Below, piece after piece: positions 1 through 63,461 of a stretch of DNA of 63,461 nt. The stretch comes from a virus (Duplodnaviria > Caudoviricetes), in IMG/VR virus record IMGVR_UViG_3300009503_000033, positions 1 through 63,461 of that record. One strand, 5' to 3'. How positions within the stretch are numbered: the first letter of the stretch is position 1; each line of letters starts with the position of its first letter. The notes under the pieces are model-generated. The model did not search any database. It worked only from the letters and a program-made list of their open reading frames with translations, and was not told where the DNA came from. Position numbers and translations under genes: made by a program.

Positions 1-123
1 ACAGAGTTATAACTTAGAAAATGTAAAGGGACATTTACAGAGGGTAGAAAAGAACTGGAGTAGGCTGTCTAAGGTAATGAAGTATGCTGTACCAATTGCT
101 ATGGGAGTAAATACTGTCTTTAC
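1..123. repeat. Terminal direct repeat (identical to 63339-63461); circular assembly overlap
   Basis: First 123 nt match the last 123 nt; the tape measure ORF reads in frame across the junction. Confidence 0.95.
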
Positions 124-1567
124 ATTGCTTAATCCTAATGTGTCTAAGTTAGGAAAGACCTTGTCAGTAGCTGGTACAGCATCATTTGCTGCTGGAATGG
201 CTCTTCAGGCTCTAGGGATAGCTTCTGGACCTATAGCGCCCATTTTAGAGGTAGTAGGATTGGCATTAAGTGCCATAGCACCCTTTATGCAGGAGGATGT
301 CAAAGTATCACAACCCCTAATAAAGGCACTGGAGGATTTGGGTTATGAAGGTGCTGAACTGTATGAAACAGCTGAACGTATTACTGGAGTATTCCAGTCT
401 ACTAAACAGACATTTGGTGACACCTTGGTGACTGATGAAGGTCTTACTAATGCAGGCAAGGCATTACAATATAGATTAGAGGAACTTGGCTTTGTTGGTG
501 AAGATGCAACGAAGATATTTTCTGCCTTGGGAATTAATTTAAATCAAACTGCTCAATTATCTTTAGAGCCATGGGGAAACACTTTCAACTACTTACAATC
601 ACAGCTGGACAAGCTGGGACAGACTGCTGAAGGAGCTATGTTACTCTTTAGAATGGCTCTGGAAAATGGAACTATAACTGAGCAAGAATGGCAGGCAATA
701 ATCAACACAGATGGCTATTTAAAATTATTGAATTCCTTACCAGACGCAGGGGTTCAGTTCATAGAAACTATGCGTACAGCATTGCTGACTGGTGGAATCA
801 CTAAAGATGAATGGGATGCATTCTTTAATAGTCCAGCTGCTGATGATACCTTAAAGAAGCTCAATGCTTTAGCAGGCTTCGCTCTATGGCAAACTAAGGC
901 TCTTCTGGACAATAAGATAGAGTATAAGGAATGGGATAGCTTCCTAAATACCAGTGATTTTTCTGCTTTGATGGCTCTATTCCCAAGTCAAATGACTGCT
1001 TTTACCAATACCGTTAAGACAGAGTTACTGCCAGGACAGGCTATTGGGAAGGACCAGTGGGATAGCTATTTAAAATCATCTAACTTTGATGCAGTACTTA
1101 AGGAGTTAAAAGACCCTATACTAATCAATGCTCTGACAGCTATACAGCAAACTATTAATTCCACTCCTATAGATTGGAGTAAGTATGCTAATTTATCAGG
1201 ATTGGCAACTGTCTTGTCAACATACACACCTCCTACCATTTCTGTACCTGTGAAACCATACTTTGACTTAAGTGGGTTATTGGGTGGAGTATGGAGCTTC
1301 ATAGCAGGAGCATTCTCTAATCTTATATCTAACATCCAGAAAATACCTGGTTATCAGACTGGTGGTTATGTGCCTACTACTGGATTGGCATGGTTACATG
1401 CTGGTGAATATGTCATACCCAGAGGCGAGTCCAGAACAGCTAACTTAAACGTTACAGTAAATATAGATAGAGCTTACCTAGAGTCAGAACAGGACATAGA
1501 GGCACTTAGCAGAAGCATATCAGAAAGGATAGCCGTGGAGGCTAGAAGAGGAGGTATCTTCTCCTAG
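1..1567 (+). CDS. Tape measure protein, 3' part (gene starts at 62443 and crosses the junction; about 820 aa in total)
   Basis: In frame with the ORF from 62443; Ala/Gly/Leu-rich helical sequence with periodic Trp; C-terminal GYQTGGYVP..GLAWLHAGEYVIP motif typical of tape measure ends; follows the tail tube and chaperone genes. Confidence 0.85.
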   Translation, partial: QSYNLENVKGHLQRVEKNWSRLSKVMKYAVPIAMGVNTVFTLLNPNVSKLGKTLSVAGTASFAAGMALQALGIASGPIAPILEVVGLALSAIAPFMQEDVKVSQPLIKALEDLGYEGAELYETAERITGVFQSTKQTFGDTLVTDEGLTNAGKALQYRLEELGFVGEDATKIFSALGINLNQTAQLSLEPWGNTFNYLQSQLDKLGQTAEGAMLLFRMALENGTITEQEWQAIINTDGYLKLLNSLPDAGVQFIETMRTALLTGGITKDEWDAFFNSPAADDTLKKLNALAGFALWQTKALLDNKIEYKEWDSFLNTSDFSALMALFPSQMTAFTNTVKTELLPGQAIGKDQWDSYLKSSNFDAVLKELKDPILINALTAIQQTINSTPIDWSKYANLSGLATVLSTYTPPTISVPVKPYFDLSGLLGGVWSFIAGAFSNLISNIQKIPGYQTGGYVPTTGLAWLHAGEYVIPRGESRTANLNVTVNIDRAYLESEQDIEALSRSISERIAVEARRGGIFS

Positions 1568-1575
1568 GTGAGTAC

Positions 1576-2010
1576 ATGGTTTTAACTATAATATGTAAGA
1601 GGTTGGATACTGGTGGGACATTAGATACTTTTACCTTTAGCATTTACCCTACAGAAATCAAGCGAGCTAGTGCTGCTGAATGGAGGGTTAGATTTCTAGG
1701 AAAGACATTCTTCCCCAGAGGGACTTGGTGGAAGAGAATTACAGACCAGCTAACCTTGACAGGTAGGCTACCTTGGAATGAGGCTGATGGACTTAGGAAG
1801 TTCTTTACCTATCCAGCTAGTCAATCTGATACATTTAATATAGCATATTATATAGAAGGAGCCAGTAGCTATGGCATAGCACCCCAAGAGAGGTGGGTAC
1901 CTATCCAGACTGTAGAAATAGCCAGTGACAGGCTATTCAAATATGTCGAATCTTCGTATATGCCCTATGCTACTTATAGGGTAGTATTACAGAAGGTAGG
2001 TGAGGGTTAG
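1576..2010 (+). CDS. Putative distal tail (Dit-like) protein
   Basis: Directly after the tape measure gene; size; GGTGA RBS. Confidence 0.5.
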   Translation: MVLTIICKRLDTGGTLDTFTFSIYPTEIKRASAAEWRVRFLGKTFFPRGTWWKRITDQLTLTGRLPWNEADGLRKFFTYPASQSDTFNIAYYIEGASSYGIAPQERWVPIQTVEIASDRLFKYVESSYMPYATYRVVLQKVGEG

Positions 2011-2040
2011 ATTTATAGGTAATCAGGATTATATAAGGAG

Positions 2041-2553
2041 GTGAGTAGTATGGTGGAAGATAAAGGTAAGATGAAGACTGAATGGACTATACTGAAGTTC
2101 AATGGTGACTATAAGAGCCTAGAGGATGCCTTAAAGAAGAAGGCAGAACCATATGAAGTGATAAAGATAGATGGCAATCTATTGCTGAATGAGGGCATAA
2201 ACACCTTATGGACCTTAGTATGTGGAGGTAGTGCTACTAACTTCAGTAATGGCAATGCCTACATAGGGGTGGGTGATAGTAATGCAGCTGAAAGTGCTAC
2301 TCAGACAGGGTTACAGGGTACTAACAAAGCATACAAGGGTATGGATAGTGGCTACCCTACCTATGGCAGTGCTCAAAAGGCTACTTGGCAGGCTACGTTT
2401 GGTTCTGATGAAGCTAACTTTACTTGGAATGAAATTACAGTAGCCAATGGTAACTCTGACAGTGCTATGAACCTCAATCGTAAGGTACGGTCTATGGGTA
2501 CTAAGGCTAGTGGTACTACTTGGGTTGTTCAGGTGTCTATAACCCTTAGTTAG
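2041..2553 (+). CDS. Virion structural protein (fibre-anchoring type)
   Basis: Gly/Ser/Thr/Asn-rich beta protein (YIGVGDS, ANFTWNE) preceding a large adhesin. Confidence 0.55.
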   Translation: MSSMVEDKGKMKTEWTILKFNGDYKSLEDALKKKAEPYEVIKIDGNLLLNEGINTLWTLVCGGSATNFSNGNAYIGVGDSNAAESATQTGLQGTNKAYKGMDSGYPTYGSAQKATWQATFGSDEANFTWNEITVANGNSDSAMNLNRKVRSMGTKASGTTWVVQVSITLS

Positions 2554-2562
2554 GGATGAGGT

Positions 2563-5475
2563 ATGGCTTGGCTAGAGGGATGGAGCTATAGAAAGCCCAT
2601 CACGGTTACTGCTGGTAGTAATGGAATGCCTAGTGACTATCAGGTGCTGGTTACCAATCCAATATATAATGAGAGCAATCTTGAAGGAAGCTGGCATTTT
2701 AATGAAGGTTCAGGTACAGTTGCTAAAGATAGCTCTGGTAAAGGTAGGGATGGAACCATCAGTGGAGCTACTTGGACTACTGGCAAGTTTGGTAATGGAT
2801 TACAATTTGATGGAGTAGATGACTATGTCCAGTATCCTAAAGCTGTCTGTGATGCTATTCTATCAGCACAGAAACTGACTATTTCTCTTTGGTTCAAATG
2901 GAGTACTTTAGCAACAGGCAAAACATTGGTAATGGGAGCAGACGGAGCAGGTTACTACCTTCATACTAATGCTTCTGATGCTAGTAAGATTGATTTTGAA
3001 ATTTACTACAGTGGTACTTGGTATAGACTCACTTCAGCTACTTCTGTAAGCACTGGAACTTGGTACCATATAGTAGCTACTTGGGATGGCTCAACTATGA
3101 GACTTTACTTCAACGGTGTTCAGGATGCTAATACCTTATCTCGTTCTGCTATGTCTGACAGAGCATCTTCTGGTGATAGAACTTTTAGTAATCTCTCTTC
3201 GGCTAATGCTATTGGAGGTATTATGGATGAAGTACGAATATATAGCAGAGCACTTTCTCCTGAGGAGATTAGGGAGCATTATTTAGCCAAAGCCAGACCA
3301 GACTATGAAGACATAAGATTCACTAAGTCAGATGGAACCACTACCTTGAGCTATTGGAAAGAGGCTGACGGTAAGTTCTGGGTTAAGGACCCTGATAGCT
3401 TGAGTGCTAATACGTCACACACTCTATATGTCTGCTACGGCAACCCGAGTGCGACAAGTACGAGTGATTTTGGGAATGTGTTTCCTGTTTTTAACGACAA
3501 CGCCGAGAGCGGAGTCCTGACGGACAAATGGACCAAATATGTAGAGGGAGGGACTGATAGTTCTGGTTACTCATCGGAGCAAGCCAGAAGTGGGGCAAAG
3601 AGCATAAAGGTGTGGAACACGGGTGGAGCTGGTTGTTGGACGTACGTTTACAAGACTCTTATAGCAACAACCTCAAGACGTTTTGTGGCTTGGTTTTACG
3701 ATACTGGCGATACGAGCTTGACAGCCAATATAGGTATTTTCAAAGACACAACCCCAACAACCGATGATTTTATTGCCAGAATGGGAATAGTAACATCAGT
3801 TAGTAGCTCCTATTACTGCTACGAATTAGAAGGTGGTAGCTGGGTAACTTCAAGCAAGGCGAGAAGTGTCGGGTGGCACAAGTTCCAAATCGACCTTGTT
3901 GGAGGAACAGTTAAAGTATATATTGATGACACCTTACTTGGTTCTCAAAGCACTTCTTCAAGTGCTCAAGATTTTGAGCTTCTGACGGGCGGGACTGGCA
4001 GTTCAGATGGGTTCTATGCCGATGATGTGTTCTTTGCTGCTTTAGTTTCGCCAGAGCCAACCACGAGTGTGGGCAACGAACAAGTTAACTTAACTGGCTG
4101 GCTCTATAGAAGGAAAATCACTATAGACCATACCAAAATAGACAGTGACTTGACAAGCTTTCCAATTACAGTATTTTTAAGCTCATCTAACTTTGACTTT
4201 AGTAAAGCAAGGTCTGATGGTTATGACATAAGGTTTGTTGCTAATGATGGAATGACACTGTTAAGCTATGAGAGGGAGAGGCATGACTCTTCTAATCAGG
4301 TAGCTGAGTATCACGTTAGAATACCTACTGTTTCTTCCTCTTCTGATACTGAATTATATATTTACTATGGTAATAGTAATGCTCAGGACATATCCAATCC
4401 TCCAGCAGTATGGGATAGTAATTATAAGGCAGTATGGCACATGGATGATTGGACATCAAGTACTATCAAAGACGCACGGGCTATCTATCATGGCACTAAA
4501 ACTGGAGTAAATGAACCTCAACAGATTGATGGTAAAATTGGTAAGGGTCAGAGTTTTGATGGAAGTAACGATAAAATAACCATTTCAGGAAACCCAATTG
4601 GAGTTAATTATACTGACCCATTCACAGTAGAGTTATGGATGAAGACCAATAGTGCTACAACATATCAATGGCTGTTTGGTAAGTATCAGGGAATAAATCC
4701 TTCTGGTTATTATGGATGGTTCCTTGCTGTAAGTGATACTGGTAAGTTAGTTTTTGTAACAAACAAGTCACAAATTGCTGATACACAGATTTATTCTGAT
4801 AACACCATTTCAGCAGCTACATGGTATTATGTGGCAGCAGTGCTTGACTCCTCAAGAACAATGAAAATGTATGTCAATGGTGTTCAACAGACACAAACTG
4901 GAACAGGACAAGATGGTTCACCCAACCCTTACAATACTAATATAGGATACAATCAATCAGGTAATAATATTTACTTTAATGGAGTCATTGATGAAGTACG
5001 AGCTTCATATGGAGCTAGGAGTGCTGCTTGGATTAAAGCTACCTATTACACCACCAGCAATAGCCTTTTGAGCATAGGCAATGAAGAGGTTCTCTTTACT
5101 ATAGTAAGTGATTCAGGAACTGGTGTAGAATCCATTGTGATTACCACCTCCATATCAATAAGTGAAAGTGGAACTGGTAGTGAAGTATCATTACTTTCTG
5201 CTTCATTGACAGTAAGTGAAACTGGTAGTGGTACAGATTCACCCAATATTACAGGTCAGATTTCAGCATCAGATAGTGGTTCAGGTAGTGAAGTAATAGA
5301 TAGTACGGGTTATGTTATAGTGTCTGAGGCTAGTGCAGGGAGTGATGCCATTACCAGAGCTGAAGCAATAGTACCAGTAGAAGACAGTGGCATGACATCT
5401 GATAGCATTAAATATATAAGGAACCCACCAACCAAGGCAGGAGTTCCTTCAGTGAGAGTGGTAAGGAGGAGGTAG
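2563..5475 (+). CDS. Adhesin/fibre protein with two DUF2341 and LamG (concanavalin-like) domains and a C-terminal repeat stalk
   Basis: W.YR..ITI and DIRF...DG.T.LSY DUF2341 motifs occur twice; LamG motifs (WYHIVATWDG, G.IDEVR); C-terminal S[DE]SG.G repeats. Confidence 0.85.
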   Translation: MAWLEGWSYRKPITVTAGSNGMPSDYQVLVTNPIYNESNLEGSWHFNEGSGTVAKDSSGKGRDGTISGATWTTGKFGNGLQFDGVDDYVQYPKAVCDAILSAQKLTISLWFKWSTLATGKTLVMGADGAGYYLHTNASDASKIDFEIYYSGTWYRLTSATSVSTGTWYHIVATWDGSTMRLYFNGVQDANTLSRSAMSDRASSGDRTFSNLSSANAIGGIMDEVRIYSRALSPEEIREHYLAKARPDYEDIRFTKSDGTTTLSYWKEADGKFWVKDPDSLSANTSHTLYVCYGNPSATSTSDFGNVFPVFNDNAESGVLTDKWTKYVEGGTDSSGYSSEQARSGAKSIKVWNTGGAGCWTYVYKTLIATTSRRFVAWFYDTGDTSLTANIGIFKDTTPTTDDFIARMGIVTSVSSSYYCYELEGGSWVTSSKARSVGWHKFQIDLVGGTVKVYIDDTLLGSQSTSSSAQDFELLTGGTGSSDGFYADDVFFAALVSPEPTTSVGNEQVNLTGWLYRRKITIDHTKIDSDLTSFPITVFLSSSNFDFSKARSDGYDIRFVANDGMTLLSYERERHDSSNQVAEYHVRIPTVSSSSDTELYIYYGNSNAQDISNPPAVWDSNYKAVWHMDDWTSSTIKDARAIYHGTKTGVNEPQQIDGKIGKGQSFDGSNDKITISGNPIGVNYTDPFTVELWMKTNSATTYQWLFGKYQGINPSGYYGWFLAVSDTGKLVFVTNKSQIADTQIYSDNTISAATWYYVAAVLDSSRTMKMYVNGVQQTQTGTGQDGSPNPYNTNIGYNQSGNNIYFNGVIDEVRASYGARSAAWIKATYYTTSNSLLSIGNEEVLFTIVSDSGTGVESIVITTSISISESGTGSEVSLLSASLTVSETGSGTDSPNITGQISASDSGSGSEVIDSTGYVIVSEASAGSDAITRAEAIVPVEDSGMTSDSIKYIRNPPTKAGVPSVRVVRRR
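5101..5410 (+). repeat. About six 18-aa stalk repeats (xxS[DE]SGxGx[DE])
   Basis: IVSDSGTGVE / SISESGTGSE / TVSETGSGTD / SASDSGSGSE / IVSEASAGSD / PVEDSGMTSD. Confidence 0.8.
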
Positions 5476-5476
5476 T

Positions 5477-7126
5477 ATGGCTGAACTTGAGGTCAATGCC
5501 AGTGACATTATGGAAGTGAATGTGCTGTCTGAGTTAGGTAAGATTACAGAATGGGTAGTCAGATTGAGGAATGTCAATGATACCTATACCAATGAATTTA
5601 CCATAGGAGATGATGTGGAGATACAGTTAGGATGGGAAGTACCAACTACAGTAGTAAGAGGATATGTTTACCATGTAGAGAGACTGGAGAATGATACCAT
5701 AGAGATTAGAGGGTTTGATTGGAAGGACTACCTAGCTGGACCTATAGTGAGCAAATCATACTATAATGAGGACTGGGGTTATATCCTCAAGGACCTAATA
5801 CAGAGCTATGCTCCTGCTCTGGATGCTAGTCAGATACAGAACATAGGAGAGACTACAGGTGGCTTACTGGAATACTATAACGTAACCCTGTGGGATGTCA
5901 TACAGGACATAGAGTCTAAGACTGATAGGGTAGTGAAGGTAGGACCAGATAGGGTGGTATACTTTGAGCCAGAGAGTACTTGGGCTAAGTACACCATTTC
6001 AGATGTGGATACTGAACAGGTATCCATTAAGAATAGTGCTACATCTGTTGTTAATAAAGTAATAGTTATAGGAGAAAAGGAACGCATATGGGATTCATTT
6101 ATGGAAGCTACCATCAGGAGTGAATATTGGTCTATTCAGTCAGGTAATTGGGAAACTACTCCTACTTTGGACCTCAAGCACAGTGGCAGTCAGAATGGAC
6201 TAATCTTTACTGCCATCAAATCATATGCTTCCACTGTAACTACACCAGTGAAACAATCTATAGAACCATATGAAGTCAGCATCTATGCCAGAACCAATGA
6301 TAGCCTGTCTGAAGGGTATAGATTAAGGCTATGGAATGATGGAACCAACTACCTTCTATCATTATATAAAGAGCCTAATGATGTACACCTAGCTAGTTAT
6401 ACCCTCAATAGCGATGAGGTAGGTAAGATACAGAATAAGGACTATATAATACTAAAGTTCAGTCTTAATAAGGAAGTAATTAAAGGCTACATAGGAGAGA
6501 CTGAACGCATTAGTGTATCAGATTGGACTTGGGAGTCTGGTAAGGTAGGATTCCTAGCTCCAGCTAATAGGGACACATACTTTGATTATATAAGGATAGA
6601 CACTGATACACCACTATACGCTATAGCAGAAGATAGTGAATCCATCAGTAAGTATGGAGAGAAGGCTGTAGTCATAAGGAGACCAGAGATTGGTCTAAAG
6701 ACACAAATTGAGGCTATAGCTAATGCTGAACTGATTAAGAGGAAGTATTCTGTCACTTCTGGTTCGTTGATAGTGGAAGGAGAGCCATCTATAGAACTTA
6801 ATGACTTACTCAAATTATATATCACTAGCCCTTATATTGATGGCACAGAGTATAGAGTGATAGGTATTGAGCATCATTATGATGATACTGGATACTATAC
6901 TACCTGTAAGCTGCAGGAGAGTATTCCAGCCTTGGAAGCAGTATTGAAGTACCTTACTACTGAACAGCTAAAGAAGGTATCAGAATTGACCATACCTAAG
7001 TCCGTACAGGTAGAGGACATCCTTCCATTGCTATCAGGCGATAGTATTATAGTATGGACAGAAGACAGTAGAATAGGACATAACAGGTTAGGATATGCCA
7101 AGGTGAGCAACTATGGTAGTGCTTGA
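5477..7126 (+). CDS. Tail hub/central tail protein with inserted beta-sandwich domain
   Basis: Hub-like motifs (IEIRGFD, VNKVIVIG, D.ESI.KYG, YRVIGIEH); position in the tail module. Confidence 0.7.
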   Translation: MAELEVNASDIMEVNVLSELGKITEWVVRLRNVNDTYTNEFTIGDDVEIQLGWEVPTTVVRGYVYHVERLENDTIEIRGFDWKDYLAGPIVSKSYYNEDWGYILKDLIQSYAPALDASQIQNIGETTGGLLEYYNVTLWDVIQDIESKTDRVVKVGPDRVVYFEPESTWAKYTISDVDTEQVSIKNSATSVVNKVIVIGEKERIWDSFMEATIRSEYWSIQSGNWETTPTLDLKHSGSQNGLIFTAIKSYASTVTTPVKQSIEPYEVSIYARTNDSLSEGYRLRLWNDGTNYLLSLYKEPNDVHLASYTLNSDEVGKIQNKDYIILKFSLNKEVIKGYIGETERISVSDWTWESGKVGFLAPANRDTYFDYIRIDTDTPLYAIAEDSESISKYGEKAVVIRRPEIGLKTQIEAIANAELIKRKYSVTSGSLIVEGEPSIELNDLLKLYITSPYIDGTEYRVIGIEHHYDDTGYYTTCKLQESIPALEAVLKYLTTEQLKKVSELTIPKSVQVEDILPLLSGDSIIVWTEDSRIGHNRLGYAKVSNYGSA

Positions 7127-7457
7127 AGGAGCTAAGGATTATATACTGGCTCTGCTGGCTAGAGAGAAGACAGGCATTAGCCATATAGGCATAGGGACTG
7201 GAACTCCTACCAGTAATGGGCTTGGTAATGAGGTAGGAAGGAGGTCTATTAGGGATGTAGTTGTACCAGCTACCAAACAGAGGATATTTGAGGCATTCTT
7301 TGAGGATACATATCCAGCTACAGACTATACTATAAGAGAGGTTGGATTAATAGGCAATGCTGGTAGTGAATATGTAGCAGCTACATCCATAGCCAGCGTA
7401 GTAAAAAGGAGTGGTATAGATAGCCTTATGATAAAATACAAACTATATTATGAGTAG
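7113..7457 (+). CDS. Tail/baseplate fibre-attachment protein
   Basis: SHIGIGTG..L.NEV.R and TIREVGL motifs typical of tail-fibre N-terminal domains. Confidence 0.55.
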   Translation: MVVLEGAKDYILALLAREKTGISHIGIGTGTPTSNGLGNEVGRRSIRDVVVPATKQRIFEAFFEDTYPATDYTIREVGLIGNAGSEYVAATSIASVVKRSGIDSLMIKYKLYYE

Positions 7458-7465
7458 GTGGTTAG

Positions 7466-7996
7466 ATGGTAGATTATACTACCGACCAATGGCTTCAGGT
7501 AGTTGATTGGCAGTCTATGGCTAGAGCTATAGGAGTAAATGGTGTATTGACAGGGCTACAGGTAAGTCCCGTATCTGGTATGAACATTAGTGTAGCTGCT
7601 GGTGAGGCTTTAATCAATGGTAAGAAAATAACTAAGTCCAGCTCTACAGAACTTACTGTTCCTGCTGCTAATGCTAACTACCCCAGAAAGGATATAGTGG
7701 TGCTAAATGACTCTGGGACTTTGTCAGTAGTTAGTGGTAGTCCAGAAGCTACCTATCCAGACCCAGACAAGGTAGGCATCTATACACCTATACCTAGACC
7801 TCCATCATTACCAAGTAATTCCATCATACTAGCTGAAATATGGGTACCAGCTGGGGCTACAAGCATAGGTAGCGATAATATATATGACAAGAGACACATA
7901 GTTGTGGACAAGATATTGTCCATAGAGTGTAGGACATCAGACCCAACAGGTAGTGAACTATGGGATGGGAGAATATGGCTTCGACTAGACCTATAG
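7466..7996 (+). CDS. Tail fibre/baseplate protein
   Basis: GLQV..GM.ISVAAGEA.ING, PRKDIVV, LAEIWVPAG..I.DKR motifs of minor tail proteins. Confidence 0.65.
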   Translation: MVDYTTDQWLQVVDWQSMARAIGVNGVLTGLQVSPVSGMNISVAAGEALINGKKITKSSSTELTVPAANANYPRKDIVVLNDSGTLSVVSGSPEATYPDPDKVGIYTPIPRPPSLPSNSIILAEIWVPAGATSIGSDNIYDKRHIVVDKILSIECRTSDPTGSELWDGRIWLRLDL

Positions 7997-8238
7997 AACC
8001 TCAATTCACCATAAAGAAGATTGAAAGTAGTATAGAACATCGTGCAGAGGGTCTGAAGGATAGCAATGGCAAGCCTGTTTCATTCAGGGTTATAGTAGGA
8101 GAAAGGAGAGGTGAAGCTACTATATACTACAGTGATGGGGTAGTAGAGAGGGTAAAGTATCCAGAGCAATGGAGTAATAAGGAAGCTGAAGATTATATAA
8201 GAAGCTACCATGGTAGGGGTGCAAAATGCCAAAGTTAA
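7960..8238 (+). CDS. Hypothetical protein in the tail module
   Basis: ORF fills the gap between tail genes; start uncertain. Confidence 0.5.
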   Translation: MGWENMASTRPIEPQFTIKKIESSIEHRAEGLKDSNGKPVSFRVIVGERRGEATIYYSDGVVERVKYPEQWSNKEAEDYIRSYHGRGAKCQS

Positions 8239-8915
8239 AGGTAAAGAAAGGTAATGTAAAGCACGTCAGCAAGTCACTGGTTACACCAGCAGGGTCTATA
8301 CCATTGAGAGTATATAGTGGAGGTAGTTCCTATGGCATTCCTTTAACCACATCTACAGCTACATCATGGTCTGATGCTTCTAATACTAAGCCATCAGAAC
8401 CAGAGTTTCGAACTCCTATCAAGATACAGAAAGGTAGTGGCTATTATATAAAGTCTGAAGTGACATATACAGATGCTGGGCATGGTGATGTAGCTCATAA
8501 TGACGTAGCTCATTCCGACAGTCATAGTAACTGGAGCAACCATTCTAACTGGAGTAATGTTCCTTCTTGGTCAAACAGTGGAACTTCTTGGCATAATGGT
8601 GATTGGTATGGTTATCATTATGATTATTTCGAATCACGTAGGACGGAAAATCTGTACGATTATTACTACCATTACGACGGTACAGTGAAGTATGACACAG
8701 CTAAAAGTAGTTACTCATGGAGTGCTGGAAGCCATGCCGACTATTGGGACTATGGAAGTGGAACTTTGAGAAGTGGTTCGGCTCATGGAGATTATACGGA
8801 CCATTCCGATGCTAGTAGCCATAGCGATACCCATAGTGATGTAGCCCATTCTGATGTATTGCATTCCGATTCTGCTCATTCTAACTGGTACAATATCTAT
8901 ACAGAGCCAATCTAA
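8226..8915 (+). CDS. His/Trp/Tyr-x-Asp/Asn repeat protein; putative radical SAM-modified tail fibre tip
   Basis: About 23 [HWY]-x-[DN] triads in two arms flanking an aromatic-rich core; last gene of the tail operon; converges on the radical SAM operon. Confidence 0.7.
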   Translation: MPKLKVKKGNVKHVSKSLVTPAGSIPLRVYSGGSSYGIPLTTSTATSWSDASNTKPSEPEFRTPIKIQKGSGYYIKSEVTYTDAGHGDVAHNDVAHSDSHSNWSNHSNWSNVPSWSNSGTSWHNGDWYGYHYDYFESRRTENLYDYYYHYDGTVKYDTAKSSYSWSAGSHADYWDYGSGTLRSGSAHGDYTDHSDASSHSDTHSDVAHSDVLHSDSAHSNWYNIYTEPI

Positions 8916-8916
8916 T

Positions 8917-9747
8917 TTATGTAACTCGAATTATGTACTTGTCTTCTGTATAGCCTGTGGTGGTAACACCAAGGAATAGGTTGGTATTTACCTGTAGTAT
9001 GCCTCTGTAAGCATTCCATTCCAGTGGCATGGATAGAAGTTTAATTAGCCATAGGTAAGCTTTCCTATCTATGCTTCTCATTGTATCTTTCCAATACCAA
9101 GCCATATCCTTGGTACTATTACACTGAAAGCTACAAGGTAAGTGAGAAGTCAGTCTGATGCCAAAGTACCTAAGTAGCTGATTACACTCCACATAAGGCT
9201 TGATGGTTATATAATGGACATAACCCTCATCTTCCATAGGTTCTGATACTTCCTTAGTTCCTGTAGCTATAGCTGCTTCCCACATAGGGTCTATCTTACC
9301 TCTTTTCCATCTGTCATTAAAGGCTATAGTACAGCACTCTGGATAACCTAACATCCTACCTACTTCTAAATGTACTTTATTGGAGTCATTAGAGGCAATT
9401 TTAAATTTCATAGCCGTATCCTTATCTCTAGCCAGAACTCCATATATAAAACGGTCTTGGTTAGGTGCTGGAGCTATATGCCTATGACTGAATCCTTGAT
9501 ACTTAGCCGAAACAGCTATAGGAAGGAATACCAGTCCATCAACAGCTATTCTAGAGAGAATATCTAGTCCATTATCCATATCTACGTGTATAGTAGCCAC
9601 ATCTCTATAGCCATTCTTGACTGTTAGGTATTCTGCTTGGGTAAACATAGAACTAATCCTATTCAGCCTATCTTGCCATAGGTTCTCTTTTGATTCAGTC
9701 TTCCATATTGTCCTAGTGAATGGGACTATATCCAATGCTACTTTCAC
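8917..9747 (-). CDS. Cys-motif protein (DUF483-like), putative radical SAM partner
   Basis: GRMLGYPECC and SHLPCSFQC motifs; 4-nt overlap with the radical SAM stop. Confidence 0.6.
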   Translation of the reverse strand: MKVALDIVPFTRTIWKTESKENLWQDRLNRISSMFTQAEYLTVKNGYRDVATIHVDMDNGLDILSRIAVDGLVFLPIAVSAKYQGFSHRHIAPAPNQDRFIYGVLARDKDTAMKFKIASNDSNKVHLEVGRMLGYPECCTIAFNDRWKRGKIDPMWEAAIATGTKEVSEPMEDEGYVHYITIKPYVECNQLLRYFGIRLTSHLPCSFQCNSTKDMAWYWKDTMRSIDRKAYLWLIKLLSMPLEWNAYRGILQVNTNLFLGVTTTGYTEDKYIIRVT

Positions 9748-11798
9748 AGGTATCCATCCATGTGCCTACAGGCACCATCTAGGTGCTCTATGCTACCAGA
9801 TGGTCTAGGCTGTATGTCATTATATATCAACTCAAATAGAGCCTTCCATACTGGACAGAACTTATCCTTTCTTCTCCAATCAGAATTAATACCGTGATTG
9901 GGGCAACCTCCCAAGCATGATTGCCACCATCTACATCCATTACAGTCAGTTTCTAGTAGTAGCTTCTCTCTAATGTCTGGTCTATAGTCCTTTGCTCTAG
10001 GAAAGGGAGGCTCATTGTGATAGAGCTTGGTACAATTGGTGTCTACTCCATCATACCTGATGGCATGTATAGAAGGTGTATTGAATGGGTCACATCTACC
10101 AAAGATACACACCGCATCCTTACCTCTAAGCCTATCTGCTATGTCTATGAAGGGAGAATAATGAAGGTTATGCTCCTTACAGAAGTAGTAAAGGTCAGTA
10201 TAGAAGTCGATAGCCTCTTCTACAGTTAATTCCCATTCCCTATTAGGCATGTTGTTAGTAATACAAGCTAAGTTCATCCTACCATGGGTTATTCCTATGG
10301 ATTTTAAATCAAGTAGCCACTTCTTATATAATTCCCTATATTTTACGGCATTGAGCTTATGGATGACACTAATGATGCTTACTGGTATGCCCTCTTCACG
10401 TAGTCTATAAATATTATGTAACACAGATTTACCCATAGCTATACGTTTCTGCTTGCTACCCTTGCCTCTTAAGGCATTGCATACTGGTGGTCCATCTACC
10501 GATACAGATACGTGGGTATTATACTTCTTAAATGCCTTTATTTGCCAGTCCTTAATATTGTAAGCACCTGTCTGGATAGATGATTGCCCTCTCATTATAT
10601 AACCAAGTTCCAGTATCTTGTTGAATACCCTCTTAGGATAGGTAGTAGGCTCACCTCCATGCAATACAATATCATGTGCAGGGCATTCCCTTGCTAGTTT
10701 AGCTATAGTGTCTATGATTTTATGTAATTTAAATTTAGGTGGTGTACTATACCATCCAGACTGCTTTATGAAACAATTGTGAAGTATGTAACCTTCAGCA
10801 ATAAAGGTTTCGATGTCAGTCTGGAGATTATATACCGTTTTAATTCCTCCTTTCTTGATATCGATAATTGCTTCAGATTTTTTAGGTCTTAATCCATCAA
10901 ATGACATTTTCCTTAATATACTAGGCTGAGTTAAAGCAAAGAATCGTTGTTTTTCTTTCCTATCTCCTTTCAGACGAACGGTTGGACAATGAGCTTTATG
11001 TCTTTCTATGACTGATTCAAAGTTAAATAAAGAGAGATAATCGTGTATTCGTTCTAGAATTTCCTCGTTTGAATTGCTTATCCTTAAGATATTGTGGCTA
11101 AAACTACCTTCTGCATCAAAAATTCCAGCTAAATACCCTCTTTTCCATTCTCTATCACCTTCATTAGAAACAAGCTCAGAGAGAATCTTAAATGAAGAGT
11201 GGTCCTCTCTGTAAATGGCTCTCATATTCTGCTGGAACTGATACTGTTTAACGTTAATGCCTAATTCTTTTAGATAAGAAGTAGCTCGTTCTAGAGCTTG
11301 CTCGTCCTTTAGAGCAATTCTGAACCTATAATAAGTGAGGTTATCTTTATAGTTATATTGCCTTAGAAGACCATCTCCATCTATTAAACCTGCTAAATAA
11401 CCTTTCTTGTAACTCAATGTTTCTTCTTGATTGTCAATAGGAATGAATGGGCGTTTAATTTTATTCAGACTTCTACCTCTCAATTTACATGGTAAAACTC
11501 TCTCAATAGTTCTCCACCCTTTAGAAGTAAGATAAGGGTGGTCAGAAGTAAGCTCTATTGAGCCTTGTTCAGTAATTAACTTAAAAGTTAGAGCTTCTCT
11601 TGAGCTTAAAGCTATTACCTTTCCTCTAGTGAACTTCCATTTACCATCTATTTTCTTTACACCGATGATTTCTTCTCCCTCCTTCAATCTTTCTATGGGT
11701 TTCCATTGGTGATTGAGCATAAGTATTCTTGTGCCTGCTGGAAGACAGTACTTACATTCATAAGGGCATTGTAAGAAGCTTTCTGTAGCTATGGTCAT
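9744..11798 (-). CDS. Radical SAM/SPASM-domain enzyme containing an intein (about 360 aa spliced)
   Basis: CPYECKY|C motif rebuilt after splicing; LHGGEPT; VSVDGP; SPASM cysteines (CIFGRC, NC, CNGCRWWQSCLGGC, FC). Confidence 0.9.
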   Translation of the reverse strand: MTIATESFLQCPYECKYCLPAGTRILMLNHQWKPIERLKEGEEIIGVKKIDGKWKFTRGKVIALSSREALTFKLITEQGSIELTSDHPYLTSKGWRTIERVLPCKLRGRSLNKIKRPFIPIDNQEETLSYKKGYLAGLIDGDGLLRQYNYKDNLTYYRFRIALKDEQALERATSYLKELGINVKQYQFQQNMRAIYREDHSSFKILSELVSNEGDREWKRGYLAGIFDAEGSFSHNILRISNSNEEILERIHDYLSLFNFESVIERHKAHCPTVRLKGDRKEKQRFFALTQPSILRKMSFDGLRPKKSEAIIDIKKGGIKTVYNLQTDIETFIAEGYILHNCFIKQSGWYSTPPKFKLHKIIDTIAKLARECPAHDIVLHGGEPTTYPKRVFNKILELGYIMRGQSSIQTGAYNIKDWQIKAFKKYNTHVSVSVDGPPVCNALRGKGSKQKRIAMGKSVLHNIYRLREEGIPVSIISVIHKLNAVKYRELYKKWLLDLKSIGITHGRMNLACITNNMPNREWELTVEEAIDFYTDLYYFCKEHNLHYSPFIDIADRLRGKDAVCIFGRCDPFNTPSIHAIRYDGVDTNCTKLYHNEPPFPRAKDYRPDIREKLLLETDCNGCRWWQSCLGGCPNHGINSDWRRKDKFCPVWKALFELIYNDIQPRPSGSIEHLDGACRHMDGYL
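10776..11747 (-). mobile_element. Intein with LAGLIDADG endonuclease (324 aa) inside the CxxxCxxC motif
   Basis: CLPAGTRI start, HN|C end, LAGLIDGDG and LAGIFDAEG motifs. Confidence 0.95.
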
Positions 11799-13081
11799 TC
11801 TTCCATCTCCAAGGTAAGCACAGGTATGGATGATGGAGCTGGTTTCATCTCCTCTTGCATCAACATCAGTAGAGCGTCTACCATATCATCTCCCTTACCC
11901 CTATCTGGATTGTAGTAAGCCAGTTCCCTAAGCACTTCATCGTACCCTTCCCATATCTTTATCCTACCCTCTTCTACCACTACTCTTAATGTTTCTATCA
12001 TTCTGGGCTTATCCTTCCTAAAGGATACTGGCACTACAGGTATGCCCATGTTCTTCAGCCTCTGCCATTCAGAGATATTTTCTGAATCAACGAGCACCTT
12101 GATGGGTTTGTACCTTTCTACCAGTGCCTGTATCCTATTAAGTTGCTCAGGGTATGGTACTTTCTTCCAGAGTTGGGCATCCAGAATTATATAGCGATTA
12201 CCTACCTTTTGGGCTACTATTACTGCTGATGGGTGTACTGCCTGTCCCCAGTCTACCAGTATGTATGTAGAGGCATCATCTATAGGCTCTGGTTTTAATG
12301 GTGTCTTTAGTCTATGTATGTCCTCTAACCTGAATAGACTGGGGGTGTCATCCATGGCAAATATACCTTCCCACATAATTTTAAATTGGGCATTGGGTAG
12401 ATGCTGTCTAGCCCACTCTATTTCATCCTTACTTATCCAAGTACACTGGCTGGCATCCCAATGGAACCTCTTCCAGTTAGGATACTTGGTCTCATTGGCA
12501 TAGTACTCCCAGAATATACTATCATAATACGGTGTGCTGGATAGAATTACCTTGGAGTAGTTCATACCAGCTACTCTGGAAGGAGCATCCAGTATCAGGT
12601 TAGGGTCTTTCTTAGCTGCATCTGATGCTTCGTCTACTATAATCATGTTCACATGGGGACCATGGTATGCTGTAGGACTAGCTGCTAGAGCTACTATTTC
12701 AGAGCCATCTAGGAAGCTAGTATAGCTCTTAAGAGGTTCCTTCTTGAGTTTAGAAGTAAGGAACTCATGCTTATATAAGTACTTCGTAAAATATGAATAC
12801 AATACGTCAGATTGCCTCTGTGAACCAGCTAGTATCATCACTCTATATGGCTCATGTATTATGGTAGGTAGGACTGTAGTAGCCCATAGGGACATTAGAG
12901 CTAATGTCAATGTCTTACCTGTGGAACTGGCATTACTAACCAGAATTCGAGTTACATTAAAATCTATTAAGGTATCCAATAACTCCTTCTGAGGTGGTAT
13001 TGGTTTGTACCCAGTGATGTCTTCAAAGAACTTACTGGGCTTGGTTTGCCACAGTAATAGCCTAGCTGGATTTACTGGCAT
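11795..13081 (-). CDS. terL: Terminase large subunit
   Basis: Walker A-like SSTGKT, Walker B IIVDEA, LSSTP, RNase H-like nuclease (LVDWG, DDMVDAL). Confidence 0.9.
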   Translation of the reverse strand: MPVNPARLLLWQTKPSKFFEDITGYKPIPPQKELLDTLIDFNVTRILVSNASSTGKTLTLALMSLWATTVLPTIIHEPYRVMILAGSQRQSDVLYSYFTKYLYKHEFLTSKLKKEPLKSYTSFLDGSEIVALAASPTAYHGPHVNMIIVDEASDAAKKDPNLILDAPSRVAGMNYSKVILSSTPYYDSIFWEYYANETKYPNWKRFHWDASQCTWISKDEIEWARQHLPNAQFKIMWEGIFAMDDTPSLFRLEDIHRLKTPLKPEPIDDASTYILVDWGQAVHPSAVIVAQKVGNRYIILDAQLWKKVPYPEQLNRIQALVERYKPIKVLVDSENISEWQRLKNMGIPVVPVSFRKDKPRMIETLRVVVEEGRIKIWEGYDEVLRELAYYNPDRGKGDDMVDALLMLMQEEMKPAPSSIPVLTLEMEE

Positions 13082-13577
13082 CCTTATCCCACAGGTCAGC
13101 TATCTTTTCTATATACTCCACAGGTACTTCAGCCTTCTTCATTAGCTCAATCAGCTTGGTGTATTGTTCCTCTAAGGTCATAGTCTTGGTAGGCATCTTA
13201 GCCTGTATCCTTTCTATAGCCTCTAATGTCTTTCTACCTTCTGATATGGCTAATAATATCTTTGGTAGCTGTTCTGTATCCACACCATTCCTAAGTATGT
13301 TGTCCAGAGAGTCATTAATAATAGTCAAGTAGTTTGTAAGGTGGTCTAATGCCTCTGGTACTTCCAGTGTCTGGCTTTGTACCATTCCTTCCACTACTGG
13401 CACTGTTTGTTTCCTATCTTTCAGAAGCTTCCAGACAGTCATTTTGGATAGGTCATAACCAGCCTCCTTTAGATAGACCTGTACTTCAGATATGCTCTTG
13501 CCTTCAGAATAATACATTTCCAGAGCCTTAGCTTTAACATCAGGTCTGATGCTATCTATCTTACTTGGAGGAGGCAT
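13062..13577 (-). CDS. Putative terminase small subunit (N-terminal HTH)
   Basis: HTH-like N-terminus, helical body, overlaps the terL start. Confidence 0.65.
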   Translation of the reverse strand: MPPPSKIDSIRPDVKAKALEMYYSEGKSISEVQVYLKEAGYDLSKMTVWKLLKDRKQTVPVVEGMVQSQTLEVPEALDHLTNYLTIINDSLDNILRNGVDTEQLPKILLAISEGRKTLEAIERIQAKMPTKTMTLEEQYTKLIELMKKAEVPVEYIEKIADLWDKDASKSS

Positions 13578-13578
13578 A

Positions 13579-13764
13579 CTACTCTATCCAATATTGATAC
13601 AATATCCTTATTAAGCTTACTGTTTCTCCAAAGTTATATAGCCAGAACCTGAGCCATATGAATCTATACGGTACTGGTGGAAGAACACTAACGAACTTGA
13701 CCCATTTAAGGCTTTTGGATTTGAATTTTAACACCCAGGTAATTACTCTTGATAGGTGAGTCAC
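13579..13764 (-). CDS. Small hypothetical protein
   Basis: Abuts the terS start on the same strand; hydrophobic and basic. Confidence 0.35.
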   Translation of the reverse strand: MTHLSRVITWVLKFKSKSLKWVKFVSVLPPVPYRFIWLRFWLYNFGETVSLIRILYQYWIE

Positions 13765-13773
13765 TTATAAAAA

Positions 13774-13790
13774 GTGATTAGCTAATATTA
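13774..13790 (+). promoter_or_regulatory. 17-bp element GTGATTAGCTAATATTA, copy 1
   Basis: Identical to 14733-14749; both intergenic and followed by ATAT-rich sequence. Confidence 0.65.
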
Positions 13791-13870
13791 CGCTATATAA
13801 TAATGGAGAAGGATAGGATGGGGGTTATGGGACTTAGTCATTTTTTCTTTCTAAGTCCACCACTTTAACG

Positions 13871-13890
13871 AATTTGAATTACATAAAATT
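13871..13890. promoter_or_regulatory. Palindromic operator-like site AATTTGAATTACATAAAATT
   Basis: Exact reverse complement of 19061-19080; member of the genome-wide family. Confidence 0.7.
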
Positions 13891-13957
13891 GGGTTAACGC
13901 TATCTTTATATAGTCTCAAGTCGATATTTAACCAAACTAAAAAGGGGGGTGAAATAG

Positions 13958-14692
13958 ATGGAGGAGAAAACAGAACTTGAAGAGACAGAAGAGACTGAAA
14001 GAACAGAAGAGACTGAAAGAACAGAAGTAAAGACTATATACTGGACAGAACCAAGACAAGGTATAAAACATATTGTATCAGGAACTAATATCGTATCGCA
14101 AAAAATCGAGGAACTGGAACAATTAAAACAAGGTATCAGTGTTGAAGAAATCGATGTTAATACTATGGATTGGTTGGATGGTATACTATATACTATGGAC
14201 TTAACACCGTCGGAAGTTGCTTATTGCCATTGGCGACGAACACTAAGATTAACTCAAGGTAAAACACGGAAAATTGTTAAGGTCGGCGATGTCCAGATGA
14301 CCGTAGAAGAAAAAATACAGATACGAATGCCTAAGGGTGTGGTGGGTTGGGGTGTGCGGCCGCCAAACACTATAGTAACGGGTGACCCATTTCGGATTAA
14401 TGCGAAATGGGTGGACGATGTTGCAATGCTATTAACACCCAAAAACAAGATAAAAATTACATGGCAAAAATTTATAATGCACGTCATACGGCCGTACATT
14501 GTACACGCAAAAATAAAAAAGAAGAACGGTTATGACTACGGTCTGTACGCATACAGAATATTCAAACCAACCAAACACAACAAACGAGCCTTGATACATT
14601 TGCTTAATACAAAATTCGATTGGCTTGAGTTTCGAAGTTATAGAGACCTGGTGTACATACGCTTGAGAAAGTTCCGAAAACCAAAATTTTAA
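13958..14692 (+). CDS. Hypothetical early protein with N-terminal TEETER repeats
   Basis: Strong RBS (GGGGGGTGA), U-rich terminator after the stop, atypical base composition. Confidence 0.75.
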   Translation: MEEKTELEETEETERTEETERTEVKTIYWTEPRQGIKHIVSGTNIVSQKIEELEQLKQGISVEEIDVNTMDWLDGILYTMDLTPSEVAYCHWRRTLRLTQGKTRKIVKVGDVQMTVEEKIQIRMPKGVVGWGVRPPNTIVTGDPFRINAKWVDDVAMLLTPKNKIKITWQKFIMHVIRPYIVHAKIKKKNGYDYGLYAYRIFKPTKHNKRALIHLLNTKFDWLEFRSYRDLVYIRLRKFRKPKF

Positions 14693-14720
14693 ATTTTAAT
14701 TCTTTTCTTTTCTTTCTTAT
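14693..14720 (+). terminator. Archaeal-type oligo-T terminator
   Basis: TTTTAATTCTTTTCTTTTCTTTCTT directly after the stop codon. Confidence 0.55.
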
Positions 14721-14732
14721 TACTCATTAAAG

Positions 14733-14749
14733 GTGATTAGCTAATATTA
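14733..14749 (+). promoter_or_regulatory. 17-bp element GTGATTAGCTAATATTA, copy 2
   Basis: Identical to 13774-13790; upstream of ORF 14788. Confidence 0.65.
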
Positions 14750-14787
14750 GCTCATATATTATTGGATAAAGAAAGGGGGGGAAAGAG

Positions 14788-15060
14788 ATGGAAATGGATT
14801 TTGAGATAGTGACAATCGGCGAAGCTAGGCAAAAGTGGGAACTTAAGGATGAAGTAATTAGGGCGCTAGTGGTTGCGACGAAAACATTGACAGACAGACA
14901 AGGCATAGTAATAAAGCCAGAATACTATACTAGGCAACCACAAATAAAGGAACCAACCGCATTAGCACAAGCACTTAAAAGGAAGTATCCTAGCTTGGCT
15001 TTTGCCGTAAGAGATAAAAACGTGGTGGCAGTAAAGCCTAAAGAAAATAACGGCAGTTAA
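14788..15060 (+). CDS. Hypothetical protein
   Basis: ORF with G-rich RBS. Confidence 0.65.
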   Translation: MEMDFEIVTIGEARQKWELKDEVIRALVVATKTLTDRQGIVIKPEYYTRQPQIKEPTALAQALKRKYPSLAFAVRDKNVVAVKPKENNGS

Positions 15061-15075
15061 TAGGCTTAACTACAT

Positions 15076-15110
15076 CTTTCTTTTTTTATGTTTACTACAC
15101 CTTTTTTTAT
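15076..15110 (+). terminator. Oligo-T terminator
   Basis: Two T7 runs, each followed by ATGTT, after the stop codon. Confidence 0.5.
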
Positions 15111-15160
15111 GTTCATTATATGTAAAAGAAGAGAGAAGGAAAGGGGAGAGATGGGGAAAT

Positions 15161-15433
15161 ATGGCATTAAGCATGGTTGAGATTGAAGCAGACCGCATAA
15201 ATCAGCTGTTGGAGAACGTAGCATTAAGACTAGCAAGGAGATATGACTATTACGCTATAGATATATATGACAAGCATGGGTTTCTACTGGATACTATTGA
15301 AGCAGGACTAAGCAGAAAGCAAGCATTGAGCATTATTCATTCGATATACTATGTTCTGCTTAAAGAGCAAGCAAGAAAGAGAAGCATATGGACAAGGATT
15401 AAAGCATGCTTGAGGAGGTTAAAGCGTGTTTGA
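15161..15433 (+). CDS. Hypothetical protein
   Basis: ORF with purine-rich RBS. Confidence 0.6.
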   Translation: MALSMVEIEADRINQLLENVALRLARRYDYYAIDIYDKHGFLLDTIEAGLSRKQALSIIHSIYYVLLKEQARKRSIWTRIKACLRRLKRV

Positions 15434-15532
15434 TGTTATATTATATGCACTGGTTGGATTTCAAGCAGTTTTAGCATTTATTAGCTTCATTATTTTAGTA
15501 AAAGCAATATATGAGCAATTGGAGGAATAGCA

Positions 15533-15988
15533 ATGCAGTTCATACTGCATTTTAACAACAAACCTATACTAAAGATAGTTTATGAAGATAACGAATGGCA
15601 GTGGTTTGAAGAGCTATATAGGAAGTTAGGGTTACAGCAAGCAACTACTAACTTAGGGCTGGGAACTGGATTGGTATTAAATTACTACAGAGAAAGAAAT
15701 GAGGAGCTCAAGCGGTACTGGCTGCAGATGATTTCTGATTTCAATCACAGCGAGAACAGAGGTTACTATAGCGTAGAAGACAACATTAATTCACCTTTCA
15801 TAACTTTAAATGGAGTTAATATAGCAGTATTCAGGATAATACCAACTGACAATACTGTATCAATACCTCTTCAGAAGTTTATTAATGTAAGAGAACTCAA
15901 TAATATTATGAGAACTATAACATCATTCTTAACAACACTTCGGAACCTTGTATGCGAAGCTGTTGTTAAGATAGACATGAAGGCATAA
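15533..15988 (+). CDS. Hypothetical protein, first gene of the amidoligase operon
   Basis: GGAGGA RBS; BRE/TATA-like AAAAGCAATATAT upstream. Confidence 0.7.
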   Translation: MQFILHFNNKPILKIVYEDNEWQWFEELYRKLGLQQATTNLGLGTGLVLNYYRERNEELKRYWLQMISDFNHSENRGYYSVEDNINSPFITLNGVNIAVFRIIPTDNTVSIPLQKFINVRELNNIMRTITSFLTTLRNLVCEAVVKIDMKA

Positions 15989-15990
15989 CT

Positions 15991-16749
15991 ATGGAATTGG
16001 AGATAGTTGAGTTGGATAAGCAGGAACCTATAACTATAAAATCGTTAGGCAAAGAACTGGAAGGAGGTATAGACAGGAGCGGGCTAGAGAATGTCAGAAG
16101 GTTCATAGCTTCAGCTAACTACAAAAAGTATTATGAAGAAGGTAGCGATGGCTCAGTACATGTATCGCTAAGGGACTACAGTGCAATAGAATTGAGATTT
16201 TGGAATAAGCCAGATGTAGTATTTGACTTTATACGAGTAGTATTCGATAATGGTTTCAAGCAAAATGAAACCTGTGGCAATCACGTTCACTATCGGTTTT
16301 CTGATATGGATATGGCATTTGCAATAATGAGTTACAGAACGTTTTGGAACAGGTTTAAGAAACGATATATTGAAGCATTTGGTAATGATAGCAAGTATCT
16401 GCATAGACTTTCTAATCGATATTGCAGATTAGCATACAGCAAGAGAGAGATGATTAACATTTGCGAGGGGTGGGGCGATAGATACAGAGCAATCAATCTA
16501 TTATCATGCTTCGAAGACCAGAGAACAATAGAAGTAAGGATTTTACCATATGCCTATGGAGCCGAAGAGTTAATCAATAGCATAATCAAGCTAAATGAAA
16601 TAGTATTAGAATTGCTTAACGAACCACGCATTAATGATAAATTGGGATATTGTTTTAGTGATGAGGTATTATATACTGAAATGGAGGTGAGAAAGTGTGC
16701 TTTACAGCAGTTGTATACAGCCCAACCAGAAGAGGAAACTATGGAATAG
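15991..16749 (+). CDS. Putative amidoligase (COOH-NH2 ligase, Amidoligase_2-like)
   Basis: GKELEG, DGS, TCGNHVH, RYRAIN and TIEVR motifs. Confidence 0.75.
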   Translation: MELEIVELDKQEPITIKSLGKELEGGIDRSGLENVRRFIASANYKKYYEEGSDGSVHVSLRDYSAIELRFWNKPDVVFDFIRVVFDNGFKQNETCGNHVHYRFSDMDMAFAIMSYRTFWNRFKKRYIEAFGNDSKYLHRLSNRYCRLAYSKREMINICEGWGDRYRAINLLSCFEDQRTIEVRILPYAYGAEELINSIIKLNEIVLELLNEPRINDKLGYCFSDEVLYTEMEVRKCALQQLYTAQPEEETME

Positions 16750-17468
16750 TATTATCGATGCTACACAACATGAAAACTAACAAGGATGGCTTTGGAATAA
16801 GAGTAGATGATGAGATAATAAGAACAACTAATAATAAGAACTTCCTTAATTACATACTAAGTAACTCTATTGCAATAGATAGGGCAAGGCTAATACATGT
16901 ACATTTCAGATTAGCAACATTTGGACTAATAAATGATAATAACGTCCACTTATGGAAAATAGGTGGATACTATTGCTCTCACAATGGTGTAGCGTCAGGA
17001 TATGGATACAATAAGGATGGTAATGCAGATAGCTATGAATTCTTCAAAAGCACAGAAGATAAGATTGCTAAAGAGGACATAAAAGGAATGAGCAAGGCTT
17101 TAAGTGAGATAAATGGAATAGTGTTTTTGACAAGGGAAGATGGGAGAAGAATCATAGCTGGAAGTTCAGGAAAACCTATGAAGATATACTTGTTTAAGAA
17201 CAATACAATAGTTTTAGCTAATCAGGACATTAAGTTCTCTAATAAGGCCGTTATTCCAGTGGTTAAAAGGTATAATATATTAGGATTTGAACTGAAAAGA
17301 GAAGATGATAAGCAGGTAAGTGCAAATATACCCAAGTTAATAGCAGAAGGAGAACAGAGTGACTTTATTTCTCTAATAGATTTAGAAGAAATGAAGACAG
17401 TAGCAAAAGAAAATGTAGCTTTACGATATAATTATTCTTACTATAAGAAATACTGGGATGGTTATTAA
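16695..17468 (+). CDS. Class II (Ntn) glutamine amidotransferase
   Basis: N-terminal Cys2 after a GTG start with GGAGGTGA RBS; N.DGFG, HFRLAT, SHNG, DS motifs. Confidence 0.8.
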   Translation: MCFTAVVYSPTRRGNYGIVLSMLHNMKTNKDGFGIRVDDEIIRTTNNKNFLNYILSNSIAIDRARLIHVHFRLATFGLINDNNVHLWKIGGYYCSHNGVASGYGYNKDGNADSYEFFKSTEDKIAKEDIKGMSKALSEINGIVFLTREDGRRIIAGSSGKPMKIYLFKNNTIVLANQDIKFSNKAVIPVVKRYNILGFELKREDDKQVSANIPKLIAEGEQSDFISLIDLEEMKTVAKENVALRYNYSYYKKYWDGY

Positions 17469-17480
17469 CGGAGGATAACT

Positions 17481-17684
17481 ATGAAAGTGAGAGTATGGTT
17501 GCCGTTTAGGCAAGCAGTACCTTATAGCATAGAAGTAGAGAAGCTTGACTTGGAAAGCATTAAGAAGGCATTGAAGCAGAAGAATCCAGCAGACTGGGAC
17601 TATGACCCTAATTTTTACGAAGTACTTGGTTCTTTGTTTGATGACTTTATCGAAAGCATTGCCAGTGACGACATAGAGTTGTAG
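17481..17684 (+). CDS. Hypothetical protein
   Basis: GGAGG RBS. Confidence 0.6.
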   Translation: MKVRVWLPFRQAVPYSIEVEKLDLESIKKALKQKNPADWDYDPNFYEVLGSLFDDFIESIASDDIEL

Positions 17685-17787
17685 CATGGAAGAGGAATCA
17701 AAGCGTTTAGGATTAGTAGAAGCAGCAGGCAAGACTCTTCAGTTATTTGTCCTATAATGTGTTCATATGCTAAGTGAGGTGGAAAAA

Positions 17788-17940
17788 ATGAGAAGTGAGA
17801 CTGAAATAAAGCAGAAGCTAAAGGAGTTATATATAGTTAAGAACTGGCTTAGCACTCACTGGAACCAGGGGCTAGCAAAAGAACTGGATATTGAAATAGC
17901 AATCCTTGAATGGGTGCTTTACAGCAATAGAAAAAGATGA
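17788..17940 (+). CDS. Small protein MRSETEI...LEWVL (50 aa, absent from ORF track)
   Basis: GAGGTGG RBS; similar to ORF 25580-25729. Confidence 0.55.
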   Translation: MRSETEIKQKLKELYIVKNWLSTHWNQGLAKELDIEIAILEWVLYSNRKR

Positions 17941-17946
17941 TATAAT

Positions 17947-18165
17947 ATGAGAACCTGTAAGCAGTGTAAGATGTATATGATGGAAGCAACCAGATTTATA
18001 GGCATAGTTCCAATAGGAACGGTATTTCAATGCCCTAATTGTGGCTTCAGGATTATAGAGCAGACTAAGGAAGAAGCAGATAGGGAAGAGAGATTGTGGA
18101 AGGAAGTAGAAAGCAAGCTGGAAAGGAAGACTATAAAGGAGTTAAAGGAGGGAAAGATATGGTAA
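17947..18165 (+). CDS. Zn-ribbon protein
   Basis: CKQC...CPNCG. Confidence 0.6.
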   Translation: MRTCKQCKMYMMEATRFIGIVPIGTVFQCPNCGFRIIEQTKEEADREERLWKEVESKLERKTIKELKEGKIW

Positions 18166-18335
18166 GGATTTGGGAAGTACGATTTGGTGACCAAATATCG
18201 ACTGTAAATGTAGAAGCAGAAACAGTAGATGAAGCAATAAAGAAGGTAAGGAAGCTATATTCAAAGGAAATTAAAGACTTACCAGATGATTACTGGATTT
18301 CTAAGGTAGAGCTGATAGCAGAAGCCGATTTCTAA
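18159..18335 (+). CDS. Hypothetical protein
   Basis: V.AET.DEAI motif common in small viral proteins; start re-called at the RBS-supported ATG. Confidence 0.55.
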   Translation: MVRIWEVRFGDQISTVNVEAETVDEAIKKVRKLYSKEIKDLPDDYWISKVELIAEADF

Positions 18336-18483
18336 AGCAGATAGTGGGCTGATACTATGGGTAAGGGAAGACCAGACCTGCGTAAAACTCCTATATGCAG
18401 GTTGTGTAGGAACAAGAAAGGAGAACTTTGTGACACTTGGTATGATAGATGTCCATATGCTACACATCCTGAGCGTGATATGA

Positions 18484-18858
18484 ATGACGTATGATATTGA
18501 TGTAGCTATAGGCAGGAATATGGTACGAACACCATTCGGTATACATGGGCTATCATATGGAGCAAATACTGAGAAGCCTATCAATATTGAAAGGGTAATA
18601 TCGAAGGTAGTTAGAGGGTTCTGTCTTTCTGAAGGCTACATAGGTAGCGAAGACGTGTCATTGGTCTATACGCACTTAGCAAGTGCATATTTGAGAACTG
18701 TAAGAAGAATATTCAAGAGCAAAGATATATACTATGTCGGTAGTGATATGTCTTGGATAGCAGATGAAGATGTAAGAACCAATCTGGAAATAGTCCAGAG
18801 ATTGCTACTTCTACTGGGATATGCTGCTGTCTATGGATACAGTGTTATATTTAGATGA
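18484..18858 (+). CDS. Hypothetical protein
   Basis: ORF track; start uncertain. Confidence 0.5.
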   Translation: MTYDIDVAIGRNMVRTPFGIHGLSYGANTEKPINIERVISKVVRGFCLSEGYIGSEDVSLVYTHLASAYLRTVRRIFKSKDIYYVGSDMSWIADEDVRTNLEIVQRLLLLLGYAAVYGYSVIFR

Positions 18859-18880
18859 ATTTAAGTATCATAATTTGTTG

Positions 18881-18898
18881 AGTAGAAAGCAATATATA
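18881..18898 (+). promoter_or_regulatory. BRE-TATA-like promoter AGTAGAAAGCAATATATA
   Basis: Near-copy at about 15497-15512; lies about 30 nt upstream of the structured element. Confidence 0.5.
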
Positions 18899-18930
18899 CA
18901 GAGGCTCATAAAATAGACACGGAAGAATAT

Positions 18931-19054
18931 GGGAGCAGTAGCAGTCCAAAATAGCAGCTGGGGCGGGATTACCTCCCTCGCCTTCTGCCTCGCCAGTCCC
19001 CTCTTCTACTTGTGCTTTAGTACCAGCTGCAACTGGGCAGATGCTACTGCTCCC
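18931..19054 (+). ncRNA. Putative structured ncRNA or 5' leader (nested stems)
   Basis: 13-bp perfect terminal stem, 8-bp inner stem, GC-rich, intergenic. Confidence 0.5.
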
Positions 19055-19060
19055 TAAGCT

Positions 19061-19080
19061 AATTTTATGTAATTCAAATT
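19061..19080. promoter_or_regulatory. Palindromic operator-like site AATTTTATGTAATTCAAATT
   Basis: Exact inverted copy of 13871-13890; directly before the ATPase RBS. Confidence 0.7.
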
Positions 19081-19091
19081 GGTGATATATA

Positions 19092-20345
19092 ATGACAGAT
19101 GGTTACGATGCTTTGATAGTGAACACTCCTCAAGAATTAAAGAAGGTACTGGTTCTGGCTATGAAGAAGGTCAGGTACCAGCTTGAAGTAAAGCATAATA
19201 CCAAGCAGAAGGGCATATTTGTTTGGGGAGAGATGGGCATAGGCAAGGATGAAATAATGGATGAAGCTACTTATGAGGTCTATGGTAATGATGCCTTCAT
19301 TATAGACTTAAGGCTGGCTGGTAGGGAGCCAGTGGATGTTTTAGGCATACCAGACCTAAAGTACCTGATAAGATGGAAGGAGAACAAGGATAGTGACTAT
19401 ACCAAGCAGCAATACTTGAATAAGGACTTAGCTGTAGAACTGTTAAGGCAACTTGGAGCTGATAGGGTAAGCATAGGAGCAGGAAGGACAGTATTCAATC
19501 CAACCTTTCCAGACCTTGCAGGTAGGAAAGGTGTAATTAAGTTTGGTGAGCTGAATTTAGGTGCTGTAGCTACCCAGCATGCTGCTTACAGCTGGATATA
19601 TGATAGGTTCGTAGGTGATACCCACCTACCAGATACAGTTCAGATACTGGCTAATGGCAATACAAGGTCAAGCAGAGCAGGTGTGAGGGAAGTACCAGCT
19701 CCATTGCTCAATAGGTTCAGGCATATAGAAATCAGACCGCCTAAAAGGGAATATGACAACCTTGTAGAATGGGTAGAGAGCTGGACTAACTATATGATAG
19801 CAAGGGGAGGAGACCCTAGAGTAATAGCCTACATCAATACCTACCCCGATGACCTATACCTATACGATGAGAAGAAGGTAGAAAGAGCATTTGCTACACC
19901 ACGTACTTGGACATTCCTAAGCGATGACATAAGTGGAATAGAGGACTTGGATACTTTAGAGCAACTATCAGCTATGCATATAGGCACTGGTTTAGCTCAT
20001 AAGTTTGCCTCTTTTGTAAGGTTTAGTCAGGAGTTTGACCTTGATAAGCTGTATAAGTACCCAGAAAAGACTATGGGTGACTTTGACAAGTGGGAAGTAA
20101 GCAAGAAATATGCCTATGTTCTGGCATACAGTAATGACCTGCTAAGCAAGTTCCATAAGGCTACTACCGATAAGGAGAAGGATAACATAGCTAAATTATA
20201 TATTGACATTCTGGCTCTAACTCCAGTGGAATTTAAAATTCTGGGTATTAAATTAGGTTCTACCTCTAAAGAACTTAGGCAGAAGTGGATTAGCAGTCAA
20301 TACTTTACTAGGAAGCTTGGTGATGTATTGAAGTATATAGGATGA
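19092..20345 (+). CDS. MoxR-like AAA+ ATPase
   Basis: WGEMGIGK Walker A, IDLRL, ELN, ANGN, PLLNRF, FATPRTW motifs. Confidence 0.85.
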   Translation: MTDGYDALIVNTPQELKKVLVLAMKKVRYQLEVKHNTKQKGIFVWGEMGIGKDEIMDEATYEVYGNDAFIIDLRLAGREPVDVLGIPDLKYLIRWKENKDSDYTKQQYLNKDLAVELLRQLGADRVSIGAGRTVFNPTFPDLAGRKGVIKFGELNLGAVATQHAAYSWIYDRFVGDTHLPDTVQILANGNTRSSRAGVREVPAPLLNRFRHIEIRPPKREYDNLVEWVESWTNYMIARGGDPRVIAYINTYPDDLYLYDEKKVERAFATPRTWTFLSDDISGIEDLDTLEQLSAMHIGTGLAHKFASFVRFSQEFDLDKLYKYPEKTMGDFDKWEVSKKYAYVLAYSNDLLSKFHKATTDKEKDNIAKLYIDILALTPVEFKILGIKLGSTSKELRQKWISSQYFTRKLGDVLKYIG

Positions 20346-20349
20346 TAGG

Positions 20350-21567
20350 ATGCTAACAGGTAGGGAAAAGCTTGTACGTGCTAGGGTAAAGCTCAAATTG
20401 ACACACCCATTCTTTGGTTATCTATCCCTATACTTAGATTTTATAGAGGATGAAAACATAGAAACAATAGGTGAAACACGGAATGGTGAGCTACATTACA
20501 ATCCAGACTTTACTGATGGACTTGATGAAGACATGCTTAGGTTCGTGCTATGTCATGAGCTGGTTCATTTAGCCTTATTGCATCCAGAAAGACAGGGCAA
20601 TAGAAACAAGATGGTTATCATTCAGGGTATTGATGGCAAACCACAACCAGTAAGTTTGTGGAACTTAGCTTGTGATATAGCTGTTAATGGGGAACTAAGA
20701 AAGAATTTAAAATTATTCAATCTGGATGAGCTTCCTGCTGGCAGTATATATCACCCTAAGTTTGATGGCAAGTGTGCTGAGGAAATATACGATATGCTGG
20801 ATAGAGAGATTCAGTCTAATAAGAAGCTACCTGTGGGCATAGGATATCAACCATTTGATAAACACCTATGGGAGGAGCCTTCTGGTGGTAATAAGGCTGC
20901 TGTAAAGAAGAATGACTGGAGCAGGATAGTTCAGGAAGCTAGGATATTTGCTGATAGATTTAAAGGTGATGTCCCTGGTGGTATGCTCAGGGAGATAGAC
21001 GAGCTGCTGCAGCCCAGACTCAGGACTAGGGACTTGCTAAAGAAGGCAATAGTAGAGAAGCTGAGCAGTGAATACAACTGGCTACAACCATCCAGAAGGT
21101 ATTACCAGACAGGAGTATATACACCAGGTATGAAGAATGGAGAAGCAGTAGAAGTAGCTATAATAGTAGATACCAGTGGGTCAATGAACAAGAGAGAAAT
21201 AGCTCAATCACTTACAGAAGTCAAGGCTATATTTGAGGAGTATGAACAGGCTAAAGTAATCCTGATGGATGTTGATGCTAAGGTTTACTCATTATGGGTA
21301 ATAGAGAGCGTAAGCCAATTGCTGGATAAGGTAAAGGAAATAAAAGGAGGAGAAGGTACTTCCTATATTCCAGCCTTTAAGAAGCTAAATGAAATGGTAG
21401 AGAATGGACAGAAGATAAGGTTGGCTATTCTATTTGGTGACTTAATGGGTGACTTCCCCAAGGAGAAGCCTCCATACGACGTGATTCTAGTAGCTACTAA
21501 ACGTGATGTAGAGAAGGAATGGGTAGACAAGGCTTCCAGAATAGGCTCTGTTATATACTTGGAGTAG
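20350..21567 (+). CDS. Metallopeptidase-like/VWA domain protein (DUF2201-like)
   Basis: HELVH, WNLACDIAVN, VDTSGSM MIDAS motif, GGEGT; usual partner of the upstream ATPase. Confidence 0.85.
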   Translation: MLTGREKLVRARVKLKLTHPFFGYLSLYLDFIEDENIETIGETRNGELHYNPDFTDGLDEDMLRFVLCHELVHLALLHPERQGNRNKMVIIQGIDGKPQPVSLWNLACDIAVNGELRKNLKLFNLDELPAGSIYHPKFDGKCAEEIYDMLDREIQSNKKLPVGIGYQPFDKHLWEEPSGGNKAAVKKNDWSRIVQEARIFADRFKGDVPGGMLREIDELLQPRLRTRDLLKKAIVEKLSSEYNWLQPSRRYYQTGVYTPGMKNGEAVEVAIIVDTSGSMNKREIAQSLTEVKAIFEEYEQAKVILMDVDAKVYSLWVIESVSQLLDKVKEIKGGEGTSYIPAFKKLNEMVENGQKIRLAILFGDLMGDFPKEKPPYDVILVATKRDVEKEWVDKASRIGSVIYLE

Positions 21568-21915
21568 GTGTTAATGAGAAGGAAATTAATAGGTTATTTA
21601 AAATGGGGTAACAATAGGTACTTTGTAGACCTTATAGCCCTTAAGCAGGAATACACTTCCAATCAGTTTGCCCTAGCTATAATTGTAAATCAGGATAAGG
21701 TCATAAGGGTATTCAAGGTACTGGAGAAGATATGGGATAAAGCATACATAAAGAAGGGTTTCAATGATGAAATATTTGAAATAAGGATGTCTGGAGAGCT
21801 GGATGACATAGTAAGCATTATAAATAAGTTGGATGGTATGCTGGACTTAAGAGTAGATATTTTCAAGGCTGTTAATGAGCTAATTATGGGTGTTCTGGAT
21901 GATAGTAGTGGATAA
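21568..21915 (+). CDS. Hypothetical protein
   Basis: C-terminus AVNELIMGV resembles that of the next ORF (AVNELIVNGV). Confidence 0.6.
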   Translation: MLMRRKLIGYLKWGNNRYFVDLIALKQEYTSNQFALAIIVNQDKVIRVFKVLEKIWDKAYIKKGFNDEIFEIRMSGELDDIVSIINKLDGMLDLRVDIFKAVNELIMGVLDDSSG

Positions 21916-22255
21916 GAAAAGACGGTGTATTATAGAGGTAGAGGAGAAGAGTTGCTTAGGAACTACCTCTGACATTTCCAATGGAGAGCTTATTCGTCCA
22001 GTTCTTACTTGTTCCCATTGTGGAGCTAAAATATACATGGATAAGAAGACAGAAGAAGCAATTGCACATGACTATACTGTAGGACAGTTTCTTGATACAA
22101 AGAAGCTGTCCATCAGCTGCTGTACTGACCCTTCTTTCTACTTTACTGACTTTAGCACTAATTATATAATTAAGTTACGTAAATTTAAAACTAAGAAGGA
22201 GTTTGATGTTGCTGTCAATGAGCTGATTGTAAATGGTGTTACTCATGAAAGGTAA
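21890..22255 (+). CDS. Cys-containing hypothetical protein
   Basis: CSHC...CC. Confidence 0.55.
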   Translation: MFWMIVVDKKRRCIIEVEEKSCLGTTSDISNGELIRPVLTCSHCGAKIYMDKKTEEAIAHDYTVGQFLDTKKLSISCCTDPSFYFTDFSTNYIIKLRKFKTKKEFDVAVNELIVNGVTHER

Positions 22256-22424
22256 CAAGAAGGAAGGTAAAGGCTTTAAGTGTACCAAATGCTCTAAAGA
22301 ACTATTCCATTCCTGTTATATGGTTGTCTATTCTTTGATAGATGAAACAGGGAGAGCCTATGAACCATCCAGAATAGTAGCTATCCTATGCGAGAAGTGC
22401 TGGAAGAGCAGTAATTTAATGTAA
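22233..22424 (+). CDS. Zn-finger protein
   Basis: CTKC...CEKC. Confidence 0.55.
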   Translation: MVLLMKGNKKEGKGFKCTKCSKELFHSCYMVVYSLIDETGRAYEPSRIVAILCEKCWKSSNLM

Positions 22425-22426
22425 CA

Positions 22427-23194
22427 ATGAATGGATGTGAGTGTATGAAGGAAGACATACAGAAGCAAATAGACCAGCTACCTGTATTCGTATTGAGGGA
22501 TGTAGCCATTTCATGTAACAACGAATGGCAAGTACAGAGGCATTTCAAGGCGGTAACTGAGGCTGATAATGCTATAGCCATAGAGGTAGTAAGCTCCCAA
22601 TACAAGCTGGTTCAGTTTAGAGACTTGTTCCATACAGCCATACAGAACCTACCTGATGACATAGAAGGCAAGATATGGTATTATTTTGGCATAGGGGAGA
22701 TGGATGTATTTCCTGTAGGAGAACAGGTAGGACTTACAATAAAGAACAGTGTGGATAGAAGACAGGCTGTAAGAATAGACTTAGCTGTAAGGGTAAATAC
22801 CCATGTCCTTACCTTACCAAGCAAGGTAATTCCATCATTCAGAAAGATGCACAGGGGTATGGTAAACATAGAAGCTAAGAACTTCTTAGAGGTAGTAGGA
22901 GAGCTTAGGGATGCTTGGAATACTATAGTAACCAAGATGAATACCACTAAGCTTACAGAGGAGATAGTTACTGAACTGCTCAAGTTGAAGCTGAACAAGA
23001 CCCTTAAGGATGTAATTTTAAATTCTACCTCTGCTCCCAACTGGCAGGAACTTACTCTCTGGGAGCTGTTTCTGAAGCTGATAGATACAGTCAATAGAAG
23101 GCATTATAAAACAGAATTACATAAAAGATGGAAATTAAGGCAACTGGGTAATGTAATTTTAAATTACTGCATGTTGCTACAACTACAGTCGTGA
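22427..23194 (+). CDS. DUF932/DUF945-like protein
   Basis: VVSSQYKLVQ, I.NSVD and H motifs resemble this phage/plasmid family. Confidence 0.5.
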   Translation: MNGCECMKEDIQKQIDQLPVFVLRDVAISCNNEWQVQRHFKAVTEADNAIAIEVVSSQYKLVQFRDLFHTAIQNLPDDIEGKIWYYFGIGEMDVFPVGEQVGLTIKNSVDRRQAVRIDLAVRVNTHVLTLPSKVIPSFRKMHRGMVNIEAKNFLEVVGELRDAWNTIVTKMNTTKLTEEIVTELLKLKLNKTLKDVILNSTSAPNWQELTLWELFLKLIDTVNRRHYKTELHKRWKLRQLGNVILNYCMLLQLQS

Positions 23195-23904
23195 GGAGTA
23201 TGGAAGTGGAAGTGACCAATGATAAGTTTCTGGAGGCTCTATTCCCTCCTTGGGAATACATACAGGCTGCTGATACACCTCTCTATGAGAATGTGATTAT
23301 ATATGGAGCACAGGGTATGGGTAAGACTACTACTTGGAGATACTTAGTAGCCAAGGCAAGAGAGAAATACGGTCCAAATAGGGTCAATGCTGTCTACAGT
23401 GAAGATATAGAGGCATTACTAAAGTATGGTCTTAAGAGTGGTAAACCCATACAAATACTGGTAGCTGAGGATGTAACCCTATCTGACCCTCCTGATGAGG
23501 CTTATAAGGAGTTCTTTACCCTTAGACACAAATTGGACACAGGAAAAGGCTTGGTTATTACAATCAGCACAGTACATGACTTCTTCTGTCTAAAGAAGTT
23601 CGTTAGGACTTACTTCCAGTTCCTACTGCTCAATAATGCCCCTACCAATCAATATGACTACTACAGGATACGACAGTATGTGGGTAAGGATATGCTGGAA
23701 CAGCTATATGAACTGACCAAACTGAAGCACTATGACCACGATGCTAAGGCATATGTAGGCTACTGGTTCTTGGGTACTAAGGGATTCATTAAGGTAGAGC
23801 CAGTACCAATTCATGTAATTCAAATTCCACCTATAGAAGAGGATGAAATATATACTCCATTCTCCAAGTGGGATAAAGTATTAAAATATGTAATTAATAA
23901 GTGA
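23191..23904 (+). CDS. P-loop NTPase
   Basis: YGAQGMGKTT Walker A, LVAED Walker B-like. Confidence 0.75.
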   Translation: MRSMEVEVTNDKFLEALFPPWEYIQAADTPLYENVIIYGAQGMGKTTTWRYLVAKAREKYGPNRVNAVYSEDIEALLKYGLKSGKPIQILVAEDVTLSDPPDEAYKEFFTLRHKLDTGKGLVITISTVHDFFCLKKFVRTYFQFLLLNNAPTNQYDYYRIRQYVGKDMLEQLYELTKLKHYDHDAKAYVGYWFLGTKGFIKVEPVPIHVIQIPPIEEDEIYTPFSKWDKVLKYVINK

Positions 23905-23909
23905 TTTGT

Positions 23910-24053
23910 ATGCCTAAGAAGATTAAAAGAAAGACATTAGATGAGTTGCTGGATGAAGTACGGCTGGAGCCAGAAGAGAATGTTGATGACAGCGAGGAAC
24001 CAGAAGGAGCAGAAAACTACTATGACTTAGATGACGAAGATACAGATGAGTAA
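23910..24053 (+). CDS. Small acidic protein (47 aa, absent from ORF track)
   Basis: MPKKIKRK...YYDLDDEDTDE; GTGA RBS. Confidence 0.5.
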   Translation: MPKKIKRKTLDELLDEVRLEPEENVDDSEEPEGAENYYDLDDEDTDE

Positions 24054-24099
24054 CGAGACAGGGAATAGCCTTATAAAGGTGATATAATAATGAAGAATT

Positions 24100-24663
24100 A
24101 TGGTGACATACCATACCTATTCCTATATGAAGGCTTGGCGAGAAAAGAACAAGGAAAGATTAAAGGAATACAGAAGGAAATACTACCTCTTGCATAAAGA
24201 CAAGGAAAGAGAGAATAACTTAAAATGGCGTTCTCAACATAAAGACCGACAAAGGGAGTGGATGCGGAAGTATGCTAAAGAACAATATCATTCAAATCTA
24301 GCCTTTAAGCAAAAGGTTTTGCAGAGAAAGAAGAAATATTATCACCTAAATAAGGAGGAAATCAGAATGGCTATAAGAAAAGAATATCAGAAGGTCAGAG
24401 CTGAGCTTTTAGTTCTGCTTGGCAATAAATGTGTGAAATGTGGATACTCAAATCAAAAGGCATTATGCTTTGACCATATTTATGGTAATGGAAAAGAAGA
24501 TAGAAAAAGATTTAATAGAAACAATTTTCGATTAATGAAATATTATTTGGAACATCCAGAAGAGGCTAAGCAGAAGCTACAAATACTTTGTGCAAACTGT
24601 AACATGATAAAGGCTTATGATATGGGTGAATGTAGGAAAAGTTTAAAATGGAATGGTACTTAG
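24100..24663 (+). CDS. Free-standing HNH-type endonuclease
   Basis: Basic helical N-terminus, CVKCG, FDHI, LQILCANCN. Confidence 0.75.
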   Translation: MVTYHTYSYMKAWREKNKERLKEYRRKYYLLHKDKERENNLKWRSQHKDRQREWMRKYAKEQYHSNLAFKQKVLQRKKKYYHLNKEEIRMAIRKEYQKVRAELLVLLGNKCVKCGYSNQKALCFDHIYGNGKEDRKRFNRNNFRLMKYYLEHPEEAKQKLQILCANCNMIKAYDMGECRKSLKWNGT

Positions 24664-24713
24664 ACGAGGAAGAAGATGATGAATAGCTTTATATAATAAG
24701 GATACAGTATCGT

Positions 24714-25079
24714 ATGGTAATGGATATGAGGAAGGAGAAGCTAAAGGTATCACTTGGGTTGCCTAGAGCCATTCTATTCATAGTGTCGCTCCTAATACCT
24801 TGTATAGGGTACTTTGTCTATGGTGGTTGGAATGGCTTTATGGCTATGCTGGTCTATGAGGCAGTGCTGGGTCTATCAACAATACTATCTGTAATACCAT
24901 TCATAGGTGTCATACTGGTAGTCTTTATTGACTATTTCTGGCTTATGCCCTCAGTATTCAGCCTAACAGGAATAGGAGAGACTTGGCTAACCATAGTAGT
25001 ATTCCTAATTGTAGTAACAATAAGCCTGATAGTGTGCCTTGTAATGTCAATGGTAGCACTTATGCTCACAAGGGATTGA
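24714..25079 (+). CDS. Multi-pass membrane protein
   Basis: Three to four hydrophobic segments. Confidence 0.7.
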   Translation: MVMDMRKEKLKVSLGLPRAILFIVSLLIPCIGYFVYGGWNGFMAMLVYEAVLGLSTILSVIPFIGVILVVFIDYFWLMPSVFSLTGIGETWLTIVVFLIVVTISLIVCLVMSMVALMLTRD

Positions 25080-25080
25080 T

Positions 25081-25419
25081 ATGTGTGATACATACCTTCA
25101 TAAGTGCTGTGTAAAAGGCTGTAAGGAAAGACTGCCATGGCATATAGCTGACTTTAAGTACCCTAGAGAGAAATTTAAAATGTGGTGTCAGAAGCACTTG
25201 CTCAAGGCACCTGGAGAAGTTGTATTTTATGCTGTAGCTACCAAGGGCAAGTGGACTTGGACAGTTAATGGTTATGACACGCCAGATGAGTTTGAAATAT
25301 GGGCTGTAAGTGGACCAGAAACAGGTGACTATAATAACCATCCCAACTTGCCAATTACTTCCTATAGAATGCTGTCAAGGTACGATGTAGAATACTTGCT
25401 GGGTGATATAGTCGATTGA
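25081..25419 (+). CDS. Cys/His-containing hypothetical protein
   Basis: CC..GC, CQKH. Confidence 0.55.
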   Translation: MCDTYLHKCCVKGCKERLPWHIADFKYPREKFKMWCQKHLLKAPGEVVFYAVATKGKWTWTVNGYDTPDEFEIWAVSGPETGDYNNHPNLPITSYRMLSRYDVEYLLGDIVD

Positions 25420-25442
25420 AATAAATTAAAAGAGGTGGTTAG

Positions 25443-25583
25443 ATGGCTAGGGCAGTAAAGTGTCCTGCCTGCGGCGGGAGCGGCAAAATTTACCTTCCCG
25501 CAGGGGAATGGACGACGGCGGGTCCGACTTACGTCACCTGCAACAGTTGTGGAGGCAGGGGCTGGGTTGAGGTGAGTGAATGA
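25443..25583 (+). CDS. Micro Zn-finger protein, DnaJ-type CxxCxGxG twice (46 aa)
   Basis: CPACGGSG...CNSCGGRG; GAGGTGG RBS. Confidence 0.65.
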   Translation: MARAVKCPACGGSGKIYLPAGEWTTAGPTYVTCNSCGGRGWVEVSE

Positions 25584-25729
25584 GCGACATAAGGAGCGGA
25601 GAGGAAATAAGGTATTGGTTAAGGGAAGTAGAGAAGGTATCTGACAAGGAATATCTAAGACGCTCTCCTAAGAGGCTCAGTACAAGGCAACACGTTATTG
25701 CAGTATTGCGATGGGTTCTCTGTGAGTAA
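25580..25729 (+). CDS. Small protein IRSGEEI...LRWVL (49 aa)
   Basis: ATGA overlap; paralog-like to 17788-17940. Confidence 0.55.
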   Translation: MSDIRSGEEIRYWLREVEKVSDKEYLRRSPKRLSTRQHVIAVLRWVLCE

Positions 25730-25824
25730 GGCAGTCGAAATGAGGAGCGAAGAACCTATCTGTGGCAAGGCGAACAGAAAGGCAGCTCTGGCGAGGAGTG
25801 AGGAAGAGATAAGAAGTGGAACAT

Positions 25825-25944
25825 ATGACTAAGACAAAGTGCCACAAATGCAATGGCACTGGATGGGAGCCTTCTTCAATGGGTCATGTTTATGTGCCCT
25901 GTCGCAACTGTGGGGGCGATGGATGGATTTTAATACCTAACTGA
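25825..25944 (+). CDS. Micro Zn-finger protein, CxxCxGxG twice (39 aa)
   Basis: CHKCNGTG...CRNCGGDG. Confidence 0.6.
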   Translation: MTKTKCHKCNGTGWEPSSMGHVYVPCRNCGGDGWILIPN

Positions 25945-26005
25945 ACTATCTAAATATGGTGAGAGTTTATAAGAAATGATGAAATATAGATAGGAGATGA
26001 GAACA

Positions 26006-26143
26006 ATGCCCAAAAGAGTGTCCAATAAAGGCATAGTGGTTGTATGTCCTAACTGTGGCTTGACCTATGTTACATTCTGGGTAGGACCAGACGACACCTT
26101 TGAATGCCCATATTGCCTAACTCAAGTAAGTATAGGAAATTGA
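26006..26143 (+). CDS. Micro Zn-ribbon protein (45 aa)
   Basis: CPNCG...CPYC; GGAG RBS. Confidence 0.6.
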   Translation: MPKRVSNKGIVVVCPNCGLTYVTFWVGPDDTFECPYCLTQVSIGN

Positions 26144-26164
26144 ATTACATAAAATGGTGGTACT

Positions 26165-26308
26165 GTGGTCTATCAGAGGCACTGGAGATACTGCAGACAC
26201 TGTAAGAAGGGATTTGTTCCAGTAGCCAGATTTCAGAAACTATGTCCAGACTGTATCAAGAAGAATAAGAAAGTCCTATCAAGATATAGGAATAGAGGAT
26301 TGTTATGA
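26165..26308 (+). CDS. Micro Zn-finger protein (47 aa, GTG start)
   Basis: CRHC...CPDC; ATGA overlap with the methyltransferase. Confidence 0.55.
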   Translation: MVYQRHWRYCRHCKKGFVPVARFQKLCPDCIKKNKKVLSRYRNRGLL

Positions 26309-27588
26309 AGCAGGATGATAATCTAAAGAAGTTGGATGAATATATAGCTAAGTTTGGTGTTCAGGAAAGTGAACCTAAGCAAGGAGAACCTCAACCGAAG
26401 CTAGTCAGGACTTTGGAAGATAAGGTCAATCAGATTATACTGGGAGACTGTCTGGACGTGCTTAATGCTATTCCAGATAACTCAATGGATTTAATAGCTA
26501 CAGACCCTCCTTATGGCATATCATTCATGGGGAAGGAATGGGATAGCTTCAATGAAGGAAGAGAACAGCCTTCTAAAATGATGAAGTTCTTTATACCTAT
26601 TTGGAAGGAGTGCTTGAGAGTTCTTAAGGATGGAGCCTTTGCCTTTGTTATGTGCTCACCAAGGCAAGATGTACTGTGTAAGCAAATTATAGCCCTTCAG
26701 GAGGCTGGGTTTGACACCAAATTTACCTCTATTTACTGGACTTATGCTACTGGATTTCCTAAGGCATATAATATAGCTAAAGAACTGAAGAATAGAGCAG
26801 CACCAGAAGCTGAAAGTTTGAATGGCTCCTATGGTGGATTCCAACCCAAACCAGCAGTAGAAGTTATAATAGTAGCCATGAAACCACTTTCTGAAGCTAC
26901 TTATGTAGAACAAGCTCTAAAGAACAGAAAGGGCATTACTTGGTTAGATGATTGTAGAATACCATACAGGGCAACGGAATCTCCCTCTGTTGGTGGAAGA
27001 CACAAGCGAAAAGGTAAGTGTATCACAACTGGAGATATGGAATATGGTTTCAAATCATTAGAGAATCCAGAAATCAACTTAAGAGGTCGATTTCCAGCCA
27101 ATCTTATAGTTAGTGATGATATTCTAAATGATGGAAGGATAACGACAACTAGACCTCATGGAGGTGATGGTAAGCCACTGGACACTAGGGAGCAAGGATG
27201 GGGTTTCAAAAGGATGCCATATGAAGGTTCTGATTCTGGTTCCTTCTCTCGTTATTTCGACCTAGATGCTTGGTTTGAGGCTGCATTCAATCAACTCCCA
27301 GAGAACGTCCAGAAGGTATTTCCTTTCCTGATAGTTCCAAAAGCAAGTAAAGGAGAGAGAGATAAGGGACTGGAGGATAAGAGGAATATCCATCCAACTG
27401 TTAAGCCTATCAAGTTAATGAGCTATTTAATAACTATGGGTAGTAGAGAAGGAGACATAGTTCTGGACCCATTTGTAGGTTCTGGTACTACAGCTATAGC
27501 TTGTAAGTTACTCAACAGGAGGTATATAGGTATAGACAATAATGAGGAGTATATAAAGATAGCTCAAGCTAGATTGAATAGTTGGTGA
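26305..27588 (+). CDS. DNA amino-methyltransferase (N6-A/N4-C, beta class)
   Basis: TDPPY, HPTVKP, LDPFVGSGTT. Confidence 0.92.
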   Translation: MKQDDNLKKLDEYIAKFGVQESEPKQGEPQPKLVRTLEDKVNQIILGDCLDVLNAIPDNSMDLIATDPPYGISFMGKEWDSFNEGREQPSKMMKFFIPIWKECLRVLKDGAFAFVMCSPRQDVLCKQIIALQEAGFDTKFTSIYWTYATGFPKAYNIAKELKNRAAPEAESLNGSYGGFQPKPAVEVIIVAMKPLSEATYVEQALKNRKGITWLDDCRIPYRATESPSVGGRHKRKGKCITTGDMEYGFKSLENPEINLRGRFPANLIVSDDILNDGRITTTRPHGGDGKPLDTREQGWGFKRMPYEGSDSGSFSRYFDLDAWFEAAFNQLPENVQKVFPFLIVPKASKGERDKGLEDKRNIHPTVKPIKLMSYLITMGSREGDIVLDPFVGSGTTAIACKLLNRRYIGIDNNEEYIKIAQARLNSW

Positions 27589-27592
27589 TAAT

Positions 27593-27763
27593 ATGGATAG
27601 AAGGACAAAGGAATTCATAAAGGATAACATTACAGCATTAGCTAAGGAGCACAAACTCAAATGTAATGGAAAGAATTGCAATGTACAGCTATTTTCTCTC
27701 TACTTAGTCTTGAAGGCACTTAGAATAGAACTTACAGAAGAGGACGAGAAAATACTTTGTTAG
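27593..27763 (+). CDS. Small hypothetical protein (56 aa)
   Basis: GGTGA RBS; fills the intergenic gap. Confidence 0.5.
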   Translation: MDRRTKEFIKDNITALAKEHKLKCNGKNCNVQLFSLYLVLKALRIELTEEDEKILC

Positions 27764-27778
27764 GATAATGGAGGGTTT

Positions 27779-28126
27779 ATGATGACCAGAAGTAATAATA
27801 AGGCAATAGGAAAGCCTGATTGGTGCTTAAGTACTGAAAGAGAGCTCAGTATGAAGGATTTAGTCAGGCTGAAGGATAAGTACCAGCACTTACTGGGACT
27901 TTGCTATTTAGGAATAGAGCTTAAAAAGACTGAGGGATGGATAGGATACTTAAAGAAGGGAGTAAATGACAGACATTGGATAATAGGAGCTTCTAATGAG
28001 AGAATTTTACTACATGAGCTACTGGAACTCTTATTGCTACAAAAGAAGGTAATAGGAAAGGAAATGATAATATTCTGTCTAACTAATGCCATACTGAAGC
28101 TAAAGGAGGTGAAGGTATGGGAGTAG
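27779..28126 (+). CDS. Hypothetical protein
   Basis: LHELLE, a weak HExxH-like motif. Confidence 0.55.
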   Translation: MMTRSNNKAIGKPDWCLSTERELSMKDLVRLKDKYQHLLGLCYLGIELKKTEGWIGYLKKGVNDRHWIIGASNERILLHELLELLLLQKKVIGKEMIIFCLTNAILKLKEVKVWE

Positions 28127-28479
28127 AATACTATCTTAAAGTACCTGAACTGAAGGCACTGTTCTGGCTGGGGAGCAACCTACCAGATGACTACTTGGAG
28201 TACTTAGACGAGATTGATAAGTTCCTAAGTGCTGTAGAGGAGTACCATTATGAACCAGTGGAAGACTGCAAGCTGAAGGACTTTACCGTAGGAATGCTAA
28301 CCAAAGTAATGAACATGGCTACCAGAAGTTACTGCATTATGAACGAGGAAGATAGAGTAAAATTACTGCCCTATGCGCTTAGCCTCTATCAGATTGACTT
28401 TGAGCTGGTAAATGACTCTGAAATGGATTTGGATGTCATGAAGAGAGGAGGATGGAAGGTGTACTACCCATGGAAATAA
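28117..28479 (+). CDS. Hypothetical protein
   Basis: GGAGGTGA RBS. Confidence 0.65.
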   Translation: MGVEYYLKVPELKALFWLGSNLPDDYLEYLDEIDKFLSAVEEYHYEPVEDCKLKDFTVGMLTKVMNMATRSYCIMNEEDRVKLLPYALSLYQIDFELVNDSEMDLDVMKRGGWKVYYPWK

Positions 28480-28504
28480 CCTGTAGAGACATAGAGGAGA
28501 TGTT

Positions 28505-28726
28505 ATGGAAGTAACTACAGTCGATGATTTGATAGAGCGACTAAAGAGAAGGGAAATAGTAGACTTAGTCATAAACCTGACCAGTGTGGATGTAGAGATT
28601 CGTAGAGATAGATGGAATGTATACTTTACCATTAGGCAAGGAAACAAGGAGGTTAAGTTAATGGCTAGTGCTGATAGTTATTACACGGACAATGACTGGA
28701 TATGGTTTGCTACCTATCAAAGGTGA
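28505..28726 (+). CDS. Hypothetical protein
   Basis: GAGGAG RBS. Confidence 0.6.
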   Translation: MEVTTVDDLIERLKRREIVDLVINLTSVDVEIRRDRWNVYFTIRQGNKEVKLMASADSYYTDNDWIWFATYQR

Positions 28727-28730
28727 TGTA

Positions 28731-29141
28731 GTGGCAATAGAAGTGTATATAGATGGCTCCTGTACACCCAATCCAGATGGCATAGCTACTTGGGCATCAA
28801 TAGTGAGAAGAGGAGAGAAAGAACTATGGAGGGCAAATGGCATAGCTGGTAAGGGCAAGGGTATGACTAACAATGTTGCTGAGTATGTAGCCCTAATACA
28901 TACATTAGACTGGCTAAGTTCCAATGGCTATAGGGACAGTGAGATACTCATCAAGAGTGACTCAGAAATGCTTGTGGAACAGATGAATGGCACAAGGAAG
29001 GCTCGTAAGGGATTATACTATCCATATTATATACAAGCTAAGGATAAGGTACAGAATTTCGATTACATAAAATTCATCCATATAGACCGTGAAGACAATA
29101 GGGATGCTGATAAGTTAGCTGAAAGAGCTATAAGGAGGTAA
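28731..29141 (+). CDS. rnhA: Ribonuclease HI
   Basis: YIDGS, TNNVAEY, SDS..V.QM.G, REDN..ADKLA. Confidence 0.9.
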   Translation: MAIEVYIDGSCTPNPDGIATWASIVRRGEKELWRANGIAGKGKGMTNNVAEYVALIHTLDWLSSNGYRDSEILIKSDSEMLVEQMNGTRKARKGLYYPYYIQAKDKVQNFDYIKFIHIDREDNRDADKLAERAIRR

Positions 29142-29143
29142 AG

Positions 29144-29977
29144 ATGACAGTTTCTGCTGTAATATATATTACTTACAGATGTAATTACTTCTGTCCCTAC
29201 TGTCATAGCTATAATAAGGATGACCCAGTGGGCTATAGAGAGTCTATGGAGAAGGAAATAGAGGCTAAGTACTGGATAGACTTTGTGAATAGATTCAGGA
29301 ATGAAAAGGCAATATGGGACCTAACTGGAGGAGAGCCTACTTTATATAAAGGCATACTGGAGTTACTGAATGCTGTTCCAGAAAGGCATAAAGTAGCAAT
29401 TACTACCAACCTTAGCCTACCATTGAAGGACTTAGTTCCAATACTATCTCATAGGAGAATATTCCACATTACATGCTCATGGCATCCATCACAGACTAAT
29501 GATGTGTCCTCCTTTATAGGCAAGATACACTCTATTAGAACCCTTGGTAAGGGCATATCAGTCAATTATGTGGCTTATAGGGACGATACCACAGACCAAA
29601 TCTCTAACATACCCACTTACAAGCAACTGTTTGAACAGAATGGCATACCATTCCATGTAGACCCATATCAAGGTAGTAGGTTCATATGGACTAAGGAGTA
29701 TATAGATAAAGTTAGAGGATATGTAACAGATAGGAACCTAGGAGAAGCTAGAGTAATACCATCAATGAAGCCTTGTAAGGCAGGATGGAAGTACTTTGTA
29801 GCTACTCCATCAGGCAACATTTGGAGGTGTACCTACTTTATGTTCAATGACCTGAAGGAGGGATACTTAGGCAATATTAAGGAAGGAACATTCAACCCTC
29901 TGCCCAAGCCCACAGATTGCCCAAGGGACATATGTTCAGCTGGGTGTGATATTGACGGTATCAGGAAGGTAGGTTAG
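29144..29977 (+). CDS. Second radical SAM enzyme (Twitch/SPASM-like C-terminus)
   Basis: CNYFCPYC, TGGEPT, TTNLS, C.AG...G..WRC. Confidence 0.88.
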   Translation: MTVSAVIYITYRCNYFCPYCHSYNKDDPVGYRESMEKEIEAKYWIDFVNRFRNEKAIWDLTGGEPTLYKGILELLNAVPERHKVAITTNLSLPLKDLVPILSHRRIFHITCSWHPSQTNDVSSFIGKIHSIRTLGKGISVNYVAYRDDTTDQISNIPTYKQLFEQNGIPFHVDPYQGSRFIWTKEYIDKVRGYVTDRNLGEARVIPSMKPCKAGWKYFVATPSGNIWRCTYFMFNDLKEGYLGNIKEGTFNPLPKPTDCPRDICSAGCDIDGIRKVG

Positions 29978-30633
29978 GCTACCTTCTTACATAACACTAA
30001 GAATATGTTACCACCATACTCTCTGGTATATACCAGCTTGGATTCTACTACTTTCAATTGGGGTATATTGACGAATGCTAGGGCATCATCTATGGTGAAT
30101 TCCCTTAAGTGTTCATAACACCTATCCTTAGATAGTTCTGGATAATCGTAATCATATGGTTTAGGCTTAATGGGAGTAGGCTTACCAGTAGGGAATGAAA
30201 AGAGTATATATCCATTGGGCTTAATGCTTTTGACTATCTTATCTCTAACCTTATAGAGGTTACAGGGAAGGTGCTCCAGAACCTCTGTCATAATAACTAA
30301 GTCCCATTCCTCTATACCATATTCATCAGTACAGATGTTTGACCTGTAGTGATAAAGTCTGTCATCAACCTTCCAATCTATGGCTTCTAAAGAGGTACAT
30401 ACTACAGTACATTTAAAGTCATTATATAAAGATAGACTGTAATATGGAACTAAAGAGCCACAATCCAATACTTTGGAAGTAGCATTTAGATTGACATGCT
30501 TCCTAATCATATTCCTACCTTCAACAAATCTGGGTAGGTGACCCAAATAGTATCTTTCACTGGTAAAATAGCTAGGAGTGAGCTTCTTTACGAAGGCTAT
30601 GACATCTTCATCCACCTTATCCATAGGTACCAA
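29974..30633 (-). CDS. Class I SAM-dependent methyltransferase
   Basis: VLDCGS, DLVIMTEVLEHL, IKPNG, HLREFT. Confidence 0.85.
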   Translation of the reverse strand: MVPMDKVDEDVIAFVKKLTPSYFTSERYYLGHLPRFVEGRNMIRKHVNLNATSKVLDCGSLVPYYSLSLYNDFKCTVVCTSLEAIDWKVDDRLYHYRSNICTDEYGIEEWDLVIMTEVLEHLPCNLYKVRDKIVKSIKPNGYILFSFPTGKPTPIKPKPYDYDYPELSKDRCYEHLREFTIDDALAFVNIPQLKVVESKLVYTREYGGNIFLVLCKKVA

Positions 30634-30662
30634 AAGATATAATAACCCTGTAATTTAAAATT

Positions 30663-31109
30663 GTGATGGTTGGAATGATTAGGCAATCCATTAGGACACT
30701 GGTAGATGTCTTGCTTACCTTCTTTATATACTGGGTATTTGGTACAGGTGTACATGAAATGAGCCATGCTCTTACAGCCCAACTCTTGGGTTGGAATGCT
30801 ACTGTGGTATTTAAGAACCCATTGGAAGGATATACGGCAATATTGAACTGGACTATGATACCACCGATGGAGAGGGTAGCCATAGCAGTAGCTGGGGGCT
30901 TGGTTACAGCAATTCTATTTGTAGTTCTATCATACTTTGTAGAGGATTGGGAGTGTGACTTAGTGCTCTGGTTCCTAGCTCCCTTGCATGGTAGTTATGC
31001 CATATTTGAAGTAGCCTATGTACTGGGTTTATTGCCCGCTTGGATATTGGCTACGGTACCAGCAATTCCTGCTTTGATGTTATTTGTCTGGAAGATGAAC
31101 TCCAGATGA
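30663..31109 (+). CDS. Membrane zinc metalloprotease (M50-like)
   Basis: HEMSH in a transmembrane context, AVAGG motif, several TM segments. Confidence 0.7.
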   Translation: MMVGMIRQSIRTLVDVLLTFFIYWVFGTGVHEMSHALTAQLLGWNATVVFKNPLEGYTAILNWTMIPPMERVAIAVAGGLVTAILFVVLSYFVEDWECDLVLWFLAPLHGSYAIFEVAYVLGLLPAWILATVPAIPALMLFVWKMNSR

Positions 31110-31114
31110 GGAGG

Positions 31115-31130
31115 AAAAGCTTTAAATAAG
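31115..31130 (+). promoter_or_regulatory. BRE-TATA promoter AAAAGCTTTAAATAAG
   Basis: Archaeal consensus about 30 nt upstream of ORF 31157. Confidence 0.6.
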
Positions 31131-31156
31131 TAAGGTTCATACAGTAGGTTGATAGT

Positions 31157-31423
31157 ATGCTGGAAGTAATTACTGGTATAGGCATGGGCTTAGTTTCTGG
31201 AGTCATAACTGCTGCTTTAGGCTATGCCAAGAGTGCTGGTGAGAACTTCAGCTATCAAAAGCTTCTACAGACGGTAATTATTGGTGGATTCATAGGTGGA
31301 GTAGCTGGAGCTATGGGTATATCCTACACTCAAGCAGAGCAGTGGTTAGGGACAATAGGAGCTATAACCCTAGTTGAGCATATAATGAAGGGTATATTGA
31401 GGAGACTCCATATCATAGAGTAA
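31157..31423 (+). CDS. Small membrane protein (holin-like)
   Basis: Two to three Gly-rich TM helices. Confidence 0.55.
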   Translation: MLEVITGIGMGLVSGVITAALGYAKSAGENFSYQKLLQTVIIGGFIGGVAGAMGISYTQAEQWLGTIGAITLVEHIMKGILRRLHIIE

Positions 31424-31441
31424 TTAACAGAGGCATAATGT

Positions 31442-32416
31442 ATGCCAATAAGGTTCCCGATAGTGGATGAGTATCTCAATAAACCTGATGCTAAGCTTTC
31501 TAACTTGCAGTCATATGTAGGCAGTAAGCTGATTGAGGAATGGGTACTTAGGCTTACTAAGCTTGGTAACTACCATAGGAATGGTAGCGTTCACATACAC
31601 GGTCTGTCCTATCCCTATACACCCTATGAGCTGGTTGTGAGCCTTGATGAGTATCAACCCACTGATGAATGGGCTAATGAGGTATGGATACTCAGTAAGC
31701 CATATGGATTCTGTCTGAGTAAGGAGAGCAGTATCCATTTATATAATGCCAATGACCTCAACAGCTCTATTGGTTATATATTTAAGGATGAGCTGGATAG
31801 GAACTTACCTGTAAGGGCTTACTGGAACCTGCCTCAATACTCAGTAATGGATAGAATAACTATAAACTTAGCCAGAATAGGTATGGTTTCTATCAATCCT
31901 GATGATGTATTTGATAACCTATCCTTCAAGCTGGAACTATGTCAGGATTATGCTCTACATAAGAAGGAAATGATTGGTAAAGCTATAGATAAGAAATTAC
32001 TTCATTCTGTTCAGGATGTCAATACTTTAATGATGTCCATTAACCTAACAGGTATGAATATTTTATGTCAATACTTGTTTCAAGAGGGAATTTTAAGTAA
32101 CATAAAATACATCCAGAAGGTTCTGAAGCATATAGTTAGGGAATGTAAGAAGTATGAATCAGAGGGCATTAAATGGGTATTGGAATCGATACCAGATGCT
32201 AAGGTGGATGCTAGGCTCAATGAGCTATCCATCAGGCTTTATGGTAAGTACTTCACTTCTACACCCTATAGTATGGAGGAAAAGATAGCCATAGCCAAGT
32301 CACTCTATCCTATATATACAGGCAGAGTCATTCATTATATTGACAAGGAGAGATTCAATTTGGATGTGCTACGTGAGTTACCTGGCATTATTCACATAGT
32401 CAGTAAAGGTGATTGA
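31442..32416 (+). CDS. Truncated, degenerate class III ribonucleotide reductase (NrdD)-like protein
   Basis: H..G..HIH.L, ITINLARIG, ESIP and YTG..IH resemble NrdD blocks; only 324 aa; no glycyl-radical tail. Confidence 0.5.
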   Translation: MPIRFPIVDEYLNKPDAKLSNLQSYVGSKLIEEWVLRLTKLGNYHRNGSVHIHGLSYPYTPYELVVSLDEYQPTDEWANEVWILSKPYGFCLSKESSIHLYNANDLNSSIGYIFKDELDRNLPVRAYWNLPQYSVMDRITINLARIGMVSINPDDVFDNLSFKLELCQDYALHKKEMIGKAIDKKLLHSVQDVNTLMMSINLTGMNILCQYLFQEGILSNIKYIQKVLKHIVRECKKYESEGIKWVLESIPDAKVDARLNELSIRLYGKYFTSTPYSMEEKIAIAKSLYPIYTGRVIHYIDKERFNLDVLRELPGIIHIVSKGD

Positions 32417-32609
32417 TATGGAACAAATAGAGAAAGTAAGCATAATAAGATTGGGTAGACCTGACTCTATGGTAGTAGTGATACCCAAGAAGTTCGCTGA
32501 GCAGCTTGGTGTACAGCCTAAGACCAAAATCAATGTGAAACTGGAGGAAGTAGAGTCAGGTGGTAAGAAGGTAAAGAGACTGGTCTATTACCCAGACCAA
32601 GAAGGATAA
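32409..32609 (+). CDS. AbrB/MazE-type DNA-binding protein
   Basis: SMVVVIPKKFAEQLGV pattern. Confidence 0.75.
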   Translation: MIDMEQIEKVSIIRLGRPDSMVVVIPKKFAEQLGVQPKTKINVKLEEVESGGKKVKRLVYYPDQEG

Positions 32610-32630
32610 GGGCATAGGAGGTGATAACAG

Positions 32631-33566
32631 ATGGAATTTAGAAATACAACCAGAGAAGAGGTTAGAAGTTTCCTCACTGGTAAGGTCTATGTCAGTACCC
32701 ATGCTGAAGATGCTGATGGAATATGTTCAGCTCTGTTGTTGGAAAGAGCTGGAGTGCCAGTAGAAGAACTGTATTTTGCTCAAGAGTTTGGTAGTTATAC
32801 CCCATCAACTAACCTGATGCTGGACATGGTACCTATGGATGAGTATCAAGGCTATGTAATAGACCACCATGCTATAGTACCCAATGTCAAGGCAGCCTAT
32901 AATGCTTCTTGTACATCCTTAATGGTTCTGGAACTACTGAAGGACAAAATAGACCCTAAGGACTACTGGCTGGCTGTAGCTGGAGCTGTAGGAGATGGTC
33001 AGGAGCTATCCATACCGACCTACATCTGGAAGCACAAACCCACTAGGGAAATTATGTTACTTAAAATCAGTAGGACTGTAGGCAGTGGTAGGGAGTACCA
33101 GACTGCTGTTTGGCAGGAGCTGCCATGGTGTATCAATGCTATGGCTAAGACCAACAGAGCCAATCAAATATATAATATACTTAAGAATGCTACATCACCT
33201 CTGGACGTAGTACTTGATGACGTGGTTAATGATGCCAGAGAGACCCTTAGGAGGGAGGAAGAGGCAGTGAGAAAGGACTATCCTTGTATAGACCTTAGGG
33301 AAGTGACCATCCTACCTTACTCATCCTCCTTGAAGGTAGGAGGTAGGATAGCTAGCAGTATTATGAATGACCGTAGAAGGACTGCTCTGGTAGTCAATAT
33401 CAATGACAAGAAGTTCTCCCTAAGAGGGCTTCTGGCTAACTACATCAGTGAACTGCTTGCTGAACGTGGTATGGCTACAGAAGGTGGACACTCTGGCTAC
33501 AGAGCAGGGACTTTAACCTGTACCATAGAAGAGCTGGTAAGAACCCTCAGAGAAGAAGGCTTATAA
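32631..33566 (+). CDS. DHH family phosphoesterase (RecJ/GAN-like)
   Basis: H..DADG, LD, IDHH, GD, SLRG and GGH motifs. Confidence 0.85.
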   Translation: MEFRNTTREEVRSFLTGKVYVSTHAEDADGICSALLLERAGVPVEELYFAQEFGSYTPSTNLMLDMVPMDEYQGYVIDHHAIVPNVKAAYNASCTSLMVLELLKDKIDPKDYWLAVAGAVGDGQELSIPTYIWKHKPTREIMLLKISRTVGSGREYQTAVWQELPWCINAMAKTNRANQIYNILKNATSPLDVVLDDVVNDARETLRREEEAVRKDYPCIDLREVTILPYSSSLKVGGRIASSIMNDRRRTALVVNINDKKFSLRGLLANYISELLAERGMATEGGHSGYRAGTLTCTIEELVRTLREEGL

Positions 33567-33594
33567 GGAAGGATGAGTCTATAGGTGATATGCT

Positions 33595-33810
33595 ATGGAA
33601 ATTACTGAAGTATATGAAGCCTCTATGAAGAGGCTGGTATATCAGATAGAAGATGTGCCTTCTAAAATACTGGTAGTGGCACCCGTTAGCCTTGAAGTCC
33701 AAGTAGTGTCTGATAGTGCTATTGCCATTAAGACCAAGGTGGTAGAAGGCATGGAAGATAAGTTGGAGGAGGTAGATAAGTATGAGTCAGGAAAGTGTAC
33801 AACCTGTTGA
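33595..33810 (+). CDS. Hypothetical protein
   Basis: GGTGA RBS. Confidence 0.6.
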   Translation: MEITEVYEASMKRLVYQIEDVPSKILVVAPVSLEVQVVSDSAIAIKTKVVEGMEDKLEEVDKYESGKCTTC

Positions 33811-33994
33811 GATAAAGAAGACAAGTAAGAGGACATGGGAAGTAAGCACCATAGATGGAGTGTACGACGTATACTTTGCTGGAGGAGTACTGAGATGTAC
33901 ATGCCCAGCATACAATAGGATGGTAAAGAAGTATCCAGACTATGCCTGTAGGCACATAGTGGCTGTAATGAGAAGGGAGGATATGGAAATATGA
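33782..33994 (+). CDS. SWIM zinc finger protein
   Basis: CTCP...CRHIVAV. Confidence 0.8.
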   Translation: MSQESVQPVEIKKTSKRTWEVSTIDGVYDVYFAGGVLRCTCPAYNRMVKKYPDYACRHIVAVMRREDMEI

Positions 33995-36015
33995 CCAATG
34001 ACAACCTTGAAGCTGTAAGAGGGATAGGACAGGAAACAGCAGCTAAATTGATGGCTAAGGGAATCACCACCATAGCTCAACTATCTAATATGAGACCAGA
34101 GGAACTAAAAGCTGAACTTGGCATTACTTTAGCCAAAGCTAAGGCTATAGTTCAGGATGCTAGGTCGATAGTGCTAAAGACAGAGGTGGAATGTAAGCTT
34201 GCCGATGAGCTGGACAAGGAAATGAAGGAAAGAATTAAGATAATTTCTACTGGGGCTAAGGGACTGGATGGCATTTTGGGAGGAGGCATAAGAACTGACT
34301 GTCTGACTGGCATTGCTGGTGAATACTGTCATAGCGAAGATACTATGGTCTTCACAGAAGAAGGATTCAAATCCTTTGAAGAAGTAAAAGTAGGAGATAA
34401 AGTTTTGGGCATTGATAAAAACCATAATATAGTCCAAACAGAAGTGATTGGTAAGTATGAATTTCCATATAGTGGAAAGTTGATTCACTTTCATAGCAGA
34501 AGGTACGATTTCTTAGTTACACCAATGCATAGAATGATATTTAAAGCCCAGGGAGAGAACGAATACAAGTATATCAATGCCTATAAGTTGCTTCATCAAG
34601 TAGGTTACTTCTTGACTTCTTTTAATTACGAAGGCAATTTAATTGAATATTTTGACATCCATCCTTATATTAAAATTAACAGGGAACCAGAACATCCAAA
34701 GAAGGCTCATCCTAAGCCTAATCTGAAGCCACTGCCAGCAAATTTGTTTATGGAATTTATGGGCTGGTACATCTCAGAAGGGTGTATATTTCATACAAAA
34801 CGAGGGGACTACATAAGCATTAGGCAAACAAGGCATTCAAATGAGCTTGAATCATTGCTAAAGAATCTGGAGCTAGATTTCAAGGTCTATGAAGGCTCAA
34901 AATATGTTATTTTCCATAGGGATTTAGCAGAATACTGTAAGAGATGTGGGCAAGGAGCTAAAAACAAGACAATTCCCAAGGAGCTGTTAAGATTATCAAG
35001 GGAGCAATTGTATCATCTATTTAAAGGGTTAATGCTTGGAGATGGTAGTTCTAGAGGCTATAGCTACTTTACTTCCTCTAAGCAATTAGCTCATGACTTC
35101 CTGCTTCTTTTGCTCAAGCTTGGATTCAATGGCAGTATTGTTGAAAGGGAAATTAAGGAAGGAGGGCTTGTTAAGGGCAAGAGAATTAGAGCGACAGATA
35201 AGGGGTACTGCATCAATATCTCCTATGAACCCAGAGGCTATTTCTCTCCTTGGGAGGATGAAGTTGAAGAAGTTGATTATCAAGGCAAAGTCTGGTGCTT
35301 TGAAACTACCACAGGCAACTTCTTTGCTTATAGGAATGGCAAGGTTGGCATTTCAGGTAATTCAGTAGGTAAGACGCAGCTATGCTTCCAGCTACTGGTG
35401 AATAATGTCATGCAGCACAATAGAAAGGGGGTATATATTGAGACAGAGCCAGGGACTTGGTATGGTGACAGGGTTAGGGAAATAGCAACTGCTGCTGGGT
35501 ATAAGGATGACATTCTGAAGCACATGTACGTCATTCCTGCTAAGTCAATACCAGATGCCTATGCTCAATACAATGCCTACCTCAGGGTAGAACAGTTATG
35601 TGAAGAGGGAGCAGACATAGGATTAACAATTATAGACAGCTTCAATGCTAAGTTCAGAAGTACGTTCACTGGTAGAGAACAGCTACCAGCACGTTCCTCA
35701 GAGTATGGTAGGCATATAGGATTGCTACAGAAGCTAGCTTCCAAATACAATATGGCTGTAGTAATGACTGTACAGGTAATGGGAGTACCAGATACTTCAG
35801 CACAGCATATTGCTATAGCCAAGACAGGAATGTACAAAGCACCTGTAGTACCAGACTTCGTCCTACACAGCTTGACATGGCTGGGCATTACACCAGTGGG
35901 TAAGAACTCATGGAAAATAACCTTGTTTGACAGCTCCTTCCTACCAAGGAATGAAGCTATCTTTACTGTAGATAAAGGTGGCATCAAGGACTATGTAGGT
36001 AAGCTCAAAGAGTGA
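33991..36015 (+). CDS. radA: RadA-family recombinase with an intein (about 329 aa spliced)
   Basis: N-terminal HhH, ISTG..GLDGILGGGI, GEY|SVGKTQL, YIETE, IIDS. Confidence 0.9.
   Translation: MTNDNLEAVRGIGQETAAKLMAKGITTIAQLSNMRPEELKAELGITLAKAKAIVQDARSIVLKTEVECKLADELDKEMKERIKIISTGAKGLDGILGGGIRTDCLTGIAGEYCHSEDTMVFTEEGFKSFEEVKVGDKVLGIDKNHNIVQTEVIGKYEFPYSGKLIHFHSRRYDFLVTPMHRMIFKAQGENEYKYINAYKLLHQVGYFLTSFNYEGNLIEYFDIHPYIKINREPEHPKKAHPKPNLKPLPANLFMEFMGWYISEGCIFHTKRGDYISIRQTRHSNELESLLKNLELDFKVYEGSKYVIFHRDLAEYCKRCGQGAKNKTIPKELLRLSREQLYHLFKGLMLGDGSSRGYSYFTSSKQLAHDFLLLLLKLGFNGSIVEREIKEGGLVKGKRIRATDKGYCINISYEPRGYFSPWEDEVEEVDYQGKVWCFETTTGNFFAYRNGKVGISGNSVGKTQLCFQLLVNNVMQHNRKGVYIETEPGTWYGDRVREIATAAGYKDDILKHMYVIPAKSIPDAYAQYNAYLRVEQLCEEGADIGLTIIDSFNAKFRSTFTGREQLPARSSEYGRHIGLLQKLASKYNMAVVMTVQVMGVPDTSAQHIAIAKTGMYKAPVVPDFVLHSLTWLGITPVGKNSWKITLFDSSFLPRNEAIFTVDKGGIKDYVGKLKE
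34327..35361 (+). mobile_element. Intein with LAGLIDADG endonuclease (345 aa) in the RadA P-loop
   Basis: CHSEDT start, GN|S end, GWYISEG and GLMLGDG motifs. Confidence 0.92.
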
Positions 36016-36019
36016 TGGA

Positions 36020-36679
36020 ATGACACTATTGCTGGATGTCCATGAACCAGATGAGATAGAGAAATACCTGTTAGGATACCATATTCCAGTGGAAAGGAAG
36101 CATTTGGAAGTAGGAGATGTAGTGATAGGTACACAGGTAATAGAAAGGAAGGAGATACATGGGTTCTTTATTGATAAACACAATGGCAGACTGGGTATCC
36201 AGATTAGCAATATGTTAGCATCATACAAGAGACCCATACTGATTGTAGAGGGTAAGTTACCATCATATGAGTTCAATCCTAGAGAGAGGATGGAGTTATA
36301 TACTTACGTAGCCCTGTCAAAGAACATACAGGTAATCTTTACTGAGGACATAAGGGATACCTGTAGGTGTTTACTGGCAATATATAATGCTGAAAATAAC
36401 CATGCTCCATATGTGGCTCCTAGGCTATTCAGTAAACATGAAACAGACCCATACAATATCAAGGTCCAAATGCTCAGGTGTATCAAAGGCATAGGGGAGA
36501 AGAAAGCCAAGCTCATTCTTGACAATTTTAAATTACATGAATTGTTTAGTGCTAATGAGGAGGACTTGGTTAAGCTGGTAAAGAATAAGGAAGCTGTAAG
36601 GCTTCTGAAGCAGGTATTCAGTAAGGATGACTTAAAGGTAGCATGTGTAACTGCTACAGATAAAGCAGAAAGGAGGTGA
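36020..36679 (+). CDS. XPF/ERCC4 nuclease (short form with HhH)
   Basis: DVHE, L.VGD, IERK, LIVEG, IKGIGEKKA. Confidence 0.88.
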   Translation: MTLLLDVHEPDEIEKYLLGYHIPVERKHLEVGDVVIGTQVIERKEIHGFFIDKHNGRLGIQISNMLASYKRPILIVEGKLPSYEFNPRERMELYTYVALSKNIQVIFTEDIRDTCRCLLAIYNAENNHAPYVAPRLFSKHETDPYNIKVQMLRCIKGIGEKKAKLILDNFKLHELFSANEEDLVKLVKNKEAVRLLKQVFSKDDLKVACVTATDKAERR

Positions 36680-36683
36680 GAAT

Positions 36684-37640
36684 ATGAAGGAAGTGACAAG
36701 TAAGGAACAGGCATTGGCTTCCCTTCAGGAACTTGTCAAGGACAAGGACTTGGGCATCGACGTAGCTAAGGTATTTGAAGAGGCTATGACTACCAGAGGA
36801 TTGCTTGGAGCATATGCCTATACAGTAGCCAAAATAAAGAAGATGGTTACTGCTATGAAAGGTACCACTAAGTACCATGGTATCATACTGGGAACTACAG
36901 GCATAGTGGACAGGATAGAGGAAATGAAGAGGATAGCTAGGATGATATGGGAGAAGGACCCAGAAAGGGCTGTATCAGAGAACTATACTGATGCCAATGG
37001 AGTACCACTGGATAGGAGAGCTAAAATAGGTGGCAATCCTAACCCCAATTACTTAGCACCATTGCCAGACAAGCAGTCCCTATTCCTGATGTATGTAGCC
37101 AGAGCCAAGGAAGTGGATGGCAATGTTTGGTCCACATATATACTGGAAGGGTATGGTTCAGTAAAGTCCCTTGTGATGCCCATAGGAATAGAGCACCCTG
37201 TGGAGTTCAGAGCTACAGTAGCCAAAAGGAACAGATTTAACCTACCTACACTGAGGATAGATGCTGAAAGCCTTGGTTACAAGGAAATACCTGTCTTTAA
37301 GGAGATAGGTAAGACACTGCCTCAGGGAGCACCATTCGACATTGCTGAAGCACTGGAAGGCATAGTTACCACACCCCTATCAGAGCTGGAAAATTATGTA
37401 ACTCAAAATAGGGGTAGCCTACTGATTACTCAAGGCATAGCCATGAACCCAGTGGAAGAGAGCTACTTTGACCTTATAGATGACGATGTGGATACTCCAG
37501 TAAGGGTATTCTTTAGAGAGCCACAGTTTATGCTGCCTCTGCCACAGGAAGGAGACATGGTTCTGACCGTGGGTAGACCAAGCAGAAGGAAGGGTAGGGA
37601 AGGCTTCAACATCAATGCCTGGGGATGGATAATGCTATGA
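36684..37640 (+). CDS. Putative ssDNA-binding (OB-fold) replication protein
   Basis: Position before PolB; C-terminal OB-like pattern (LIDDD..VRV..EGD.VLTVG). Confidence 0.45.
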   Translation: MKEVTSKEQALASLQELVKDKDLGIDVAKVFEEAMTTRGLLGAYAYTVAKIKKMVTAMKGTTKYHGIILGTTGIVDRIEEMKRIARMIWEKDPERAVSENYTDANGVPLDRRAKIGGNPNPNYLAPLPDKQSLFLMYVARAKEVDGNVWSTYILEGYGSVKSLVMPIGIEHPVEFRATVAKRNRFNLPTLRIDAESLGYKEIPVFKEIGKTLPQGAPFDIAEALEGIVTTPLSELENYVTQNRGSLLITQGIAMNPVEESYFDLIDDDVDTPVRVFFREPQFMLPLPQEGDMVLTVGRPSRRKGREGFNINAWGWIML

Positions 37641-39796
37641 TGGAGTATGCCTTACAGAGCATAGAGTATAGCGTAGAGGGGTCTAAACCAGTAGTTTACC
37701 TGTATGCTAGAGATGTTACAGGCAAGAGAGTCCTAATTAAGGACTCTTTCAGACCTTATTTCTACATAAGGACAAAGGACAGATGGAAGCTACCTACATC
37801 TATGTCTATTAGGAGATTGGAAAATGGCTACAGGAGCATATATGGTGAGGAACTAACTAAAGTGGAAATGACAATACCAGCTATGGTAAAGCTGATGAGA
37901 GAGAGGCTACATAAGAGCCAGATACATACCTATGAAGCAGACATAGAGTTCGTCTATAGGTACCTGATTGACAAGGGCATTACCTATGGATTTAATGATA
38001 AACTGGAGCCCATTCCCACCAATATTGCTCCTGTATGCCTCTATTTTGACATAGAAGCACCCAATAATGAGGTAGTTAGCATCACCTATAGGTGTAACAA
38101 TGAACTGCGTACTATGGTTCAAGGAACCAGTAAGGAGAATTTATGTAACATAAATTGTGAAGTATATAATAGTGAAAAGGAGCTACTGGAAGCCTTTATT
38201 GATGCTGTTGTTAGGCTAGACCCTGATGTATTGATAGGATGGAATATATCCTATGACCTAGGTAAGCTAAATGAACGCTGCAAGGCAGTAGGGGTGGACT
38301 CTTCCAGAATGTCACCAATGGGTATATGGAAGAGGGATAATAGAGGCTACTGGAAGGTAAAGGGCAGGGAAGTATTTGACCTGATGGAAGCATTCAGGAT
38401 ACTGATACATAAAGAGTATGAAGAGAGTCCATCCAGTAGCTTACAGTATGTAGCTAGGGCATACTTGAAGCAGGAGCCAATTACAGTATCTAATTGGGAT
38501 ACTATCTGGAAGACAGACCCAGTTAAGTTGGTTAGAAAGAACATTCAGGATGTAGAACTGATGATACAGGTCAATGAGAAGTATGGTGCCTTTGACCTGT
38601 TCGATGAAATTAGGAGGTTTATAGGATGTAGGCTGAAGGATACCCTCAAGAAGGGTACTATAGCAGACATAATGTTGCTCAGGAACACTCCCTATGTTCT
38701 ACCTAATAAGTATGTCCATACTCTGGGAGCTACTCAGGAGCATAAGTCATACTTAGGTGGCTATAGGAAGGCAGAAAGAGGTGTATATGACAACGTTCTC
38801 TATTTAGACTTCAAGGCATTCTACCCCACCATTATCATATTATATAATATAAGCATAGAGACCTTTGGTAAGGATAGTCAGGAAGAGGGTATAGTCCCTA
38901 AGCTATTGAAGAAGCTCATGGCACTTAGGGAGGAAAAGAAGCTATTAATGAAGCAGGCAAAGACTGAAGAAGAACATAGGAAGTATGATATCCAGCAGTA
39001 TTCACTAAAGACGGTAGTGAACAGCATCTATGGACAGTTTGGCTTCAATAGGAGTAGAATTTATGACTTGAAGTGTGCTGAAACCATTACAGCCTTAGCT
39101 AGGAAGCATATTCAGGAGGTAGAGGACTTACTTAGCCTCTTTACCCACGTCTGTTATATAGATACCGATGGTGCTATGTTCCCCTTTGAAGGTGATGTGA
39201 ATGAACTGATGTCTTCCCTATCCCAGCTGATAGGTCAATTCAGCATAGAGCTGGCTGATAGGTACAAGAGGGTAATTATACTGGATAAGGAACAGTATGC
39301 TGCCCTGACAGAGAATGGAGAGATTAAGGTGAAGGGACTGGAAAGCGTAAGGGCAGACTGGAGTCCTTATATAAAGGATACACAGATGGAGGTATTTAGA
39401 AGTGTATTACATGGAGCCAGTAGGGATGAAATTATAGCTAAGGTAAGAAGGGCTTACTATGACATATCCAAACAGCCCATCCACAGGCTCAAGATAGTGA
39501 AGGGCATTAAGAAGCCTATAGATGAGTATAAAGTTCAGTCATTCCACATCAAAGCCTGTGCTTTAGCTGAAAGGTTGCTTGGTATTAAATGGCAGGTGGG
39601 GGATAAACCTAACCTTATTCCATTAGAAGGAGGCATCTGGATAGCCATCAAGAGTGATACAGAGCTACCTCCAGAAATAGCCAGAAAGGTAGACTTCAAT
39701 AAGATTAGAGAACAGTTCAGACATGCTATAGGTCAGATTACAGACCTGATAGGCATCCCATGGAGCATTATAGAAGGTCAAACTACATTAGCATAA
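37625..39796 (+). CDS. polB: Family B DNA polymerase
   Basis: FDIE, GWNI.YD, DFKAFYP, K.VVNSIYG, YIDTDG, VKGLE. Confidence 0.95.
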   Translation: MDNAMMEYALQSIEYSVEGSKPVVYLYARDVTGKRVLIKDSFRPYFYIRTKDRWKLPTSMSIRRLENGYRSIYGEELTKVEMTIPAMVKLMRERLHKSQIHTYEADIEFVYRYLIDKGITYGFNDKLEPIPTNIAPVCLYFDIEAPNNEVVSITYRCNNELRTMVQGTSKENLCNINCEVYNSEKELLEAFIDAVVRLDPDVLIGWNISYDLGKLNERCKAVGVDSSRMSPMGIWKRDNRGYWKVKGREVFDLMEAFRILIHKEYEESPSSSLQYVARAYLKQEPITVSNWDTIWKTDPVKLVRKNIQDVELMIQVNEKYGAFDLFDEIRRFIGCRLKDTLKKGTIADIMLLRNTPYVLPNKYVHTLGATQEHKSYLGGYRKAERGVYDNVLYLDFKAFYPTIIILYNISIETFGKDSQEEGIVPKLLKKLMALREEKKLLMKQAKTEEEHRKYDIQQYSLKTVVNSIYGQFGFNRSRIYDLKCAETITALARKHIQEVEDLLSLFTHVCYIDTDGAMFPFEGDVNELMSSLSQLIGQFSIELADRYKRVIILDKEQYAALTENGEIKVKGLESVRADWSPYIKDTQMEVFRSVLHGASRDEIIAKVRRAYYDISKQPIHRLKIVKGIKKPIDEYKVQSFHIKACALAERLLGIKWQVGDKPNLIPLEGGIWIAIKSDTELPPEIARKVDFNKIREQFRHAIGQITDLIGIPWSIIEGQTTLA
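38138..38156. repeat. Perfect 19-bp palindrome AATTTATGTAACATAAATT inside polB
   Basis: 9-bp arms around a central base; consensus of the genome-wide family. Confidence 0.8.
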
Positions 39797-39832
39797 AGAA
39801 AGACTTAAATAGGAATTGATTTAAAATTCAAT

Positions 39833-40078
39833 GTGATTGCTATGCCAAGTCTCTTAGAGCGTTTAACTAAGCTTGAAACTAGGGTCGATGAGCTTGATAA
39901 GACCCTTCAAAGGCTGAATACTTACCTCAATAATATTAACTCCAATGTTAATAGTCTGAACAACCAGATTATACGCTTAAAGGGTAAAATGAGCTACATT
40001 GAAAAGCTCCAGTGGGGGCTATATATACCGATAATTCTTACCTTGATACTGACTATAATTAAGCTATTCATAGGGTAG
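39833..40078 (+). CDS. Coiled-coil protein with C-terminal TM helix
   Basis: Heptad pattern then hydrophobic tail; AAGACTTAAATA promoter-like site upstream. Confidence 0.65.
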   Translation: MIAMPSLLERLTKLETRVDELDKTLQRLNTYLNNINSNVNSLNNQIIRLKGKMSYIEKLQWGLYIPIILTLILTIIKLFIG

Positions 40079-41188
40079 GTGTTATATATCAGAGTATTAA
40101 TCCTTACAGAACCAATTACATCAACTGATATGTATGGAGAGATAGCTATCCAACTGGCTACCTATCTTGCTCAGGATAAGGATTACAAAGTCCATATTTT
40201 ACCCCTTCAATATGGTCCTACCAAGCCTCTTTTGCTTAATGGAGTATATATAGTGGGATTGAATGAAGGTATCCATGGTGCTGAGGCACTATCTTCCTTC
40301 CTCTCTCTTTCCAAACCAGATGTGCTAATTACTATGTGTATGCCTCAATCACTTTCTAAGTTAGATGCCAAGGCAGTTAGATGGATAGCTATGTATGATA
40401 GCATAGATTCACCCTTCTTGGATGGTGTACCGGAGGAGGCAGATGCCATAGTTACCAATACTAAATATATAAAGAAGAAGCTTAAGGAGGAGCTATTTCT
40501 TGATGCTCATTATATACCTGCTACGATAGAAGGTGCATATGCCAAGGAAGACACTACCGAATCCAGAAAGAGCTTAGGACTACCAGCAGAACCATTCTAT
40601 GTGGGTGTACTATCCAATAACCTAATGTATGAACAAATACCCACTGTAGTAATGGCATTCTCTATGGCATTCCAGAATACTCCTGTCAAGCTATCATTTC
40701 TATGTGCTCCATATAGAAGTAATGGGACTATGATACCAGAAGTCTGTAAACTGTTCAAGGTATTGGACCAGACTACCTTTCTAATGCATTCTGATGAGCT
40801 TTCTCCTTCTCAAATGGTTATAAAGGCATGGTTAAATTCATGTAACATAGTTTGTACAGCCAGTACAGGCTCCATAGACTATAGATTAGCCCTACAAGCT
40901 ATGGCTACAGGTAGACCAATAATTTATAATGGAGGTAATCCAATCCTCAAGGAGGTCATAGGTGATGCTGGATTACCCATAAAGAGTAATATGTTCTTTA
41001 GGGACATTTGGTATAGGAAGAGGTGGTGTGCTGACCCTGTAGCTATGAAGGAAGCTATGGTGGAACTTTATAATAATAGCAAGCTAAGGGAAGAGCTTTC
41101 GAGTAAGGCTGTGGATAGGTATAGGGACTATAGTCCTGCTGTGGTTCTGCCTAAGTGGAAGAGGCTTATAGAGGAGGTAGTTTCATGA
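40079..41188 (+). CDS. GT4-like glycosyltransferase, degenerate catalytic motif
   Basis: Paralogous to the next gene; GSIDYRLALQAMATGRPII replaces EGFGLPLIEA. Confidence 0.7.
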   Translation: MLYIRVLILTEPITSTDMYGEIAIQLATYLAQDKDYKVHILPLQYGPTKPLLLNGVYIVGLNEGIHGAEALSSFLSLSKPDVLITMCMPQSLSKLDAKAVRWIAMYDSIDSPFLDGVPEEADAIVTNTKYIKKKLKEELFLDAHYIPATIEGAYAKEDTTESRKSLGLPAEPFYVGVLSNNLMYEQIPTVVMAFSMAFQNTPVKLSFLCAPYRSNGTMIPEVCKLFKVLDQTTFLMHSDELSPSQMVIKAWLNSCNIVCTASTGSIDYRLALQAMATGRPIIYNGGNPILKEVIGDAGLPIKSNMFFRDIWYRKRWCADPVAMKEAMVELYNNSKLREELSSKAVDRYRDYSPAVVLPKWKRLIEEVVS

Positions 41189-42333
41189 GGGTATTAATAA
41201 TCAGTACCACACCCATGAATCCCACAGGCTATGGAATAGTAAGTAAGTACCTATCACAAGGTCTTGGAGAGGAACATGACGTATATATCTATGCTGAAGG
41301 CTATCAAGGACAGGAAATGAAGTTTGGTAAGGCTACTTTAGTTCCTACAGTAAGACCTGACGTGGAATTTAGACAGGATTCGATAGGTAGAATATATACT
41401 TCAATAAATAGGTACAAACCTGATGTGGTAATACCAATAGGTGACTTGCTATTCTATGACTACTTGGTAGAGCGTAAGAGGAATTTTAAATTGGTTCCTT
41501 ACTTCCCTGTAGATTCAGACCCTCCAAGGTATAGGGAAGTGCTGATGTGTAAGAATCTTGATGCTGTGGTAACCATCAGTAAGTGGGGTAAGAAGGTGCT
41601 GGAAAAGTATGGTGTTAAGGATGTTCATGCCATTCCCCATGGATACAATCCTGACATCTTTAAGCCTATGGATAAGAAGGTTATCAGAGAGCAGCTTGGA
41701 TTGCCCACCAATATATTCCTTCTGGGTACAGTTTCTACCAATGTCTGGCGTAAGAACATACCCAGTTTACTAGCCAGTTTTAAGTTAGCCTTTAGTGATA
41801 CGCCAGATGTTCATTTGCTAATGGTAACTCCACCTACCTCTAGGTATGGTTCAGACTTACCATCACTGGTTAAGTATTTAAAATTACAAAATAGGGTACA
41901 CTTTGTAGAGCAACTAGAATACTTAGCCTTGAGTGAGGCAGAACTAGCTCTATTATATAATGCTATGGATGTATTTGTGCTGGCTAGTACTGGAGAGGGC
42001 TTTGGATTGCCTCTGATAGAGGCTCAGGCTAGTGGAGTGCCCTGTATAGGTACTGATTACTCCAGCATAACAGAGCTACTGGAAGGCTCTGGGTTGTTAG
42101 TAAAGACTAAAGGTGGCTGGTGGGATGTCTTTGGTACTTGGAGGGCTGTAGTGGATGAGGATGCTATGGCTACAGCCATGAGAAAGTTGTATGACAATCC
42201 TGACCTTAGGGAGGAACTATCTAGGAAGGCTATAGAGAAAGCTAAGGAATATACGTGGCAGAACTCCAATAGGCAATGGTTAGATTTATTAAGCTCAATA
42301 GGTGATGTAGAGAGTGGTAAGCATGGGCATTAG
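41185..42333 (+). CDS. GT4 glycosyltransferase
   Basis: PTGYG, IPHG, RKN, GEGFGLPLIEAQASGVP. Confidence 0.9.
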   Translation: MRVLIISTTPMNPTGYGIVSKYLSQGLGEEHDVYIYAEGYQGQEMKFGKATLVPTVRPDVEFRQDSIGRIYTSINRYKPDVVIPIGDLLFYDYLVERKRNFKLVPYFPVDSDPPRYREVLMCKNLDAVVTISKWGKKVLEKYGVKDVHAIPHGYNPDIFKPMDKKVIREQLGLPTNIFLLGTVSTNVWRKNIPSLLASFKLAFSDTPDVHLLMVTPPTSRYGSDLPSLVKYLKLQNRVHFVEQLEYLALSEAELALLYNAMDVFVLASTGEGFGLPLIEAQASGVPCIGTDYSSITELLEGSGLLVKTKGGWWDVFGTWRAVVDEDAMATAMRKLYDNPDLREELSRKAIEKAKEYTWQNSNRQWLDLLSSIGDVESGKHGH

Positions 42334-43549
42334 AGATTATATAGTCAGACTAACTAGCAGGAAACCTACTCCTGTAGTTGAAGTAGCCAGACCACTGGCT
42401 CTGGATACAGAAGAGAAGTCATTTTCAGTTGATGTAACAGAAATTAGGTCCACTGGCTTGCCTAGCATGTCTGGTCTATATGAGGACTTTGAGCTGTTAT
42501 ATAGAAGGGATGGGGTAATATTTGGCATAGTCAATAAGTTTGCTAGAGATGTATCAGCTACCCAAATAGTAATTGATGCTAAGGATGAAACTGTCAAGAA
42601 GGAGTTAGAGGAATGGATGAACAGGAGTACCATATCATTTAGGGAGGTCATTAAGAATATTATAGTGGACAACTTGGTTTGGGGTAATGCCTTCTATGAA
42701 CTGAAGACCAATGCCAGTCTTGATGACATAGTTAGACTGGTAAGGAAGAATCCTAAGTATATGGACTTTGAAAGGGATATGAATGGCAATGTCATACTTG
42801 ATGAGCAGGGTAAACCTGTCAAGGTAGTTGAAGTAAGGAGTGGTAAGAAGACATATTACCCCAAGTACTTGGTAGCTCATTTTGCTCTATTTAGACTACC
42901 TGATGAACCTATAGGTATATCACCTCTAGAGTCATTGTATAACATAATAAAGTACAAGCTTAATGTAGAGAAGGCTAGCTCACAGGGCTTCTGGAGACAG
43001 GGATTCCCACCAATCATAGCTACTGTAGGGACTGATAATCAGCCAGCCACACCAGAGATGATGAAGGATGTAAAGAAGGCATTTGAGAAGCTACATAAGT
43101 CACTGGCTATATTCTTACCCCATTATGTAAAGGTTGATAGACTGGAGACAGAGCAACTTAGGGATGTGGACAAGCAGCTTAACTACCTAGTAGCTAGAAT
43201 CAAGGAAGCATATACCATGGCAGAAGGCAGTGCTACTGACTATGAAAGGACTGTAGCTAGCTATCAGAGAGAGCTGGAAACACAGATTAAGGAGGAAATA
43301 CTACAGCCTCTAGCAGACTTGAGGAAGTGGAAGGAAGTACCTTCAATAAAGTTTATAGAAGCTAGCCCTGAAACCAGATTAGCTAATGCCAGAACCCTAG
43401 CAGTCCTAGGTAGGCAGGGTCTGATAGTCTATGACCCAGAGCTGGAGAACTACCTCAGGAAGCAGTTAGGACTGCCTGAACTTGACCTTAACAAGCTTAC
43501 TGAAGAGGAAAAGCAGAAGAGGGCTGAAGTACAAAGGAGTAGGAGATAG
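42314..43549 (+). CDS. Portal protein
   Basis: VWGNAFYE, VAHF, GISPLE motifs; size; start of the head module. Confidence 0.85.
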   Translation: MVSMGIRDYIVRLTSRKPTPVVEVARPLALDTEEKSFSVDVTEIRSTGLPSMSGLYEDFELLYRRDGVIFGIVNKFARDVSATQIVIDAKDETVKKELEEWMNRSTISFREVIKNIIVDNLVWGNAFYELKTNASLDDIVRLVRKNPKYMDFERDMNGNVILDEQGKPVKVVEVRSGKKTYYPKYLVAHFALFRLPDEPIGISPLESLYNIIKYKLNVEKASSQGFWRQGFPPIIATVGTDNQPATPEMMKDVKKAFEKLHKSLAIFLPHYVKVDRLETEQLRDVDKQLNYLVARIKEAYTMAEGSATDYERTVASYQRELETQIKEEILQPLADLRKWKEVPSIKFIEASPETRLANARTLAVLGRQGLIVYDPELENYLRKQLGLPELDLNKLTEEEKQKRAEVQRSRR

Positions 43550-43834
43550 ATGAATAGGGTACAGGATGATATTGTAAGGGTAGGTAAGAAACCTAATTCT
43601 GTCTATGTACTGGCAGCATTGAATAAGCTACGTCAATATAGTGTCATAAAGATACAGGGATTTGGTATCAGGACTACTAAAGCCAGAAGGATAGCTGAAG
43701 ATGTAGTTAGTTTAACTGATAGTGAAATAGTATCATATACTCCTATTGAGGTACAGATACCATCTGGTAAGTCCTATGGCGTTGTAATTCTCATACGGAG
43801 GAAGACACATGAAGCTAAAGGAGATAAGAAATGA
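43550..43834 (+). CDS. Alba-like DNA/RNA-binding protein
   Basis: IVRVGKKP..YVLA, IKIQGFG..TTKA..IAE match the Alba pattern; 94 aa. Confidence 0.75.
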   Translation: MNRVQDDIVRVGKKPNSVYVLAALNKLRQYSVIKIQGFGIRTTKARRIAEDVVSLTDSEIVSYTPIEVQIPSGKSYGVVILIRRKTHEAKGDKK

Positions 43835-44111
43835 AGTGAGAAGGGCTAATGTAGAGAAGGTAAGGATATTCTTTAGTTCAGCACCTGATGATGAAGTATA
43901 TACAGCCAATGAGCTGGGCAATCTACTTAATCTGACTCCACAAGCTGTAAGAGGAGCAATACATAATAAGCTCATTAAAGACACCAAGCTGATTAGGAAA
44001 TTTAAAATTGGTCATAGTACGCTGTTTGGTACACCAAAGGCTATAGAGAAGCTAAAGAAGATGGTACAGGCAGAGTTTAATCACTACAAATGCAGAAAGG
44101 AGATTGAATGA
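43809..44111 (+). CDS. Winged-HTH DNA-binding protein
   Basis: YTANELGNLLNLTPQAVR. Confidence 0.65.
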   Translation: MKLKEIRNEVRRANVEKVRIFFSSAPDDEVYTANELGNLLNLTPQAVRGAIHNKLIKDTKLIRKFKIGHSTLFGTPKAIEKLKKMVQAEFNHYKCRKEIE

Positions 44112-45055
44112 AGTTAAGTAGAGCCATAGGGATGGTTAGAATAGCAGAAGAACAGGTATTGAGCTACCTCCAGAAGAGTAAGCTACCAGTGCCTAGGGCA
44201 GAACTGATGGAGAACTTAGGCTTAACATCCTTACAGCTTACCAGAATTTTAAATTCACTTAGGGAGCAAGGCTATGACATAAAAGGAGTCATTAGAGGAG
44301 GTGAGGAGTATTACTCTCTAGTAAGATATGGTAAGCTTACTACCGAGCATTACTATAAGGAACTGGGGGAAATAAGGACGCCCATACTGCTAACTGGTGA
44401 TTGGCATATTGGAGCTAAGTCCCATTCAGACATAGCCTACAGGGAGATGATAAAGGATATAGATGAATTTGACATACGCCATGTATTGGTAGCTGGTGAC
44501 GTGATACAGGGGTTGGGTGTTCATGCCTTGGAGCGTGAAGACCTATCCCTTTACTCTATAGATGAGCAGGTGGATGAGGCTATAGAGAAGCTTAAGGAAA
44601 TTCCATCAAGGGTAAAGGTCCATCTCATTATGGGTAACCATGAGCAAAAGATTAGGGCTGAGCATAAGATAGGGTTTGATGCCTGTGCTGCTATAGCTAA
44701 GGCACTAAGGAATGTAACTTACTATGGCTATACAGCTACCCTAACACTCAATAAGGACCATTCCATCTTTATGCTTCATGGTAAAGGAGGAGGCTCCTAT
44801 GCTAGTTCTTATGTTCTGGAGAAGGTATTCAGGAACCTTACTGAACGACCTTCTGTCCTATGCTTAGGACACTTCCATGAGCTAACTGTAGTTCATAAGC
44901 CCCCTAACTATCTTCTTGTCAAACCAGGTTGCTTGCAGCGTGAAACTATCTACATCATGTCTATGGGTGTAGCTGCTCAAGTAGGCTGGATAATACTGGA
45001 GGACTATAATGATGAACGTGCCACACCACTACTCAGATGCCCAAGGGTATACTAG
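44108..45055 (+). CDS. HTH-fused calcineurin-like metallophosphoesterase
   Basis: N-terminal wHTH; GDWHIG, AGD, GNHE, LHG, GHFH. Confidence 0.88.
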   Translation: MKLSRAIGMVRIAEEQVLSYLQKSKLPVPRAELMENLGLTSLQLTRILNSLREQGYDIKGVIRGGEEYYSLVRYGKLTTEHYYKELGEIRTPILLTGDWHIGAKSHSDIAYREMIKDIDEFDIRHVLVAGDVIQGLGVHALEREDLSLYSIDEQVDEAIEKLKEIPSRVKVHLIMGNHEQKIRAEHKIGFDACAAIAKALRNVTYYGYTATLTLNKDHSIFMLHGKGGGSYASSYVLEKVFRNLTERPSVLCLGHFHELTVVHKPPNYLLVKPGCLQRETIYIMSMGVAAQVGWIILEDYNDERATPLLRCPRVY

Positions 45056-45061
45056 AGAGAT

Positions 45062-45088
45062 AGGTTTATATTTTAAGTTACATAAATT
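45062..45088 (+). promoter_or_regulatory. TATA-like box abutting a palindromic site
   Basis: AGGTTTATA followed by TTTTAAGTTACATAAATT upstream of ORF 45123. Confidence 0.6.
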
Positions 45089-45122
45089 AGTGTGGTCATC
45101 CATCTCGTATGGAGGCTAAAAT

Positions 45123-48100
45123 ATGAATATAGTCTTCCTAGGGACAAGAGGTTTGGTAGAAGAACAGTCTGATACCCATAAGAGACATTCTGGATTACTC
45201 ATTAAGAGTAATACCACTAAGCTATTGATTGATGTAGGAGAGAAGAACTACTTAGACCTCAATCCTGATGCTATTATAGTAACCCATGCCCATCCTGACC
45301 ACTTCAACAAGGAAATTACTACCGTAGAGAAGCCTGTCTACTCAACTAAACAGATATTGAGGCTACTGAAGGGTGACATAAAGAACCCAGTTAGTGTGGA
45401 GGTAGAAAAGCCATTCAAGATAGGAGACATTACCTGTACTCTCTATAAGACCCTTCACTCTATCAAAACTCCATCAGTAGCTGTCAGGCTGGAGCACAAT
45501 GATAAAGTGGTAGTCTATACATCAGACGTGCTCTACATATATAATAGGGATAAGTTCCTTAATGGTGCTACTCTAGCTATAGGAGATGGGAGTAGCTTGA
45601 AGAAGGGAGGAATAGTCAGAAAGGATGAGGAACTAGGCATTTATGGTCATGAAGGTATACCTGACCAGATAGCTTGGTTCCTGAAGGCTGGTGTTAAGGC
45701 TATAGCCATTACTCACCTTGGTAAGGAGGCTATAGAGAAGGGTGATAAGGACTTAGAATTTATGTTACAAGAAATGGTTAAGGAGGAAGCTAATAGACTG
45801 GATAAACAGCCAGTTCCTATAATAGTGGCTAAGGATGGCTTGGAATTGAGTATGGAGGCTTTGGTAGACACATCAGGCATAATTTCACCTAAAGTCTTAC
45901 TACCAGAGGAAGTAAGACCCAAAGCAGGCATCATTCTGGTCAAGCCTCATGGTACATTACTCATTAAAGGTGACAAGCAGGCTATTGTGAAGTCTGTACA
46001 CCTTAAAGAGCACATAGATGAGCCATTATGGCTCATAGAGGATAAGAAGATATTGGGAATAGTGGTTTTGACAGAGCCTATAGTTATAGACCAGAAACAG
46101 TTTAAGGAACTTAGGGACAAACATAGGATTACTGATGAAGAAGCAGAGCAATGGGGCTTTAGTGACAAGAAAGAGCTGTATTATTACCCTGTAAAGGTAA
46201 TAGCTGCTTATGATACACCTTTAGAGATTGACTACCCTCAAGGTCCACAGCTATTTGTTAAGACTGATAACATAACTTGGCTTACTAAGCTATGGAAAGT
46301 TCCTTATGAACCAGAGAAAGCTACCAATGAACAGCTTGCTGATGACTATCGCCTATTGGTAGCTGTAATGGCTAAGTTACTCAAAGGTGAAAAGGTAAGG
46401 ATACAGGCTGGTAAGGATGAATACTTTAACAAGGATACTCTAAAGAACTTTGTAGTAAGGTTACTAAAAGAAGTAGCAAGGAGGAAGAAGGAAGGCACTA
46501 TAGATATGACCCTCCATATAGAGGAGTATAAGGAAGGTAGTCCATCATATGAATTGTGGAACTTAGTCAAGGATGGACTTACTGATGAAGAAATCAAGTT
46601 GCTTACTACTGCTTCTGAAGCTAAATTAGCTAAGTTCCCACCTCTGGAAAGTATTACTGAAGAATACCTCAAGACTCTATCAGATGAGGACTTGCTAAAG
46701 TTAAGGGACTATCTCCATCAACTATATCGTAAGGAAGGTAAGGTAACAGAGCCTATCTATGATGCTCATATACTGGTAGGCAAGGAAATTATAGCCAGAG
46801 GCATACCATACCCACCAGAAGAAGAGTGGGATGAGCTGGACAAGGCTACTGTCATACAATTCCTTGAATATCCTGAGCCAGCAGGTTTGGCTAAAGAGCT
46901 TACCATTAATGAGTTCCTATCTATGCTACCAGAGAGGTTTACCATATCAGAACCACCAGCTCAAATATTTGTAGCTGGAGGTATAGTCAATAGGGGTAAA
47001 GTAAGCTACCCACTGGAAGCAGGCAAGGAAGGTAGTGACATAGATATTATAATAAAACAACAATATCCAGATGATAGAATTATATATGAGCTATTGAGGA
47101 GATTGCCTCCAGATGTAGCTAAAGGAGTCCATGTTGTCTATGATAGAGAAGGTCCTATGATAGGCAATTGCATTCCCATATACCAATTAGCTTTCAGTAG
47201 AGTGACCAATCCTAAAGTAATAAGTCCATGGGAAGTACCATCCAAATTAGCTGAATTAGTCTTTGGTAAGCCAGTGGTGGGATTAAAGCCCAAGTCGGGC
47301 ATAGTAGGCAAGCTGGAATTCTGGTTAGCTAAGGATGCTTGGGAGCTATTTGCCTCTAAATATATAGAAGAGAATATACCTCTAATCATAGAACGTAAGT
47401 GTGATGGAAGACGATTCCAGCTACATGCTGACAAAGCTAAGGGTATAGCCAAGCTCTTTACAGAGGACAGGCAGAGGGATAGAGCACCAGCTATGCCTGA
47501 CATTATAAATGAGATTATGAAGGAAGGCAAGTTTGAAAATGTTATTTTGGACTGTGAAATAGAGGTATATGACATAGGGGATAAGAAACCAAAGGATGCA
47601 GAGACTAAAATTAGGCTGTTTGAGATGGTTCCAAGAGAGGATACGGCAAGCCTAACTACAGCAGAAAAGATACCAGAAAGCATGATAGATGGAGCAGTAG
47701 TGCAGGTATATGATATACTATGGCTTGATGGTAAGCCAGTGAATAACCTTACTACTCTAGAGAGGATAGAGCTAGTTCATAAGGTGGTTCCTAAAGGTCT
47801 TTACTGGTGGAGACCACTGCCTTATTACATAGCTACTAATCGTAAAGAGTTCTTTACATACCTAGAGAAAGTGAGGAGAGAGAATGGTTCAGAAGGGGCT
47901 ATAGTTAAGGCAGCTAATTCTACATATCCTATCAAGTATAGTGGTGAAAATAGGACTACTGAATGGTGTCTTACAGGAGGAAGTTTGATACTAACCGAGA
48001 ATGGATTTGAGCAAATAGCTTTTGTAAAAGAAGGAACTAGAGTGTTTGGAAAGGATGGTAAGTTACATAAAATTATTGCTAAGTCAGAAAGGCAACTACA

Positions 48101-50423
48101 GGATTGGGAAACTCTATATGATGTTAAGAGCTTCCATGGCATAAAGATAAGAGCTACTGGACAACACAAAGTCCTTCTTAGTGATGGCACATGGAAGCCT
48201 ATTGAGGAAGCTGAAGGTATTGCCTTCATTCCTCAGATAGAAGTGCCAAAAGAAGAAGCTCCTACTGAACTTGACTTGGAGTGGCATGGATATAAGAAAC
48301 ATATAGTATGTGATGAGGATTTCTGGAAGCTAATAGGATTCTGGATAGCTGAAGGCTCACTAGGCAATAATAGGAACTCGAAGTATAAGAGAGGAGAGCT
48401 AAAACTATCACAGAAGGATAGAAAAATACTAGAAAAATATGCCAAAATTATTGAGACAAAGTTGAACGTTAAGCCTAAAATTTATGACTATGATTGTTCT
48501 CATCTGATAGTGTGGGATAAGCCTTTCTGTGACTGGTTAAGTAAGCATTTCCTAGACAAGAATGATGATAAAACCTTACCTTGGTTTATAGCTTCTCTTC
48601 CTAGAAGCAAACTTATGGCTTTCCTAGAGGGTTGGAAAGAAGGAGATGGATATCGCAATAGAAAACTTATGATTTCAACTTCTGATAGAGGCTTGGCTGG
48701 AAGAGCTTATGCTATCTTAAGGAGCCTTGGTTTTGATGTGGGAATTACCTATCAGAAAATAAGAGGTTATAGAGATAATTTTAAAATTACTATTTCACAA
48801 GAACCATTCCATCAAAAGCATGTAATTGTGAAGAAGTTAGTGCCTACTGATGGTAAAGATAAAGTATATAACATACAGGTAGAAGATGTGGAGAGCTTTA
48901 TGACAGGGAATTTGGTACTTTCTAATTGTAAGATAAAAAACTTGAAGGAAATAGACCTTATGGTATGGAATAGGATACCAAAGGTAACCAAGGAAGGTAA
49001 GGAGCTGGACCAATATCAATATGATGTGGTATACCAGATACCCTGCAATAAATTCGATGAGTTCTATGGGGCTGTAAAGTGGAATGGCAAGTGCTATGCT
49101 CCCATAGGTAGAACTTATAGTACTACAGATAAATGTGAACGGGGAGACATAATTACAGTATTGGTCATTAGGGTTAGGGAGTATGAGAGAGAAGGAAAGA
49201 GGATATTTACCTTCATGTTTCCTTGTATTTCAAAAGATACTCCAGTCATTACTTCTGAAGGCTTACGTCCTGCTGGGGAAGTTAAAGTTGGCGATTACCT
49301 CTTGACAGAAAATGGTTTTGAACCAGTTAAAATTGTTGAGGAAGTTATTAAACCCGAGCAATACAATATTAAAATAGAATATTCTCCCTTCTTGATAAAG
49401 GTAGATGGTGAGCATCCATTTTTAGTAAATGAAAGAAATGCTGTGCCTCATTATCATAATTATAGCAAGACTTTCAAGCCTATTTGGAAGTTGGCTAAAG
49501 ACTTAAAACCAAATGATATCGTTTTGATGCCTAAAATAGCTGTAAGAAAGCCCTTTTTAAGTCCTGAATGGGGTAGGCTGATGGGAGCTTACCTAGGCGA
49601 TGGAACAATTAACAGTAAACGAAAAGGTTTTACTGAGTATGCTATAGTTTTCAACAAAATGGAGCAAGATTTAGTGGCTTTCTATAGACAAATTTTAAAT
49701 AAACTCTCTATCAAATCTTGGGTTAGCAATAGACATAAGAGCACCACAGAAATTTTATTTGAACTAAAGGAGGAAGAAGATTATATTAAAATGCTTTACA
49801 ATAATGGAAAGAAATTTGTTCCTAAAGCTATTCTTGAGAGTGATGAGGCATTCATTAAAGAGTTTATAGAAGGCTTAATCGATTCAGATGGAACTAGAGG
49901 TAAGCAAGTTCAATTTGTCAATACTAATTTAGATATCTGTCACTCATTAGTTTTACTATTACATAGACTTGGAATTGTTCCATCTTTCTCCATACGAGAA
50001 GTTAAGGGGCTTACTGGAAAAATAAAGAAATGCGGTCAAGTTGCTTGGTATCCAAATGCTAAAAGTAAACACTTCTGGGATTATGGGAACTACCTAGGTT
50101 TCAGAGTACTTGAAAAGAAGAAAATAGAGCCTGAACCATTAGTCAATTTAGTTACAGACTCCCATACATTTTGTGTTCCATACTGTTTAACTCACAACAC
50201 CTACAAGGAGAGGAGAACTGATAAGAAAGAACCCGATGGGCTTGAAGTGGTAGAAAGGCTGGCTGAAGTTGGTACAGCACCATTAGGAAGGTTAAGCGAA
50301 GCAGAACCCAAGAACAGACCTGAAGAGGACCTTTGGAAGGAAACTACCAAGGAAATGCTCAAATTGAGTGAGTATAAAAGGAAGTTATTAGAAAGAATAT
50401 TGGGAGTTGATAGTAATGAGTAG
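45123..50423 (+). CDS. Multidomain protein: MBL-fold hydrolase, ASCH-like domain, nucleotidyltransferase-like domain and ATP-dependent DNA ligase with two inteins
   Basis: THAHPDH; GIILVKPHG..LIKGDK; AGG...SDIDI; ligase motifs ERKCDG, LDCEI, YDIL, EGAIVK, W|CKIK, FP|TYKERRTDK. Confidence 0.85.
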   Translation: MNIVFLGTRGLVEEQSDTHKRHSGLLIKSNTTKLLIDVGEKNYLDLNPDAIIVTHAHPDHFNKEITTVEKPVYSTKQILRLLKGDIKNPVSVEVEKPFKIGDITCTLYKTLHSIKTPSVAVRLEHNDKVVVYTSDVLYIYNRDKFLNGATLAIGDGSSLKKGGIVRKDEELGIYGHEGIPDQIAWFLKAGVKAIAITHLGKEAIEKGDKDLEFMLQEMVKEEANRLDKQPVPIIVAKDGLELSMEALVDTSGIISPKVLLPEEVRPKAGIILVKPHGTLLIKGDKQAIVKSVHLKEHIDEPLWLIEDKKILGIVVLTEPIVIDQKQFKELRDKHRITDEEAEQWGFSDKKELYYYPVKVIAAYDTPLEIDYPQGPQLFVKTDNITWLTKLWKVPYEPEKATNEQLADDYRLLVAVMAKLLKGEKVRIQAGKDEYFNKDTLKNFVVRLLKEVARRKKEGTIDMTLHIEEYKEGSPSYELWNLVKDGLTDEEIKLLTTASEAKLAKFPPLESITEEYLKTLSDEDLLKLRDYLHQLYRKEGKVTEPIYDAHILVGKEIIARGIPYPPEEEWDELDKATVIQFLEYPEPAGLAKELTINEFLSMLPERFTISEPPAQIFVAGGIVNRGKVSYPLEAGKEGSDIDIIIKQQYPDDRIIYELLRRLPPDVAKGVHVVYDREGPMIGNCIPIYQLAFSRVTNPKVISPWEVPSKLAELVFGKPVVGLKPKSGIVGKLEFWLAKDAWELFASKYIEENIPLIIERKCDGRRFQLHADKAKGIAKLFTEDRQRDRAPAMPDIINEIMKEGKFENVILDCEIEVYDIGDKKPKDAETKIRLFEMVPREDTASLTTAEKIPESMIDGAVVQVYDILWLDGKPVNNLTTLERIELVHKVVPKGLYWWRPLPYYIATNRKEFFTYLEKVRRENGSEGAIVKAANSTYPIKYSGENRTTEWCLTGGSLILTENGFEQIAFVKEGTRVFGKDGKLHKIIAKSERQLQDWETLYDVKSFHGIKIRATGQHKVLLSDGTWKPIEEAEGIAFIPQIEVPKEEAPTELDLEWHGYKKHIVCDEDFWKLIGFWIAEGSLGNNRNSKYKRGELKLSQKDRKILEKYAKIIETKLNVKPKIYDYDCSHLIVWDKPFCDWLSKHFLDKNDDKTLPWFIASLPRSKLMAFLEGWKEGDGYRNRKLMISTSDRGLAGRAYAILRSLGFDVGITYQKIRGYRDNFKITISQEPFHQKHVIVKKLVPTDGKDKVYNIQVEDVESFMTGNLVLSNCKIKNLKEIDLMVWNRIPKVTKEGKELDQYQYDVVYQIPCNKFDEFYGAVKWNGKCYAPIGRTYSTTDKCERGDIITVLVIRVREYEREGKRIFTFMFPCISKDTPVITSEGLRPAGEVKVGDYLLTENGFEPVKIVEEVIKPEQYNIKIEYSPFLIKVDGEHPFLVNERNAVPHYHNYSKTFKPIWKLAKDLKPNDIVLMPKIAVRKPFLSPEWGRLMGAYLGDGTINSKRKGFTEYAIVFNKMEQDLVAFYRQILNKLSIKSWVSNRHKSTTEILFELKEEEDYIKMLYNNGKKFVPKAILESDEAFIKEFIEGLIDSDGTRGKQVQFVNTNLDICHSLVLLLHRLGIVPSFSIREVKGLTGKIKKCGQVAWYPNAKSKHFWDYGNYLGFRVLEKKKIEPEPLVNLVTDSHTFCVPYCLTHNTYKERRTDKKEPDGLEVVERLAEVGTAPLGRLSEAEPKNRPEEDLWKETTKEMLKLSEYKRKLLERILGVDSNE
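47967..48926 (+). mobile_element. Intein (320 aa, LAGLIDADG) in ligase motif V
   Basis: CLTGGS start, SN|C end, GFWIAEG and GWKEGDG motifs. Confidence 0.92.
49224..50198 (+). mobile_element. Intein (325 aa, LAGLIDADG) in the ligase motif VI region
   Basis: CISKDT start, HN|T end, GAYLGDG and GLIDSDG motifs. Confidence 0.93.
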
Positions 50424-50721
50424 CCTATTAGAAATATACGATGATAAAGAGCTGAAGAAAAAGGTAGAAACATTAGACTTAGGAGAGATAGAGGTAGGAA
50501 CTACAGTTAAAAAGATATATTACATAAAGAACACAACAGGTGGAACAATTACAAGGTTAGAATTTAAAATTGATTCTCCTTACATAAAGGTAGTTAGAGC
50601 ACCTAAACTACTGAAGCCAGATGAGGTAGGAGAGTTGGAATTGGAAATAAAGCCACCACTTGACATCAGAAAAGGCTTAAATACCAAGGTAGAAATATCA
50701 TTTAGAGTAATATATAGTTGA
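50407..50721 (+). CDS. Ig-like small protein
   Basis: LDLG..YIKN.G..L.P.E beta-sandwich pattern. Confidence 0.55.
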   Translation: MIVMSSLLEIYDDKELKKKVETLDLGEIEVGTTVKKIYYIKNTTGGTITRLEFKIDSPYIKVVRAPKLLKPDEVGELELEIKPPLDIRKGLNTKVEISFRVIYS

Positions 50722-50735
50722 AGGAAGTGGATTGA

Positions 50736-51263
50736 ATGACAGCTACATGTGATGTGGTGGAATGTAATGGTGCTTCACCTGGTACATGGACAGTAGTAAC
50801 TTCAGTCAGATTCTGTACAGCAGACACTTATAACCCAGGGCTGTCATATCCTATACCCATAGTTTCTGGACAGACAAAGAGAAGCTACTGGAAGTCAATA
50901 TGTCTATCCTTTGGAGGAACTTACACTCAAATTACCAATGTCTGTATATATACTGATGGTTCTGACTTTGGTACAGGAATCACTACTTATATAGGTGATG
51001 AAACCTTACCTGCCAACAGCTATCAACAGGCAACAGGAGTTCAAGGAGACACTGGTGATGAGATGGTTGCTACCCACTCAGGCATTACCAGTAAAACGGC
51101 ATTCTTTACCTATACTTCTACCAATAAGAAGCTGGTGGATGCAGGACCAATTACTGGTACAGCTAAGAGCAAGCACGTAGTCCTTCAGATGGATGTATCA
51201 GATACTGCCACACCAGGTGTTAAAGGACCAGAAACCATCACTTGGACTTATGATGAAATATAA
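50736..51263 (+). CDS. Virion structural protein (fibre base or decoration)
   Basis: Thr/Gly-rich beta protein (SYWK, VVLQM, TWTYDEI). Confidence 0.6.
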   Translation: MTATCDVVECNGASPGTWTVVTSVRFCTADTYNPGLSYPIPIVSGQTKRSYWKSICLSFGGTYTQITNVCIYTDGSDFGTGITTYIGDETLPANSYQQATGVQGDTGDEMVATHSGITSKTAFFTYTSTNKKLVDAGPITGTAKSKHVVLQMDVSDTATPGVKGPETITWTYDEI

Positions 51264-51279
51264 TTAGAAGGGCATAACT

Positions 51280-51630
51280 ATGGGAATCCAATCCCTAAGA
51301 TACTTCTGGAAAGCCACATACAAGGATGGCTCTTCCATCTGTCAGTTTGAAGAAGGGAAGGAGAGGCTATTTTCTGAAATAGACCAAAGTAGGTTAGAGA
51401 GCTTTGCTTGGGTGCCTTTTAATAGCTCTGACCCTGTTATCATCATTAAACTTGAACCTTGGCAGAGGTTAATAGCAGTTAGACGTAATTTTATAACTAC
51501 AGGACCAGAGGGAGAGAGCAGAAAGACTATCTATCTCTTAGGATGGCAATCGACTATTAATGGTAGAAACTATAAGAGCATTTGTTATATAGACCCATCA
51601 GAGGGAACTATAACCATGGAAGGGAAGTAA
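51280..51630 (+). CDS. Hypothetical protein
   Basis: W.A.YKDGS...QF and YLLGWQ motifs seen in viral structural cassettes. Confidence 0.6.
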   Translation: MGIQSLRYFWKATYKDGSSICQFEEGKERLFSEIDQSRLESFAWVPFNSSDPVIIIKLEPWQRLIAVRRNFITTGPEGESRKTIYLLGWQSTINGRNYKSICYIDPSEGTITMEGK

Positions 51631-51631
51631 A

Positions 51632-52009
51632 ATGAACTTCTGTTTCAGGTGTGGTGAATGCTGTAAGGGAGAAATTAGGCTCACAAGGGAGGAAATAAGC
51701 TTAATCAAGGAGAGAACTGGGGTAGAATTAAGAGGAATACAGCTGGAAGGCAATAAAGTGCTGGTGAAAGTCAATCCTTGTCCCTTCTTAGAAGGCAATC
51801 TCTGTACTATATATGACATAAGACCATGTGCGTGCAGAATGTATCACTGTGGTAGATTGAGTCCTACTGATAGCCCTAAGAAAACTATAGGAGAAGTCAG
51901 GGAGGTAATGAAGAAGAATAATGAATATAGACTCTGGTTAGAGCAAATGCAGGCAGAAGCTGCTGCTTGGGGCAACAGGCATGGATGGAACTGGAGGAAG
52001 GTAGGCTAA
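51632..52009 (+). CDS. YkgJ/CxxCxxCC family Fe-S/Zn protein
   Basis: CFRCGECC, CPFL..NLCTIY..RP.AC. Confidence 0.85.
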   Translation: MNFCFRCGECCKGEIRLTREEISLIKERTGVELRGIQLEGNKVLVKVNPCPFLEGNLCTIYDIRPCACRMYHCGRLSPTDSPKKTIGEVREVMKKNNEYRLWLEQMQAEAAAWGNRHGWNWRKVG

Positions 52010-53724
52010 TGGCAACTACTTGGTACTTTAGGAATATTAATGCAACTACTGGTCCTACTTCTAAAGCCTCTCCTGATACTGATGCCTTCCCTTCTGTACC
52101 AAGTGACAAAAATACCCCCAAGCAAATGCTTTCTGTCAAAGGAACTGGACAGACTAGTGTTTCTGGAGCTTATGCTACCACAGCCAATTGTTATACCTTA
52201 GCAAGAATATTTGTAAGTCCTCCCTTAGCAGCTCAGACACTGACAGGAGGACAGACTGGATATAAGATTGGAATAGCCATTAAGGAAAGCAATACCTCAA
52301 TGAACTTGTATCATAGAGCATTTGTCTATATATGGAGGAGTGGCTCTGGCAACGTAAAGACAATCATATCACCTACCTCCTGTGGTACGGAGCACGGTAC
52401 TTCTGAGACTGGATGTGTAATTACAGCTACAGGAGCTTCAGGAGACTTCTTCATCCAAGCGGGAGACAGAATTGTTGTAGAGGAATGGTGGGACATAAGG
52501 AATACTAAAAATACCTCTTATACTGCTACCTATTACTGGGATGGAACTACTGATGTAGTGGAAAGCACAGCTACTTCAAATGCAGCTGGTTTCTTCTACT
52601 GCCCACAAACTCTAACTCTTTTACCTACCCAGAAGACATTTAGCTTGGATACATACCTCAAGAGAGTAGCCTTTAAGACATATACAATGGATGCTGCTTT
52701 GAAGGGAGCTAAGTCCAAAACCGTGTCATTGGATTCGGCTCTTTCTACATCTAAGTCTGTTTCAAGTTCTATAGATACCTTACTTTCATTAAAGAAAATA
52801 AAGTCTATGGACATAGACAGTGCTTTATATAGAAGGCAATTAAAAATTGCTCAGTTAGACAGTGCTTTATCGAAGGGTGTTTCTAAGGATATTCCTTTAG
52901 ATGTAACTCTTTCTGTATCCAGAAGCATTCTTAGCTCCATAGATGCGCTCCTGTCTACGAAGAGAACTAAGGCTATGGATATCGATGCTGCTTTATCCAA
53001 GAGTAGCTTGAAAACCACTCAATTTGATGCTTCCTTAGTCAAGACTATACTTAAAAACGTTCTTTCTGATGCAGCTCTTTCTGCTGCTTCTTATAAGACC
53101 TTTTCTATTGGTGCTGTTCTGAAGGAAACTTCTTCTAGGGAGTTCCAACTTGATTCTGTCCTTCAAAAGACTTTATTTAAGGCACTAGCATCAGACAGTG
53201 TTTTAAAGAAAACAAAGCAAGCAGAATTTGGTTTGGATGCTGTATTGGAAGCAACAATGGGAGTAGAAAAGACCAAATACTTGGAAATTACTTCTGTTTT
53301 AAGCAAACTAAATGTTGCAGGCTTTGATTTGGATACACTCCTTGTAAAGAGAGTTAAAGCTACCTTCTTATTGGATGCGTATCTATCTGGAGAGGTTAAG
53401 CTTCCTTCAGGAGGAGTTTATTTCATCCCTCCAAGAAGGAGAACTGTAATACTGCCTATTTCAATTACTCCCTATTCAATAGCTAAGGAAATTAGGACAA
53501 TTGAAGGCAGAATTGCTTTAGAGCACTTGTCATTTAGACCATTAATAGGGAGGATTGTTCATTTAGGAAAGGTAGCTGCTCCTGTCATAGGTAGCTTTGC
53601 TTCTTCTATTGGCTTGAGCTTAGCCTTGAGAAGTACCTTGCTAAGCACCACAAGTGTGGAGTTACCCATTAAGGGTAAGAAGAGCTATAAGCTGATTATT
53701 GATTTACTGACGGAGGATTTATAA
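52009..53724 (+). CDS. Fibre protein: globular N-terminal domain plus 14-aa repeat shaft
   Basis: Start re-called at the TAATG overlap; about 18 repeats with an [LI]DxxL core. Confidence 0.7.
   Translation: MATTWYFRNINATTGPTSKASPDTDAFPSVPSDKNTPKQMLSVKGTGQTSVSGAYATTANCYTLARIFVSPPLAAQTLTGGQTGYKIGIAIKESNTSMNLYHRAFVYIWRSGSGNVKTIISPTSCGTEHGTSETGCVITATGASGDFFIQAGDRIVVEEWWDIRNTKNTSYTATYYWDGTTDVVESTATSNAAGFFYCPQTLTLLPTQKTFSLDTYLKRVAFKTYTMDAALKGAKSKTVSLDSALSTSKSVSSSIDTLLSLKKIKSMDIDSALYRRQLKIAQLDSALSKGVSKDIPLDVTLSVSRSILSSIDALLSTKRTKAMDIDAALSKSSLKTTQFDASLVKTILKNVLSDAALSAASYKTFSIGAVLKETSSREFQLDSVLQKTLFKALASDSVLKKTKQAEFGLDAVLEATMGVEKTKYLEITSVLSKLNVAGFDLDTLLVKRVKATFLLDAYLSGEVKLPSGGVYFIPPRRRTVILPISITPYSIAKEIRTIEGRIALEHLSFRPLIGRIVHLGKVAAPVIGSFASSIGLSLALRSTLLSTTSVELPIKGKKSYKLIIDLLTEDL
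52633..53390 (+). repeat. About 18 tandem 14-aa repeats Kxxx[LI]DxxLxxxxx
   Basis: KTFSLDTYL / KTYTMDAAL / KTVSLDSAL / KSMDIDSAL / KIAQLDSAL and others. Confidence 0.85.
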
Positions 53725-53741
53725 TAAGAGTAAGAATTATA

Positions 53742-53760
53742 TATTTATGTTACATAAATT
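53742..53760. promoter_or_regulatory. Palindromic site TATTTATGTTACATAAATT next to a TTATATA box
   Basis: Near-perfect family member upstream of ORF 53773. Confidence 0.7.
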
Positions 53761-53772
53761 GGGTGTGATATT

Positions 53773-53997
53773 ATGTCTGAAGATAGTGAACTGACTTTGA
53801 TGCCTTGTCCCTTCTGGAATAACTATACTGTATGCCCTCTGAGGAAGAGGATGTATGGACTACCACCACCAGAGAGGTTTAAGCCTGTAGCAGGGCTAAA
53901 GTTCCCTATTAGATGTAAGTTTGCTACAATGTATAGATGTGTATGGGTAAAGGACTACTATATGTATTTAGAACCTATAGAGGAGGTGGAAGAATGA
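53773..53997 (+). CDS. Small Cys-rich protein
   Basis: Four Cys; ATGA-coupled to the next gene. Confidence 0.6.
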   Translation: MSEDSELTLMPCPFWNNYTVCPLRKRMYGLPPPERFKPVAGLKFPIRCKFATMYRCVWVKDYYMYLEPIEEVEE

Positions 53998-56984
53998 CTT
54001 ATATATATGAGGAAGATATAGCCCTAGAAAGCCTAGCTGAAGTAGAGCCAGAGCTAGTAGAGACTCTACAGAAGAAGATAGCAGGTAGGTATAATGTCTA
54101 TCCACCTAATAATAAACCAGAACCTTTTGTCATACAAAGGCATGAAATTGGTGATTCAAACCACTTTGACTTTAGGTTTAAGGTAAATGGGTATTTGATT
54201 GGTTGGTCAGTGGTTGGGTTCAGTAAGGACAATCCAGCTACCATAGAGACCTTGCTGGCTAACATAGGTAAGGGCTTTAGAGCTGAAACTAAAGCCTCGC
54301 AACCTTGTATTGCTCCAGACACTCTAGTCTTTACTAGGGATGGACTAAAGGAAGCAGGGAGAATAACTATGAACGACTTGTTGCTAGGGAAAGATGGAGT
54401 ATTCCATAGAGTTGTTCAAATAGACAGAGGCATTAAGGATAAGGGTTATATAATTAAGACTAGTTATGGAGTAGAACAAAAGGTTACTCAACATCATCCT
54501 TACTTGGTAGTTATTAAAGCCTTCTGTCCTTATCATGGCTACTTTGATGTAAAAAGAACCTTAGAAAGCACTAGCCATTGTGAGTATTGTAGATTAGATA
54601 AAGTTCTTTACCCAATAATTGAATGGAAGGAGGCTAAAGACTTAGAGGTAAGGGACATAGTGCTATTTCCAAAGGAGATTAGAGAGTATTGGAAGCGTCC
54701 AATAAGGCAGGTCTCACCTCAATATGGAAGGTTACTTGGGTTCTTTATAGGAGATGGAACTAGGTGGAATAAGAATGGGGTCAGGCTACTCTTCAATGCT
54801 TTGAAAGAGGAATCTAAAGCTGAATATTATAATGCCATAGTCAGGGAACTAAGTGGTAATACAGGTTCCATAAGAAGGGAGAAGAACGTTCTGATACTTT
54901 CATTTACTAATGAAACTTCTAGATGCTTGCTGAAGGATGGATATGAAAATGAGACCAAAAGCATTAAATTAGAGTTCCTAGGGTATCCAAAAGGGTTCAG
55001 AAAAGAGTTGTTGTTTGGATTGATTGATTCAGATGGCTATTGGATAAGTCAAGACTGTTTCTATTTTGCAACAAGCAATCCTAGGGTAGCTGAAGGTTTC
55101 TGGTTACTTTGCTCTTCTTTAGGCATTCCATGCTCTATGAGGTACCGAGAGAATACTTCTAAACTTGTATCAAGAACAAAGAAGAAGTTTGAATTTATGG
55201 GTTACTTGAACAAGGAGCATAACGAAATACTTGACCTTGGCTATTACTGGGGCTTTAGAGTTATCGACAAGAAAGACTTGAACTGTCCAGAGTATATAAA
55301 CATAGTTACTAATGACCATACTATATTAGTACCATTTGCTATTACTCACAATACCATCTGGCTTAATGTTGAGGGTCAGGTCAAGCCTGGTGAGGTAGGG
55401 GCTGGAGTGGAAAAGCCTGGCAAGTTCACCATACTAACAGGTACTAAGAAGTACAAGGATGCTAGAGTGATATTTGGGTGTCAAAAACCCTATTTTCATG
55501 AGTACTTCCTTAAGGATGGGGTGTACTTTAAGGATTGGACTAGGATAGTGTTCAGACAGATTAAACAGGAGAAGCTAGAACCAGAAACTAAACGTCCTAC
55601 AGGTAAAACAGAGCTATTCTGGAGGTTTATGATACCCAAGGACCAGAAACCATATGCTCTGGCTAGAGGTATGAAGGAAGGATGGTACCCTCCAGAAGGC
55701 ATAATTCCATTTCCATATGACTGGGCTAAAAAGAACTATCCAGAGGATGTTGCTAAGTGGGAAGAATATATAAAGCAGGCTACTAAGGAAACTAAGTTAA
55801 GCAAGGCTAAGTTCTGTATTGTTGAGTTCAGGTACAAAGGTCCTAAGCATATCAGAGATGTATGGAGGAGGGAATGGCATTTGCTTATAGATGATGGTAA
55901 AGAGAAGGTTATGGACTTTGTAACCACCGAACATCCTATCTATATAATGCCTCTGGCTTATGTATATAATGGTAGGATAGATAAGAAATGGTTTGGCTAT
56001 GAAGGTAACTTGAAGCCACTGGAGCTTTGGAATCCTAACAAGGAGTTAAATGGCATAGTGGAAGTACTGATAGAAGGAGATATGGATATAGATAGCAAGA
56101 TAGTGAATGATAAGGAAGTATATATTATAGACATAGATAGAGGTATTATGAAGGGTAAGTATGCTATGGCTCAAGAGGAGGAAGATAGTCCCTTCTATAT
56201 ATTTAATGAACTAACTAAGCTGGCTCTAGCTGCCGATGCTGTATGGGTATATGATAAGCACACTATAGAAGGAGTTCCCCACTGGGACTTAAGGTTCAGG
56301 CTTAACATAGAAGGTGAATGGGAATCTGTGTTACATGAATTTAGTGGTATGGATAAGCCACTCCATGAAGCAGGTATTGAGGAACCTGTAGAAGTGATAG
56401 CTAAGATATGTAAAGACCTTAGCTGGATAGACCCTAACTTTAAGGAAGGTAGACGTAAGGTAGGGGGTATATGGACAGAAGTAGAGAGAATAGACCAAGG
56501 TAAGGCTATAATATATAATGCTACAGATGATTTCTGGTCATTTAACTTGGATGGAGAAATCCTTAGTGGTTATATAATAGCCAAAAGGACTGATGGAGGT
56601 TGGGTAATTATGAAGAGCAGGCTACCTTCACCTAAGCTCTCTAAGGAAGGAACAGGCAATCCAGTTACTGGGGACTACTATAAGGAATTTAAAATTGAAC
56701 AAAAGAAGGGATGGGACTACTTTATTGTTCACATCTATGACTCCAGAGCCTTTACCAGAGCTGAACCTGCTGAAATGGTAAAGGAATACCTACCTGATTT
56801 AAAATTACCAGAGGGTGTTGATGTTAGAATAGGTCTATATCCAGTGGTAGGAGCATTACACCATGTAAGGGTCATGAATGTAAAGTTCCCATCTACATGG
56901 ACAGTAGCTGAAGCTGTAGCTTGGATTAAGAAGAATAACCTTCATAAGTGGGGTAGAGAACGCATAGTTAAGAAGCAACAGTAA
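53994..56984 (+). CDS. Multidomain protein with repeated LigD-type 3'-phosphoesterase (PE)-like domains and an intein
   Basis: FVIQRH...HFDFR..NG.L.GWSV and WL.VEG..KPGE.GAG; later copy VYDKH...HWDLR; start at ATG 53994 with GGAGGTG RBS. Confidence 0.75.
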   Translation: MTYIYEEDIALESLAEVEPELVETLQKKIAGRYNVYPPNNKPEPFVIQRHEIGDSNHFDFRFKVNGYLIGWSVVGFSKDNPATIETLLANIGKGFRAETKASQPCIAPDTLVFTRDGLKEAGRITMNDLLLGKDGVFHRVVQIDRGIKDKGYIIKTSYGVEQKVTQHHPYLVVIKAFCPYHGYFDVKRTLESTSHCEYCRLDKVLYPIIEWKEAKDLEVRDIVLFPKEIREYWKRPIRQVSPQYGRLLGFFIGDGTRWNKNGVRLLFNALKEESKAEYYNAIVRELSGNTGSIRREKNVLILSFTNETSRCLLKDGYENETKSIKLEFLGYPKGFRKELLFGLIDSDGYWISQDCFYFATSNPRVAEGFWLLCSSLGIPCSMRYRENTSKLVSRTKKKFEFMGYLNKEHNEILDLGYYWGFRVIDKKDLNCPEYINIVTNDHTILVPFAITHNTIWLNVEGQVKPGEVGAGVEKPGKFTILTGTKKYKDARVIFGCQKPYFHEYFLKDGVYFKDWTRIVFRQIKQEKLEPETKRPTGKTELFWRFMIPKDQKPYALARGMKEGWYPPEGIIPFPYDWAKKNYPEDVAKWEEYIKQATKETKLSKAKFCIVEFRYKGPKHIRDVWRREWHLLIDDGKEKVMDFVTTEHPIYIMPLAYVYNGRIDKKWFGYEGNLKPLELWNPNKELNGIVEVLIEGDMDIDSKIVNDKEVYIIDIDRGIMKGKYAMAQEEEDSPFYIFNELTKLALAADAVWVYDKHTIEGVPHWDLRFRLNIEGEWESVLHEFSGMDKPLHEAGIEEPVEVIAKICKDLSWIDPNFKEGRRKVGGIWTEVERIDQGKAIIYNATDDFWSFNLDGEILSGYIIAKRTDGGWVIMKSRLPSPKLSKEGTGNPVTGDYYKEFKIEQKKGWDYFIVHIYDSRAFTRAEPAEMVKEYLPDLKLPEGVDVRIGLYPVVGALHHVRVMNVKFPSTWTVAEAVAWIKKNNLHKWGRERIVKKQQ
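54306..55352 (+). mobile_element. Intein (349 aa, LAGLIDADG, with a Cys/His insert) in the PE domain
   Basis: CIAPDT start, HN|T end, GFFIGDG and GLIDSDG motifs. Confidence 0.92.
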
Positions 56985-57014
56985 GTCTTAAATGAATTAA
57001 TGTAACATTAAATT
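56983..57014 (+). promoter_or_regulatory. TATA-like AAGTCTTAAAT followed by palindrome AATTAATGTAACATTAAATT
   Basis: Fills the whole gap before the protease gene. Confidence 0.65.
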
Positions 57015-58160
57015 GTGATAGCTATGACTGAAGCCATTAAGGAATTGATAGTTGAGTTAGAAGGTATTAAAGAAGAGAATGAGCTGTTAAAGGCACAGTT
57101 ACGGTCTATGACATCCACTTTGGCATCTGACTTCATAGTACTGTCAGAAGCACCCAAAATTGTCAAAGGCATTGCTATAGCTGAAGGTACTTGGAATGGT
57201 GATTACTACCCAGCAGAGGCACTTAGGGAAATACCCAATGTGGGTTCCATACCAGTGTTAGTGGAGCATGGTGATAGTGAAGAGTTTGGAACTAAGGCTG
57301 TTGGGTTAGTTAAAGAATGGGAATACATACCACTGATTAATGCTGTAGCTTACCAAGCAGAAATTACTGATGACAGGGCTTGGCAACTGATTAAAGAGGG
57401 TAAGCTTACTGGCATCAGTCTTCAGTCCTTTGTAGCTAAGGGTAATGGAGGACATAGGGTATTATATATGAAACCATTTGAAGCCAGTCTGACCTCCAAT
57501 CCAGCTGTAAAATATGCCTATGTAGCCTTTAGCAAAATGTATTTAAATGAGAAAGGTTCAATAAAGAGTGATATTATGACCGAAGTAGGTAAGGAAGAAG
57601 TTAAGACAGAAGCTGTTAGTGCTACAGCTCCTAATGCTACAGTTGAGGTAAAGGCTGACACTGCTACAGCACCTACATCAGCACCTAAGGAGTATGAGAT
57701 GGTACAGCTTGAAGTAAAGGACAATGAAGTGATGGTTATAGATGTGATGCCTGAGGAGGAAGCATTGAAGAAGAAGAGACCAGTAGCTAAGGTACCAGCA
57801 GGAACGTACTATTACTATGGGTCCTATGGATACCCACCGTACTACTATGGTTATCCATATGGATATGCCTATGGCTATCCATCTGGGTATGGCTATCCTA
57901 CCCCTAAGAAGAGGAAGCTAACTGATGACTACGAGGATGCTACTGCCATATTTGATGCTATCAAGAAGCTAGAGGACAAGCTTGCTGCTGTGGAGAATAA
58001 GATAAGTGAAATGACAGCTAGTCTGACCAAGGCACCTGAGGCTCCTAAGGCACCTGAGGTTGCTGAGGCTCCAAAGGCACCTGAAGCAGCTAAGCCTGAC
58101 TTGGGTAAGCTCACCCCTGCTGAGTTGATAGTACTAGAACAGAGGAAGAAAGGTTTATGA
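57015..58160 (+). CDS. Prohead protease with scaffold-like C-terminal extension
   Basis: KGIAI.EG.WNG..Y, VEH, G.LTGIS, EASL...PA; YGYP and KAPEA low-complexity tail; directly before the capsid gene. Confidence 0.8.
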   Translation: MIAMTEAIKELIVELEGIKEENELLKAQLRSMTSTLASDFIVLSEAPKIVKGIAIAEGTWNGDYYPAEALREIPNVGSIPVLVEHGDSEEFGTKAVGLVKEWEYIPLINAVAYQAEITDDRAWQLIKEGKLTGISLQSFVAKGNGGHRVLYMKPFEASLTSNPAVKYAYVAFSKMYLNEKGSIKSDIMTEVGKEEVKTEAVSATAPNATVEVKADTATAPTSAPKEYEMVQLEVKDNEVMVIDVMPEEEALKKKRPVAKVPAGTYYYYGSYGYPPYYYGYPYGYAYGYPSGYGYPTPKKRKLTDDYEDATAIFDAIKKLEDKLAAVENKISEMTASLTKAPEAPKAPEVAEAPKAPEAAKPDLGKLTPAELIVLEQRKKGL

Positions 58161-58405
58161 CTGACCTAGATGGTCTTCTAAAGGGCTTAAAGCAGCTTGA
58201 AGTAGAGATACAGAGGCTTAAGGAAGAGAATACTAAGCTAAGGAAGATGCTTGGACAGCCTGTATCATCTATATCCTCTTCTGAACCTTCCAGTGAGCCA
58301 TCAAGAGTAATTAATGGTGCTATTGCTCTAATAGCACTGCTAAAGTCTGGTCAGTGGGATTCATCAGTAAGCCTAAGAGAGCTGATGGAAAGGAAGAGAA
58401 TTTAA
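58157..58405 (+). CDS. Small coiled-coil scaffold-like protein
   Basis: LKEEN.KL coil resembling the protease N-terminus. Confidence 0.55.
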   Translation: MTDLDGLLKGLKQLEVEIQRLKEENTKLRKMLGQPVSSISSSEPSSEPSRVINGAIALIALLKSGQWDSSVSLRELMERKRI

Positions 58406-58454
58406 GTTACATAAAATTAACTGTATACCACAAGCTTTTTAAGTAACATAAATT
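58399..58454. promoter_or_regulatory. Two palindromic sites (58399-58418, 58436-58454) and the capsid promoter AAGCTTTTTAAG
   Basis: AATTTAAGTTACATAAAATT and TTTTTAAGTAACATAAATT. Confidence 0.7.
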
Positions 58455-58463
58455 ATTGTAATT

Positions 58464-59330
58464 ATGATAAGCATGCAGGAAGAAATAGCTAAGTTAGTAG
58501 AGTTACCAGATGTTACAGCCGTAACTCCTAAGGCAATACTTGATGTCATAGAGGCATCCAGAAGGAAGAGAGCTACTGGGTTACAGCTCTTAAGGCACAA
58601 TGATATCCTTAAGAGGACCAAGGCTAGGTCAGCTAATGTACCCAAGAGAGGCATACTTACTGCTGTAGAGGTCAGTGAAGGAGCTGACATTAGTGAGCAA
58701 AGCATTCCTGATGTCACTTATCAGACTACAACGGTTAGTGCTGTAAAGATAGGTACTTACTTCAAGATTACCAAGGAAGCAATTGATGCTACTGAAATTG
58801 ATGTCATTAATGACTTGCTGGAGGATGCTGGAGCAGCTATAGCTGACAAGGAAGATGACCTTATATATGATGCTATACTGTCAGCACCTACCAGCAATAT
58901 TCAAGCCAGTGCTAATGCAGGCAAAATTGTCTTTGCTGACATAGTCAAGGCTAAGTCTAAGGTTGAGGCAAGCAATTTTGAGCCTGACACTGTGGTTCTT
59001 AGTCCAGCCAGAGCTGATGACTTGCTTGTTGATGCTGCTGCTATTGCTAGGTTTGTCGATAAGTCTGAACTACCTGAAAATGAGCAGCTGGTTAGACAGC
59101 TTGGTAGGCTTGCTGGGCTTGATGTCATAGTGTCCAATGCTGTACCAGACACTACAGTGTTGGTGCTTGACAGAAAAGCCCTTGGCTGGTACTTACCAAA
59201 GAGAGATGTGGATGTGAAGAGGGATGAATCAATAACAACTGACTCTATAGAGTTTGCCGTGTTCAAGGAGTTTGGAGTAGGAGTTACACAGGCTGATGCA
59301 ATATGCTTCCTGACGGTTGCTCCAGCCTAA
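58464..59330 (+). CDS. Major capsid protein (HK97 fold)
   Basis: V.EGADI, K.G.YFKIT.E.I, A..IA.KED, G.LAGL.VIVS patterns. Confidence 0.9.
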   Translation: MISMQEEIAKLVELPDVTAVTPKAILDVIEASRRKRATGLQLLRHNDILKRTKARSANVPKRGILTAVEVSEGADISEQSIPDVTYQTTTVSAVKIGTYFKITKEAIDATEIDVINDLLEDAGAAIADKEDDLIYDAILSAPTSNIQASANAGKIVFADIVKAKSKVEASNFEPDTVVLSPARADDLLVDAAAIARFVDKSELPENEQLVRQLGRLAGLDVIVSNAVPDTTVLVLDRKALGWYLPKRDVDVKRDESITTDSIEFAVFKEFGVGVTQADAICFLTVAPA

Positions 59331-59372
59331 GCAGGCTGGTAGATGGTCTACCCCTCATCAGTAGGGGTAGAC
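59322..59372 (+). terminator. Tandem hairpins after the capsid gene
   Basis: CCAGCCT-AAGC-AGGCTGG over the stop codon and GTCTACCCCT-N7-AGGGGTAGAC. Confidence 0.6.
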
Positions 59373-59396
59373 TTACAAACCTTTTGAGGTGGTAGT

Positions 59397-60077
59397 GTGG
59401 CTTGGACTACACCTGCATCCTTAAGGATAGTATTGGGTATTACTTCTACTGAACTATCTGATAGCGATGCTAATGATTATATAGCTAAGGCTCAAGAGGC
59501 AGTAAGGAGGGACTTAGCTGAATACATTAAGGATGATGTATTGGTAGGAGCTATTAATGGTACCAATACTAAGTTCCTAGCTAATTATACTCCCATAGGT
59601 GATGGGGACTTTGACCTTGATATAGATAAGGACGATGTAGCTGTCTATGGATGGACAGATGTTAAGGATGAAAATAGCAAAGTCCAGCTGGATGTGGCTA
59701 AGCTGTCACCCAACACAGGTCTGATAGAGTTAGTTAGCCCTCCAGATACATCCTATGTTCAGCTTACTGCTACCTATTACAGGTACTGGGCACCATTGAA
59801 TACTAAGTTATACGAATTGTGTACAAACTATTTAGCTGCTTATTTATATTTGATTAACCAGTATGCTTTTGCTCCTCTGGAGATGGCTCTAGGTAGTATG
59901 AGGGTTATATACAGAGGAGGTAGGGGTTCTACATTGGGAGTAGGACTATTCCCATATACTAGGTTCTGGAATGAATATGTCAAGTTAGTGGCTTTACTGA
60001 AGAGCCAACATACCACCAGAACAGAAGCTGATGATATGGAAGTTAGGGAGCCTATACTCATACCAAGTGAGGAATGA
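59397..60077 (+). CDS. Head-tail adaptor protein
   Basis: Position after the capsid gene; helical N-terminus, beta insert, YLAAY. Confidence 0.6.
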   Translation: MAWTTPASLRIVLGITSTELSDSDANDYIAKAQEAVRRDLAEYIKDDVLVGAINGTNTKFLANYTPIGDGDFDLDIDKDDVAVYGWTDVKDENSKVQLDVAKLSPNTGLIELVSPPDTSYVQLTATYYRYWAPLNTKLYELCTNYLAAYLYLINQYAFAPLEMALGSMRVIYRGGRGSTLGVGLFPYTRFWNEYVKLVALLKSQHTTRTEADDMEVREPILIPSEE

Positions 60078-60445
60078 TGCATACCCTTAAGCCTTCCATC
60101 ATCAAGCAAGAGCTAAAGAAGCTCAAAGGCACACCCCTTAAGCTTCTCAAGCCCAATACTACCATTACTGATGATGTCTATGGCACTAAGTCTGGCTACC
60201 TTGAGTATGATATTACAGGCATAGTGTTGCCATCTGTATCTAGGGACTTCTTCTACAGGCTACAGGGCACTCTGGATGATGGCTCTGTTAGGATATTCAT
60301 ACTACCCGAACCTCTGGCTGGAGTAAAGGTAGCACTTGGTGACAAGATAAAGAACTTGGTAACAGATATGACATATGAAGTGCTGGAGGTATTTGAGTAT
60401 ATAATAGAGAATGAACTGGTAGTGATAGAGGCTATATGTAGGTGA
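60074..60445 (+). CDS. Head closure (stopper) protein
   Basis: DDVYG, GDKI...YEV pattern; gene order. Confidence 0.55.
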   Translation: MMHTLKPSIIKQELKKLKGTPLKLLKPNTTITDDVYGTKSGYLEYDITGIVLPSVSRDFFYRLQGTLDDGSVRIFILPEPLAGVKVALGDKIKNLVTDMTYEVLEVFEYIIENELVVIEAICR

Positions 60446-60449
60446 TGGT

Positions 60450-60956
60450 ATGGTACGTGTATTGCTTAGGGACTATCCCAAGGTAATTAAAAGGTTTGCT
60501 CAGGTTATGACTACTGATGTGTCAAGAAAGATACTTGATAAGTACTTGGAGAATGTAGTAGAAAGCATGAAGGATAAGCTACCTACTAGACCAGTTCTAC
60601 CTCCTGAAGAGGTAATGCACTTCAGTGATTCTCTTTACTATAGGATAGATAAGGTAGAGAATGGTTACGTAGGATATGTAGGTTCCCACTACCCTGGTGA
60701 AAGTGGTAGGCAATCTGCCTTGATAGCTAGGGCTATAGATGAAGGTAGGAGAGGCTATAGTGCTAAGCCTCCTAAGCTGGCTATACGTGTGGTGACACGC
60801 ACTGGACAGGTATTTCTAAGGAAGTATGTAGGACCATCTGAACCAAGGAACTTTATTCTACCTTCCTTCTGGGAGAATAGAGGCATACTTGGTAAGGAAT
60901 TTGTACGTAGCTGTCATGAAACTTACTATGCTGCTGCTAAGGAGTATTCCTTCTAG
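60450..60956 (+). CDS. Neck/tail completion protein (HK97 gp10-like)
   Basis: A.AIDEG, P.NFI.P pattern; gene order. Confidence 0.55.
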   Translation: MVRVLLRDYPKVIKRFAQVMTTDVSRKILDKYLENVVESMKDKLPTRPVLPPEEVMHFSDSLYYRIDKVENGYVGYVGSHYPGESGRQSALIARAIDEGRRGYSAKPPKLAIRVVTRTGQVFLRKYVGPSEPRNFILPSFWENRGILGKEFVRSCHETYYAAAKEYSF

Positions 60957-60966
60957 GTGGTAAGGA

Positions 60967-61422
60967 ATGAAGATAGAGTCATTGAATAGGTTGATAGTAA
61001 ACGTGCTAAGGAGCAATGTACCAGACCCTCTTAATAGAGGCATTACTTGGATTACATATGGTTACACACAGGATACAATAAGGTACCCATCAATAGCTGT
61101 ATTCCAGAGCAGTGCTAGGGGAGATATTCTAGCTATAGGTGATAAGACCAATGTAGTAGAGGCTCTTTACCTGATAGAGATAGTTACCAATAAGGATGCT
61201 GAAGCCACTATAGGTGGCAGTAGATATTCTGGCTATAAGCTGACCAGTTACCTTACCGATGCTGTAACTAAGGCAATAATGAACCAGAGGGACTATGCTA
61301 GAACACAGGGTATTGAGGACTGGAATATAGTTAGAATAGAAACTATGGGATATGACCCTGATAGGGAAGAGTATAAGCAGAGGGTATGGCTATCCTGTAT
61401 TGGGGTGCTGGAACCAACATAA
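60967..61422 (+). CDS. Tail terminator protein
   Basis: YPSIAV motif; directly before the tail tube gene. Confidence 0.55.
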   Translation: MKIESLNRLIVNVLRSNVPDPLNRGITWITYGYTQDTIRYPSIAVFQSSARGDILAIGDKTNVVEALYLIEIVTNKDAEATIGGSRYSGYKLTSYLTDAVTKAIMNQRDYARTQGIEDWNIVRIETMGYDPDREEYKQRVWLSCIGVLEPT

Positions 61423-61463
61423 GACTTAAATAGTGGGCTGGTTAATTAATTGTTGGTGTTAGG

Positions 61464-61886
61464 ATGCCCACCTATTATCGTGGTAAGGATGCCACCTTGT
61501 ATGTAGTGGTTGGTGGAACAGAGACTAGGATAGGTTATGCTCAGTCAGCCAGTGTAGAGATTAACCCCAATCCAGAAAGGCTCTTTGAGGTAGGTTCACC
61601 CTTGGCAGTAGGCATAGAGATGGGCAATGTGGAAATATCTGGCAGTATCTCTAGGATATGGATGGACAATTTTATGTTACAAAAATTAGGTATGACAACG
61701 CCAGCACTGTCTGCCTTTGACTTAGTGTTTAAGATAGGGACTGAGGAAGATGCTCCAGCCATCTCTCTTACTGGATGTGTGGTTAGTACTGGTTCTATAG
61801 ACATACCTCAGGATGGATGGATAATGGGAGACATAGACTTCATGGCTAAAAGCTATACCCTGTTAGGCAGAACAACTCAACCATAG
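61464..61886 (+). CDS. Tail tube (major tail) protein
   Basis: IGYAQS, EVGS, G..EISGS beta pattern; AAGACTTAAATA promoter-like site upstream. Confidence 0.75.
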   Translation: MPTYYRGKDATLYVVVGGTETRIGYAQSASVEINPNPERLFEVGSPLAVGIEMGNVEISGSISRIWMDNFMLQKLGMTTPALSAFDLVFKIGTEEDAPAISLTGCVVSTGSIDIPQDGWIMGDIDFMAKSYTLLGRTTQP

Positions 61887-61895
61887 TGATGGAGA

Positions 61896-62291
61896 ATGAC
61901 TGATGCACCTCAAGGGTATGTACCTGCCCCATCAGAAGAGGAAGAACTTAGGCTAGTGGCTAAGGAGAAACTAGTGGTAGTACCAAGAGAGACAGAGGTA
62001 GTTATACCTAAGCTTAATGGTAAGGTAAGGATTAGGTCTATCAAGCCTACTGAGTATGCTCTTCTACTGGAGAAGGTAGGTATTAAGAAGATAGAGGACT
62101 TTACTCTGGGTAAGCTCAGCATACTGATACAGGAGGTATGTAAGTTAGGTCTGGTAGAGCCTAAGATAGGTAGGGATGAGGACTTACCAAGTGATGTAGC
62201 TACTGAGGTGTCAAACAAGATACTGGAATGGAGTTACCTCACAGTACCAAAAGGTACTGAGAAGGAGGCAGAACTAAATTTTACAACCTAG
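61896..62291 (+). CDS. Tail assembly chaperone (gpG-like)
   Basis: Between the tail tube and tape measure genes; ends at a slippery site. Confidence 0.75.
   Translation: MTDAPQGYVPAPSEEEELRLVAKEKLVVVPRETEVVIPKLNGKVRIRSIKPTEYALLLEKVGIKKIEDFTLGKLSILIQEVCKLGLVEPKIGRDEDLPSDVATEVSNKILEWSYLTVPKGTEKEAELNFTT
62276..62282 (+). other. -1 programmed frameshift heptamer A AAT TTT
   Basis: X XXY YYZ in the chaperone frame; -1 frame open to TAA at 62441-62443. Confidence 0.75.
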
Positions 62292-62443
62292 TTGATAGTA
62301 CTATGGCTAAAGCTTATTTTACCCTAATGGAACACTTTGGTTGGACCTTAGAGGATGTGTCTAAGTTAGATTGGTTACAGATTAGGTGGTTGCTAGAGGA
62401 AATACACAGAAGGATGCCTAAGCTCCCTAGGAGGCAATTATAA
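62282..62443 (+). CDS. Frameshift extension of the chaperone (gpGT-like)
   Basis: -1 frame reads YNLVDSTMAKAYFTLMEHFGWTLEDVSKLDW...; its stop overlaps the tape measure ATG (TAATG). Confidence 0.7.
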   Translation, partial: YNLVDSTMAKAYFTLMEHFGWTLEDVSKLDWLQIRWLLEEIHRRMPKLPRRQL

Positions 62444-63461
62444 TGGTAGGAGACACTGATGTAGAATTAATTGCTAAAATAAAGGTAGAAGCAAAAGGGA
62501 TGGATGAAGCTAAGAAAGTGATTGATTTCTATAAGGATGTCTACAGACAGATGGGACTGTCAATAGACCAGTATAACAAAATGGTTAGAGTAGCTGATAA
62601 ATATGCTTCAGTATCTTCAGCTGCTGGTGGTGAGGCTGGCAGACAGATGAGATGGATAGCTAGAGACGTTATCAGGCTTAGCAGTATGATAGATAAGTGG
62701 CTCTCTGGAATCAGTCAGGTATGGTCTAACATGGTGAATTACTCTGAGGAACTTACTACCATTACAGAAGATACTGATAGGGAATGGCAGGATGCTTATG
62801 CTGCTATGGGTGATGCTACCAGTGGGTTAGAATCAGCATTACAGGGTGTATCAGCTAGTGTTGCTAGGTTCATAGCCACTACACCAGGAGTAGCTGCTGT
62901 GGCTGGTGTATTTGTAAAGGTAGGTACATTTGTTAAGGATATAGTTCCTCCTGTGCTATCCTTAACTGGTTTCATACTGCTGCTTAGGCACTCACTTATG
63001 GGTATAGCTGAAGAGGCTGGTATCACTTCTAAGAGGTTTGGAGTGTTAGGTACTGCCTTTGAAGTAGTGAAAGGTACTATAATGGGGACTTTGCCAGCAC
63101 AGAGGGATGCTGCTGTAGCAGAAAGACAGCTGAATAACATCAGAAGGGATGCTGGTGCTTTAATCTACTCGATAGGACAGAAGGAAGAAAAATACAGAGA
63201 TATTACTGAAAAGTTAGCTGAAGGAGTATTAAGTGGAGGAACCAGCATAGAAACTGCTGCTCAAATTATGGAAAAACAGGAAGGTGTCAATGAGGATTAT
63301 ATAAAGCAATTATATAACATGGCTGGTGCTGAAAAGGTACAGAGTTATAACTTAGAAAATGTAAAGGGACATTTACAGAGGGTAGAAAAGAACTGGAGTA
63401 GGCTGTCTAAGGTAATGAAGTATGCTGTACCAATTGCTATGGGAGTAAATACTGTCTTTAC
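62443..63461 (+). CDS. Tape measure protein, 5' part (continues to 1567)
   Basis: Open frame from ATG 62443 to the window end, in frame with ORF 77-1567. Confidence 0.85.
   Translation, partial: MVGDTDVELIAKIKVEAKGMDEAKKVIDFYKDVYRQMGLSIDQYNKMVRVADKYASVSSAAGGEAGRQMRWIARDVIRLSSMIDKWLSGISQVWSNMVNYSEELTTITEDTDREWQDAYAAMGDATSGLESALQGVSASVARFIATTPGVAAVAGVFVKVGTFVKDIVPPVLSLTGFILLLRHSLMGIAEEAGITSKRFGVLGTAFEVVKGTIMGTLPAQRDAAVAERQLNNIRRDAGALIYSIGQKEEKYRDITEKLAEGVLSGGTSIETAAQIMEKQEGVNEDYIKQLYNMAGAEKVQSYNLENVKGHLQRVEKNWSRLSKVMKYAVPIAMGVNTVF
63339..63461. repeat. Terminal direct repeat (copy of 1-123)
   Basis: Exact match. Confidence 0.95.

What the first reader, a model, noticed from the sequence alone, without database searches (positions are those of the whole stretch)
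8226..11798. Candidate virion-modifying RiPP-like system: radical SAM/SPASM enzyme, Cys-rich partner and a tail protein full of aromatic-x-Asp/Asn triads
Seen: the last tail-operon gene carries about 23 [H/W/Y]-x-[D/N] triads (HGD, HND, HSD, HSN, WSN, YTD, HYD, WYN). It converges, 1 nt apart, on a LGYPECC protein and a SPASM radical SAM enzyme, both joined by 4-nt overlaps to the terminase genes, which implies late expression. Known: triceptide maturases (radical SAM/SPASM enzymes such as the XyeB and His-Xaa-Ser classes) cross-link an aromatic residue to the residue two positions away to form cyclophanes. Inference: this virus uses that chemistry on a structural protein rather than a secreted peptide, to rigidify or stabilise its receptor-binding fibre. 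I see no RiPP transporter or leader peptidase nearby, which fits a structural substrate.
Basis: partly seen in the sequence, partly recalled or inferred. Interest (0 to 1): 0.93.

Follow-up and report, generated by a model that had tools for sequence, protein, structure and literature searches.

The report
Radical-SAM cassette for aromatic-x-Asp fibre protein
A hot-spring archaeal-type tailed virus carries a three-gene cassette, also found in many other viruses including cultured Thermus phages, in which a radical SAM enzyme and a partner of unknown fold very probably modify a tail-fibre-like protein built from dozens of aromatic-x-Asp/Asn triads, a kind of chemistry so far known only from small secreted peptides.

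Summary
The 229-aa protein (8226-8915) has 24 [HWY]x[DN] triads against 6.4±2.1 in shuffles. It abuts a DUF483-like LGYPECC protein and an intein-split radical SAM/SPASM enzyme.

Of 80 unique related loci, 57 hold a triad-rich ORF. All 26 loci with both flanks present hold one, and every negative locus is truncated. The Thermus phages Cumys and phiLo also have the cassette beside baseplate genes.

New findings:
- The enzymes of His-type systems end in their own HxD motifs.
- The aromatic position swaps between His, Trp and Tyr, while position 3 stays Asp/Asn.
- The DUF483-like partner is predicted to dock on the SPASM domain (ipSAE 0.84, best control 0.32).
- The partner occurs fused to the radical SAM enzyme, to methyltransferases and to PqqD-type peptide-recognition domains.

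The enzyme reaches no curated family cut-off and is equally near anSME and the cyclophane synthases. Enzyme-substrate linkage is well supported. Cyclophane chemistry, presence in the virion and a stabilising role remain inferences.

The parts
8226..8915 (+). Repeat protein, 229 aa. It has a conserved N-terminal ~80 aa followed by an aromatic-x-Asp/Asn triad region. It is the presumed substrate.
   Evidence: ORF. (24 triads vs 6.4±2.1). (no Pfam, PHROG or NCBIfam family); in the alignment with 3 homologues the invariant columns of the repeat region are mostly the H/W/Y and D/N of the triads.
8466..8894 (+). Triad-rich region (residues 81-223): HGD, HND, HSD, HSN, WSN, WHN, HYD, HAD, YWD, YTD and WYN at spacings of mostly 3-5 residues.
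8917..9747 (-). DUF483-like partner protein, 276 aa, with GFSHxH, LGYPxCC and HLPCSxxC motifs.
   Evidence: PF04467 22.5 bits, cut-off 25. (13 of 17 listed proteins carry PF04467). (invariant residues). (AF2 pLDDT 92.8). (no PDB fold match at E<=1e-3). (predicted docking to the rSAM).
9744..11798 (-). Radical SAM/SPASM enzyme precursor, 684 aa: a 17-aa N-extein, a 324-aa intein and a 343-aa C-extein.
10776..11747 (-). LAGLIDADG intein inserted between the second and third Cys of CxxxCxxC. It starts with Cys and ends His-Asn, with Cys at +1.
   Evidence: LAGLIDADG_3 56.8 bits, Hom_end 28.1 bits.; a homologous intein (32% identity, E 3e-40) sits at the same site in L018.
9747..9791 (-). C-terminal tail of the enzyme, IEHLDGACRHMDGYL, carrying two HxD triads. 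H332, D334 and D341 are invariant across the 24 family members.
11795..13081 (-). Large terminase subunit. Context only: it shares the strand and a 4-nt overlap with the rSAM gene.
13062..13577 (-). Possible small terminase subunit (context, weak).
   Evidence: phrog_426, E 0.0052.

Best explanation
The three genes form a conserved protein-maturation cassette. After intein splicing rebuilds its CxxxCxxC motif, the anSME-like radical SAM/SPASM enzyme pairs with the DUF483-like protein through its SPASM domain. The pair then post-translationally modifies the aromatic-x-Asp/Asn triads of the neighbouring fibre-like protein. The most likely reaction is triceptide-type. The 5'-deoxyadenosyl radical abstracts the C-beta hydrogen of the Asp/Asn, the radical adds to the His, Trp or Tyr ring two residues upstream, and a three-residue cyclophane results, costing 2 Da per triad. 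The window protein has 24 candidate sites and relatives have up to about 138. Shown here: gene linkage, motif conservation, fusions and the predicted docking. Inferred: that the repeat protein is the substrate, the cross-link chemistry, presence in the virion, and a stabilising purpose.
For: 1. Linkage. 10 of 10 viral loci have the DUF483-like gene directly after the rSAM gene, and 9 of 10 have an HxD-rich ORF directly before it; the tenth starts inside the rSAM gene. Over viral, genome and metagenome loci, 57 of 80 unique loci have a triad-rich ORF: 50 upstream on the same strand, 6 convergent as in the window, 1 downstream. The figure is 26 of 26 where both flanks are present.
2. Rarity elsewhere. 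ORFs that triad-rich are scarce. In the 178.5-kb phiLo genome only 3 fibre-like genes and the enzyme's own tail reach the threshold.
3. Motif selection. In 60 repeat proteins, position 1 is H 63%, Y 20%, W 13%, F 4% and position 3 is D 80%, N 20%. 92% of His residues in the repeat regions have D/N at +2. Spacing is 3, 4 or 5, so the triad and not a fixed period is the unit. His and Tyr swap at aligned triads, H and W alternate as in HTDWTD, and all-Tyr versions exist. An aromatic ring is the common factor, not a metal ligand.
4. The enzyme carries HxD motifs on its own C-terminus, with H332, D334 and D341 invariant in 24 of 24 members.
5. The enzyme has a full rSAM motif and eight conserved SPASM-region Cys. 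Its best curated hits include DynA, AmcB, YhhB, XyeB, FxsB and GrrM/OscB, all cross-linking peptide maturases, in 23-24 of 24 members.
6. His-C2 to C-beta cyclophanes on H-x-x motifs are established chemistry for HtkB, HaaB and YhhB (PMC11499958, part 1 of the text read).
7. Peptide-directed partner. DUF483-like domains occur fused to PqqD domains (P0177, P0144), to methyltransferases and to the rSAM itself (L013, L070, P0060, P0099, P0118, P0157).
8. Predicted rSAM-partner complex: ipSAE 0.84 (three runs 0.85, 0.80, 0.84), best of 3 controls 0.32. This mark was reached by 58 of 80 solved complexes and 2 of 110 mismatched pairs. The runs agree in at least 86% of contacts and the partner's pLDDT is at least 85. 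My own alignments were used, so the calibration holds only roughly. The interface includes the family-invariant DWR motif. A roughly 110-aa mini-partner in L064, L067, L068, L076 and L047 keeps only that interface segment.
9. Structural context. The cassette follows baseplate or fibre genes in Cumys and phiLo. The repeats are fused to Laminin_G_3 in L001. Tail-fibre or tape-measure genes lie upstream in L003, L005, L006 and L007.
Against: No chemistry was or could be tested. Every curated family score is far below its cut-off (for example DynA 65 vs 450 bits, XyeB 29 vs 450, anSME 57 vs 349). The best solved relative over the full length is the sulfatase maturase anSME, not a cyclophane synthase.

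His and Asp are classical metal ligands, and one DUF483 fusion carries 'heavy-metal chelation' domains (P0178).

The HxD tail of the enzyme is unexplained. It is absent from the four Tyr-type systems and from the six fused enzymes, which does not fit a simple pseudo-substrate reading.

The substrates are 184-1290 aa, far larger than any triceptide precursor I read about. AF2 gave no usable model of the repeat protein (pLDDT 28.8).

Presence in the virion and expression timing are unknown. The only published comment on this module guesses DNA modification and cites cyanobacterial loci near deazapurine genes, which I did not examine.
Confidence: 0.55

Rival explanations
1. Same cassette and same substrate, but different radical chemistry at the triads. 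Candidates are alpha,beta-didehydro-Asp/Asn (also -2 Da), epimerisation to D-residues, a His N-C or Tyr O-C link, or an oxidation that a fused or neighbouring methyltransferase, glycosyltransferase or sulfotransferase then elaborates.
For: The closest solved relative is anSME, a two-electron C-beta oxidase and not a cross-linker. No cyclophane-synthase cut-off is reached. [quoted passage not shown] Many partners are fused to methyltransferases. Some cassettes add two GT-A-like genes (my reading of a DxD motif; no Pfam family at threshold) and a sulfotransferase.
Against: Strict conservation of an aromatic residue exactly two positions before the Asp/Asn, with free H/W/Y/F exchange, is what a ring-to-C-beta link needs. 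Dehydration or epimerisation of Asp alone would not explain it. No link between DUF483 and methyl-coenzyme M reductase was examined here.
Confidence: 0.25
2. The repeat protein is a leader-bearing precursor of released or surface-displayed peptides, a classical RiPP or pilin-type product, and not part of the virion.
For: In the two candidate-phyla-radiation bacterial MAG loci, the Tyr-x-Asp/Asn protein has an N-terminal hydrophobic, pilin-like segment. The preceding gene is a type IV leader peptidase (Peptidase_A24 29.4 bits, Arc_PepC 30.1 bits). PqqD fusions are typical of RiPP pathways. The window protein is small at 229 aa and has a conserved ~80-aa N-terminus.
Against: In viruses the gene follows fibre or baseplate genes. 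The repeats can lie inside 700-1290-aa proteins with fibre-like N-termini and a Laminin_G_3 domain. No protease or exporter lies beside the cassette in the window or in Cumys.
Confidence: 0.12
3. The triads are unmodified metal-binding or self-folding fibre repeats, like the His-x-His iron sites of the phage T4 long tail fibre tip (recalled, not from a call). On this reading the rSAM/DUF483 pair serves another target such as DNA, as guessed for Thermus phages.
For: His and Asp are good metal ligands. A DUF364/DUF4213 'heavy-metal chelation' fusion exists. The published guess is DNA modification (10.1101/2024.08.14.607894, passages).
Against: This does not explain why the enzyme gene is adjacent to the repeat gene in 26 of 26 complete loci. 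It does not explain why the enzyme itself ends in HxD motifs. It does not explain why Trp and Phe, which do not bind metals, replace His at position 1, or why partners are fused to PqqD peptide-recognition domains.
Confidence: 0.08

Closest known systems
Triceptide synthases, the three-residue cyclophane-forming rSAM/SPASM enzymes (HtkB, HaaB, YhhB, XyeB, ChlB, GrrM/OscB, FxsB)
   Same: It is a radical SAM plus SPASM enzyme encoded next to a protein rich in aromatic-X-X motifs. His at position 1 is a known ring donor (HTK, HAA, HNR; PMC11499958). All 24 family members hit these curated models weakly.
   Different: No curated cut-off is reached. The substrates are 184-1290-aa fibre-like or pilin-like proteins with a median of 47 and up to 138 triads, not short leader-core peptides. 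Position 3 is fixed as Asp/Asn. There is an obligate DUF483-like partner, HxD motifs on the enzyme itself, and a viral tail-module context. The cross-link itself is not shown.
'rSAM module' of Thermus phages Cumys and phiMa (Viruses 2024, also bioRxiv 10.1101/2024.08.14.607894); also present in phiLo
   Same: It is the same three-gene cassette. Cumys_13 (54 HxD), Cumys_12 (rSAM ending EHGDYTDHGDAPHGDHWDG) and Cumys_11 (DUF483) follow the baseplate and tail-collar genes. The rSAM is 30% and the partner 33% identical to the window proteins.
   Different: The paper calls two of the genes unknown and suggests DNA modification. In the passages I searched, the words histidine and His-rich do not occur and no 'repeat' passage concerns this gene. 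The window version is in an archaeal-type virus, is intein-split, and has the enzyme pair inverted onto the terminase strand.
Anaerobic sulfatase-maturating enzyme (anSMEcpe, PDB 4k36)
   Same: It is the best solved relative over the full length (E 2.4e-29, profile 5-351 vs chain 8-377). It shares the layout: the rSAM motif near the N-terminus, no N-terminal recognition domain, and a twin-cluster SPASM Cys pattern.
   Different: TIGR03942 scores 57 bits against a cut-off of 349. No sulfatase was seen among the window ORFs scanned, and not all ORFs were scanned. The neighbour is a triad-repeat protein instead.
His-Xaa-Ser (Hxs) repeat system, with paired rSAM enzymes HxsB and HxsC
   Same: It is a repeat protein with His-x-small/polar triads next to rSAM/SPASM enzymes, and it is itself uncharacterised.
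   Different: HxsB scores 13.7 bits against a cut-off of 370 and HxsC 13 against 268. There is only one rSAM gene here. Position 3 is Asp/Asn and not Ser. The repeat protein hits no NCBIfam model.
QhpD, the rSAM/SPASM enzyme that cross-links a protein subunit (its role is recalled, not taken from a call)
   Same: It is a precedent for a SPASM enzyme acting on a folded protein's Asp/Glu carbon rather than on a secreted peptide. TIGR03906 is hit by 15 of 24 family members, best E 8e-11.
   Different: That system makes Cys thioether links, and the repeat regions here have almost no Cys (0.2%). The similarity is weak.

Membership tests
Radical SAM superfamily (PF04055) | A CxxxCxxC cluster motif and the Radical_SAM domain. 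| tested here: met
   Radical_SAM scores 41.8 bits (cut-off 29.5). The motif reads C11-x3-C15-x2-[intein]-C342 and is contiguous only after splicing. Intact homologues have CxxxCxxC at the aligned place.
SPASM / anSME-like subgroup | A C-terminal Cys set for two auxiliary 4Fe-4S clusters, including CxxCx5CxxxC. | tested here: met
   Eight conserved Cys: C224, C229 (at least 90%), C249, C279, C282, C288, C292 and C308, including CNGCRWWQSCLGGC. By HMM alone TIGR04085 gives 20.2 bits, below its cut-off of 27.
Anaerobic sulfatase maturase (TIGR03942) | A score over the curated cut-off. | tested here: not met
   57.4 bits against a cut-off of 349.45. The best E over 24 members is 3.1e-27.
Triceptide synthases (3-CyFE) | Membership of a curated cyclophane-synthase family (XyeB, YhhB, GrrM/OscB, FxsB, AmcB). 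| tested here: not met
   Scores are 29, 36, 34, 27 and 60 bits against cut-offs of 450, 445, 310, 370 and 425.
Triceptide synthases (3-CyFE) | An adjacent substrate with aromatic-X-X motifs. | tested here: met
   24 triads in the window protein. 57 of 80 loci, and 26 of 26 complete loci.
Triceptide synthases (3-CyFE) | An aromatic carbon to C-beta cross-link, costing 2 Da per motif. | not testable with these tools
   This needs co-expression followed by MS/MS and NMR.
Triceptide RiPPs (the product) | A short leader-core precursor released as a peptide. | tested here: not met
   The substrates are 184-1290 aa, some with Laminin_G_3 or fibre-like N-termini. No protease or exporter lies beside the window cassette.
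DUF483 (PF04467) | A score over the Pfam gathering cut-off. | tested here: inconclusive
   The window protein scores 22.5 bits against a cut-off of 25. 13 of the 17 proteins listed carry PF04467 as a precomputed domain. The Atlas's nearest clusters carry PF04467 in 16-40% of members.
His-Xaa-Ser system | Paired HxsB and HxsC enzymes and the HxsA repeat protein. | tested here: not met
   HxsB scores 13.7 bits and HxsC 13 bits, far below their cut-offs. The repeat protein hits no NCBIfam family.
Pentapeptide-repeat proteins (PF00805) | A Pfam match and a strict period of 5. | tested here: not met
   No Pfam family for the window protein or for 7 relatives. Triad spacing is mixed: 3 (1130 cases), 4 (431) and 5 (1266).
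LAGLIDADG intein | Cys at position 1, a terminal His-Asn with Cys at +1, and two LAGLIDADG motifs. | tested here: met
   CLPAGT...ILHN|C, with LAGLIDGDG at residue 135 and LAGIFDAEG at residue 223. LAGLIDADG_3 scores 56.8 bits.

The most novel reading that the evidence does not exclude
Tailed viruses of archaea and bacteria, and some candidate-phyla-radiation bacteria on pilin-like proteins, use a dedicated radical SAM/SPASM plus DUF483 enzyme pair to staple their fibre proteins with tens to more than a hundred three-residue His/Trp/Tyr-to-Asp/Asn cyclophane rings. That would be the first RiPP-type cross-linking of a virion structural protein. It would also give the large DUF483 family, with 2338 representative clusters, its first function.
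Probability: 0.45. Interest if true: 0.9.

Novelty: new variant of a known kind. Interest (0 to 1): 0.82.

Why it matters
Radical SAM cross-linking is known from small secreted peptides. Here the apparent substrate is a large structural protein of a virus, with up to 138 candidate sites per chain.

If confirmed, it would show a new way for viruses to harden or functionalise receptor-binding fibres. The window virus and the three cultured carriers come from hot springs.

It would assign a role to DUF483-like proteins: 2338 representative clusters at E<=1e-3 and 594 at E<=1e-30. It would correct the published guess that the Thermus-phage module modifies DNA. It would also give peptide chemists a naturally processive enzyme for repeats.

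The question is directly testable, because Cumys, phiMa and phiLo grow on Thermus thermophilus HB8.

Tried and rejected
Things that led nowhere:
- AF2 of the repeat protein with a 4-row alignment gave mean pLDDT 28.8, so no fold can be read.
- Foldseek of the confident DUF483-like model against the PDB gave no match at E<=1e-3. The best were 2guk at 0.031 and the Cys methyltransferase NleE at 0.059, with TM 0.27-0.35. I treat these as no assignment.
- The Atlas search for the partner only returned unnamed DUF483-type viral clusters. For the N-terminal 100 residues of the L010 repeat protein the scores were at most 0.78, so uninformative.
- Pfam and PHROGs on 7 whole repeat proteins gave nothing except two weak PHROG hits for L005. 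The Laminin_G_3 domain in L001 appeared only when that part was scanned alone.
- The promoter and terminator scan was no better than shuffles and is not suited to an archaeal-type virus.
- No tRNA genes were found.
- Sequencing runs: no RNA holder was listed. Laying contigs of 4 DNA runs showed no joint, so no intein-free allele was seen. Parts without cover in run X4 prove nothing.
- I considered a tree against characterised families and dropped it. HMM scores to DynA, anSME, TIGR04083 and AmcB are tied (best E 1.7e-27 to 7.3e-27), so placement would be unresolved, and reference sequences would have had to come from memory.
- phiLo first looked like a counter-example, with no repeat gene within 6 kb. 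Its whole genome then showed three such genes 3-9 kb away.
The C-extein alone (P0001) was used instead.

Literature searches. DUF483, triceptide + radical SAM + histidine (18), three-residue cyclophane (39), radical SAM + SPASM + tail fiber + phage (60), triceptide + phage (61), radical SAM / archaeal virus / Asgard / intein (63) and didehydroaspartate (78) found no description of this substrate-enzyme idea. Subscription journals and supplements are outside what I could see. The supplements of the Thermus paper may hold more on its Figure 3B loci. Two hits on radical SAM in archaeal viromes were unrelated.

Full report
WHAT IS THERE. The window is an IMG/VR virus record of 63,461 bp with direct terminal repeats. 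It encodes a RadA/Rad51-type recombinase, a family B DNA polymerase, an ATP-dependent ligase and a Mu-like portal. That makes it an archaeal-type tailed virus. One enzyme homologue is labelled Thorarchaeota. Two hot-springs metagenome runs hold 0.89 and 0.86 of the stretch's sampled words.

The + strand tail genes include a Laminin_G_3/DUF2341 fibre, a phrog_400 tail protein and an ORF (7466-7996) whose best PHROG hit is labelled head protein, with a weaker baseplate-protein hit. They end with ORF 8226-8915 (229 aa). One nucleotide later, on the other strand, lies ORF 8917-9747 (276 aa, LGYPECC). It overlaps the 684-aa radical SAM (rSAM) ORF 9744-11798 by 4 nt, and that ORF overlaps the large terminase gene by 4 nt.

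The 229-aa protein has 24 [HWY]x[DN] triads, 23 of them in residues 81-229. Shuffles give 6.4±2.1, and 0 of 5000 reach 24.

THE ENZYME. The rSAM motif reads C11-x3-C15-x2 and is then interrupted by a 324-aa LAGLIDADG intein (residues 18-341, window 10776-11747). The +1 Cys of the intein junction is the third cluster ligand, so the enzyme can bind its cluster only after splicing. A homologous intein (32% identity, E 3e-40) sits at the same site in a 43%-identical enzyme from another sample (L018).

The C-extein carries eight conserved Cys in the anSME/SPASM pattern. The best solved relative over the full length is anSMEcpe (4k36, E 2.4e-29). The rSAM domain of the triceptide synthase ChlB comes next, over the N-terminal half.

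With NCBIfam, all 24 family members hit DynA, anSME, TIGR04083, AmcB, YhhB, XyeB and FxsB. The best E-values are tied near 1e-27 and every score is far below its cut-off. It is therefore a separate clade of the anSME-like SPASM enzymes. Its place relative to the cyclophane synthases is not resolved.

THE LINKAGE TEST.

In 10 viral contigs, 10 of 10 have the DUF483-like gene directly downstream of the rSAM gene. 9 of 10 have an HxD-rich ORF (23-75 HxD) directly upstream, and the tenth contig begins inside the rSAM gene.

Adding 2 genome loci and 80 metagenome loci gives 92 loci, 80 of them unique. I called an ORF triad-rich if it had at least 9 [HWYF]x[DN] triads in 60 residues. The distribution over 4521 frames is bimodal, with almost all frames at 7 or fewer. 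By this measure 57 of 80 loci have a triad-rich ORF: 50 upstream on the same strand, 6 convergent as in the window, and 1 downstream.

All 23 loci without one are cut at a contig end on at least one side. Of the 26 loci with at least 1 kb upstream, a DUF483 gene and at least 1.5 kb beyond it, 26 have one. Of 44 loci with at least 1 kb upstream, 40 have one. The four exceptions end within 904 bp after the last cassette gene.

CULTURED PHAGES. Thermus phages Cumys, phiMa and phiLo are the only records of 50,697 phage genomes that match the rSAM or the partner. In Cumys the gene order is baseplate genes, tail collar fibre, a 98-aa gene, Cumys_13 (343 aa, 54 HxD), the rSAM, then DUF483.

phiLo has an IS605 transposase beside the pair and no repeat gene within 6 kb. 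Its full genome, however, holds three triad-rich genes: phiLo_135, 136 and 137, with 72, 113 and 81 triads. They lie directly after the baseplate wedge genes, 3-9 kb from the pair. So no counter-example was found.

THE MOTIF. Over 60 unique repeat proteins, position 1 is H 63%, Y 20%, W 13% and F 4%. Position 3 is D 80% and N 20%. 92% of all His in the repeat regions have D/N at +2. Successive triads lie 3 residues apart (1130 cases), 4 apart (431) or 5 apart (1266). Cys is 0.2% of residues.

In the alignment of the window protein with its three homologues, the invariant columns of the repeat region are mostly the H/W/Y and D/N of the triads. YTD aligns with HSD, and HSD with YSD. Other members alternate His and Trp, as in HTDWTDHSDWSD. 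Two candidate-phyla-radiation bacterial MAG loci and two metagenome loci use almost only Tyr, as in YSDYGNYSD.

A conserved aromatic ring two residues before a conserved Asp/Asn, at variable spacing, is the signature of an aromatic-X-X cross-link motif as defined for triceptides (PMC11499958). A metal-ligand role or a fixed-period solenoid explains it poorly.

THE ENZYME CARRIES THE MOTIF ITSELF. All 24 aligned family members end in H-x-D units: H.DG.EH.DG..RH.DS in the window's clade, and (R)PHGD repeated 3-5 times in another clade. H332, D334 and D341 are invariant. The window enzyme ends IEHLDGACRHMDGYL.

Across the unique loci, the tails of His-type systems nearly all carry such units. The four Tyr-type systems do not. 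Neither do the six enzymes fused to the partner: L013, L070, P0060, P0099, P0118 and P0157. I cannot say whether the tail is a cis substrate, a pseudo-substrate, a tether or a metal site. It does tie the enzyme family to the HxD motif independently of gene order.

THE PARTNER. The LGYPECC protein scores just under the DUF483 cut-off (22.5 vs 25 bits), and 13 of the 17 proteins listed carry PF04467. Invariant residues include GFSHxH, LGYPxCC and HLPCSxxC. AF2 gives a confident model (pLDDT 92.8) with no PDB fold match at E<=1e-3.

The family is large: 2338 representative clusters at E<=1e-3, 1279 at 1e-10 and 594 at 1e-30. Of the best 150, 35 are at least 450 aa long. I scanned eight of those long forms and the two long partners from L009 and L010. 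They show fusions to class I methyltransferases, to PqqD domains (P0177, P0144), to rSAM plus methyltransferase (P0157), and to DUF364/DUF4213 (P0178). L013 and L070 are direct rSAM-DUF483 fusions.

The complex prediction supports binding. The score is ipSAE 0.84 (runs 0.85, 0.80, 0.84), against 0.32 for the best of 3 controls. That mark was reached by 58 of 80 solved complexes and 2 of 110 mismatched pairs. The runs agree in at least 86% of contacts and the partner's pLDDT is at least 85. My own alignments were used, so these counts hold only roughly.

The interface joins the SPASM region of the enzyme, including the invariant DWR motif (residues 300-302 of P0001), to partner residues 2-21, 171-173, 247-250, 259, 261 and 270. 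Independently, five loci have only a roughly 110-aa gene after the rSAM, and it matches just profile positions 217-270 of the partner, which is that interface segment.

The PqqD fusions point to a peptide or protein substrate. The methyltransferase fusions point to further tailoring in some systems. So do two GT-A-like genes (my reading of a DxD motif; no Pfam family at threshold) and a Sulfotransfer_3 domain that lie between the rSAM and partner genes in L020, L029 and L034.

STRUCTURAL CONTEXT. In L001 the repeats lie inside a 1290-aa protein with a Laminin_G_3 domain (39 bits). In L003 and L006 the preceding ORF is a tail fibre, and in L005 and L007 a tape measure lies upstream. L010 instead has a DarB-like protein upstream. 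In Cumys and phiLo the repeat genes follow the baseplate genes. In the bacterial MAG loci the Tyr-type protein has a pilin-like hydrophobic N-terminus and follows an A24 leader peptidase. That suggests the same chemistry is applied to a cell-surface filament.

INTERPRETATION. The best reading is that the rSAM/SPASM-DUF483 pair modifies the triads of the fibre-like protein, most likely by aromatic-to-C-beta cyclophane formation (confidence 0.55). Linkage, motif conservation, fusions and predicted docking are shown here. The substrate relation is a strong inference. The bond type, presence in the virion, expression timing and purpose are inferences.

The main rival keeps the same substrate but proposes other chemistry (0.25). 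Less likely are a released or displayed peptide product (0.12) and unmodified metal-binding repeats with the enzyme serving DNA modification, which is the published guess for Cumys and phiMa (0.08).

NOVELTY. The three-gene module is in print as an 'rSAM module' of unknown function. In my searches I found no description of the following:
- the aromatic-x-Asp/Asn repeat substrate;
- the enzyme's own HxD tail;
- the His/Trp/Tyr variants;
- the docking role of the DUF483-like protein;
- the link to triceptide chemistry.

Noticed in passing
window 33991-36015 and 45123-50423: Two more intein-bearing genes. One is a RadA/Rad51-type recombinase with a LAGLIDADG segment. The other is a 1766-aa ORF combining a beta-lactamase-fold domain, an ATP-dependent DNA ligase and intein/LAGLIDADG parts. 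With the rSAM, that makes at least three split genes in one 63-kb virus.
   Followed up: partly
L018:3894-6089 (also L019): An rSAM homologue with about 43% identical exteins carries a homologous intein (32% identity, E 3e-40) at exactly the same site, before the third Cys of CxxxCxxC. This site in the cluster-binding motif is a recurrent homing site.
   Followed up: partly
L013:5223-7884 and L014:4024-7930: These are candidate-phyla-radiation bacterial MAG contigs (Saccharibacteria, Nealsonbacteria). They hold an A24 leader peptidase, then a protein with a pilin-like N-terminus and (Tyr-x-Asp/Asn)n at period 3, then the rSAM and DUF483, which are fused in L013. This looks like a cellular, Tyr-type version of the cassette.
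   Followed up: partly
L020:3116-5283, L029:1890-3184, L034:1235-2535: Two paralogous genes of about 215 aa with a DxD motif, GT-A-like by eye but with no Pfam family at threshold, lie between the rSAM and DUF483 genes. In L020 there is also a Sulfotransfer_3 domain at 68.5 bits. These may be extra tailoring steps.
   Followed up: partly
L064:6089-6445, L067:5953-6270, L068:2707-3054, L076:797-1108, L047:1527-1760: In one sub-clade the gene after the rSAM is only about 78-120 aa long. It matches just the C-terminal segment of the DUF483-like profile (positions 217-270), the part predicted to touch the rSAM.
   Followed up: partly
L072:9443-10894: This repeat protein has long runs of pentapeptides ending H-S-Y (PHSYV, PHSYI) mixed with H-S-D. 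Its rSAM has no HxD tail. It may be a variant with Tyr at position 3.
   Followed up: no
P0177, P0144, P0157, P0178 and other long DUF483-like proteins: The DUF483-like domain is fused to PqqD-type recognition domains, class I methyltransferases, rSAM domains and DUF364/DUF4213 'heavy-metal chelation' domains. The family has 2338 representative clusters. It also rings in Methanocaldococcus jannaschii.
   Followed up: partly
L009:476-1336, L010:8621-9856, L011:3685-4716 (Cumys_13) and others: Many repeat proteins start with one to three copies of a roughly 35-aa unit, PGSxWxEGxxLxYxDxxGxxxR. The window's clade has a different N-terminus, with PLR(I/V)xxGGxxY units. No family was found for either.
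   Followed up: partly
window 41155-42333 and 42314-43549: A GT4-family glycosyltransferase gene overlaps the start of the Mu-like portal gene.
   Followed up: no
window 2563-5475: A 970-aa tail protein with two Laminin_G_3 and two DUF2341 stretches. It also has a weak domain-level match (29.2 bits) to the lectin-like N-terminal receptor-binding fold named after clostridial neurotoxins. I read this as a carbohydrate-binding fibre and nothing more.
   Followed up: no

What the first reader, a model, noticed from the sequence alone, without database searches (positions are those of the whole stretch)
8466..8894. Mirror-spaced repeat arms around an aromatic tip suggest an antiparallel hairpin needle
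Seen: left arm YTD-2-HGD-2-HND-2-HSD-1-HSN-WSN-HSN-WSN; right arm read backwards HSN-2-HSD-2-HSD-2-HSD-1-HSD-ASS-HSD-YTD. The spacings 2,2,2,1 mirror each other, so triads would sit in register in a fold-back beta-hairpin. The ~75 aa between the arms are rich in Tyr/Trp/Asp/Ser, like a binding loop, and contain more CG dinucleotides than neighbouring DNA. Inference: a stalk (cross-linked and/or His-metal coordinated, comparable to the HxH needle of T4 gp37) presenting an exchangeable receptor-binding tip.
Basis: partly seen in the sequence, partly recalled or inferred. Interest (0 to 1): 0.8.

Follow-up and report, generated by a model that had tools for sequence, protein, structure and literature searches.

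The report
Radical-SAM-linked His-x-Asp repeat tail protein
The last gene of a hot-spring virus's tail module encodes a protein packed with His-x-Asp-type triplets that, in many viruses and microbes, sit beside a radical SAM enzyme, which points to enzyme-made cross-links, not a metal needle.

Summary
The triads are real. ORF 8226-8915 (229 aa) has 24 [HWYF]-x-[DN] triads against 6.6±2.1 in shuffles, and 15 of 17 His lie in H-x-[DN]. The "mirror" is not special. The two arms are direct repeats: forward alignment scores 88 (0/2000 shuffles reach it), reversed 42 (793/2000).

The main finding lies next door. The convergent neighbours are a DUF483-like protein and an intein-split radical SAM/SPASM enzyme. 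Relatives of that enzyme sit beside H-x-D-dense proteins in:
- 5 of 7 close viral loci, against 0 of 12 distant ones;
- 22 of 29 close genomic loci, against 0 of 51;
- Thermus phage Cumys.

Across 23 such proteins, 791 of 844 His have D/N at +2. No Pfam, NCBIfam or PHROG family covers the repeat.

Best reading (0.5): the triads are enzyme target motifs, most likely stapled into triceptide-like His/Trp-to-Asp/Asn cross-links in a structural, tail-fibre-like protein.

Structure prediction failed (pLDDT 28.7), so the hairpin is untested. A gp37-type metal needle is not supported. One preprint noticed the three-gene module but guessed DNA modification.

The parts
8226..8915 (+). H/W-x-D/N repeat protein (229 aa), last gene of the tail module. 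Its start overlaps the upstream ORF by 13 nt.
   Evidence: ORF. Homologs P0001, P0002, P0003 and P0005 share the start MPK[LI]K. 24 triads against 6.6±2.1 by chance.
8226..8465 (+). N-terminal domain (residues 1-80), nearly free of triads (one, WSD at 48). Conserved at 43% mean pairwise identity. CpG-poor like the rest of the genome (o/e 0.21). Inferred to be an anchor or recognition part.
8466..8558 (+). Left arm (residues 81-111): YTD, HGD, HND, HSD, HSN, WSN, HSN, WSN.
   Evidence: Direct repeat of the right arm.
8559..8783 (+). Centre (residues 112-186). Tyr/Trp/Asp/Ser-rich, holding six further triads (WSN, WHN, HYD, HYD, HAD, YWD). Least conserved part (25% identity, indels). 8 CpG.
   Evidence: The 4 of 4 amino-acid differences to strain L110 lie here.
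8784..8894 (+). Right arm (residues 187-223): HGD, YTD, HSD x5, HSN, WYN.
8917..9747 (-). DUF483-like protein (276 aa) with invariant Cys138, Cys139, Cys205 and Cys209 (GYPxCC ... PCxxxC). Constant partner of the radical SAM enzyme.
   Evidence: Pfam DUF483, 22.5 bits, below the cutoff of 25. Alignment A4. AF2 pLDDT 84.7. No clear PDB fold match. Co-occurrence.
9744..10775 (-). C-extein of the radical SAM/SPASM enzyme (343 aa plus stop). It starts with the third Cys of CxxxCxxC, has a CX2CX5CX3C SPASM motif, and ends in a short tail with two H-x-D motifs (HLD, HMD).
10776..11747 (-). Intein (324 aa) with a LAGLIDADG homing endonuclease. It begins with Cys, ends in His-Asn, and is followed by Cys.
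   Evidence: Its CpG o/e is 0.47 against 0.19 for the genome.
11748..11798 (-). N-extein of the radical SAM enzyme (17 aa), carrying the first two Cys of CxxxCxxC.
   Evidence: Matches the N-terminus of the intein-less homolog P0004.
11795..13081 (-). Terminase large subunit, in the same leftward operon as the radical SAM and DUF483 genes (context: late genes).
2563..8238 (+). Tail/baseplate module upstream (context): a 970-aa LamG/DUF2341 protein, a 549-aa tail protein, and 114-, 176- and 92-aa small structural proteins.

Best explanation
ORF 8226-8915 belongs to an undescribed class of H-x-D repeat proteins. These proteins are genetically tied to a dedicated radical SAM/SPASM enzyme and a DUF483 protein.

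Shown:
- The triads are a strict, conserved motif: aromatic His (here also Trp) at position 1, any residue at 2, Asp or Asn at 3.
- The motif-bearing proteins and the enzyme pair travel together across viruses, bacteria and an archaeon.

Inferred:
- The triads are the enzyme's target sites.
- The most likely chemistry is that of triceptide synthases. The enzyme abstracts the C-beta hydrogen of Asp/Asn, and the radical attacks the imidazole or indole two residues upstream. Each triad then becomes a three-residue cyclophane, losing 2 Da.
- With 24 sites in 150 residues, this would make a densely stapled, rigid, heat- and protease-resistant distal part.
- The conserved 80-residue N-terminus would dock it to the tail or to the enzyme pair.
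- The arm-centre-arm C-terminal module is portable between N-terminal domains.
- The enzyme needs protein splicing of its intein to rebuild the CxxxCxxC cluster motif.
- Its place in the terminase operon suggests late expression together with the structural genes.

Sub-odds:
- substrate of the radical SAM enzyme: about 0.7;
- cross-link of the cyclophane type: about 0.4;
- virion (tail-fibre-like) component: about 0.5.
For: 1. Motif. 15 of 17 His and 6 of 9 Trp are in x-[DN] context, with 0 of 5000 shuffles reaching either count. The same holds in P0002, P0005 and P0003. Position 2 varies. At aligned positions His, Tyr and Trp interchange, as do Asp and Asn.

2. Neighbours. The adjacent genes are a DUF483-like protein and a radical SAM/SPASM enzyme. 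The enzyme's nearest NCBIfam models are cross-link-forming peptide maturases (DynA, AmcB, DarW, DarE, YhhB, GrrM/OscB, XyeB, FxsB), alongside anSME.

3. Co-occurrence in viral contigs. H-x-[DN]-dense ORFs lie next to 5 of 7 full-length enzyme relatives, or 4 of 5 if near-identical pairs count once. They lie next to 0 of 12 distant radical SAM hits.

4. Co-occurrence in genomes. 22 of 29 loci with enzyme E<=1e-24 have such an ORF within 8 kb, against 0 of 51 weaker hits. GYPxCC (DUF483) ORFs occur in 18 of 29 against 0 of 51.

5. Thermus phage Cumys. The gene order is tail collar fibre, small ORF, a 344-aa protein with 54 of 54 His in H-x-[DN], the radical SAM enzyme, then DUF483.

6. A modular test. 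In the P0008 family, 2 of 2 loci whose protein carries the H-x-D C-terminus have the enzyme and DUF483 directly downstream. 0 of 5 loci with only the N-terminal domain do.

7. Pooled motif fidelity. 791 of 844 His in 23 enzyme-adjacent proteins have D/N at +2.

8. Fusions. Radical SAM-DUF483 fusions exist in L034 and L042.

9. Chemical precedent. Triceptides are defined by aromatic-to-C-beta links on aromatic-X-X motifs. Known His examples are HAA, HNR and HTK, and HtkB accepts Phe or Trp in place of His (whole text of PMC11499958 part 1). HAS is a further example (passages of PMC12912966).

10. Structural context. The gene ends the tail module here. L106's H-x-D protein lies about 4 kb after a major head protein.
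Against: - No chemistry was observed; everything rests on genomic association and motif logic.
- The enzyme reaches no curated family cutoff (best 62.5 bits against 450). In the PDB its clade is closest to anSME, which makes no cross-link (E 1.6e-26, full length). It is further from the triceptide synthase ChlB (2.3e-14, N-terminal part only).
- 7 of 29 close genomic loci and 2 of 7 viral loci show no H-x-D ORF within the flanks. In phiLo, none of the 6 neighbouring ORFs I translated is H-x-D dense.
- Characterised triceptide precursors are small leader-core peptides released by proteolysis. They are not 229- to 1250-aa proteins.
- Trp enrichment in the motif is limited to the window's family and L002.
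- His plus Asp is also a classic metal-ligand pair, and the cellular relatives carry Tat-like signals. That would also suit a metal-binding protein.
- Virion membership is inferred from gene order only. The junction between tail genes and the next module is also a usual place for cargo genes.
Confidence: 0.5

Rival explanations
1. The radical SAM enzyme does modify the H-x-D triads, but by another reaction. Candidates are oxidation or hydroxylation at Asp C-beta (anSME-like), epimerisation, or a modification that prepares a metal site. In the cellular systems the methyltransferase fused to DUF483 would add methyl groups.
For: The closest solved relative is anSME over the full length. NCBIfam scores for anSME, PapB, DynA and AmcB are nearly tied. 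In cellular cassettes DUF483 is fused to a class I methyltransferase domain.
Against: It does not explain why position 1 must be aromatic, or why Trp and Tyr can stand in for His in the window's family. The phage versions of DUF483 lack the methyltransferase domain.
Confidence: 0.22
2. The protein is an unmodified trimeric fibre in which His and Asp of the triads coordinate metal ions along the axis, as the HxH motifs do in the T4 gp37 needle. The two arms pair as a fold-back hairpin around a receptor-binding tip.
For: His and Asp at i and i+2 point to the same face of a beta-strand and are common metal ligands (established knowledge). The gene lies at the end of a tail module. The centre is the least conserved part.
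Against: - There is no H-x-H in the sequence, no fibre family hit and no solved relative.
- Trp is as enriched as His at position 1, and it replaces His at aligned positions.
- The mirror spacing is not significant, and the arms are direct repeats.
- The model leaves the strict coupling to a radical SAM/DUF483 pair unexplained.
Confidence: 0.1
3. The three genes are a cargo cassette and not part of the virion. On this view the H-x-D protein is a RiPP-like or exported product that acts on the host or on competitors, carried at a module junction.
For: Cellular cassettes encode H-x-D proteins with Tat-like signals and no phage domains. In the window and in Cumys the cassette sits at the border of the tail module. 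The ORF and the intein escape the genome's CpG avoidance, as recently acquired DNA would.
Against: H-x-D arrays form the C-terminal part of 600-1250-aa proteins, one of them in a structural module after the major head protein. Phage-type H-x-D proteins share N-terminal repeat domains that the cellular ones lack. The window ORF overlaps the upstream structural ORF, as co-translated genes do.
Confidence: 0.13
4. The radical SAM/DUF483 pair modifies DNA, as the Cumys preprint suggested, and its adjacency to H-x-D proteins is incidental.
For: Passages of 10.1101/2024.08.14.607894 report homologs in cyanobacteria beside deazapurine DNA-modification genes. Phage radical SAM enzymes for thymidine hypermodification appear in the search listing.
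Against: - The enzyme has a SPASM motif, and its nearest models are peptide or protein maturases.
- H-x-D ORFs accompany it in 22 of 29 close loci against 0 of 51.
- The enzymes often end in H-x-D tails themselves.
Confidence: 0.05

Closest known systems
Triceptide systems (three-residue cyclophane-forming radical SAM enzymes: XyeB, YhhB, HaaB, HtkB, GrrM/OscB, FxsB, ChlB, MicB)
   Same: Both have repeated aromatic-X-X motifs in a gene next to a radical SAM/SPASM enzyme. His is a known position-1 residue (HAA, HNR, HTK, HAS). These families are among the nearest NCBIfam models.
   Different: - No family cutoff is reached.
- Position 3 here is almost always Asp or Asn.
- The substrates are 200-1250-aa proteins with 15-70 motifs, not short leader-core peptides.
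- The partner is DUF483, and there is no protease or transporter.
- The carriers are often viruses, and the gene sits in tail or structural modules.
The 'rSAM module' of Thermus phages Cumys and phiMa (preprint 10.1101/2024.08.14.607894)
   Same: It has the same three genes in the same neighbourhood: a tail-module protein, a radical SAM enzyme and a DUF483 protein. The enzyme is 30% identical to the window's.
   Different: In the passages I saw, the preprint calls two of the proteins 'of unknown function' and proposes an unknown DNA modification. The word 'histidine' does not occur in its main text. The window's enzyme carries an intein, and its H-x-D protein has another N-terminal domain and uses Trp and Asn as well.
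Anaerobic sulfatase-maturating enzyme (anSME)
   Same: It is the closest solved relative of the enzyme clade, aligned over the full length (E 1.6e-26). It has no N-terminal peptide-recognition domain and acts on a protein, not a small peptide.
   Different: NCBIfam TIGR03942 scores 54.5 bits against a cutoff of 349. The sulfatase target motif (recalled: Cys/Ser-x-Pro/Ala-x-Arg) is absent, and the middle residue of the triads is not conserved.
T4 gp37 long-tail-fibre needle (HxH iron sites) and the GxHxH phage fibre repeat (recalled)
   Same: Both are His-rich periodic motifs in a distal tail protein.
   Different: The motif here is H-x-D/N, not H-x-H. Trp substitutes for His. There is no family or structure match. 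The motif is coupled to a radical SAM enzyme.
His-Xaa-Ser system HxsA-D (TIGRFAMs/NCBIfam; recalled)
   Same: It is a repeat protein defined by a His-x-residue triplet and paired with radical SAM maturases.
   Different: The third residue is Ser, not Asp. No Hxs model appears among the hits of the ORF (0 families) or of the enzyme (all 20 families listed).
QhpD/QhpC (quinohemoprotein amine dehydrogenase maturation)
   Same: A radical SAM/SPASM enzyme cross-links Asp/Glu side-chain carbons in a protein subunit that is then exported. It appears as a weak hit for the L024 enzyme (1.2e-15).
   Different: It makes thioether links from Cys (recalled), and there are no Cys in the window ORF. The hit is far below the cutoff.

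Membership tests
Triceptide / 3-CyFE system | Precursor with aromatic-X-X motifs | tested here: met
   24 [HWYF]-x-[DN] triads. His and Trp are enriched, with 0 of 5000 shuffles reaching the observed counts.
Triceptide / 3-CyFE system | Radical SAM/SPASM maturase encoded beside the precursor | tested here: met
   The enzyme at 9744-11798 has CxxxCxxC (after splicing) and CX2CX5CX3C motifs. Adjacency is conserved.
Triceptide / 3-CyFE system | Maturase scores as a member of a curated cyclophane synthase family | tested here: not met
   AmcB 58.4 bits against a cutoff of 425; YhhB 33.8 against 445; GrrM/OscB 31.9 against 310; XyeB 26.3 against 450; FxsB 24.6 against 370.
Triceptide / 3-CyFE system | Aromatic carbon to C-beta bond, -2 Da per motif | not testable with these tools
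   Needs mass spectrometry and NMR.
Triceptide / 3-CyFE system | Short leader-core precursor released by proteolysis | tested here: not met
   The ORF is 229 aa. Related arrays sit in proteins of up to 1256 aa. No protease gene lies among the immediate neighbours 7113-13577.
Cumys-type rSAM module | Radical SAM enzyme homologous to Cumys_12, next to a DUF483 protein and a third protein | tested here: met
   tblastn gives 30% identity over 84% of the query, E 3e-33. DUF483-like neighbours are present in both. The third protein is H-x-D dense in both.
T4 gp37-type metal needle / GxHxH fibre repeat | H-x-H motifs | tested here: not met
   The sequence printed holds no H-x-H. 15 of 17 His are followed by D/N at +2.
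T4 gp37-type metal needle / GxHxH fibre repeat | Match to a phage fibre family or a solved fibre | tested here: not met
   Pfam 0 families; PHROGs 0; PDB profile search 0 at E<=1.
T4 gp37-type metal needle / GxHxH fibre repeat | Trimer with axial metal ions | not testable with these tools
   Needs purified protein, metal analysis and a structure.
Anaerobic sulfatase maturase | Score above the curated cutoff of TIGR03942 | tested here: not met
   54.5 bits against 349.45.
His-Xaa-Ser (Hxs) system | Match of the repeat protein or the enzyme to Hxs models | tested here: not met
   The ORF matches 0 NCBIfam families. None of the enzyme's 20 listed families is an Hxs model. The family names are recalled.
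Intein with LAGLIDADG endonuclease | Cys at the start, His-Asn at the end, nucleophile at +1, endonuclease domain, host motif restored on removal | tested here: met
   Residues 18-341 begin with Cys and end in His-Asn, followed by Cys. LAGLIDADG_3 scores 2.7e-15. The flanks give C-x3-C-x2-C as in the intein-less P0004.

The most novel reading that the evidence does not exclude
Tailed viruses of bacteria and archaea, and many cellular genomes, carry a so far unnamed protein-stapling system. A radical SAM/SPASM enzyme with a DUF483 partner would install dozens of His(Trp)-to-Asp(Asn) three-residue cyclophane cross-links along whole structural proteins. That would turn the distal parts of phage tail proteins into rigid, heat- and protease-proof rods. 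It would be the first RiPP-type cross-linking of a virion protein, and the most densely cross-linked ribosomal protein known.
Probability: 0.35. Interest if true: 0.9.

Novelty: new variant of a known kind. Interest (0 to 1): 0.78.

Why it matters
Radical SAM cross-linking is known from small secreted peptides. Here the same logic appears to apply to full-size proteins with 15-70 target motifs, many of them in phage structural modules. One carrier, Thermus phage Cumys, is cultivable.

If the triads are stapled, this would be:
- a new post-translational route to stabilise virus attachment organs, with hot-spring carriers suggesting heat resistance;
- a new substrate motif (H-x-D) and partner protein (DUF483, four invariant Cys, no clear fold match among solved structures) for radical SAM enzymology;
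- a ready source of enzymes that staple long repeat proteins.

It also gives a testable function to a three-gene module that the only paper mentioning it assigned tentatively to DNA modification. Finally, it links that module to Tat-signal H-x-D proteins in several bacterial phyla.

Tried and rejected
Structure and binding:
- AF2 monomer of the ORF with 5 sequences gave pLDDT 28.7 and pTM 0.16, which is uninformative, so arm pairing stays untested.
- Complex prediction with three copies gave no verdict (score 0.00, partner fold uncertain). This is neither for nor against a trimer.
- The ESM Atlas holds the sequence but gave no usable hit.

Searches that found nothing:
- Scans of viral contigs with the ORF and with the DUF483-like protein found no relatives.
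- The first genome-contig scan, with the single enzyme sequence, found none.
- The metagenome scan found only a 98% identical strain.
- PHROGs gave 0 families for the ORF, for L002's and L008's H-x-D proteins, and for P0006, P0007, P0008, P0011, P0013 and P0016.
- The PDB sequence searches found nothing for the ORF profile or for P0009.
- Tandem Repeats Finder returned 0 rows, and there were no inverted DNA repeats.
- Rfam gave only a 21-bit lncRNA match against a gathering score of 60, taken as chance.

DUF483 fold:
- Foldseek found 0 matches at E<=0.001.
- The VIA wide search gave a best Z of 7.1 (rmsd 3.5, 105 aligned) to a protein of unknown function. NleE followed at Z 4.9 (rmsd 3.0, 102 aligned). 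Both are within the range the tool calls common.

Sequencing runs:
- No RNA holder was listed.
- Related strains in runs X3 and X4 show little or no cover at 8696-8776. Holes in contig cover are not evidence.

Rejected or unavailable:
- I considered and rejected a pentapeptide-repeat beta-helix. Spacings of 3, 4, 5 and 6 are mixed, and Pfam gives no hit.
- The search of earlier findings was not open.
- Supplements of the Cumys preprint (its prophage loci, Fig. 3B/S4) could not be seen. They may list the same loci.
Full report
**What is at the coordinates**

The finding lies inside ORF 8226..8915 (+ strand, 229 aa). This is the last gene of a rightward tail/baseplate module. Upstream lie a 970-aa LamG/DUF2341 protein, a 549-aa tail protein, and three small structural ORFs, one with virion or baseplate PHROG hits. 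The window is a whole virus record with direct terminal repeats. Hot-spring metagenomes hold it.

- The protein has 24 [HWYF]-x-[DN] triads against 6.6±2.1 in 20000 shuffles, none reaching 24.
- 15 of 17 His and 6 of 9 Trp are in the motif.
- Tyr (3 of 21) and Phe (0 of 2) are not enriched.

The gene is real. Four full-length homologs (P0001 at 97%, and P0002, P0005 and P0003 at 39-49%) share the start MPK[LI]K. They keep the His and Asp/Asn of most triads, including several in the centre.

**The mirror**

The mirrored spacing 2,2,2,1 is present, but it does not carry the weight put on it. The two arms are direct repeats.
- The forward local alignment of residues 81-111 with 187-223 scores 88, and 0 of 2000 shuffles reach that.
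- The reversed alignment scores 42, and 793 of 2000 shuffles reach that.
- The DNA shows the same. Segment 8481-8518 matches 8832-8869 at 79% as a direct repeat, the HSN-W-x-N unit recurs three times, and there are no inverted repeats.
- Among homologs the mirrored spacing holds for three spacers in P0005, for two in P0002, and not in P0003.

A run of five-residue units reads alike in both directions. Whether the arms pair in space could not be tested, because the AF2 model has pLDDT 28.7.

**Centre against arms**

Leaving out the 97% copy, mean pairwise identity is 43% in the N-terminal 80 residues, 44% and 41% in the arms, and 25% in the centre, which also has indels.
- A 98% identical strain differs at 4 residues, all in the centre. 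P0001 also differs in the arms.
- The centre is not hypervariable. H131, H149, D172 and H187 are invariant.
- In P0006 the whole arm-centre-arm module (37% identity, E 9e-18) sits on an unrelated N-terminal domain. The portable unit is therefore the whole C-terminal module.

The CpG remark is confirmed and widened.
- The genome has CpG o/e 0.19, the ORF 0.55, and the centre 8 CpG, which is in the top 2.3% of 225-nt windows.
- Measured against its own amino acids and the genome's codon usage, the ORF has 0.84 of the expected CpG. 28 of 33 genes have 0.45 or less.
- The other exceptions include the intein-bearing gene and part of the LamG tail protein.
- This fits recent acquisition or exchange, but the counts are small.

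**The neighbours change the picture**

Two genes converge on the ORF.

The first is 8917..9747 (-), a DUF483-like protein (22.5 bits, just under Pfam's cutoff of 25).

The second is 9744..11798 (-), a radical SAM enzyme.
- It is interrupted by a 324-aa LAGLIDADG intein exactly at the third Cys of CxxxCxxC.
- Removing the intein restores the motif as in the intein-less homolog P0004.
- The C-extein has an invariant CX2CX5CX3C SPASM motif.
- Its nearest NCBIfam models are cross-link-forming peptide maturases (DynA, AmcB, DarW, DarE, YhhB, GrrM/OscB, XyeB, FxsB) together with anSME. All are far below their cutoffs.
- Among solved structures the clade is closest to anSME over the full length (E 1.6e-26). 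The triceptide synthase ChlB comes next, over the N-terminal part only (2.3e-14).

Both genes lie in one operon with the terminase genes.

**Co-occurrence**

I scanned the loci with scripts for ORFs holding at least 4 or at least 5 H-x-[DN] per 60 residues.

- Viral contigs found with P0004 (19 loci):
  - 5 of the 7 full-length enzyme relatives have such an ORF beside the enzyme.
  - That is 4 of 5 if the near-identical pairs L003/L004 and L006/L007 each count once.
  - 0 of 12 distant radical SAM hits have one.
- Genomes (80 loci found with the enzyme alignment):
  - 22 of 29 loci with E<=1e-24 have such an ORF within 8 kb, against 0 of 51 weaker hits.
  - A GYPxCC (DUF483) ORF is present in 18 of 29, against 0 of 51.
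  - The 7 close loci without one are L023, L030, L035, L044, L048, L049 and L051.
  - I did not read the four very large ORFs flagged in L025, L034, L037 and L042.
- Isolated phages:
  - Three Thermus phages carry the enzyme at 30% identity.
  - In Cumys the order is tail collar fibre, small ORF, a 344-aa protein with 54 of 54 His in H-x-[DN], the enzyme, then DUF483.
  - phiMa was not inspected.
  - In phiLo the enzyme and a DUF483-like gene are adjacent, but none of the 6 neighbouring ORFs I translated is H-x-D dense.
- A modular test with P0008:
  - This is an 808-aa protein whose last 220 residues are an H-x-D array.
  - 2 of 2 loci that match the array part have the enzyme and a GYPxCC gene directly downstream.
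  - 0 of 5 loci that match only the N-terminal 570 residues have either. Three of those five end within 1.6 kb of the match and say little.

Pooled over 23 enzyme-adjacent proteins:
- 791 of 844 His have D (89%) or N (5%) at +2.
- Position +1 is free (Ser 19%, Gly 15%, Thr 15%).
- Motif starts are 5, 3, 4 or 6 residues apart.

Other links between the three genes:
- Radical SAM-DUF483 fusions occur in L034 and L042.
- Many of the enzymes end in a short H-x-D tail of their own. The window's does too (..HLD..HMD..).

**Two architectures**

Phage-type proteins have N-terminal domains followed by the array.
- One kind of N-terminus is three GSxWxEG..YxD-like repeats. It occurs in Cumys_13, L003, L008, L024, Halorubellus L047, Halomonas L050 and P0013.
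- The MPKLK domain of the window's family is another kind of N-terminus.
- Some are large proteins. L106's lies about 4 kb after a major head protein.

Cellular cassettes occur in Chloroflexota, Acidobacteriota, Actinomycetota, Gemmatimonadota and a cyanobacterium.
- They encode about 200-400-aa H-x-D proteins behind a twin-arginine-like signal (read from the sequences, with no predictor run).
- In them DUF483 is fused to a class I methyltransferase domain.

No Pfam, NCBIfam or PHROG model covers the repeat, the enzyme clade, or (beyond DUF483) the partner.

**DUF483**

The partner folds confidently (pLDDT 84.7, pTM 0.80). It has four invariant Cys (C138, C139, C205, C209). No solved fold matches clearly: Foldseek finds 0 at E<=0.001, and the best VIA Z is 7.1 (rmsd 3.5, 105 aligned) to a protein of unknown function. 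The enzyme has no N-terminal recognition domain, since CxxxCxxC starts near residue 10. I therefore guess that DUF483 presents the substrate. This is inference only.

**Mechanism**

Triceptides are defined as three-residue cyclophanes with an aromatic-to-C-beta bond on aromatic-X-X motifs.
- His is used in HAA, HNR and HTK, and HtkB accepts Phe or Trp in place of His (PMC11499958, first part of the text read).
- HAS is a further example (PMC12912966, passages).

The H/W-x-D/N triads fit this rule. The interchange of His, Tyr and Trp at aligned positions fits an aromatic partner better than a metal ligand.

I therefore rank the readings as follows.
- First: stapling of each triad by hydrogen abstraction at Asp/Asn C-beta and attack on the ring two residues upstream.
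- Second: another radical SAM reaction on the same motif.
- Well behind: an unmodified metal needle.

What is shown is the motif, its conservation and the gene coupling. What is inferred is the substrate relation, the chemistry, and the place in the virion.

**Known or new**

The only paper I found that mentions the module is the Cumys preprint.
- It notes a radical SAM gene with "two proteins of unknown functions", one with DUF483, in Cumys, phiMa and prophages.
- It suggests an unknown DNA modification.
- "Histidine" does not occur in its main text (passages).

Other searches listed nothing on such a system. The terms were 'HxD' with 'radical SAM' and 'repeat'; 'phage' with 'triceptide'; 'phage-encoded' with 'radical SAM' and 'peptide maturase'; and two broader combinations. 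These searches cover open-access papers and bioRxiv only.

**Verdict**

The gp37 analogy does not hold. The feature is best filed as a new variant of radical SAM-matured repeat proteins, with unusually large substrates that are often viral and structural.

Noticed in passing
window 10776-11747 (-): A 324-aa LAGLIDADG intein sits exactly at the third Cys of the radical SAM CxxxCxxC motif. The enzyme cannot bind its cluster until it is spliced. The +1 nucleophile is itself the cluster ligand.
   Followed up: partly
window 33991-36015 (+) and 45123-50423 (+): There are two more intein-bearing genes. One is a RadA/Rad51-type recombinase with an HhH N-terminus and Hint/LAGLIDADG hits. The other is a 1766-aa protein that combines a metallo-beta-lactamase fold and an ATP-dependent DNA ligase with intein and homing-endonuclease hits. 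With the family B polymerase (37625-39796), this hints at an archaeal host; that is a guess. No tRNA genes were found.
   Followed up: no
whole window; islands at 3001-4500, 8226-8915, 10776-11747, 13501-17000, 18001-19000, 25001-26500: The genome is strongly CpG-depleted (o/e 0.19), while GpC is normal. A few islands escape the depletion. ORF 13958-14692 has 2.29 times the CpG expected from its codons and no family hit.
   Followed up: partly
window 9747-9810 (-); L002 10001-11245; L008 9956-11290; L021 7878-9128; L022 7908-9356; L026, L029, L106: Many enzymes of this clade end in a tail with 2-9 H-x-D motifs of their own, like a built-in piece of substrate. Others (L023-L025, L030, L032, L037, L045) do not.
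   Followed up: partly
L026-L029, L031, L036, L038-L041, L043, L046: Cellular cassettes run in the order radical SAM enzyme, DUF483 fused to a methyltransferase domain (500-940 aa), then an H-x-D protein. The H-x-D protein has a twin-arginine-like signal, in some cases followed by a lipobox-like Cys.
   Followed up: partly
L034 5926-8010; L042 7794-9893: Single ORFs of about 700 aa fuse the radical SAM/SPASM enzyme to a DUF483-like C-terminal domain.
   Followed up: no
L021 6838-7869 (Cumys_13); L003 1623-2975; L008 8313-9962; L024 6506-7216; L047 6629-7588; L050 7312-7896; P0013: Phage-type H-x-D proteins share an N-terminal domain of three repeats resembling GSxWxEG..L.YxD..G. Several end in a ..QPV.. 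motif. No family covers it.
   Followed up: no
window 8460-8730, run X1: In the best-holding run, Logan's assembly breaks into short contigs just across the left arm and centre. Two alternative 76-nt contigs at 8653-8728 differ from the window at 0 and 3 positions. The flanks assemble into pieces of 0.6-1.7 kb. This may reflect strain variants or the repeats.
   Followed up: partly
window 2563-5475 (+): A 970-aa tail protein has two LamG-type lectin domains and DUF2341. It is the likelier receptor-binding protein of this virus. Its middle (3001-4500) is one of the CpG-rich islands.
   Followed up: no
window 41155-42333 (+): A GT4 glycosyltransferase lies directly upstream of the portal gene. 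One of its hits is to the Pfam family named for glycosyltransferases in conflict systems.
   Followed up: no

Follow-up and report, generated by a model that had tools for sequence, protein, structure and literature searches.

A near-palindromic 20-bp repeat across an archaeal head-tailed virus genome, most likely a docking site for one regulatory DNA-binding protein

How archaeal head-tailed viruses regulate their genes has hardly been studied. In the Streptomyces phage phiC31, an integrating temperate bacterial phage, the intergenic DNA contains well over a dozen copies of a palindromic operator of ~17 bp, to which one repressor family binds. The parS/ParB-type centromere arrays and the archaeal SegB/AspA sites are also short palindromes; they are often intragenic, work in either orientation and number several to a few dozen copies per replicon. 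The stoperators of Cluster A mycobacteriophages are described, in passages of the published account, as asymmetric 13-mers bound by a monomer of the L5 gp71-type immunity repressor (PMC9283540). The same passages place stoperators mainly in short intergenic spaces and at promoters, with an orientation that follows transcription and is needed for function, and present a proposal that the repressor blocks initiation and elongation throughout the genome (PMC9283540). The archaeal virus transcription factors SvtR, AvtR, F55 and the AbrB-like C68 of pSSVx are, in passages of a review, small dimeric proteins that each bind a handful of sites at few promoters; these sites are imperfect inverted or short repeats at or near the BRE, TATA box or TSS, and those of high and low affinity differ in their match to the consensus (PMC5569661).

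The window analyzed here, 63.5 kb in length with a 123-bp terminal repeat, is a complete genome; it belongs to an uncultivated head-tailed virus of archaea found in hot-spring metagenomes. A 20-bp near-palindrome with the consensus AATTTaAGTTACATAAAATT (~21 bits) recurs in this genome between 8.9 and 61.7 kb. Judged from their sequence and placement, the repeats are most likely docking sites for one regulatory DNA-binding protein. Like stoperators as partly described, this is a short motif with more than 20 copies (29 here, 27 of them robust) over a tailed-virus genome of ~50–60 kb, found at promoters and away from them. Unlike the asymmetric 13-mers of that description, the sites are 19–20-bp near-palindromes. 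Their orientation shows no correlation with transcription: of the 21 sites overlapping genes of one direction only, 12 have the stronger half running with the gene and 9 have it running the other way. Stoperators are reported in the same passages to be mainly intergenic; of the 29 sites here, 11 lie at gene boundaries and 18 wholly within ORFs of at least 80 amino acids. The host, unlike those of mycobacteriophages, is an archaeon with TBP/TFB-type transcription machinery. Because they are near-palindromic and free of orientation bias, the sites resemble stoperators but are not members of that class, and the stoperator analogy offered in an initial annotation of this genome fails on asymmetry and orientation. 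A full-text literature search for "stoperator" together with "archaeal virus" returned no paper, and Pfam and PHROGs scans of the virus contained no family of the immunity-repressor type (HTH plus stoperator domain).

The sharing of one palindromic motif across a tailed-virus genome recalls phiC31, which differs in its intergenic repeats and bacterial host. Similarity to the operators of SvtR, AvtR, F55 and C68 (imperfect repeats of about 11–22 bp in the passages of that review) lies in the combination of a strong half and a weaker half within AATTTaAGTTACATAAAATT. Unlike the systems covered in those passages, this one has about 27–29 sites, two thirds of them intragenic, in a head-tailed virus in which no gene of the ribbon-helix-helix type turned up.

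An iterated position weight matrix (PWM) applied to the whole genome identified 29 sites scoring 13.2–29.4 bits. In 100 dinucleotide shuffles, the same PWM found 0.3 sites of at least 13 bits and none of at least 17 bits, a score reached by 28 real sites. The family is thus genome-wide and far above chance, as the initial annotation had claimed; all 21 full sites listed there were recovered within 1 nt, and eight are added (10410, 18857, 22167, 22507, 23109, 37390, 48055, and 56323). The 19-nt consensus of that annotation, AATTTATGTNACATAAATT, has 16 matches with at most three mismatches, compared with a mean of 0.12 and a maximum of 2 in 100 dinucleotide shuffles. Under leave-one-out scoring, 27 of the 29 sites retain at least 13.9 bits, whereas site 22167 falls to 12.3 bits and site 23109 to 7.8 bits. 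Site 23109 is doubtful because of this low score, and we take about 27–29 as the copy number. The sites are as follows, without strand, with the PWM and leave-one-out scores (bits) in brackets.

8913–8932: over both stop codons of convergent genes 8226-8915(+) and 8917-9747(-) (23.8; 21.4)
10410–10429: within radical-SAM gene 9744-11798(-), extein part (21.7; 19.3)
10716–10735: within radical-SAM gene 9744-11798(-) (24.6; 22.9)
12944–12963: within large terminase gene 11795-13081(-) (20.2; 16.9)
13871–13890: main divergent intergenic region, 15 nt before a TTTATATA box and 68 nt before start 13958 (28.5; 27.1)
18857–18876: over stop codon of 18484-18858 (18.3; 14.2)
19061–19080: ends 12 nt before ATPase gene 19092-20345; TTATATA 5 nt off on the minus strand (27.3; 25.9)
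22167–22186: weaker site within 21890-22255, overlapping TTATATA, 47 nt before small ORF 22233 (17.1; 12.3)
22413–22432: over start codon of DUF932-like gene 22427-23194 (17.4; 14.3)
22507–22526: within 22427-23194 (19.0; 13.9)
23109–23128: doubtful site within 22427-23194, between two 11-mers (13.2; 7.8)
23807–23826: within P-loop ATPase gene 23191-23904 (24.8; 23.0)
26137–26156: between small zinc-ribbon ORFs, 149 nt before DNA methylase gene 26305-27588 (26.5; 24.8)
29055–29074: within RNase H gene 28668-29141, 21 nt after TTATATA and 70 nt before the next start (21.6; 15.4)
32090–32109: within NrdD-like gene 31442-32416, 300 nt before AbrB/MazE-like gene 32409 (21.9; 19.6)
33049–33068: within 32631-33566 (24.0; 21.8)
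36525–36544: within XPF/ERCC4 gene 36020-36679, overlapping 11-mer 36524 (22.8; 21.0)
37390–37409: within 36684-37640 (20.7; 17.9)
38137–38156: within family-B DNA polymerase gene; TTATATA 6 nt off on the minus strand (25.2; 23.2)
40834–40853: within 40079-41188 (22.6; 20.7)
45070–45089: intergenic, ends 34 nt before start of the 1766-aa ligase/metallo-beta-lactamase gene (24.0; 22.1)
45757–45776: within 45123-50423 (24.3; 20.9)
48055–48074: strong half only, in first intein of 45123-50423 (22.0; 15.8)
53742–53761: intergenic, left edge overlaps TTATATA, ends 11 nt before ATG 53773; 1 mismatch (24.4; 22.3)
56323–56342: within 53937-56984 (26.8; 25.1)
56995–57014: intergenic, ends directly before GTG 57015 and 9 nt before ATG 57024 (21.4; 18.9)
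58399–58418: best-scoring site, over stop codon of 58157-58405, 46 nt before capsid start (29.4; 28.2)
58435–58454: ends 10 nt before ATG of major capsid gene 58464-59330, in tandem with 58399 (21.9; 19.3)
61668–61687: within tail gene 61464-61886 (24.0; 21.7)

The 20-mer is laid out near-symmetrically, with AATTT/AAATT arms around a GTWAC center. Its edges are sharp, and the flanks show no conservation across 45 nt on each side. Only about a quarter of the copies are full true palindromes; most combine one strong half, RTTACATAAAAT, with another that keeps the distal AATTT only. The sole perfect 19-nt palindrome, noted as such from the outset, is 38138-38156 (0 mismatches). Spacing between sites is not distinguishable from random.

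Selection on the DNA itself is evident within genes. When codons were shuffled synonymously (200 shuffles, with non-ORF DNA untouched), 10.6 sites were left (s.d. 1.2, maximum 14) compared with 28 observed, and about one of the 18 intragenic sites would be expected after such shuffling; the DNA sequence itself is therefore maintained, and the synonymous positions of the genome encode a further layer of information. Intragenic copies occur in several reading frames and in both orientations, so the signal is DNA and not protein. Their reported presence in the genes for PolB, TerL, RNase H, and XPF was borne out; the gene that had been called tail tube belongs to the tail category of PHROGs. The statement that the inteins are free of sites does not hold. 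One copy, 48055-48074, lies in the mobile intein of the ligase gene (45123-50423, with a 1766-aa, intein-bearing product), at about residue 978 in the Hint domain, and a relative skips the stretch 47957-48935.

Placement relative to genes is not random either. Gene-boundary sites, defined as those not wholly within an ORF of at least 80 amino acids, make up 11 of the 29 compared with 9.2% expected, a five-fold enrichment (p = 3e-5). With promoter positions guessed from TATA-like words and start codons, seven of the 29 are followed by a start codon within 60 nt of their end (8% in random placement; p = 0.007), and four have their first base between 2 nt before and 6 nt beyond the last base of a TTATATA heptamer (0.62 in random placement; P = 0.003). 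For comparison, the passages on the SvtR, AvtR, F55, and C68 operators place these at or near the BRE, TATA box or TSS; 18 of the 29 sites here are intragenic. In line with the initial annotation, which had placed copies at or over TATA boxes of head operons, 20-mers lie on or beside TATA-like elements and the starts of several genes, including that for the capsid. Upstream of the latter, two tandem 20-mers fill most of the 58-nt gap.

These features suggest a model in which the 20-mers are operator-like double-stranded DNA sites for one sequence-specific protein of two-fold symmetry, a global transcription regulator that is probably virus-encoded; we consider the chances of this specific reading to be even. 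The symmetry of the sites suggests that the putative binder is a dimer. Binding by a protein, and repression rather than activation, are inferred. At about ten boundary sites, the bound protein would cover the TATA-like element or the DNA just downstream of it (-31 to -12 relative to the start codon) and would keep the host transcription initiation machinery off several promoters. Those of the capsid gene, the gene upstream of it, the ligase gene, an ATPase gene, the DUF932-like gene, and the methylase operon would be targets. The sites are not classical operators, because 18 of 29 are intragenic and some lie up to 4.6 kb from any gene start. These intragenic copies may be roadblocks to elongation, or places where the same protein nucleates or is kept in reserve, and the copy at the convergent junction could block opposing transcription from running through. 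Two further observations count against the model: one site lies in a mobile intein, and in a near-identical strain a core position of site 56323 is altered (T>C at 56336). If the sites are regulatory, ~27–29 selected copies, two thirds of them intragenic, would give a first indication that a single factor regulates such a virus across its whole genome. The 20-mer also provides a sharply defined DNA probe for binding in vitro, usable even though the virus is uncultivated, in the form of the perfect copy 38138-38156 and the natural tandem pair at the capsid gene.

Small candidate DNA-binding proteins encoded by the virus include a winged-helix-like protein of 100 amino acids, an AbrB/MazE-like protein of 66, an HTH-like protein of 90, and several zinc ribbons. 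No candidate reaches a curated family threshold, and no protein is linked to the motif, including the winged-helix, AbrB and TerS proteins that the initial annotation had put forward as binders. The winged-helix likeness of the first (43809-44111) comes from weak, non-significant fold matches (model pLDDT 66; no Foldseek match at E ≤ 0.001), the MazE/SpoVT-AbrB match of the second (32409-32609; E = 1.2e-4) is below the cut-off, and the protein proposed as TerS has no family match at all.

The 20-mer could instead belong to the promoters of one temporal class of genes or be an upstream activator site. Its TTTATGTA / TTTAAGTA half would then be a variant TATA box for host TBP/TFB, possibly acting with a viral factor, and the intragenic copies would be internal or antisense promoters. 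An archaeal core promoter consists of an AT-rich 8-bp box ~26 nt upstream of the transcription start and an adjacent BRE that gives direction; for leaderless or short-leader mRNAs, the TATA box is expected ~29 to 21 nt before the ATG. Judged from start codons, this geometry would fit four to five start-proximal sites, and the T-rich half falls ~29 to 21 nt before the ATG at no fewer than four starts (19092, 53773, 57024, and 58464). No other AT-rich box is visible upstream of 19092 or the capsid gene, and nine of the 18 intragenic sites lie 63–302 nt before the next gene start. However, the stronger half faces either way at start-proximal sites, which leaves no consistent direction. TTATATA, the ordinary TATA-like word of this genome, is present beside several 20-mers and is not replaced by them; a Shine-Dalgarno-like GGTGAT after two sites argues for leadered mRNAs there. 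Moreover, one site spans both stop codons at a convergent junction, a place where a promoter would not be expected, and several lie mid-gene, 0.7–4.6 kb from the next start. We regard a promoter element as rather unlikely.

A role in architecture or segregation (centromere-like, condensation or tethering) is improbable in our estimation. Here, a protein would bind, bridge or spread from the sites and organize or maintain a non-integrated genome, with any effects on transcription being secondary. The many dispersed, mostly intragenic sites with no orientation bias and random-like spacing would suit such a role, as would the Alba-like gene of the virus and the absence of integrase families, already remarked on, from the 70 ORFs scanned with Pfam. 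The densest cluster of sites (five 20-mers and two 11-mers in 1.7 kb, 22.1–23.8 kb; P = 0.025) adjoins the P-loop ATPase gene 23191-23904. The product of this gene, however, resembles AAA/STAND/FtsK-HerA proteins and not ParA, and the same 70 ORFs contain no family of the ParA, ParB, SegB or AspA type, unlike replicons with parS/ParB arrays. Unlike those arrays, the sites are not clustered around a recognizable origin, and their preference for gene boundaries, start codons, and TATA-like words would go unexplained. An episomal carrier state of the virus, raised in the initial annotation, is pure conjecture.

Three sequences that had been listed as half-sites (23011, 23151, and 30649) turned out to be copies of a distinct 11-bp palindrome, AATTTWAAATT, which has its arms in common with the 20-mer. 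It occurs in 14 exact copies, compared with 0.2 after dinucleotide shuffling and 1.7 after codon shuffling, and in only 11 copies with one mismatch. The exact copies, again without strand, are as follows.

9397–9407: within 8917-9747(-)
12377–12387: within terminase gene
14685–14695: over stop codon of 13958-14692, followed by a T-rich stretch
20230–20240: within 19092-20345
20704–20714: within 20350-21567
23014–23024: within 22427-23194; the supposed half-site 23011
23155–23165: within 22427-23194; the supposed half-site 23151
30652–30662: in the 29-nt divergent intergenic region 30634-30662; the supposed half-site 30649
36524–36534: overlaps the 20-mer in the XPF gene
41482–41492: within glycosyltransferase gene
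43999–44009: within candidate winged-helix gene 43809-44111
44245–44255: within 44108-45055
50561–50571: within 50407-50721
56686–56696: within 53937-56984

It is tempting to speculate, at a low probability, that a single virus protein of two-fold symmetry recognizes the AATTT/AAATT arms at two spacings: N1 in the 14 exact 11-mers and N10 in the 20-mers, where the arms are roughly one helical turn further apart. Such a protein would occupy ~40 places in the replication and head modules, spare the 10.7-kb tail module, and shut down most of the genome. If true, this two-spacing reading would be an archaeal-virus counterpart of stoperator immunity and could help the virus to persist in a hot-spring archaeon in a carrier state without integration.

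The exactness of the 11-mer is sharper than usual for the sites of a regulator and may indicate a different kind of reader. Near-absence of inexact copies is expected of an enzyme's site, and some tailed phages have interrupted genomes that carry nick sites. In a corresponding reading, the repeats would be recognition sequences of a DNA-acting enzyme (site-specific nicking, sequence-specific modification, recombination or a packaging signal); among the viral gene products are an HNH endonuclease-like protein, two methyltransferases, a glycosyltransferase, and two radical-SAM enzymes. A relative's contig match also stops at 45080, the center of site 45070-45089; this break is compatible with chance, because it is one of 24 loose ends shown, and contig breaks in near-identical runs do not coincide with sites. 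We consider an enzyme site very unlikely for the 20-mer, which is degenerate, has one perfect copy only, and shows a promoter-like positional enrichment that this reading leaves unexplained.

Action as RNA (translational operator, processing site or terminator hairpin) is hardly credible: several copies lie 1–34 nt from start codons or across stop codons and the perfect one can form an 8-bp AU stem (-4.3 kcal/mol), but four of five folded sites reach only 0 to -3.3 kcal/mol at 37 °C, no different from shuffles, such weak stems would melt since the virus comes from hot springs, the stronger half faces either way relative to the mRNA, and the two halves match the consensus independently, with no compensatory changes between them.

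The initial annotation had described a dispersed family of palindromes with AATTT/AAATT arms at 21 coordinates. Its 19-nt consensus matches the genome 16 times at three or fewer mismatches, compared with 0.12 matches expected (largest number 2 in 100 shuffles). By our own arithmetic, the Poisson bound for 16 versus 0.12 remains negligible even after multiplication by 262,144, the number of possible 9-nt half-sites. A position weight matrix built by iteration from the half-site TTACATAAAAT yielded 29 sites with the consensus AATTTaAGTTACATAAAATT (~21 bits). At thresholds of at least 13 and at least 17 bits, the genome contains 29 and 28 sites, respectively, versus 0.3 and 0 in 100 dinucleotide shuffles. 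Because the matrix was trained on the same sites, each was also scored by leave-one-out; 27 of the 29 retained at least 13.9 bits, while the sites starting at 22167 and 23109 fell to 12.3 and 7.8 bits. All 21 coordinates of the initial annotation recur in this list, which adds eight sites starting at 10410, 18857, 22167, 22507, 23109, 37390, 48055, and 56323. The edges of the 20-mer are abrupt, with no informative column over 45 nt on either side, which indicates that it does not belong to any longer repeat or to a mobile element; a mobile element or MITE was rejected on this ground. The shuffle counts exclude chance or base composition as the source of the sites. The observation of a 20-mer family is solid and statistically overwhelming.

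Analysis of the individual sites revealed that the copy at 38138-38156 is the sole perfect palindrome. About one 20-mer in four is a good palindrome with a center like ATGTWACAT. The majority have one strong half, RTTACATAAAAT, then three mostly purine positions, and retain just the distal AATTT of the second half. Among exact AATTT-N(k)-AAATT arrangements, two spacings alone are enriched, k = 1 (14 copies) and k = 10 (5 copies); all remaining values of k between 0 and 25 have 0-1 copies, and shuffles give ~0.1-0.3. What had been taken for half-sites of the family belongs instead to the separate k = 1 palindrome AATTTWAAATT, the most over-represented 10- and 11-mer of the genome. The mismatch profile of this 11-mer is unusually sharp, with 14 exact copies but only 11 at one mismatch and 40 at two mismatches. 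ORFs of at least 80 aa contain 12 of the 14 copies, which occupy those frames in which no stop codon arises. A G-rich flank noticed by eye after some 20-mers was weak and non-palindromic and was dropped.

The record is a single contig of 63,461 bp with a G+C content of 40.2%. Positions 1-123 and 63339-63461 form a perfect 123-bp direct terminal repeat, and a tail ORF of ~820 aa that begins at 62443 stays in frame across the join; the genome is therefore complete and either circularly closed or terminally redundant. Searches of Pfam and PHROGs identified the following genes:

11795-13081, minus strand, large terminase
42314-43549, portal
43550-43834, Alba-like chromatin-type protein
58464-59330, HK97-type major capsid protein
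61464 through the join to ~8915, tail genes
Archaeal-type replication and repair set: family-B polymerase, RadA with an intein, XPF, and RNase H
Metallo-beta-lactamase/ATP-ligase protein of 1766 aa with two inteins
Other enzymes: NrdD-like fragment, two radical-SAM proteins, DNA methylase, and glycosyltransferase

Hot-spring metagenome runs contain this sequence; the virus is head-tailed and uncultivated, and its host is a thermophilic archaeon. Neither Rfam families nor tRNA genes were found in the window. The stretch 19092-21567 encodes an ATPase (PHROG 1297) and, after it, a DUF2201 metallopeptidase/VWA protein; such a MoxR-VWA-like gene pair is unusual for a virus, and its first gene starts 12 nt after a 20-bp site.

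Eighteen of the 29 20-mers lie wholly within ORFs of at least 80 aa. The initial annotation had placed copies inside genes, and their number was compared with a control in which synonymous codons were shuffled within each gene and other DNA was left untouched. Across 200 such shuffles, 10.6 sites remained (sd 1.2, maximum 14) versus 28 observed, and the survivors were in essence the sites at gene boundaries, which the shuffling does not alter; the expectation is therefore about one intragenic site, as opposed to the 18 found. Intragenic copies fall in different reading frames, and the stronger half of the 20-mers points with gene direction in 12 cases and against it in 9. The differing frames and the loss of sites upon codon shuffling indicate that the signal is kept in the DNA through codon choice rather than in the proteins, and a repeat at the peptide level was rejected for the same reasons.

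The 20-mers are also enriched at gene boundaries. Eleven of the 29 are not wholly inside an ORF, compared with 9.2% of random windows (p = 3e-5), and for seven the distance from the end of the site to a downstream start codon is at most 60 nt, compared with 8% at random (p = 0.007). These boundary placements include:

Tandem pair that takes up the greater part of the 58-nt gap preceding the capsid gene, with the proximal site ending 10 nt before the ATG
Three sites close to gene starts, of which one ends 12 nt before 19092, one 11 nt before 53773, and one 9 nt before 57024
Site upstream of the ligase gene, ending 34 nt before it
Site overlying the start codon at 22427
Second-best-scoring site, in the main divergent intergenic region
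Site at a convergent gene junction, covering the stop codons of both genes

The convergent-junction site is flanked by a 9-bp inverted repeat noticed by eye at 8895-8952 (CTATACAGA and TCTGTATAG, ~47 nt apart). Four 20-mers start between 2 nt before and 6 nt after the end of the heptamer TTATATA, the usual TATA-like word of this genome, versus 0.62 at random (P = 0.003). The heptamer itself occurs 94 times on both strands, mostly within genes and on either strand, versus 54 +/- 6 after synonymous-codon shuffling, so that TATA-like words are in excess within coding DNA. Otherwise the 20-mers are irregularly spaced across the genome. They are densest at 22.1-23.8 kb, where five 20-mers and two 11-mers occur (P = 0.025), and the 10.7-kb tail module that runs from 61,688 via the join to 8,912 has neither motif (P = 0.019 for both families together and P = 0.17 for the 20-mers alone).

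The 20-mers are short, bounded, nearly symmetric, selected at ~27-29 places, enriched where transcription starts and stops, and devoid of stable RNA structure. The simplest reading of these features is that the 20-mers would be bound by a single sequence-specific protein of two-fold symmetry; we only infer that a protein binds the 20-mers, and the same applies to the identity of that protein. We give about an even chance to a model in which a global regulator, probably a repressor, uses the 20-mers as operator-like sites. The boundary sites overlie or directly follow a TATA-like word, or else occupy positions -31 to -12 relative to the start codon. This is the geometry of archaeal repressors that block recruitment of TBP/TFB or of polymerase, and such placement is typical of repressors of this kind. 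F55 and C68 are described as overlapping the BRE/TSS (PMC5569661). For the convergent-junction and intragenic copies, a role as roadblock or nucleation site would fit better than one at a promoter.

It is possible, though unlikely, that the 20-mers are variant promoter or activator sites. In four or five cases the T-rich half sits at the TATA-box position of a leaderless mRNA, but the direction of the sites is inconsistent, the TATA words are separate from them, and the copies in the middle of genes and at the convergent junction do not fit a promoter. A somewhat smaller probability attaches to architectural or partition sites, a role with which the scattered placement, the lack of orientation bias, and the lack of any integrase seen are consistent; however, no partition genes were detected among the 70 ORFs scanned with Pfam, and this role does not account for the enrichment at boundaries. 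Recognition sites for a nicking, modification, or recombination enzyme appear improbable, the only hint being the exactness of the 11-mer. A relative's contig in sequencing run X4 stops matching at 45080, the exact center of the site at 45070-45089, but this is one of 24 loose ends shown and is compatible with chance. An RNA-level element is very improbable, since five folded sites gave only 0 to -4.3 kcal/mol at 37 °C for a virus from a hot spring, and an RNA hairpin was rejected on these energies.

None of the candidate binders in the window could be tied to the 20-mer motif. The 100-aa product of 43809-44111 shows a helix-strand-helix-helix-wing-helix pattern in a poor AlphaFold model (pLDDT 66), which has no Foldseek match at E ≤ 0.001; the weak top-ranking entries are winged-helix regulators. 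The ORF at 32409-32609 matches MazE/SpoVT-AbrB at E = 1.2e-4, below the Pfam cut-off, that at 14788-15060 has a faint HTH match, several zinc-ribbon ORFs lie at 25443-26308, and the putative small terminase (13062-13577) has no family match. Sequence searches of the PDB with three binder candidates returned nothing at E < 0.1. Two genes in the densest site cluster were considered as site readers and rejected when ESM Atlas related them to DUF932 and AAA/STAND, neither of which is a DNA-site reader. The exact 17-bp word GTGATTAGCTAATATTA, whose core is the 10-bp palindrome ATTAGCTAAT, occurs twice in the genome, at 13774-13790 and 14733-14749. Each copy lies within a 60-nt repeat (77% identical) in two early promoter regions that serve a small minus-strand gene starting at 13764 and the gene at 14788. 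This word looks like a second, classical early operator, which makes it probable that the virus relies on more than a single regulator-site pair.

In function, the 20-mer family comes closest to the operator/stoperator system of Cluster A mycobacteriophages; the phiC31 repeats and parS arrays are further possible analogues. Stoperators are asymmetric 13-mers with a monomeric binder, a mostly intergenic location, and a dependence on orientation (PMC9283540). A likeness to stoperators had been proposed initially, but the 20-mers match them in neither symmetry nor orientation, and the family does not belong to that system. In form, the 20-mers resemble the operators of archaeal viral factors, which are imperfect inverted repeats at promoters (PMC5569661), but they differ from these in number and in being mostly intragenic. 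A full-text literature search found no paper joining "stoperator" with "archaeal virus", and the 12 titles and abstracts listed by a broader search on palindromic binding sites of archaeal viruses contained nothing comparable.

The exact motif pattern matched 31 loci in IMG/VR, one match each and none enriched; in genome_contigs, the matches listed were single ones in unrelated AT-rich bacteria and did not reveal a host. These matches in other collections are only single chance hits. Capsid-protein queries of IMG/VR (two loci at 29% identity with a single protein, none with a profile), genome_contigs, metagenome_contigs, and GenBank phages yielded no usable relative; the protein database has one 63%-identical homologue (P0002), encoded on a 19-kb contig. 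L001, a distant relative, does not carry a palindrome family comparable to this one. The terminase query retrieved only the JGI contig L154, from a strain 99.5% identical; none of its 66 differences falls within a 20-mer, but only 0.65 would be expected to, so the comparison has no power. L154 is 99.5% identical over 1798-15317 of the window and then continues into unrelated sequence (L154:1-711), which marks a between-strain mosaic boundary in the early region.

In comparing four DNA runs with the window, we found relatives at 90-95% identity in two (X3 and X4), and these relatives lack three inteins. In one hot-spring run, the contigs of such a relative skip 47957-48935, 49224-50198, and 54306-55373 (~1 kb each). 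At these places the relative has alleles free of inteins: its ligase gene lacks both inteins, and its counterpart of the 1015-aa gene at 53937-56984 lacks the intein that has no Pfam match. In a near-identical strain, T>C at 56336 is the one within-site change among the 40 of 1,082 variants listed.
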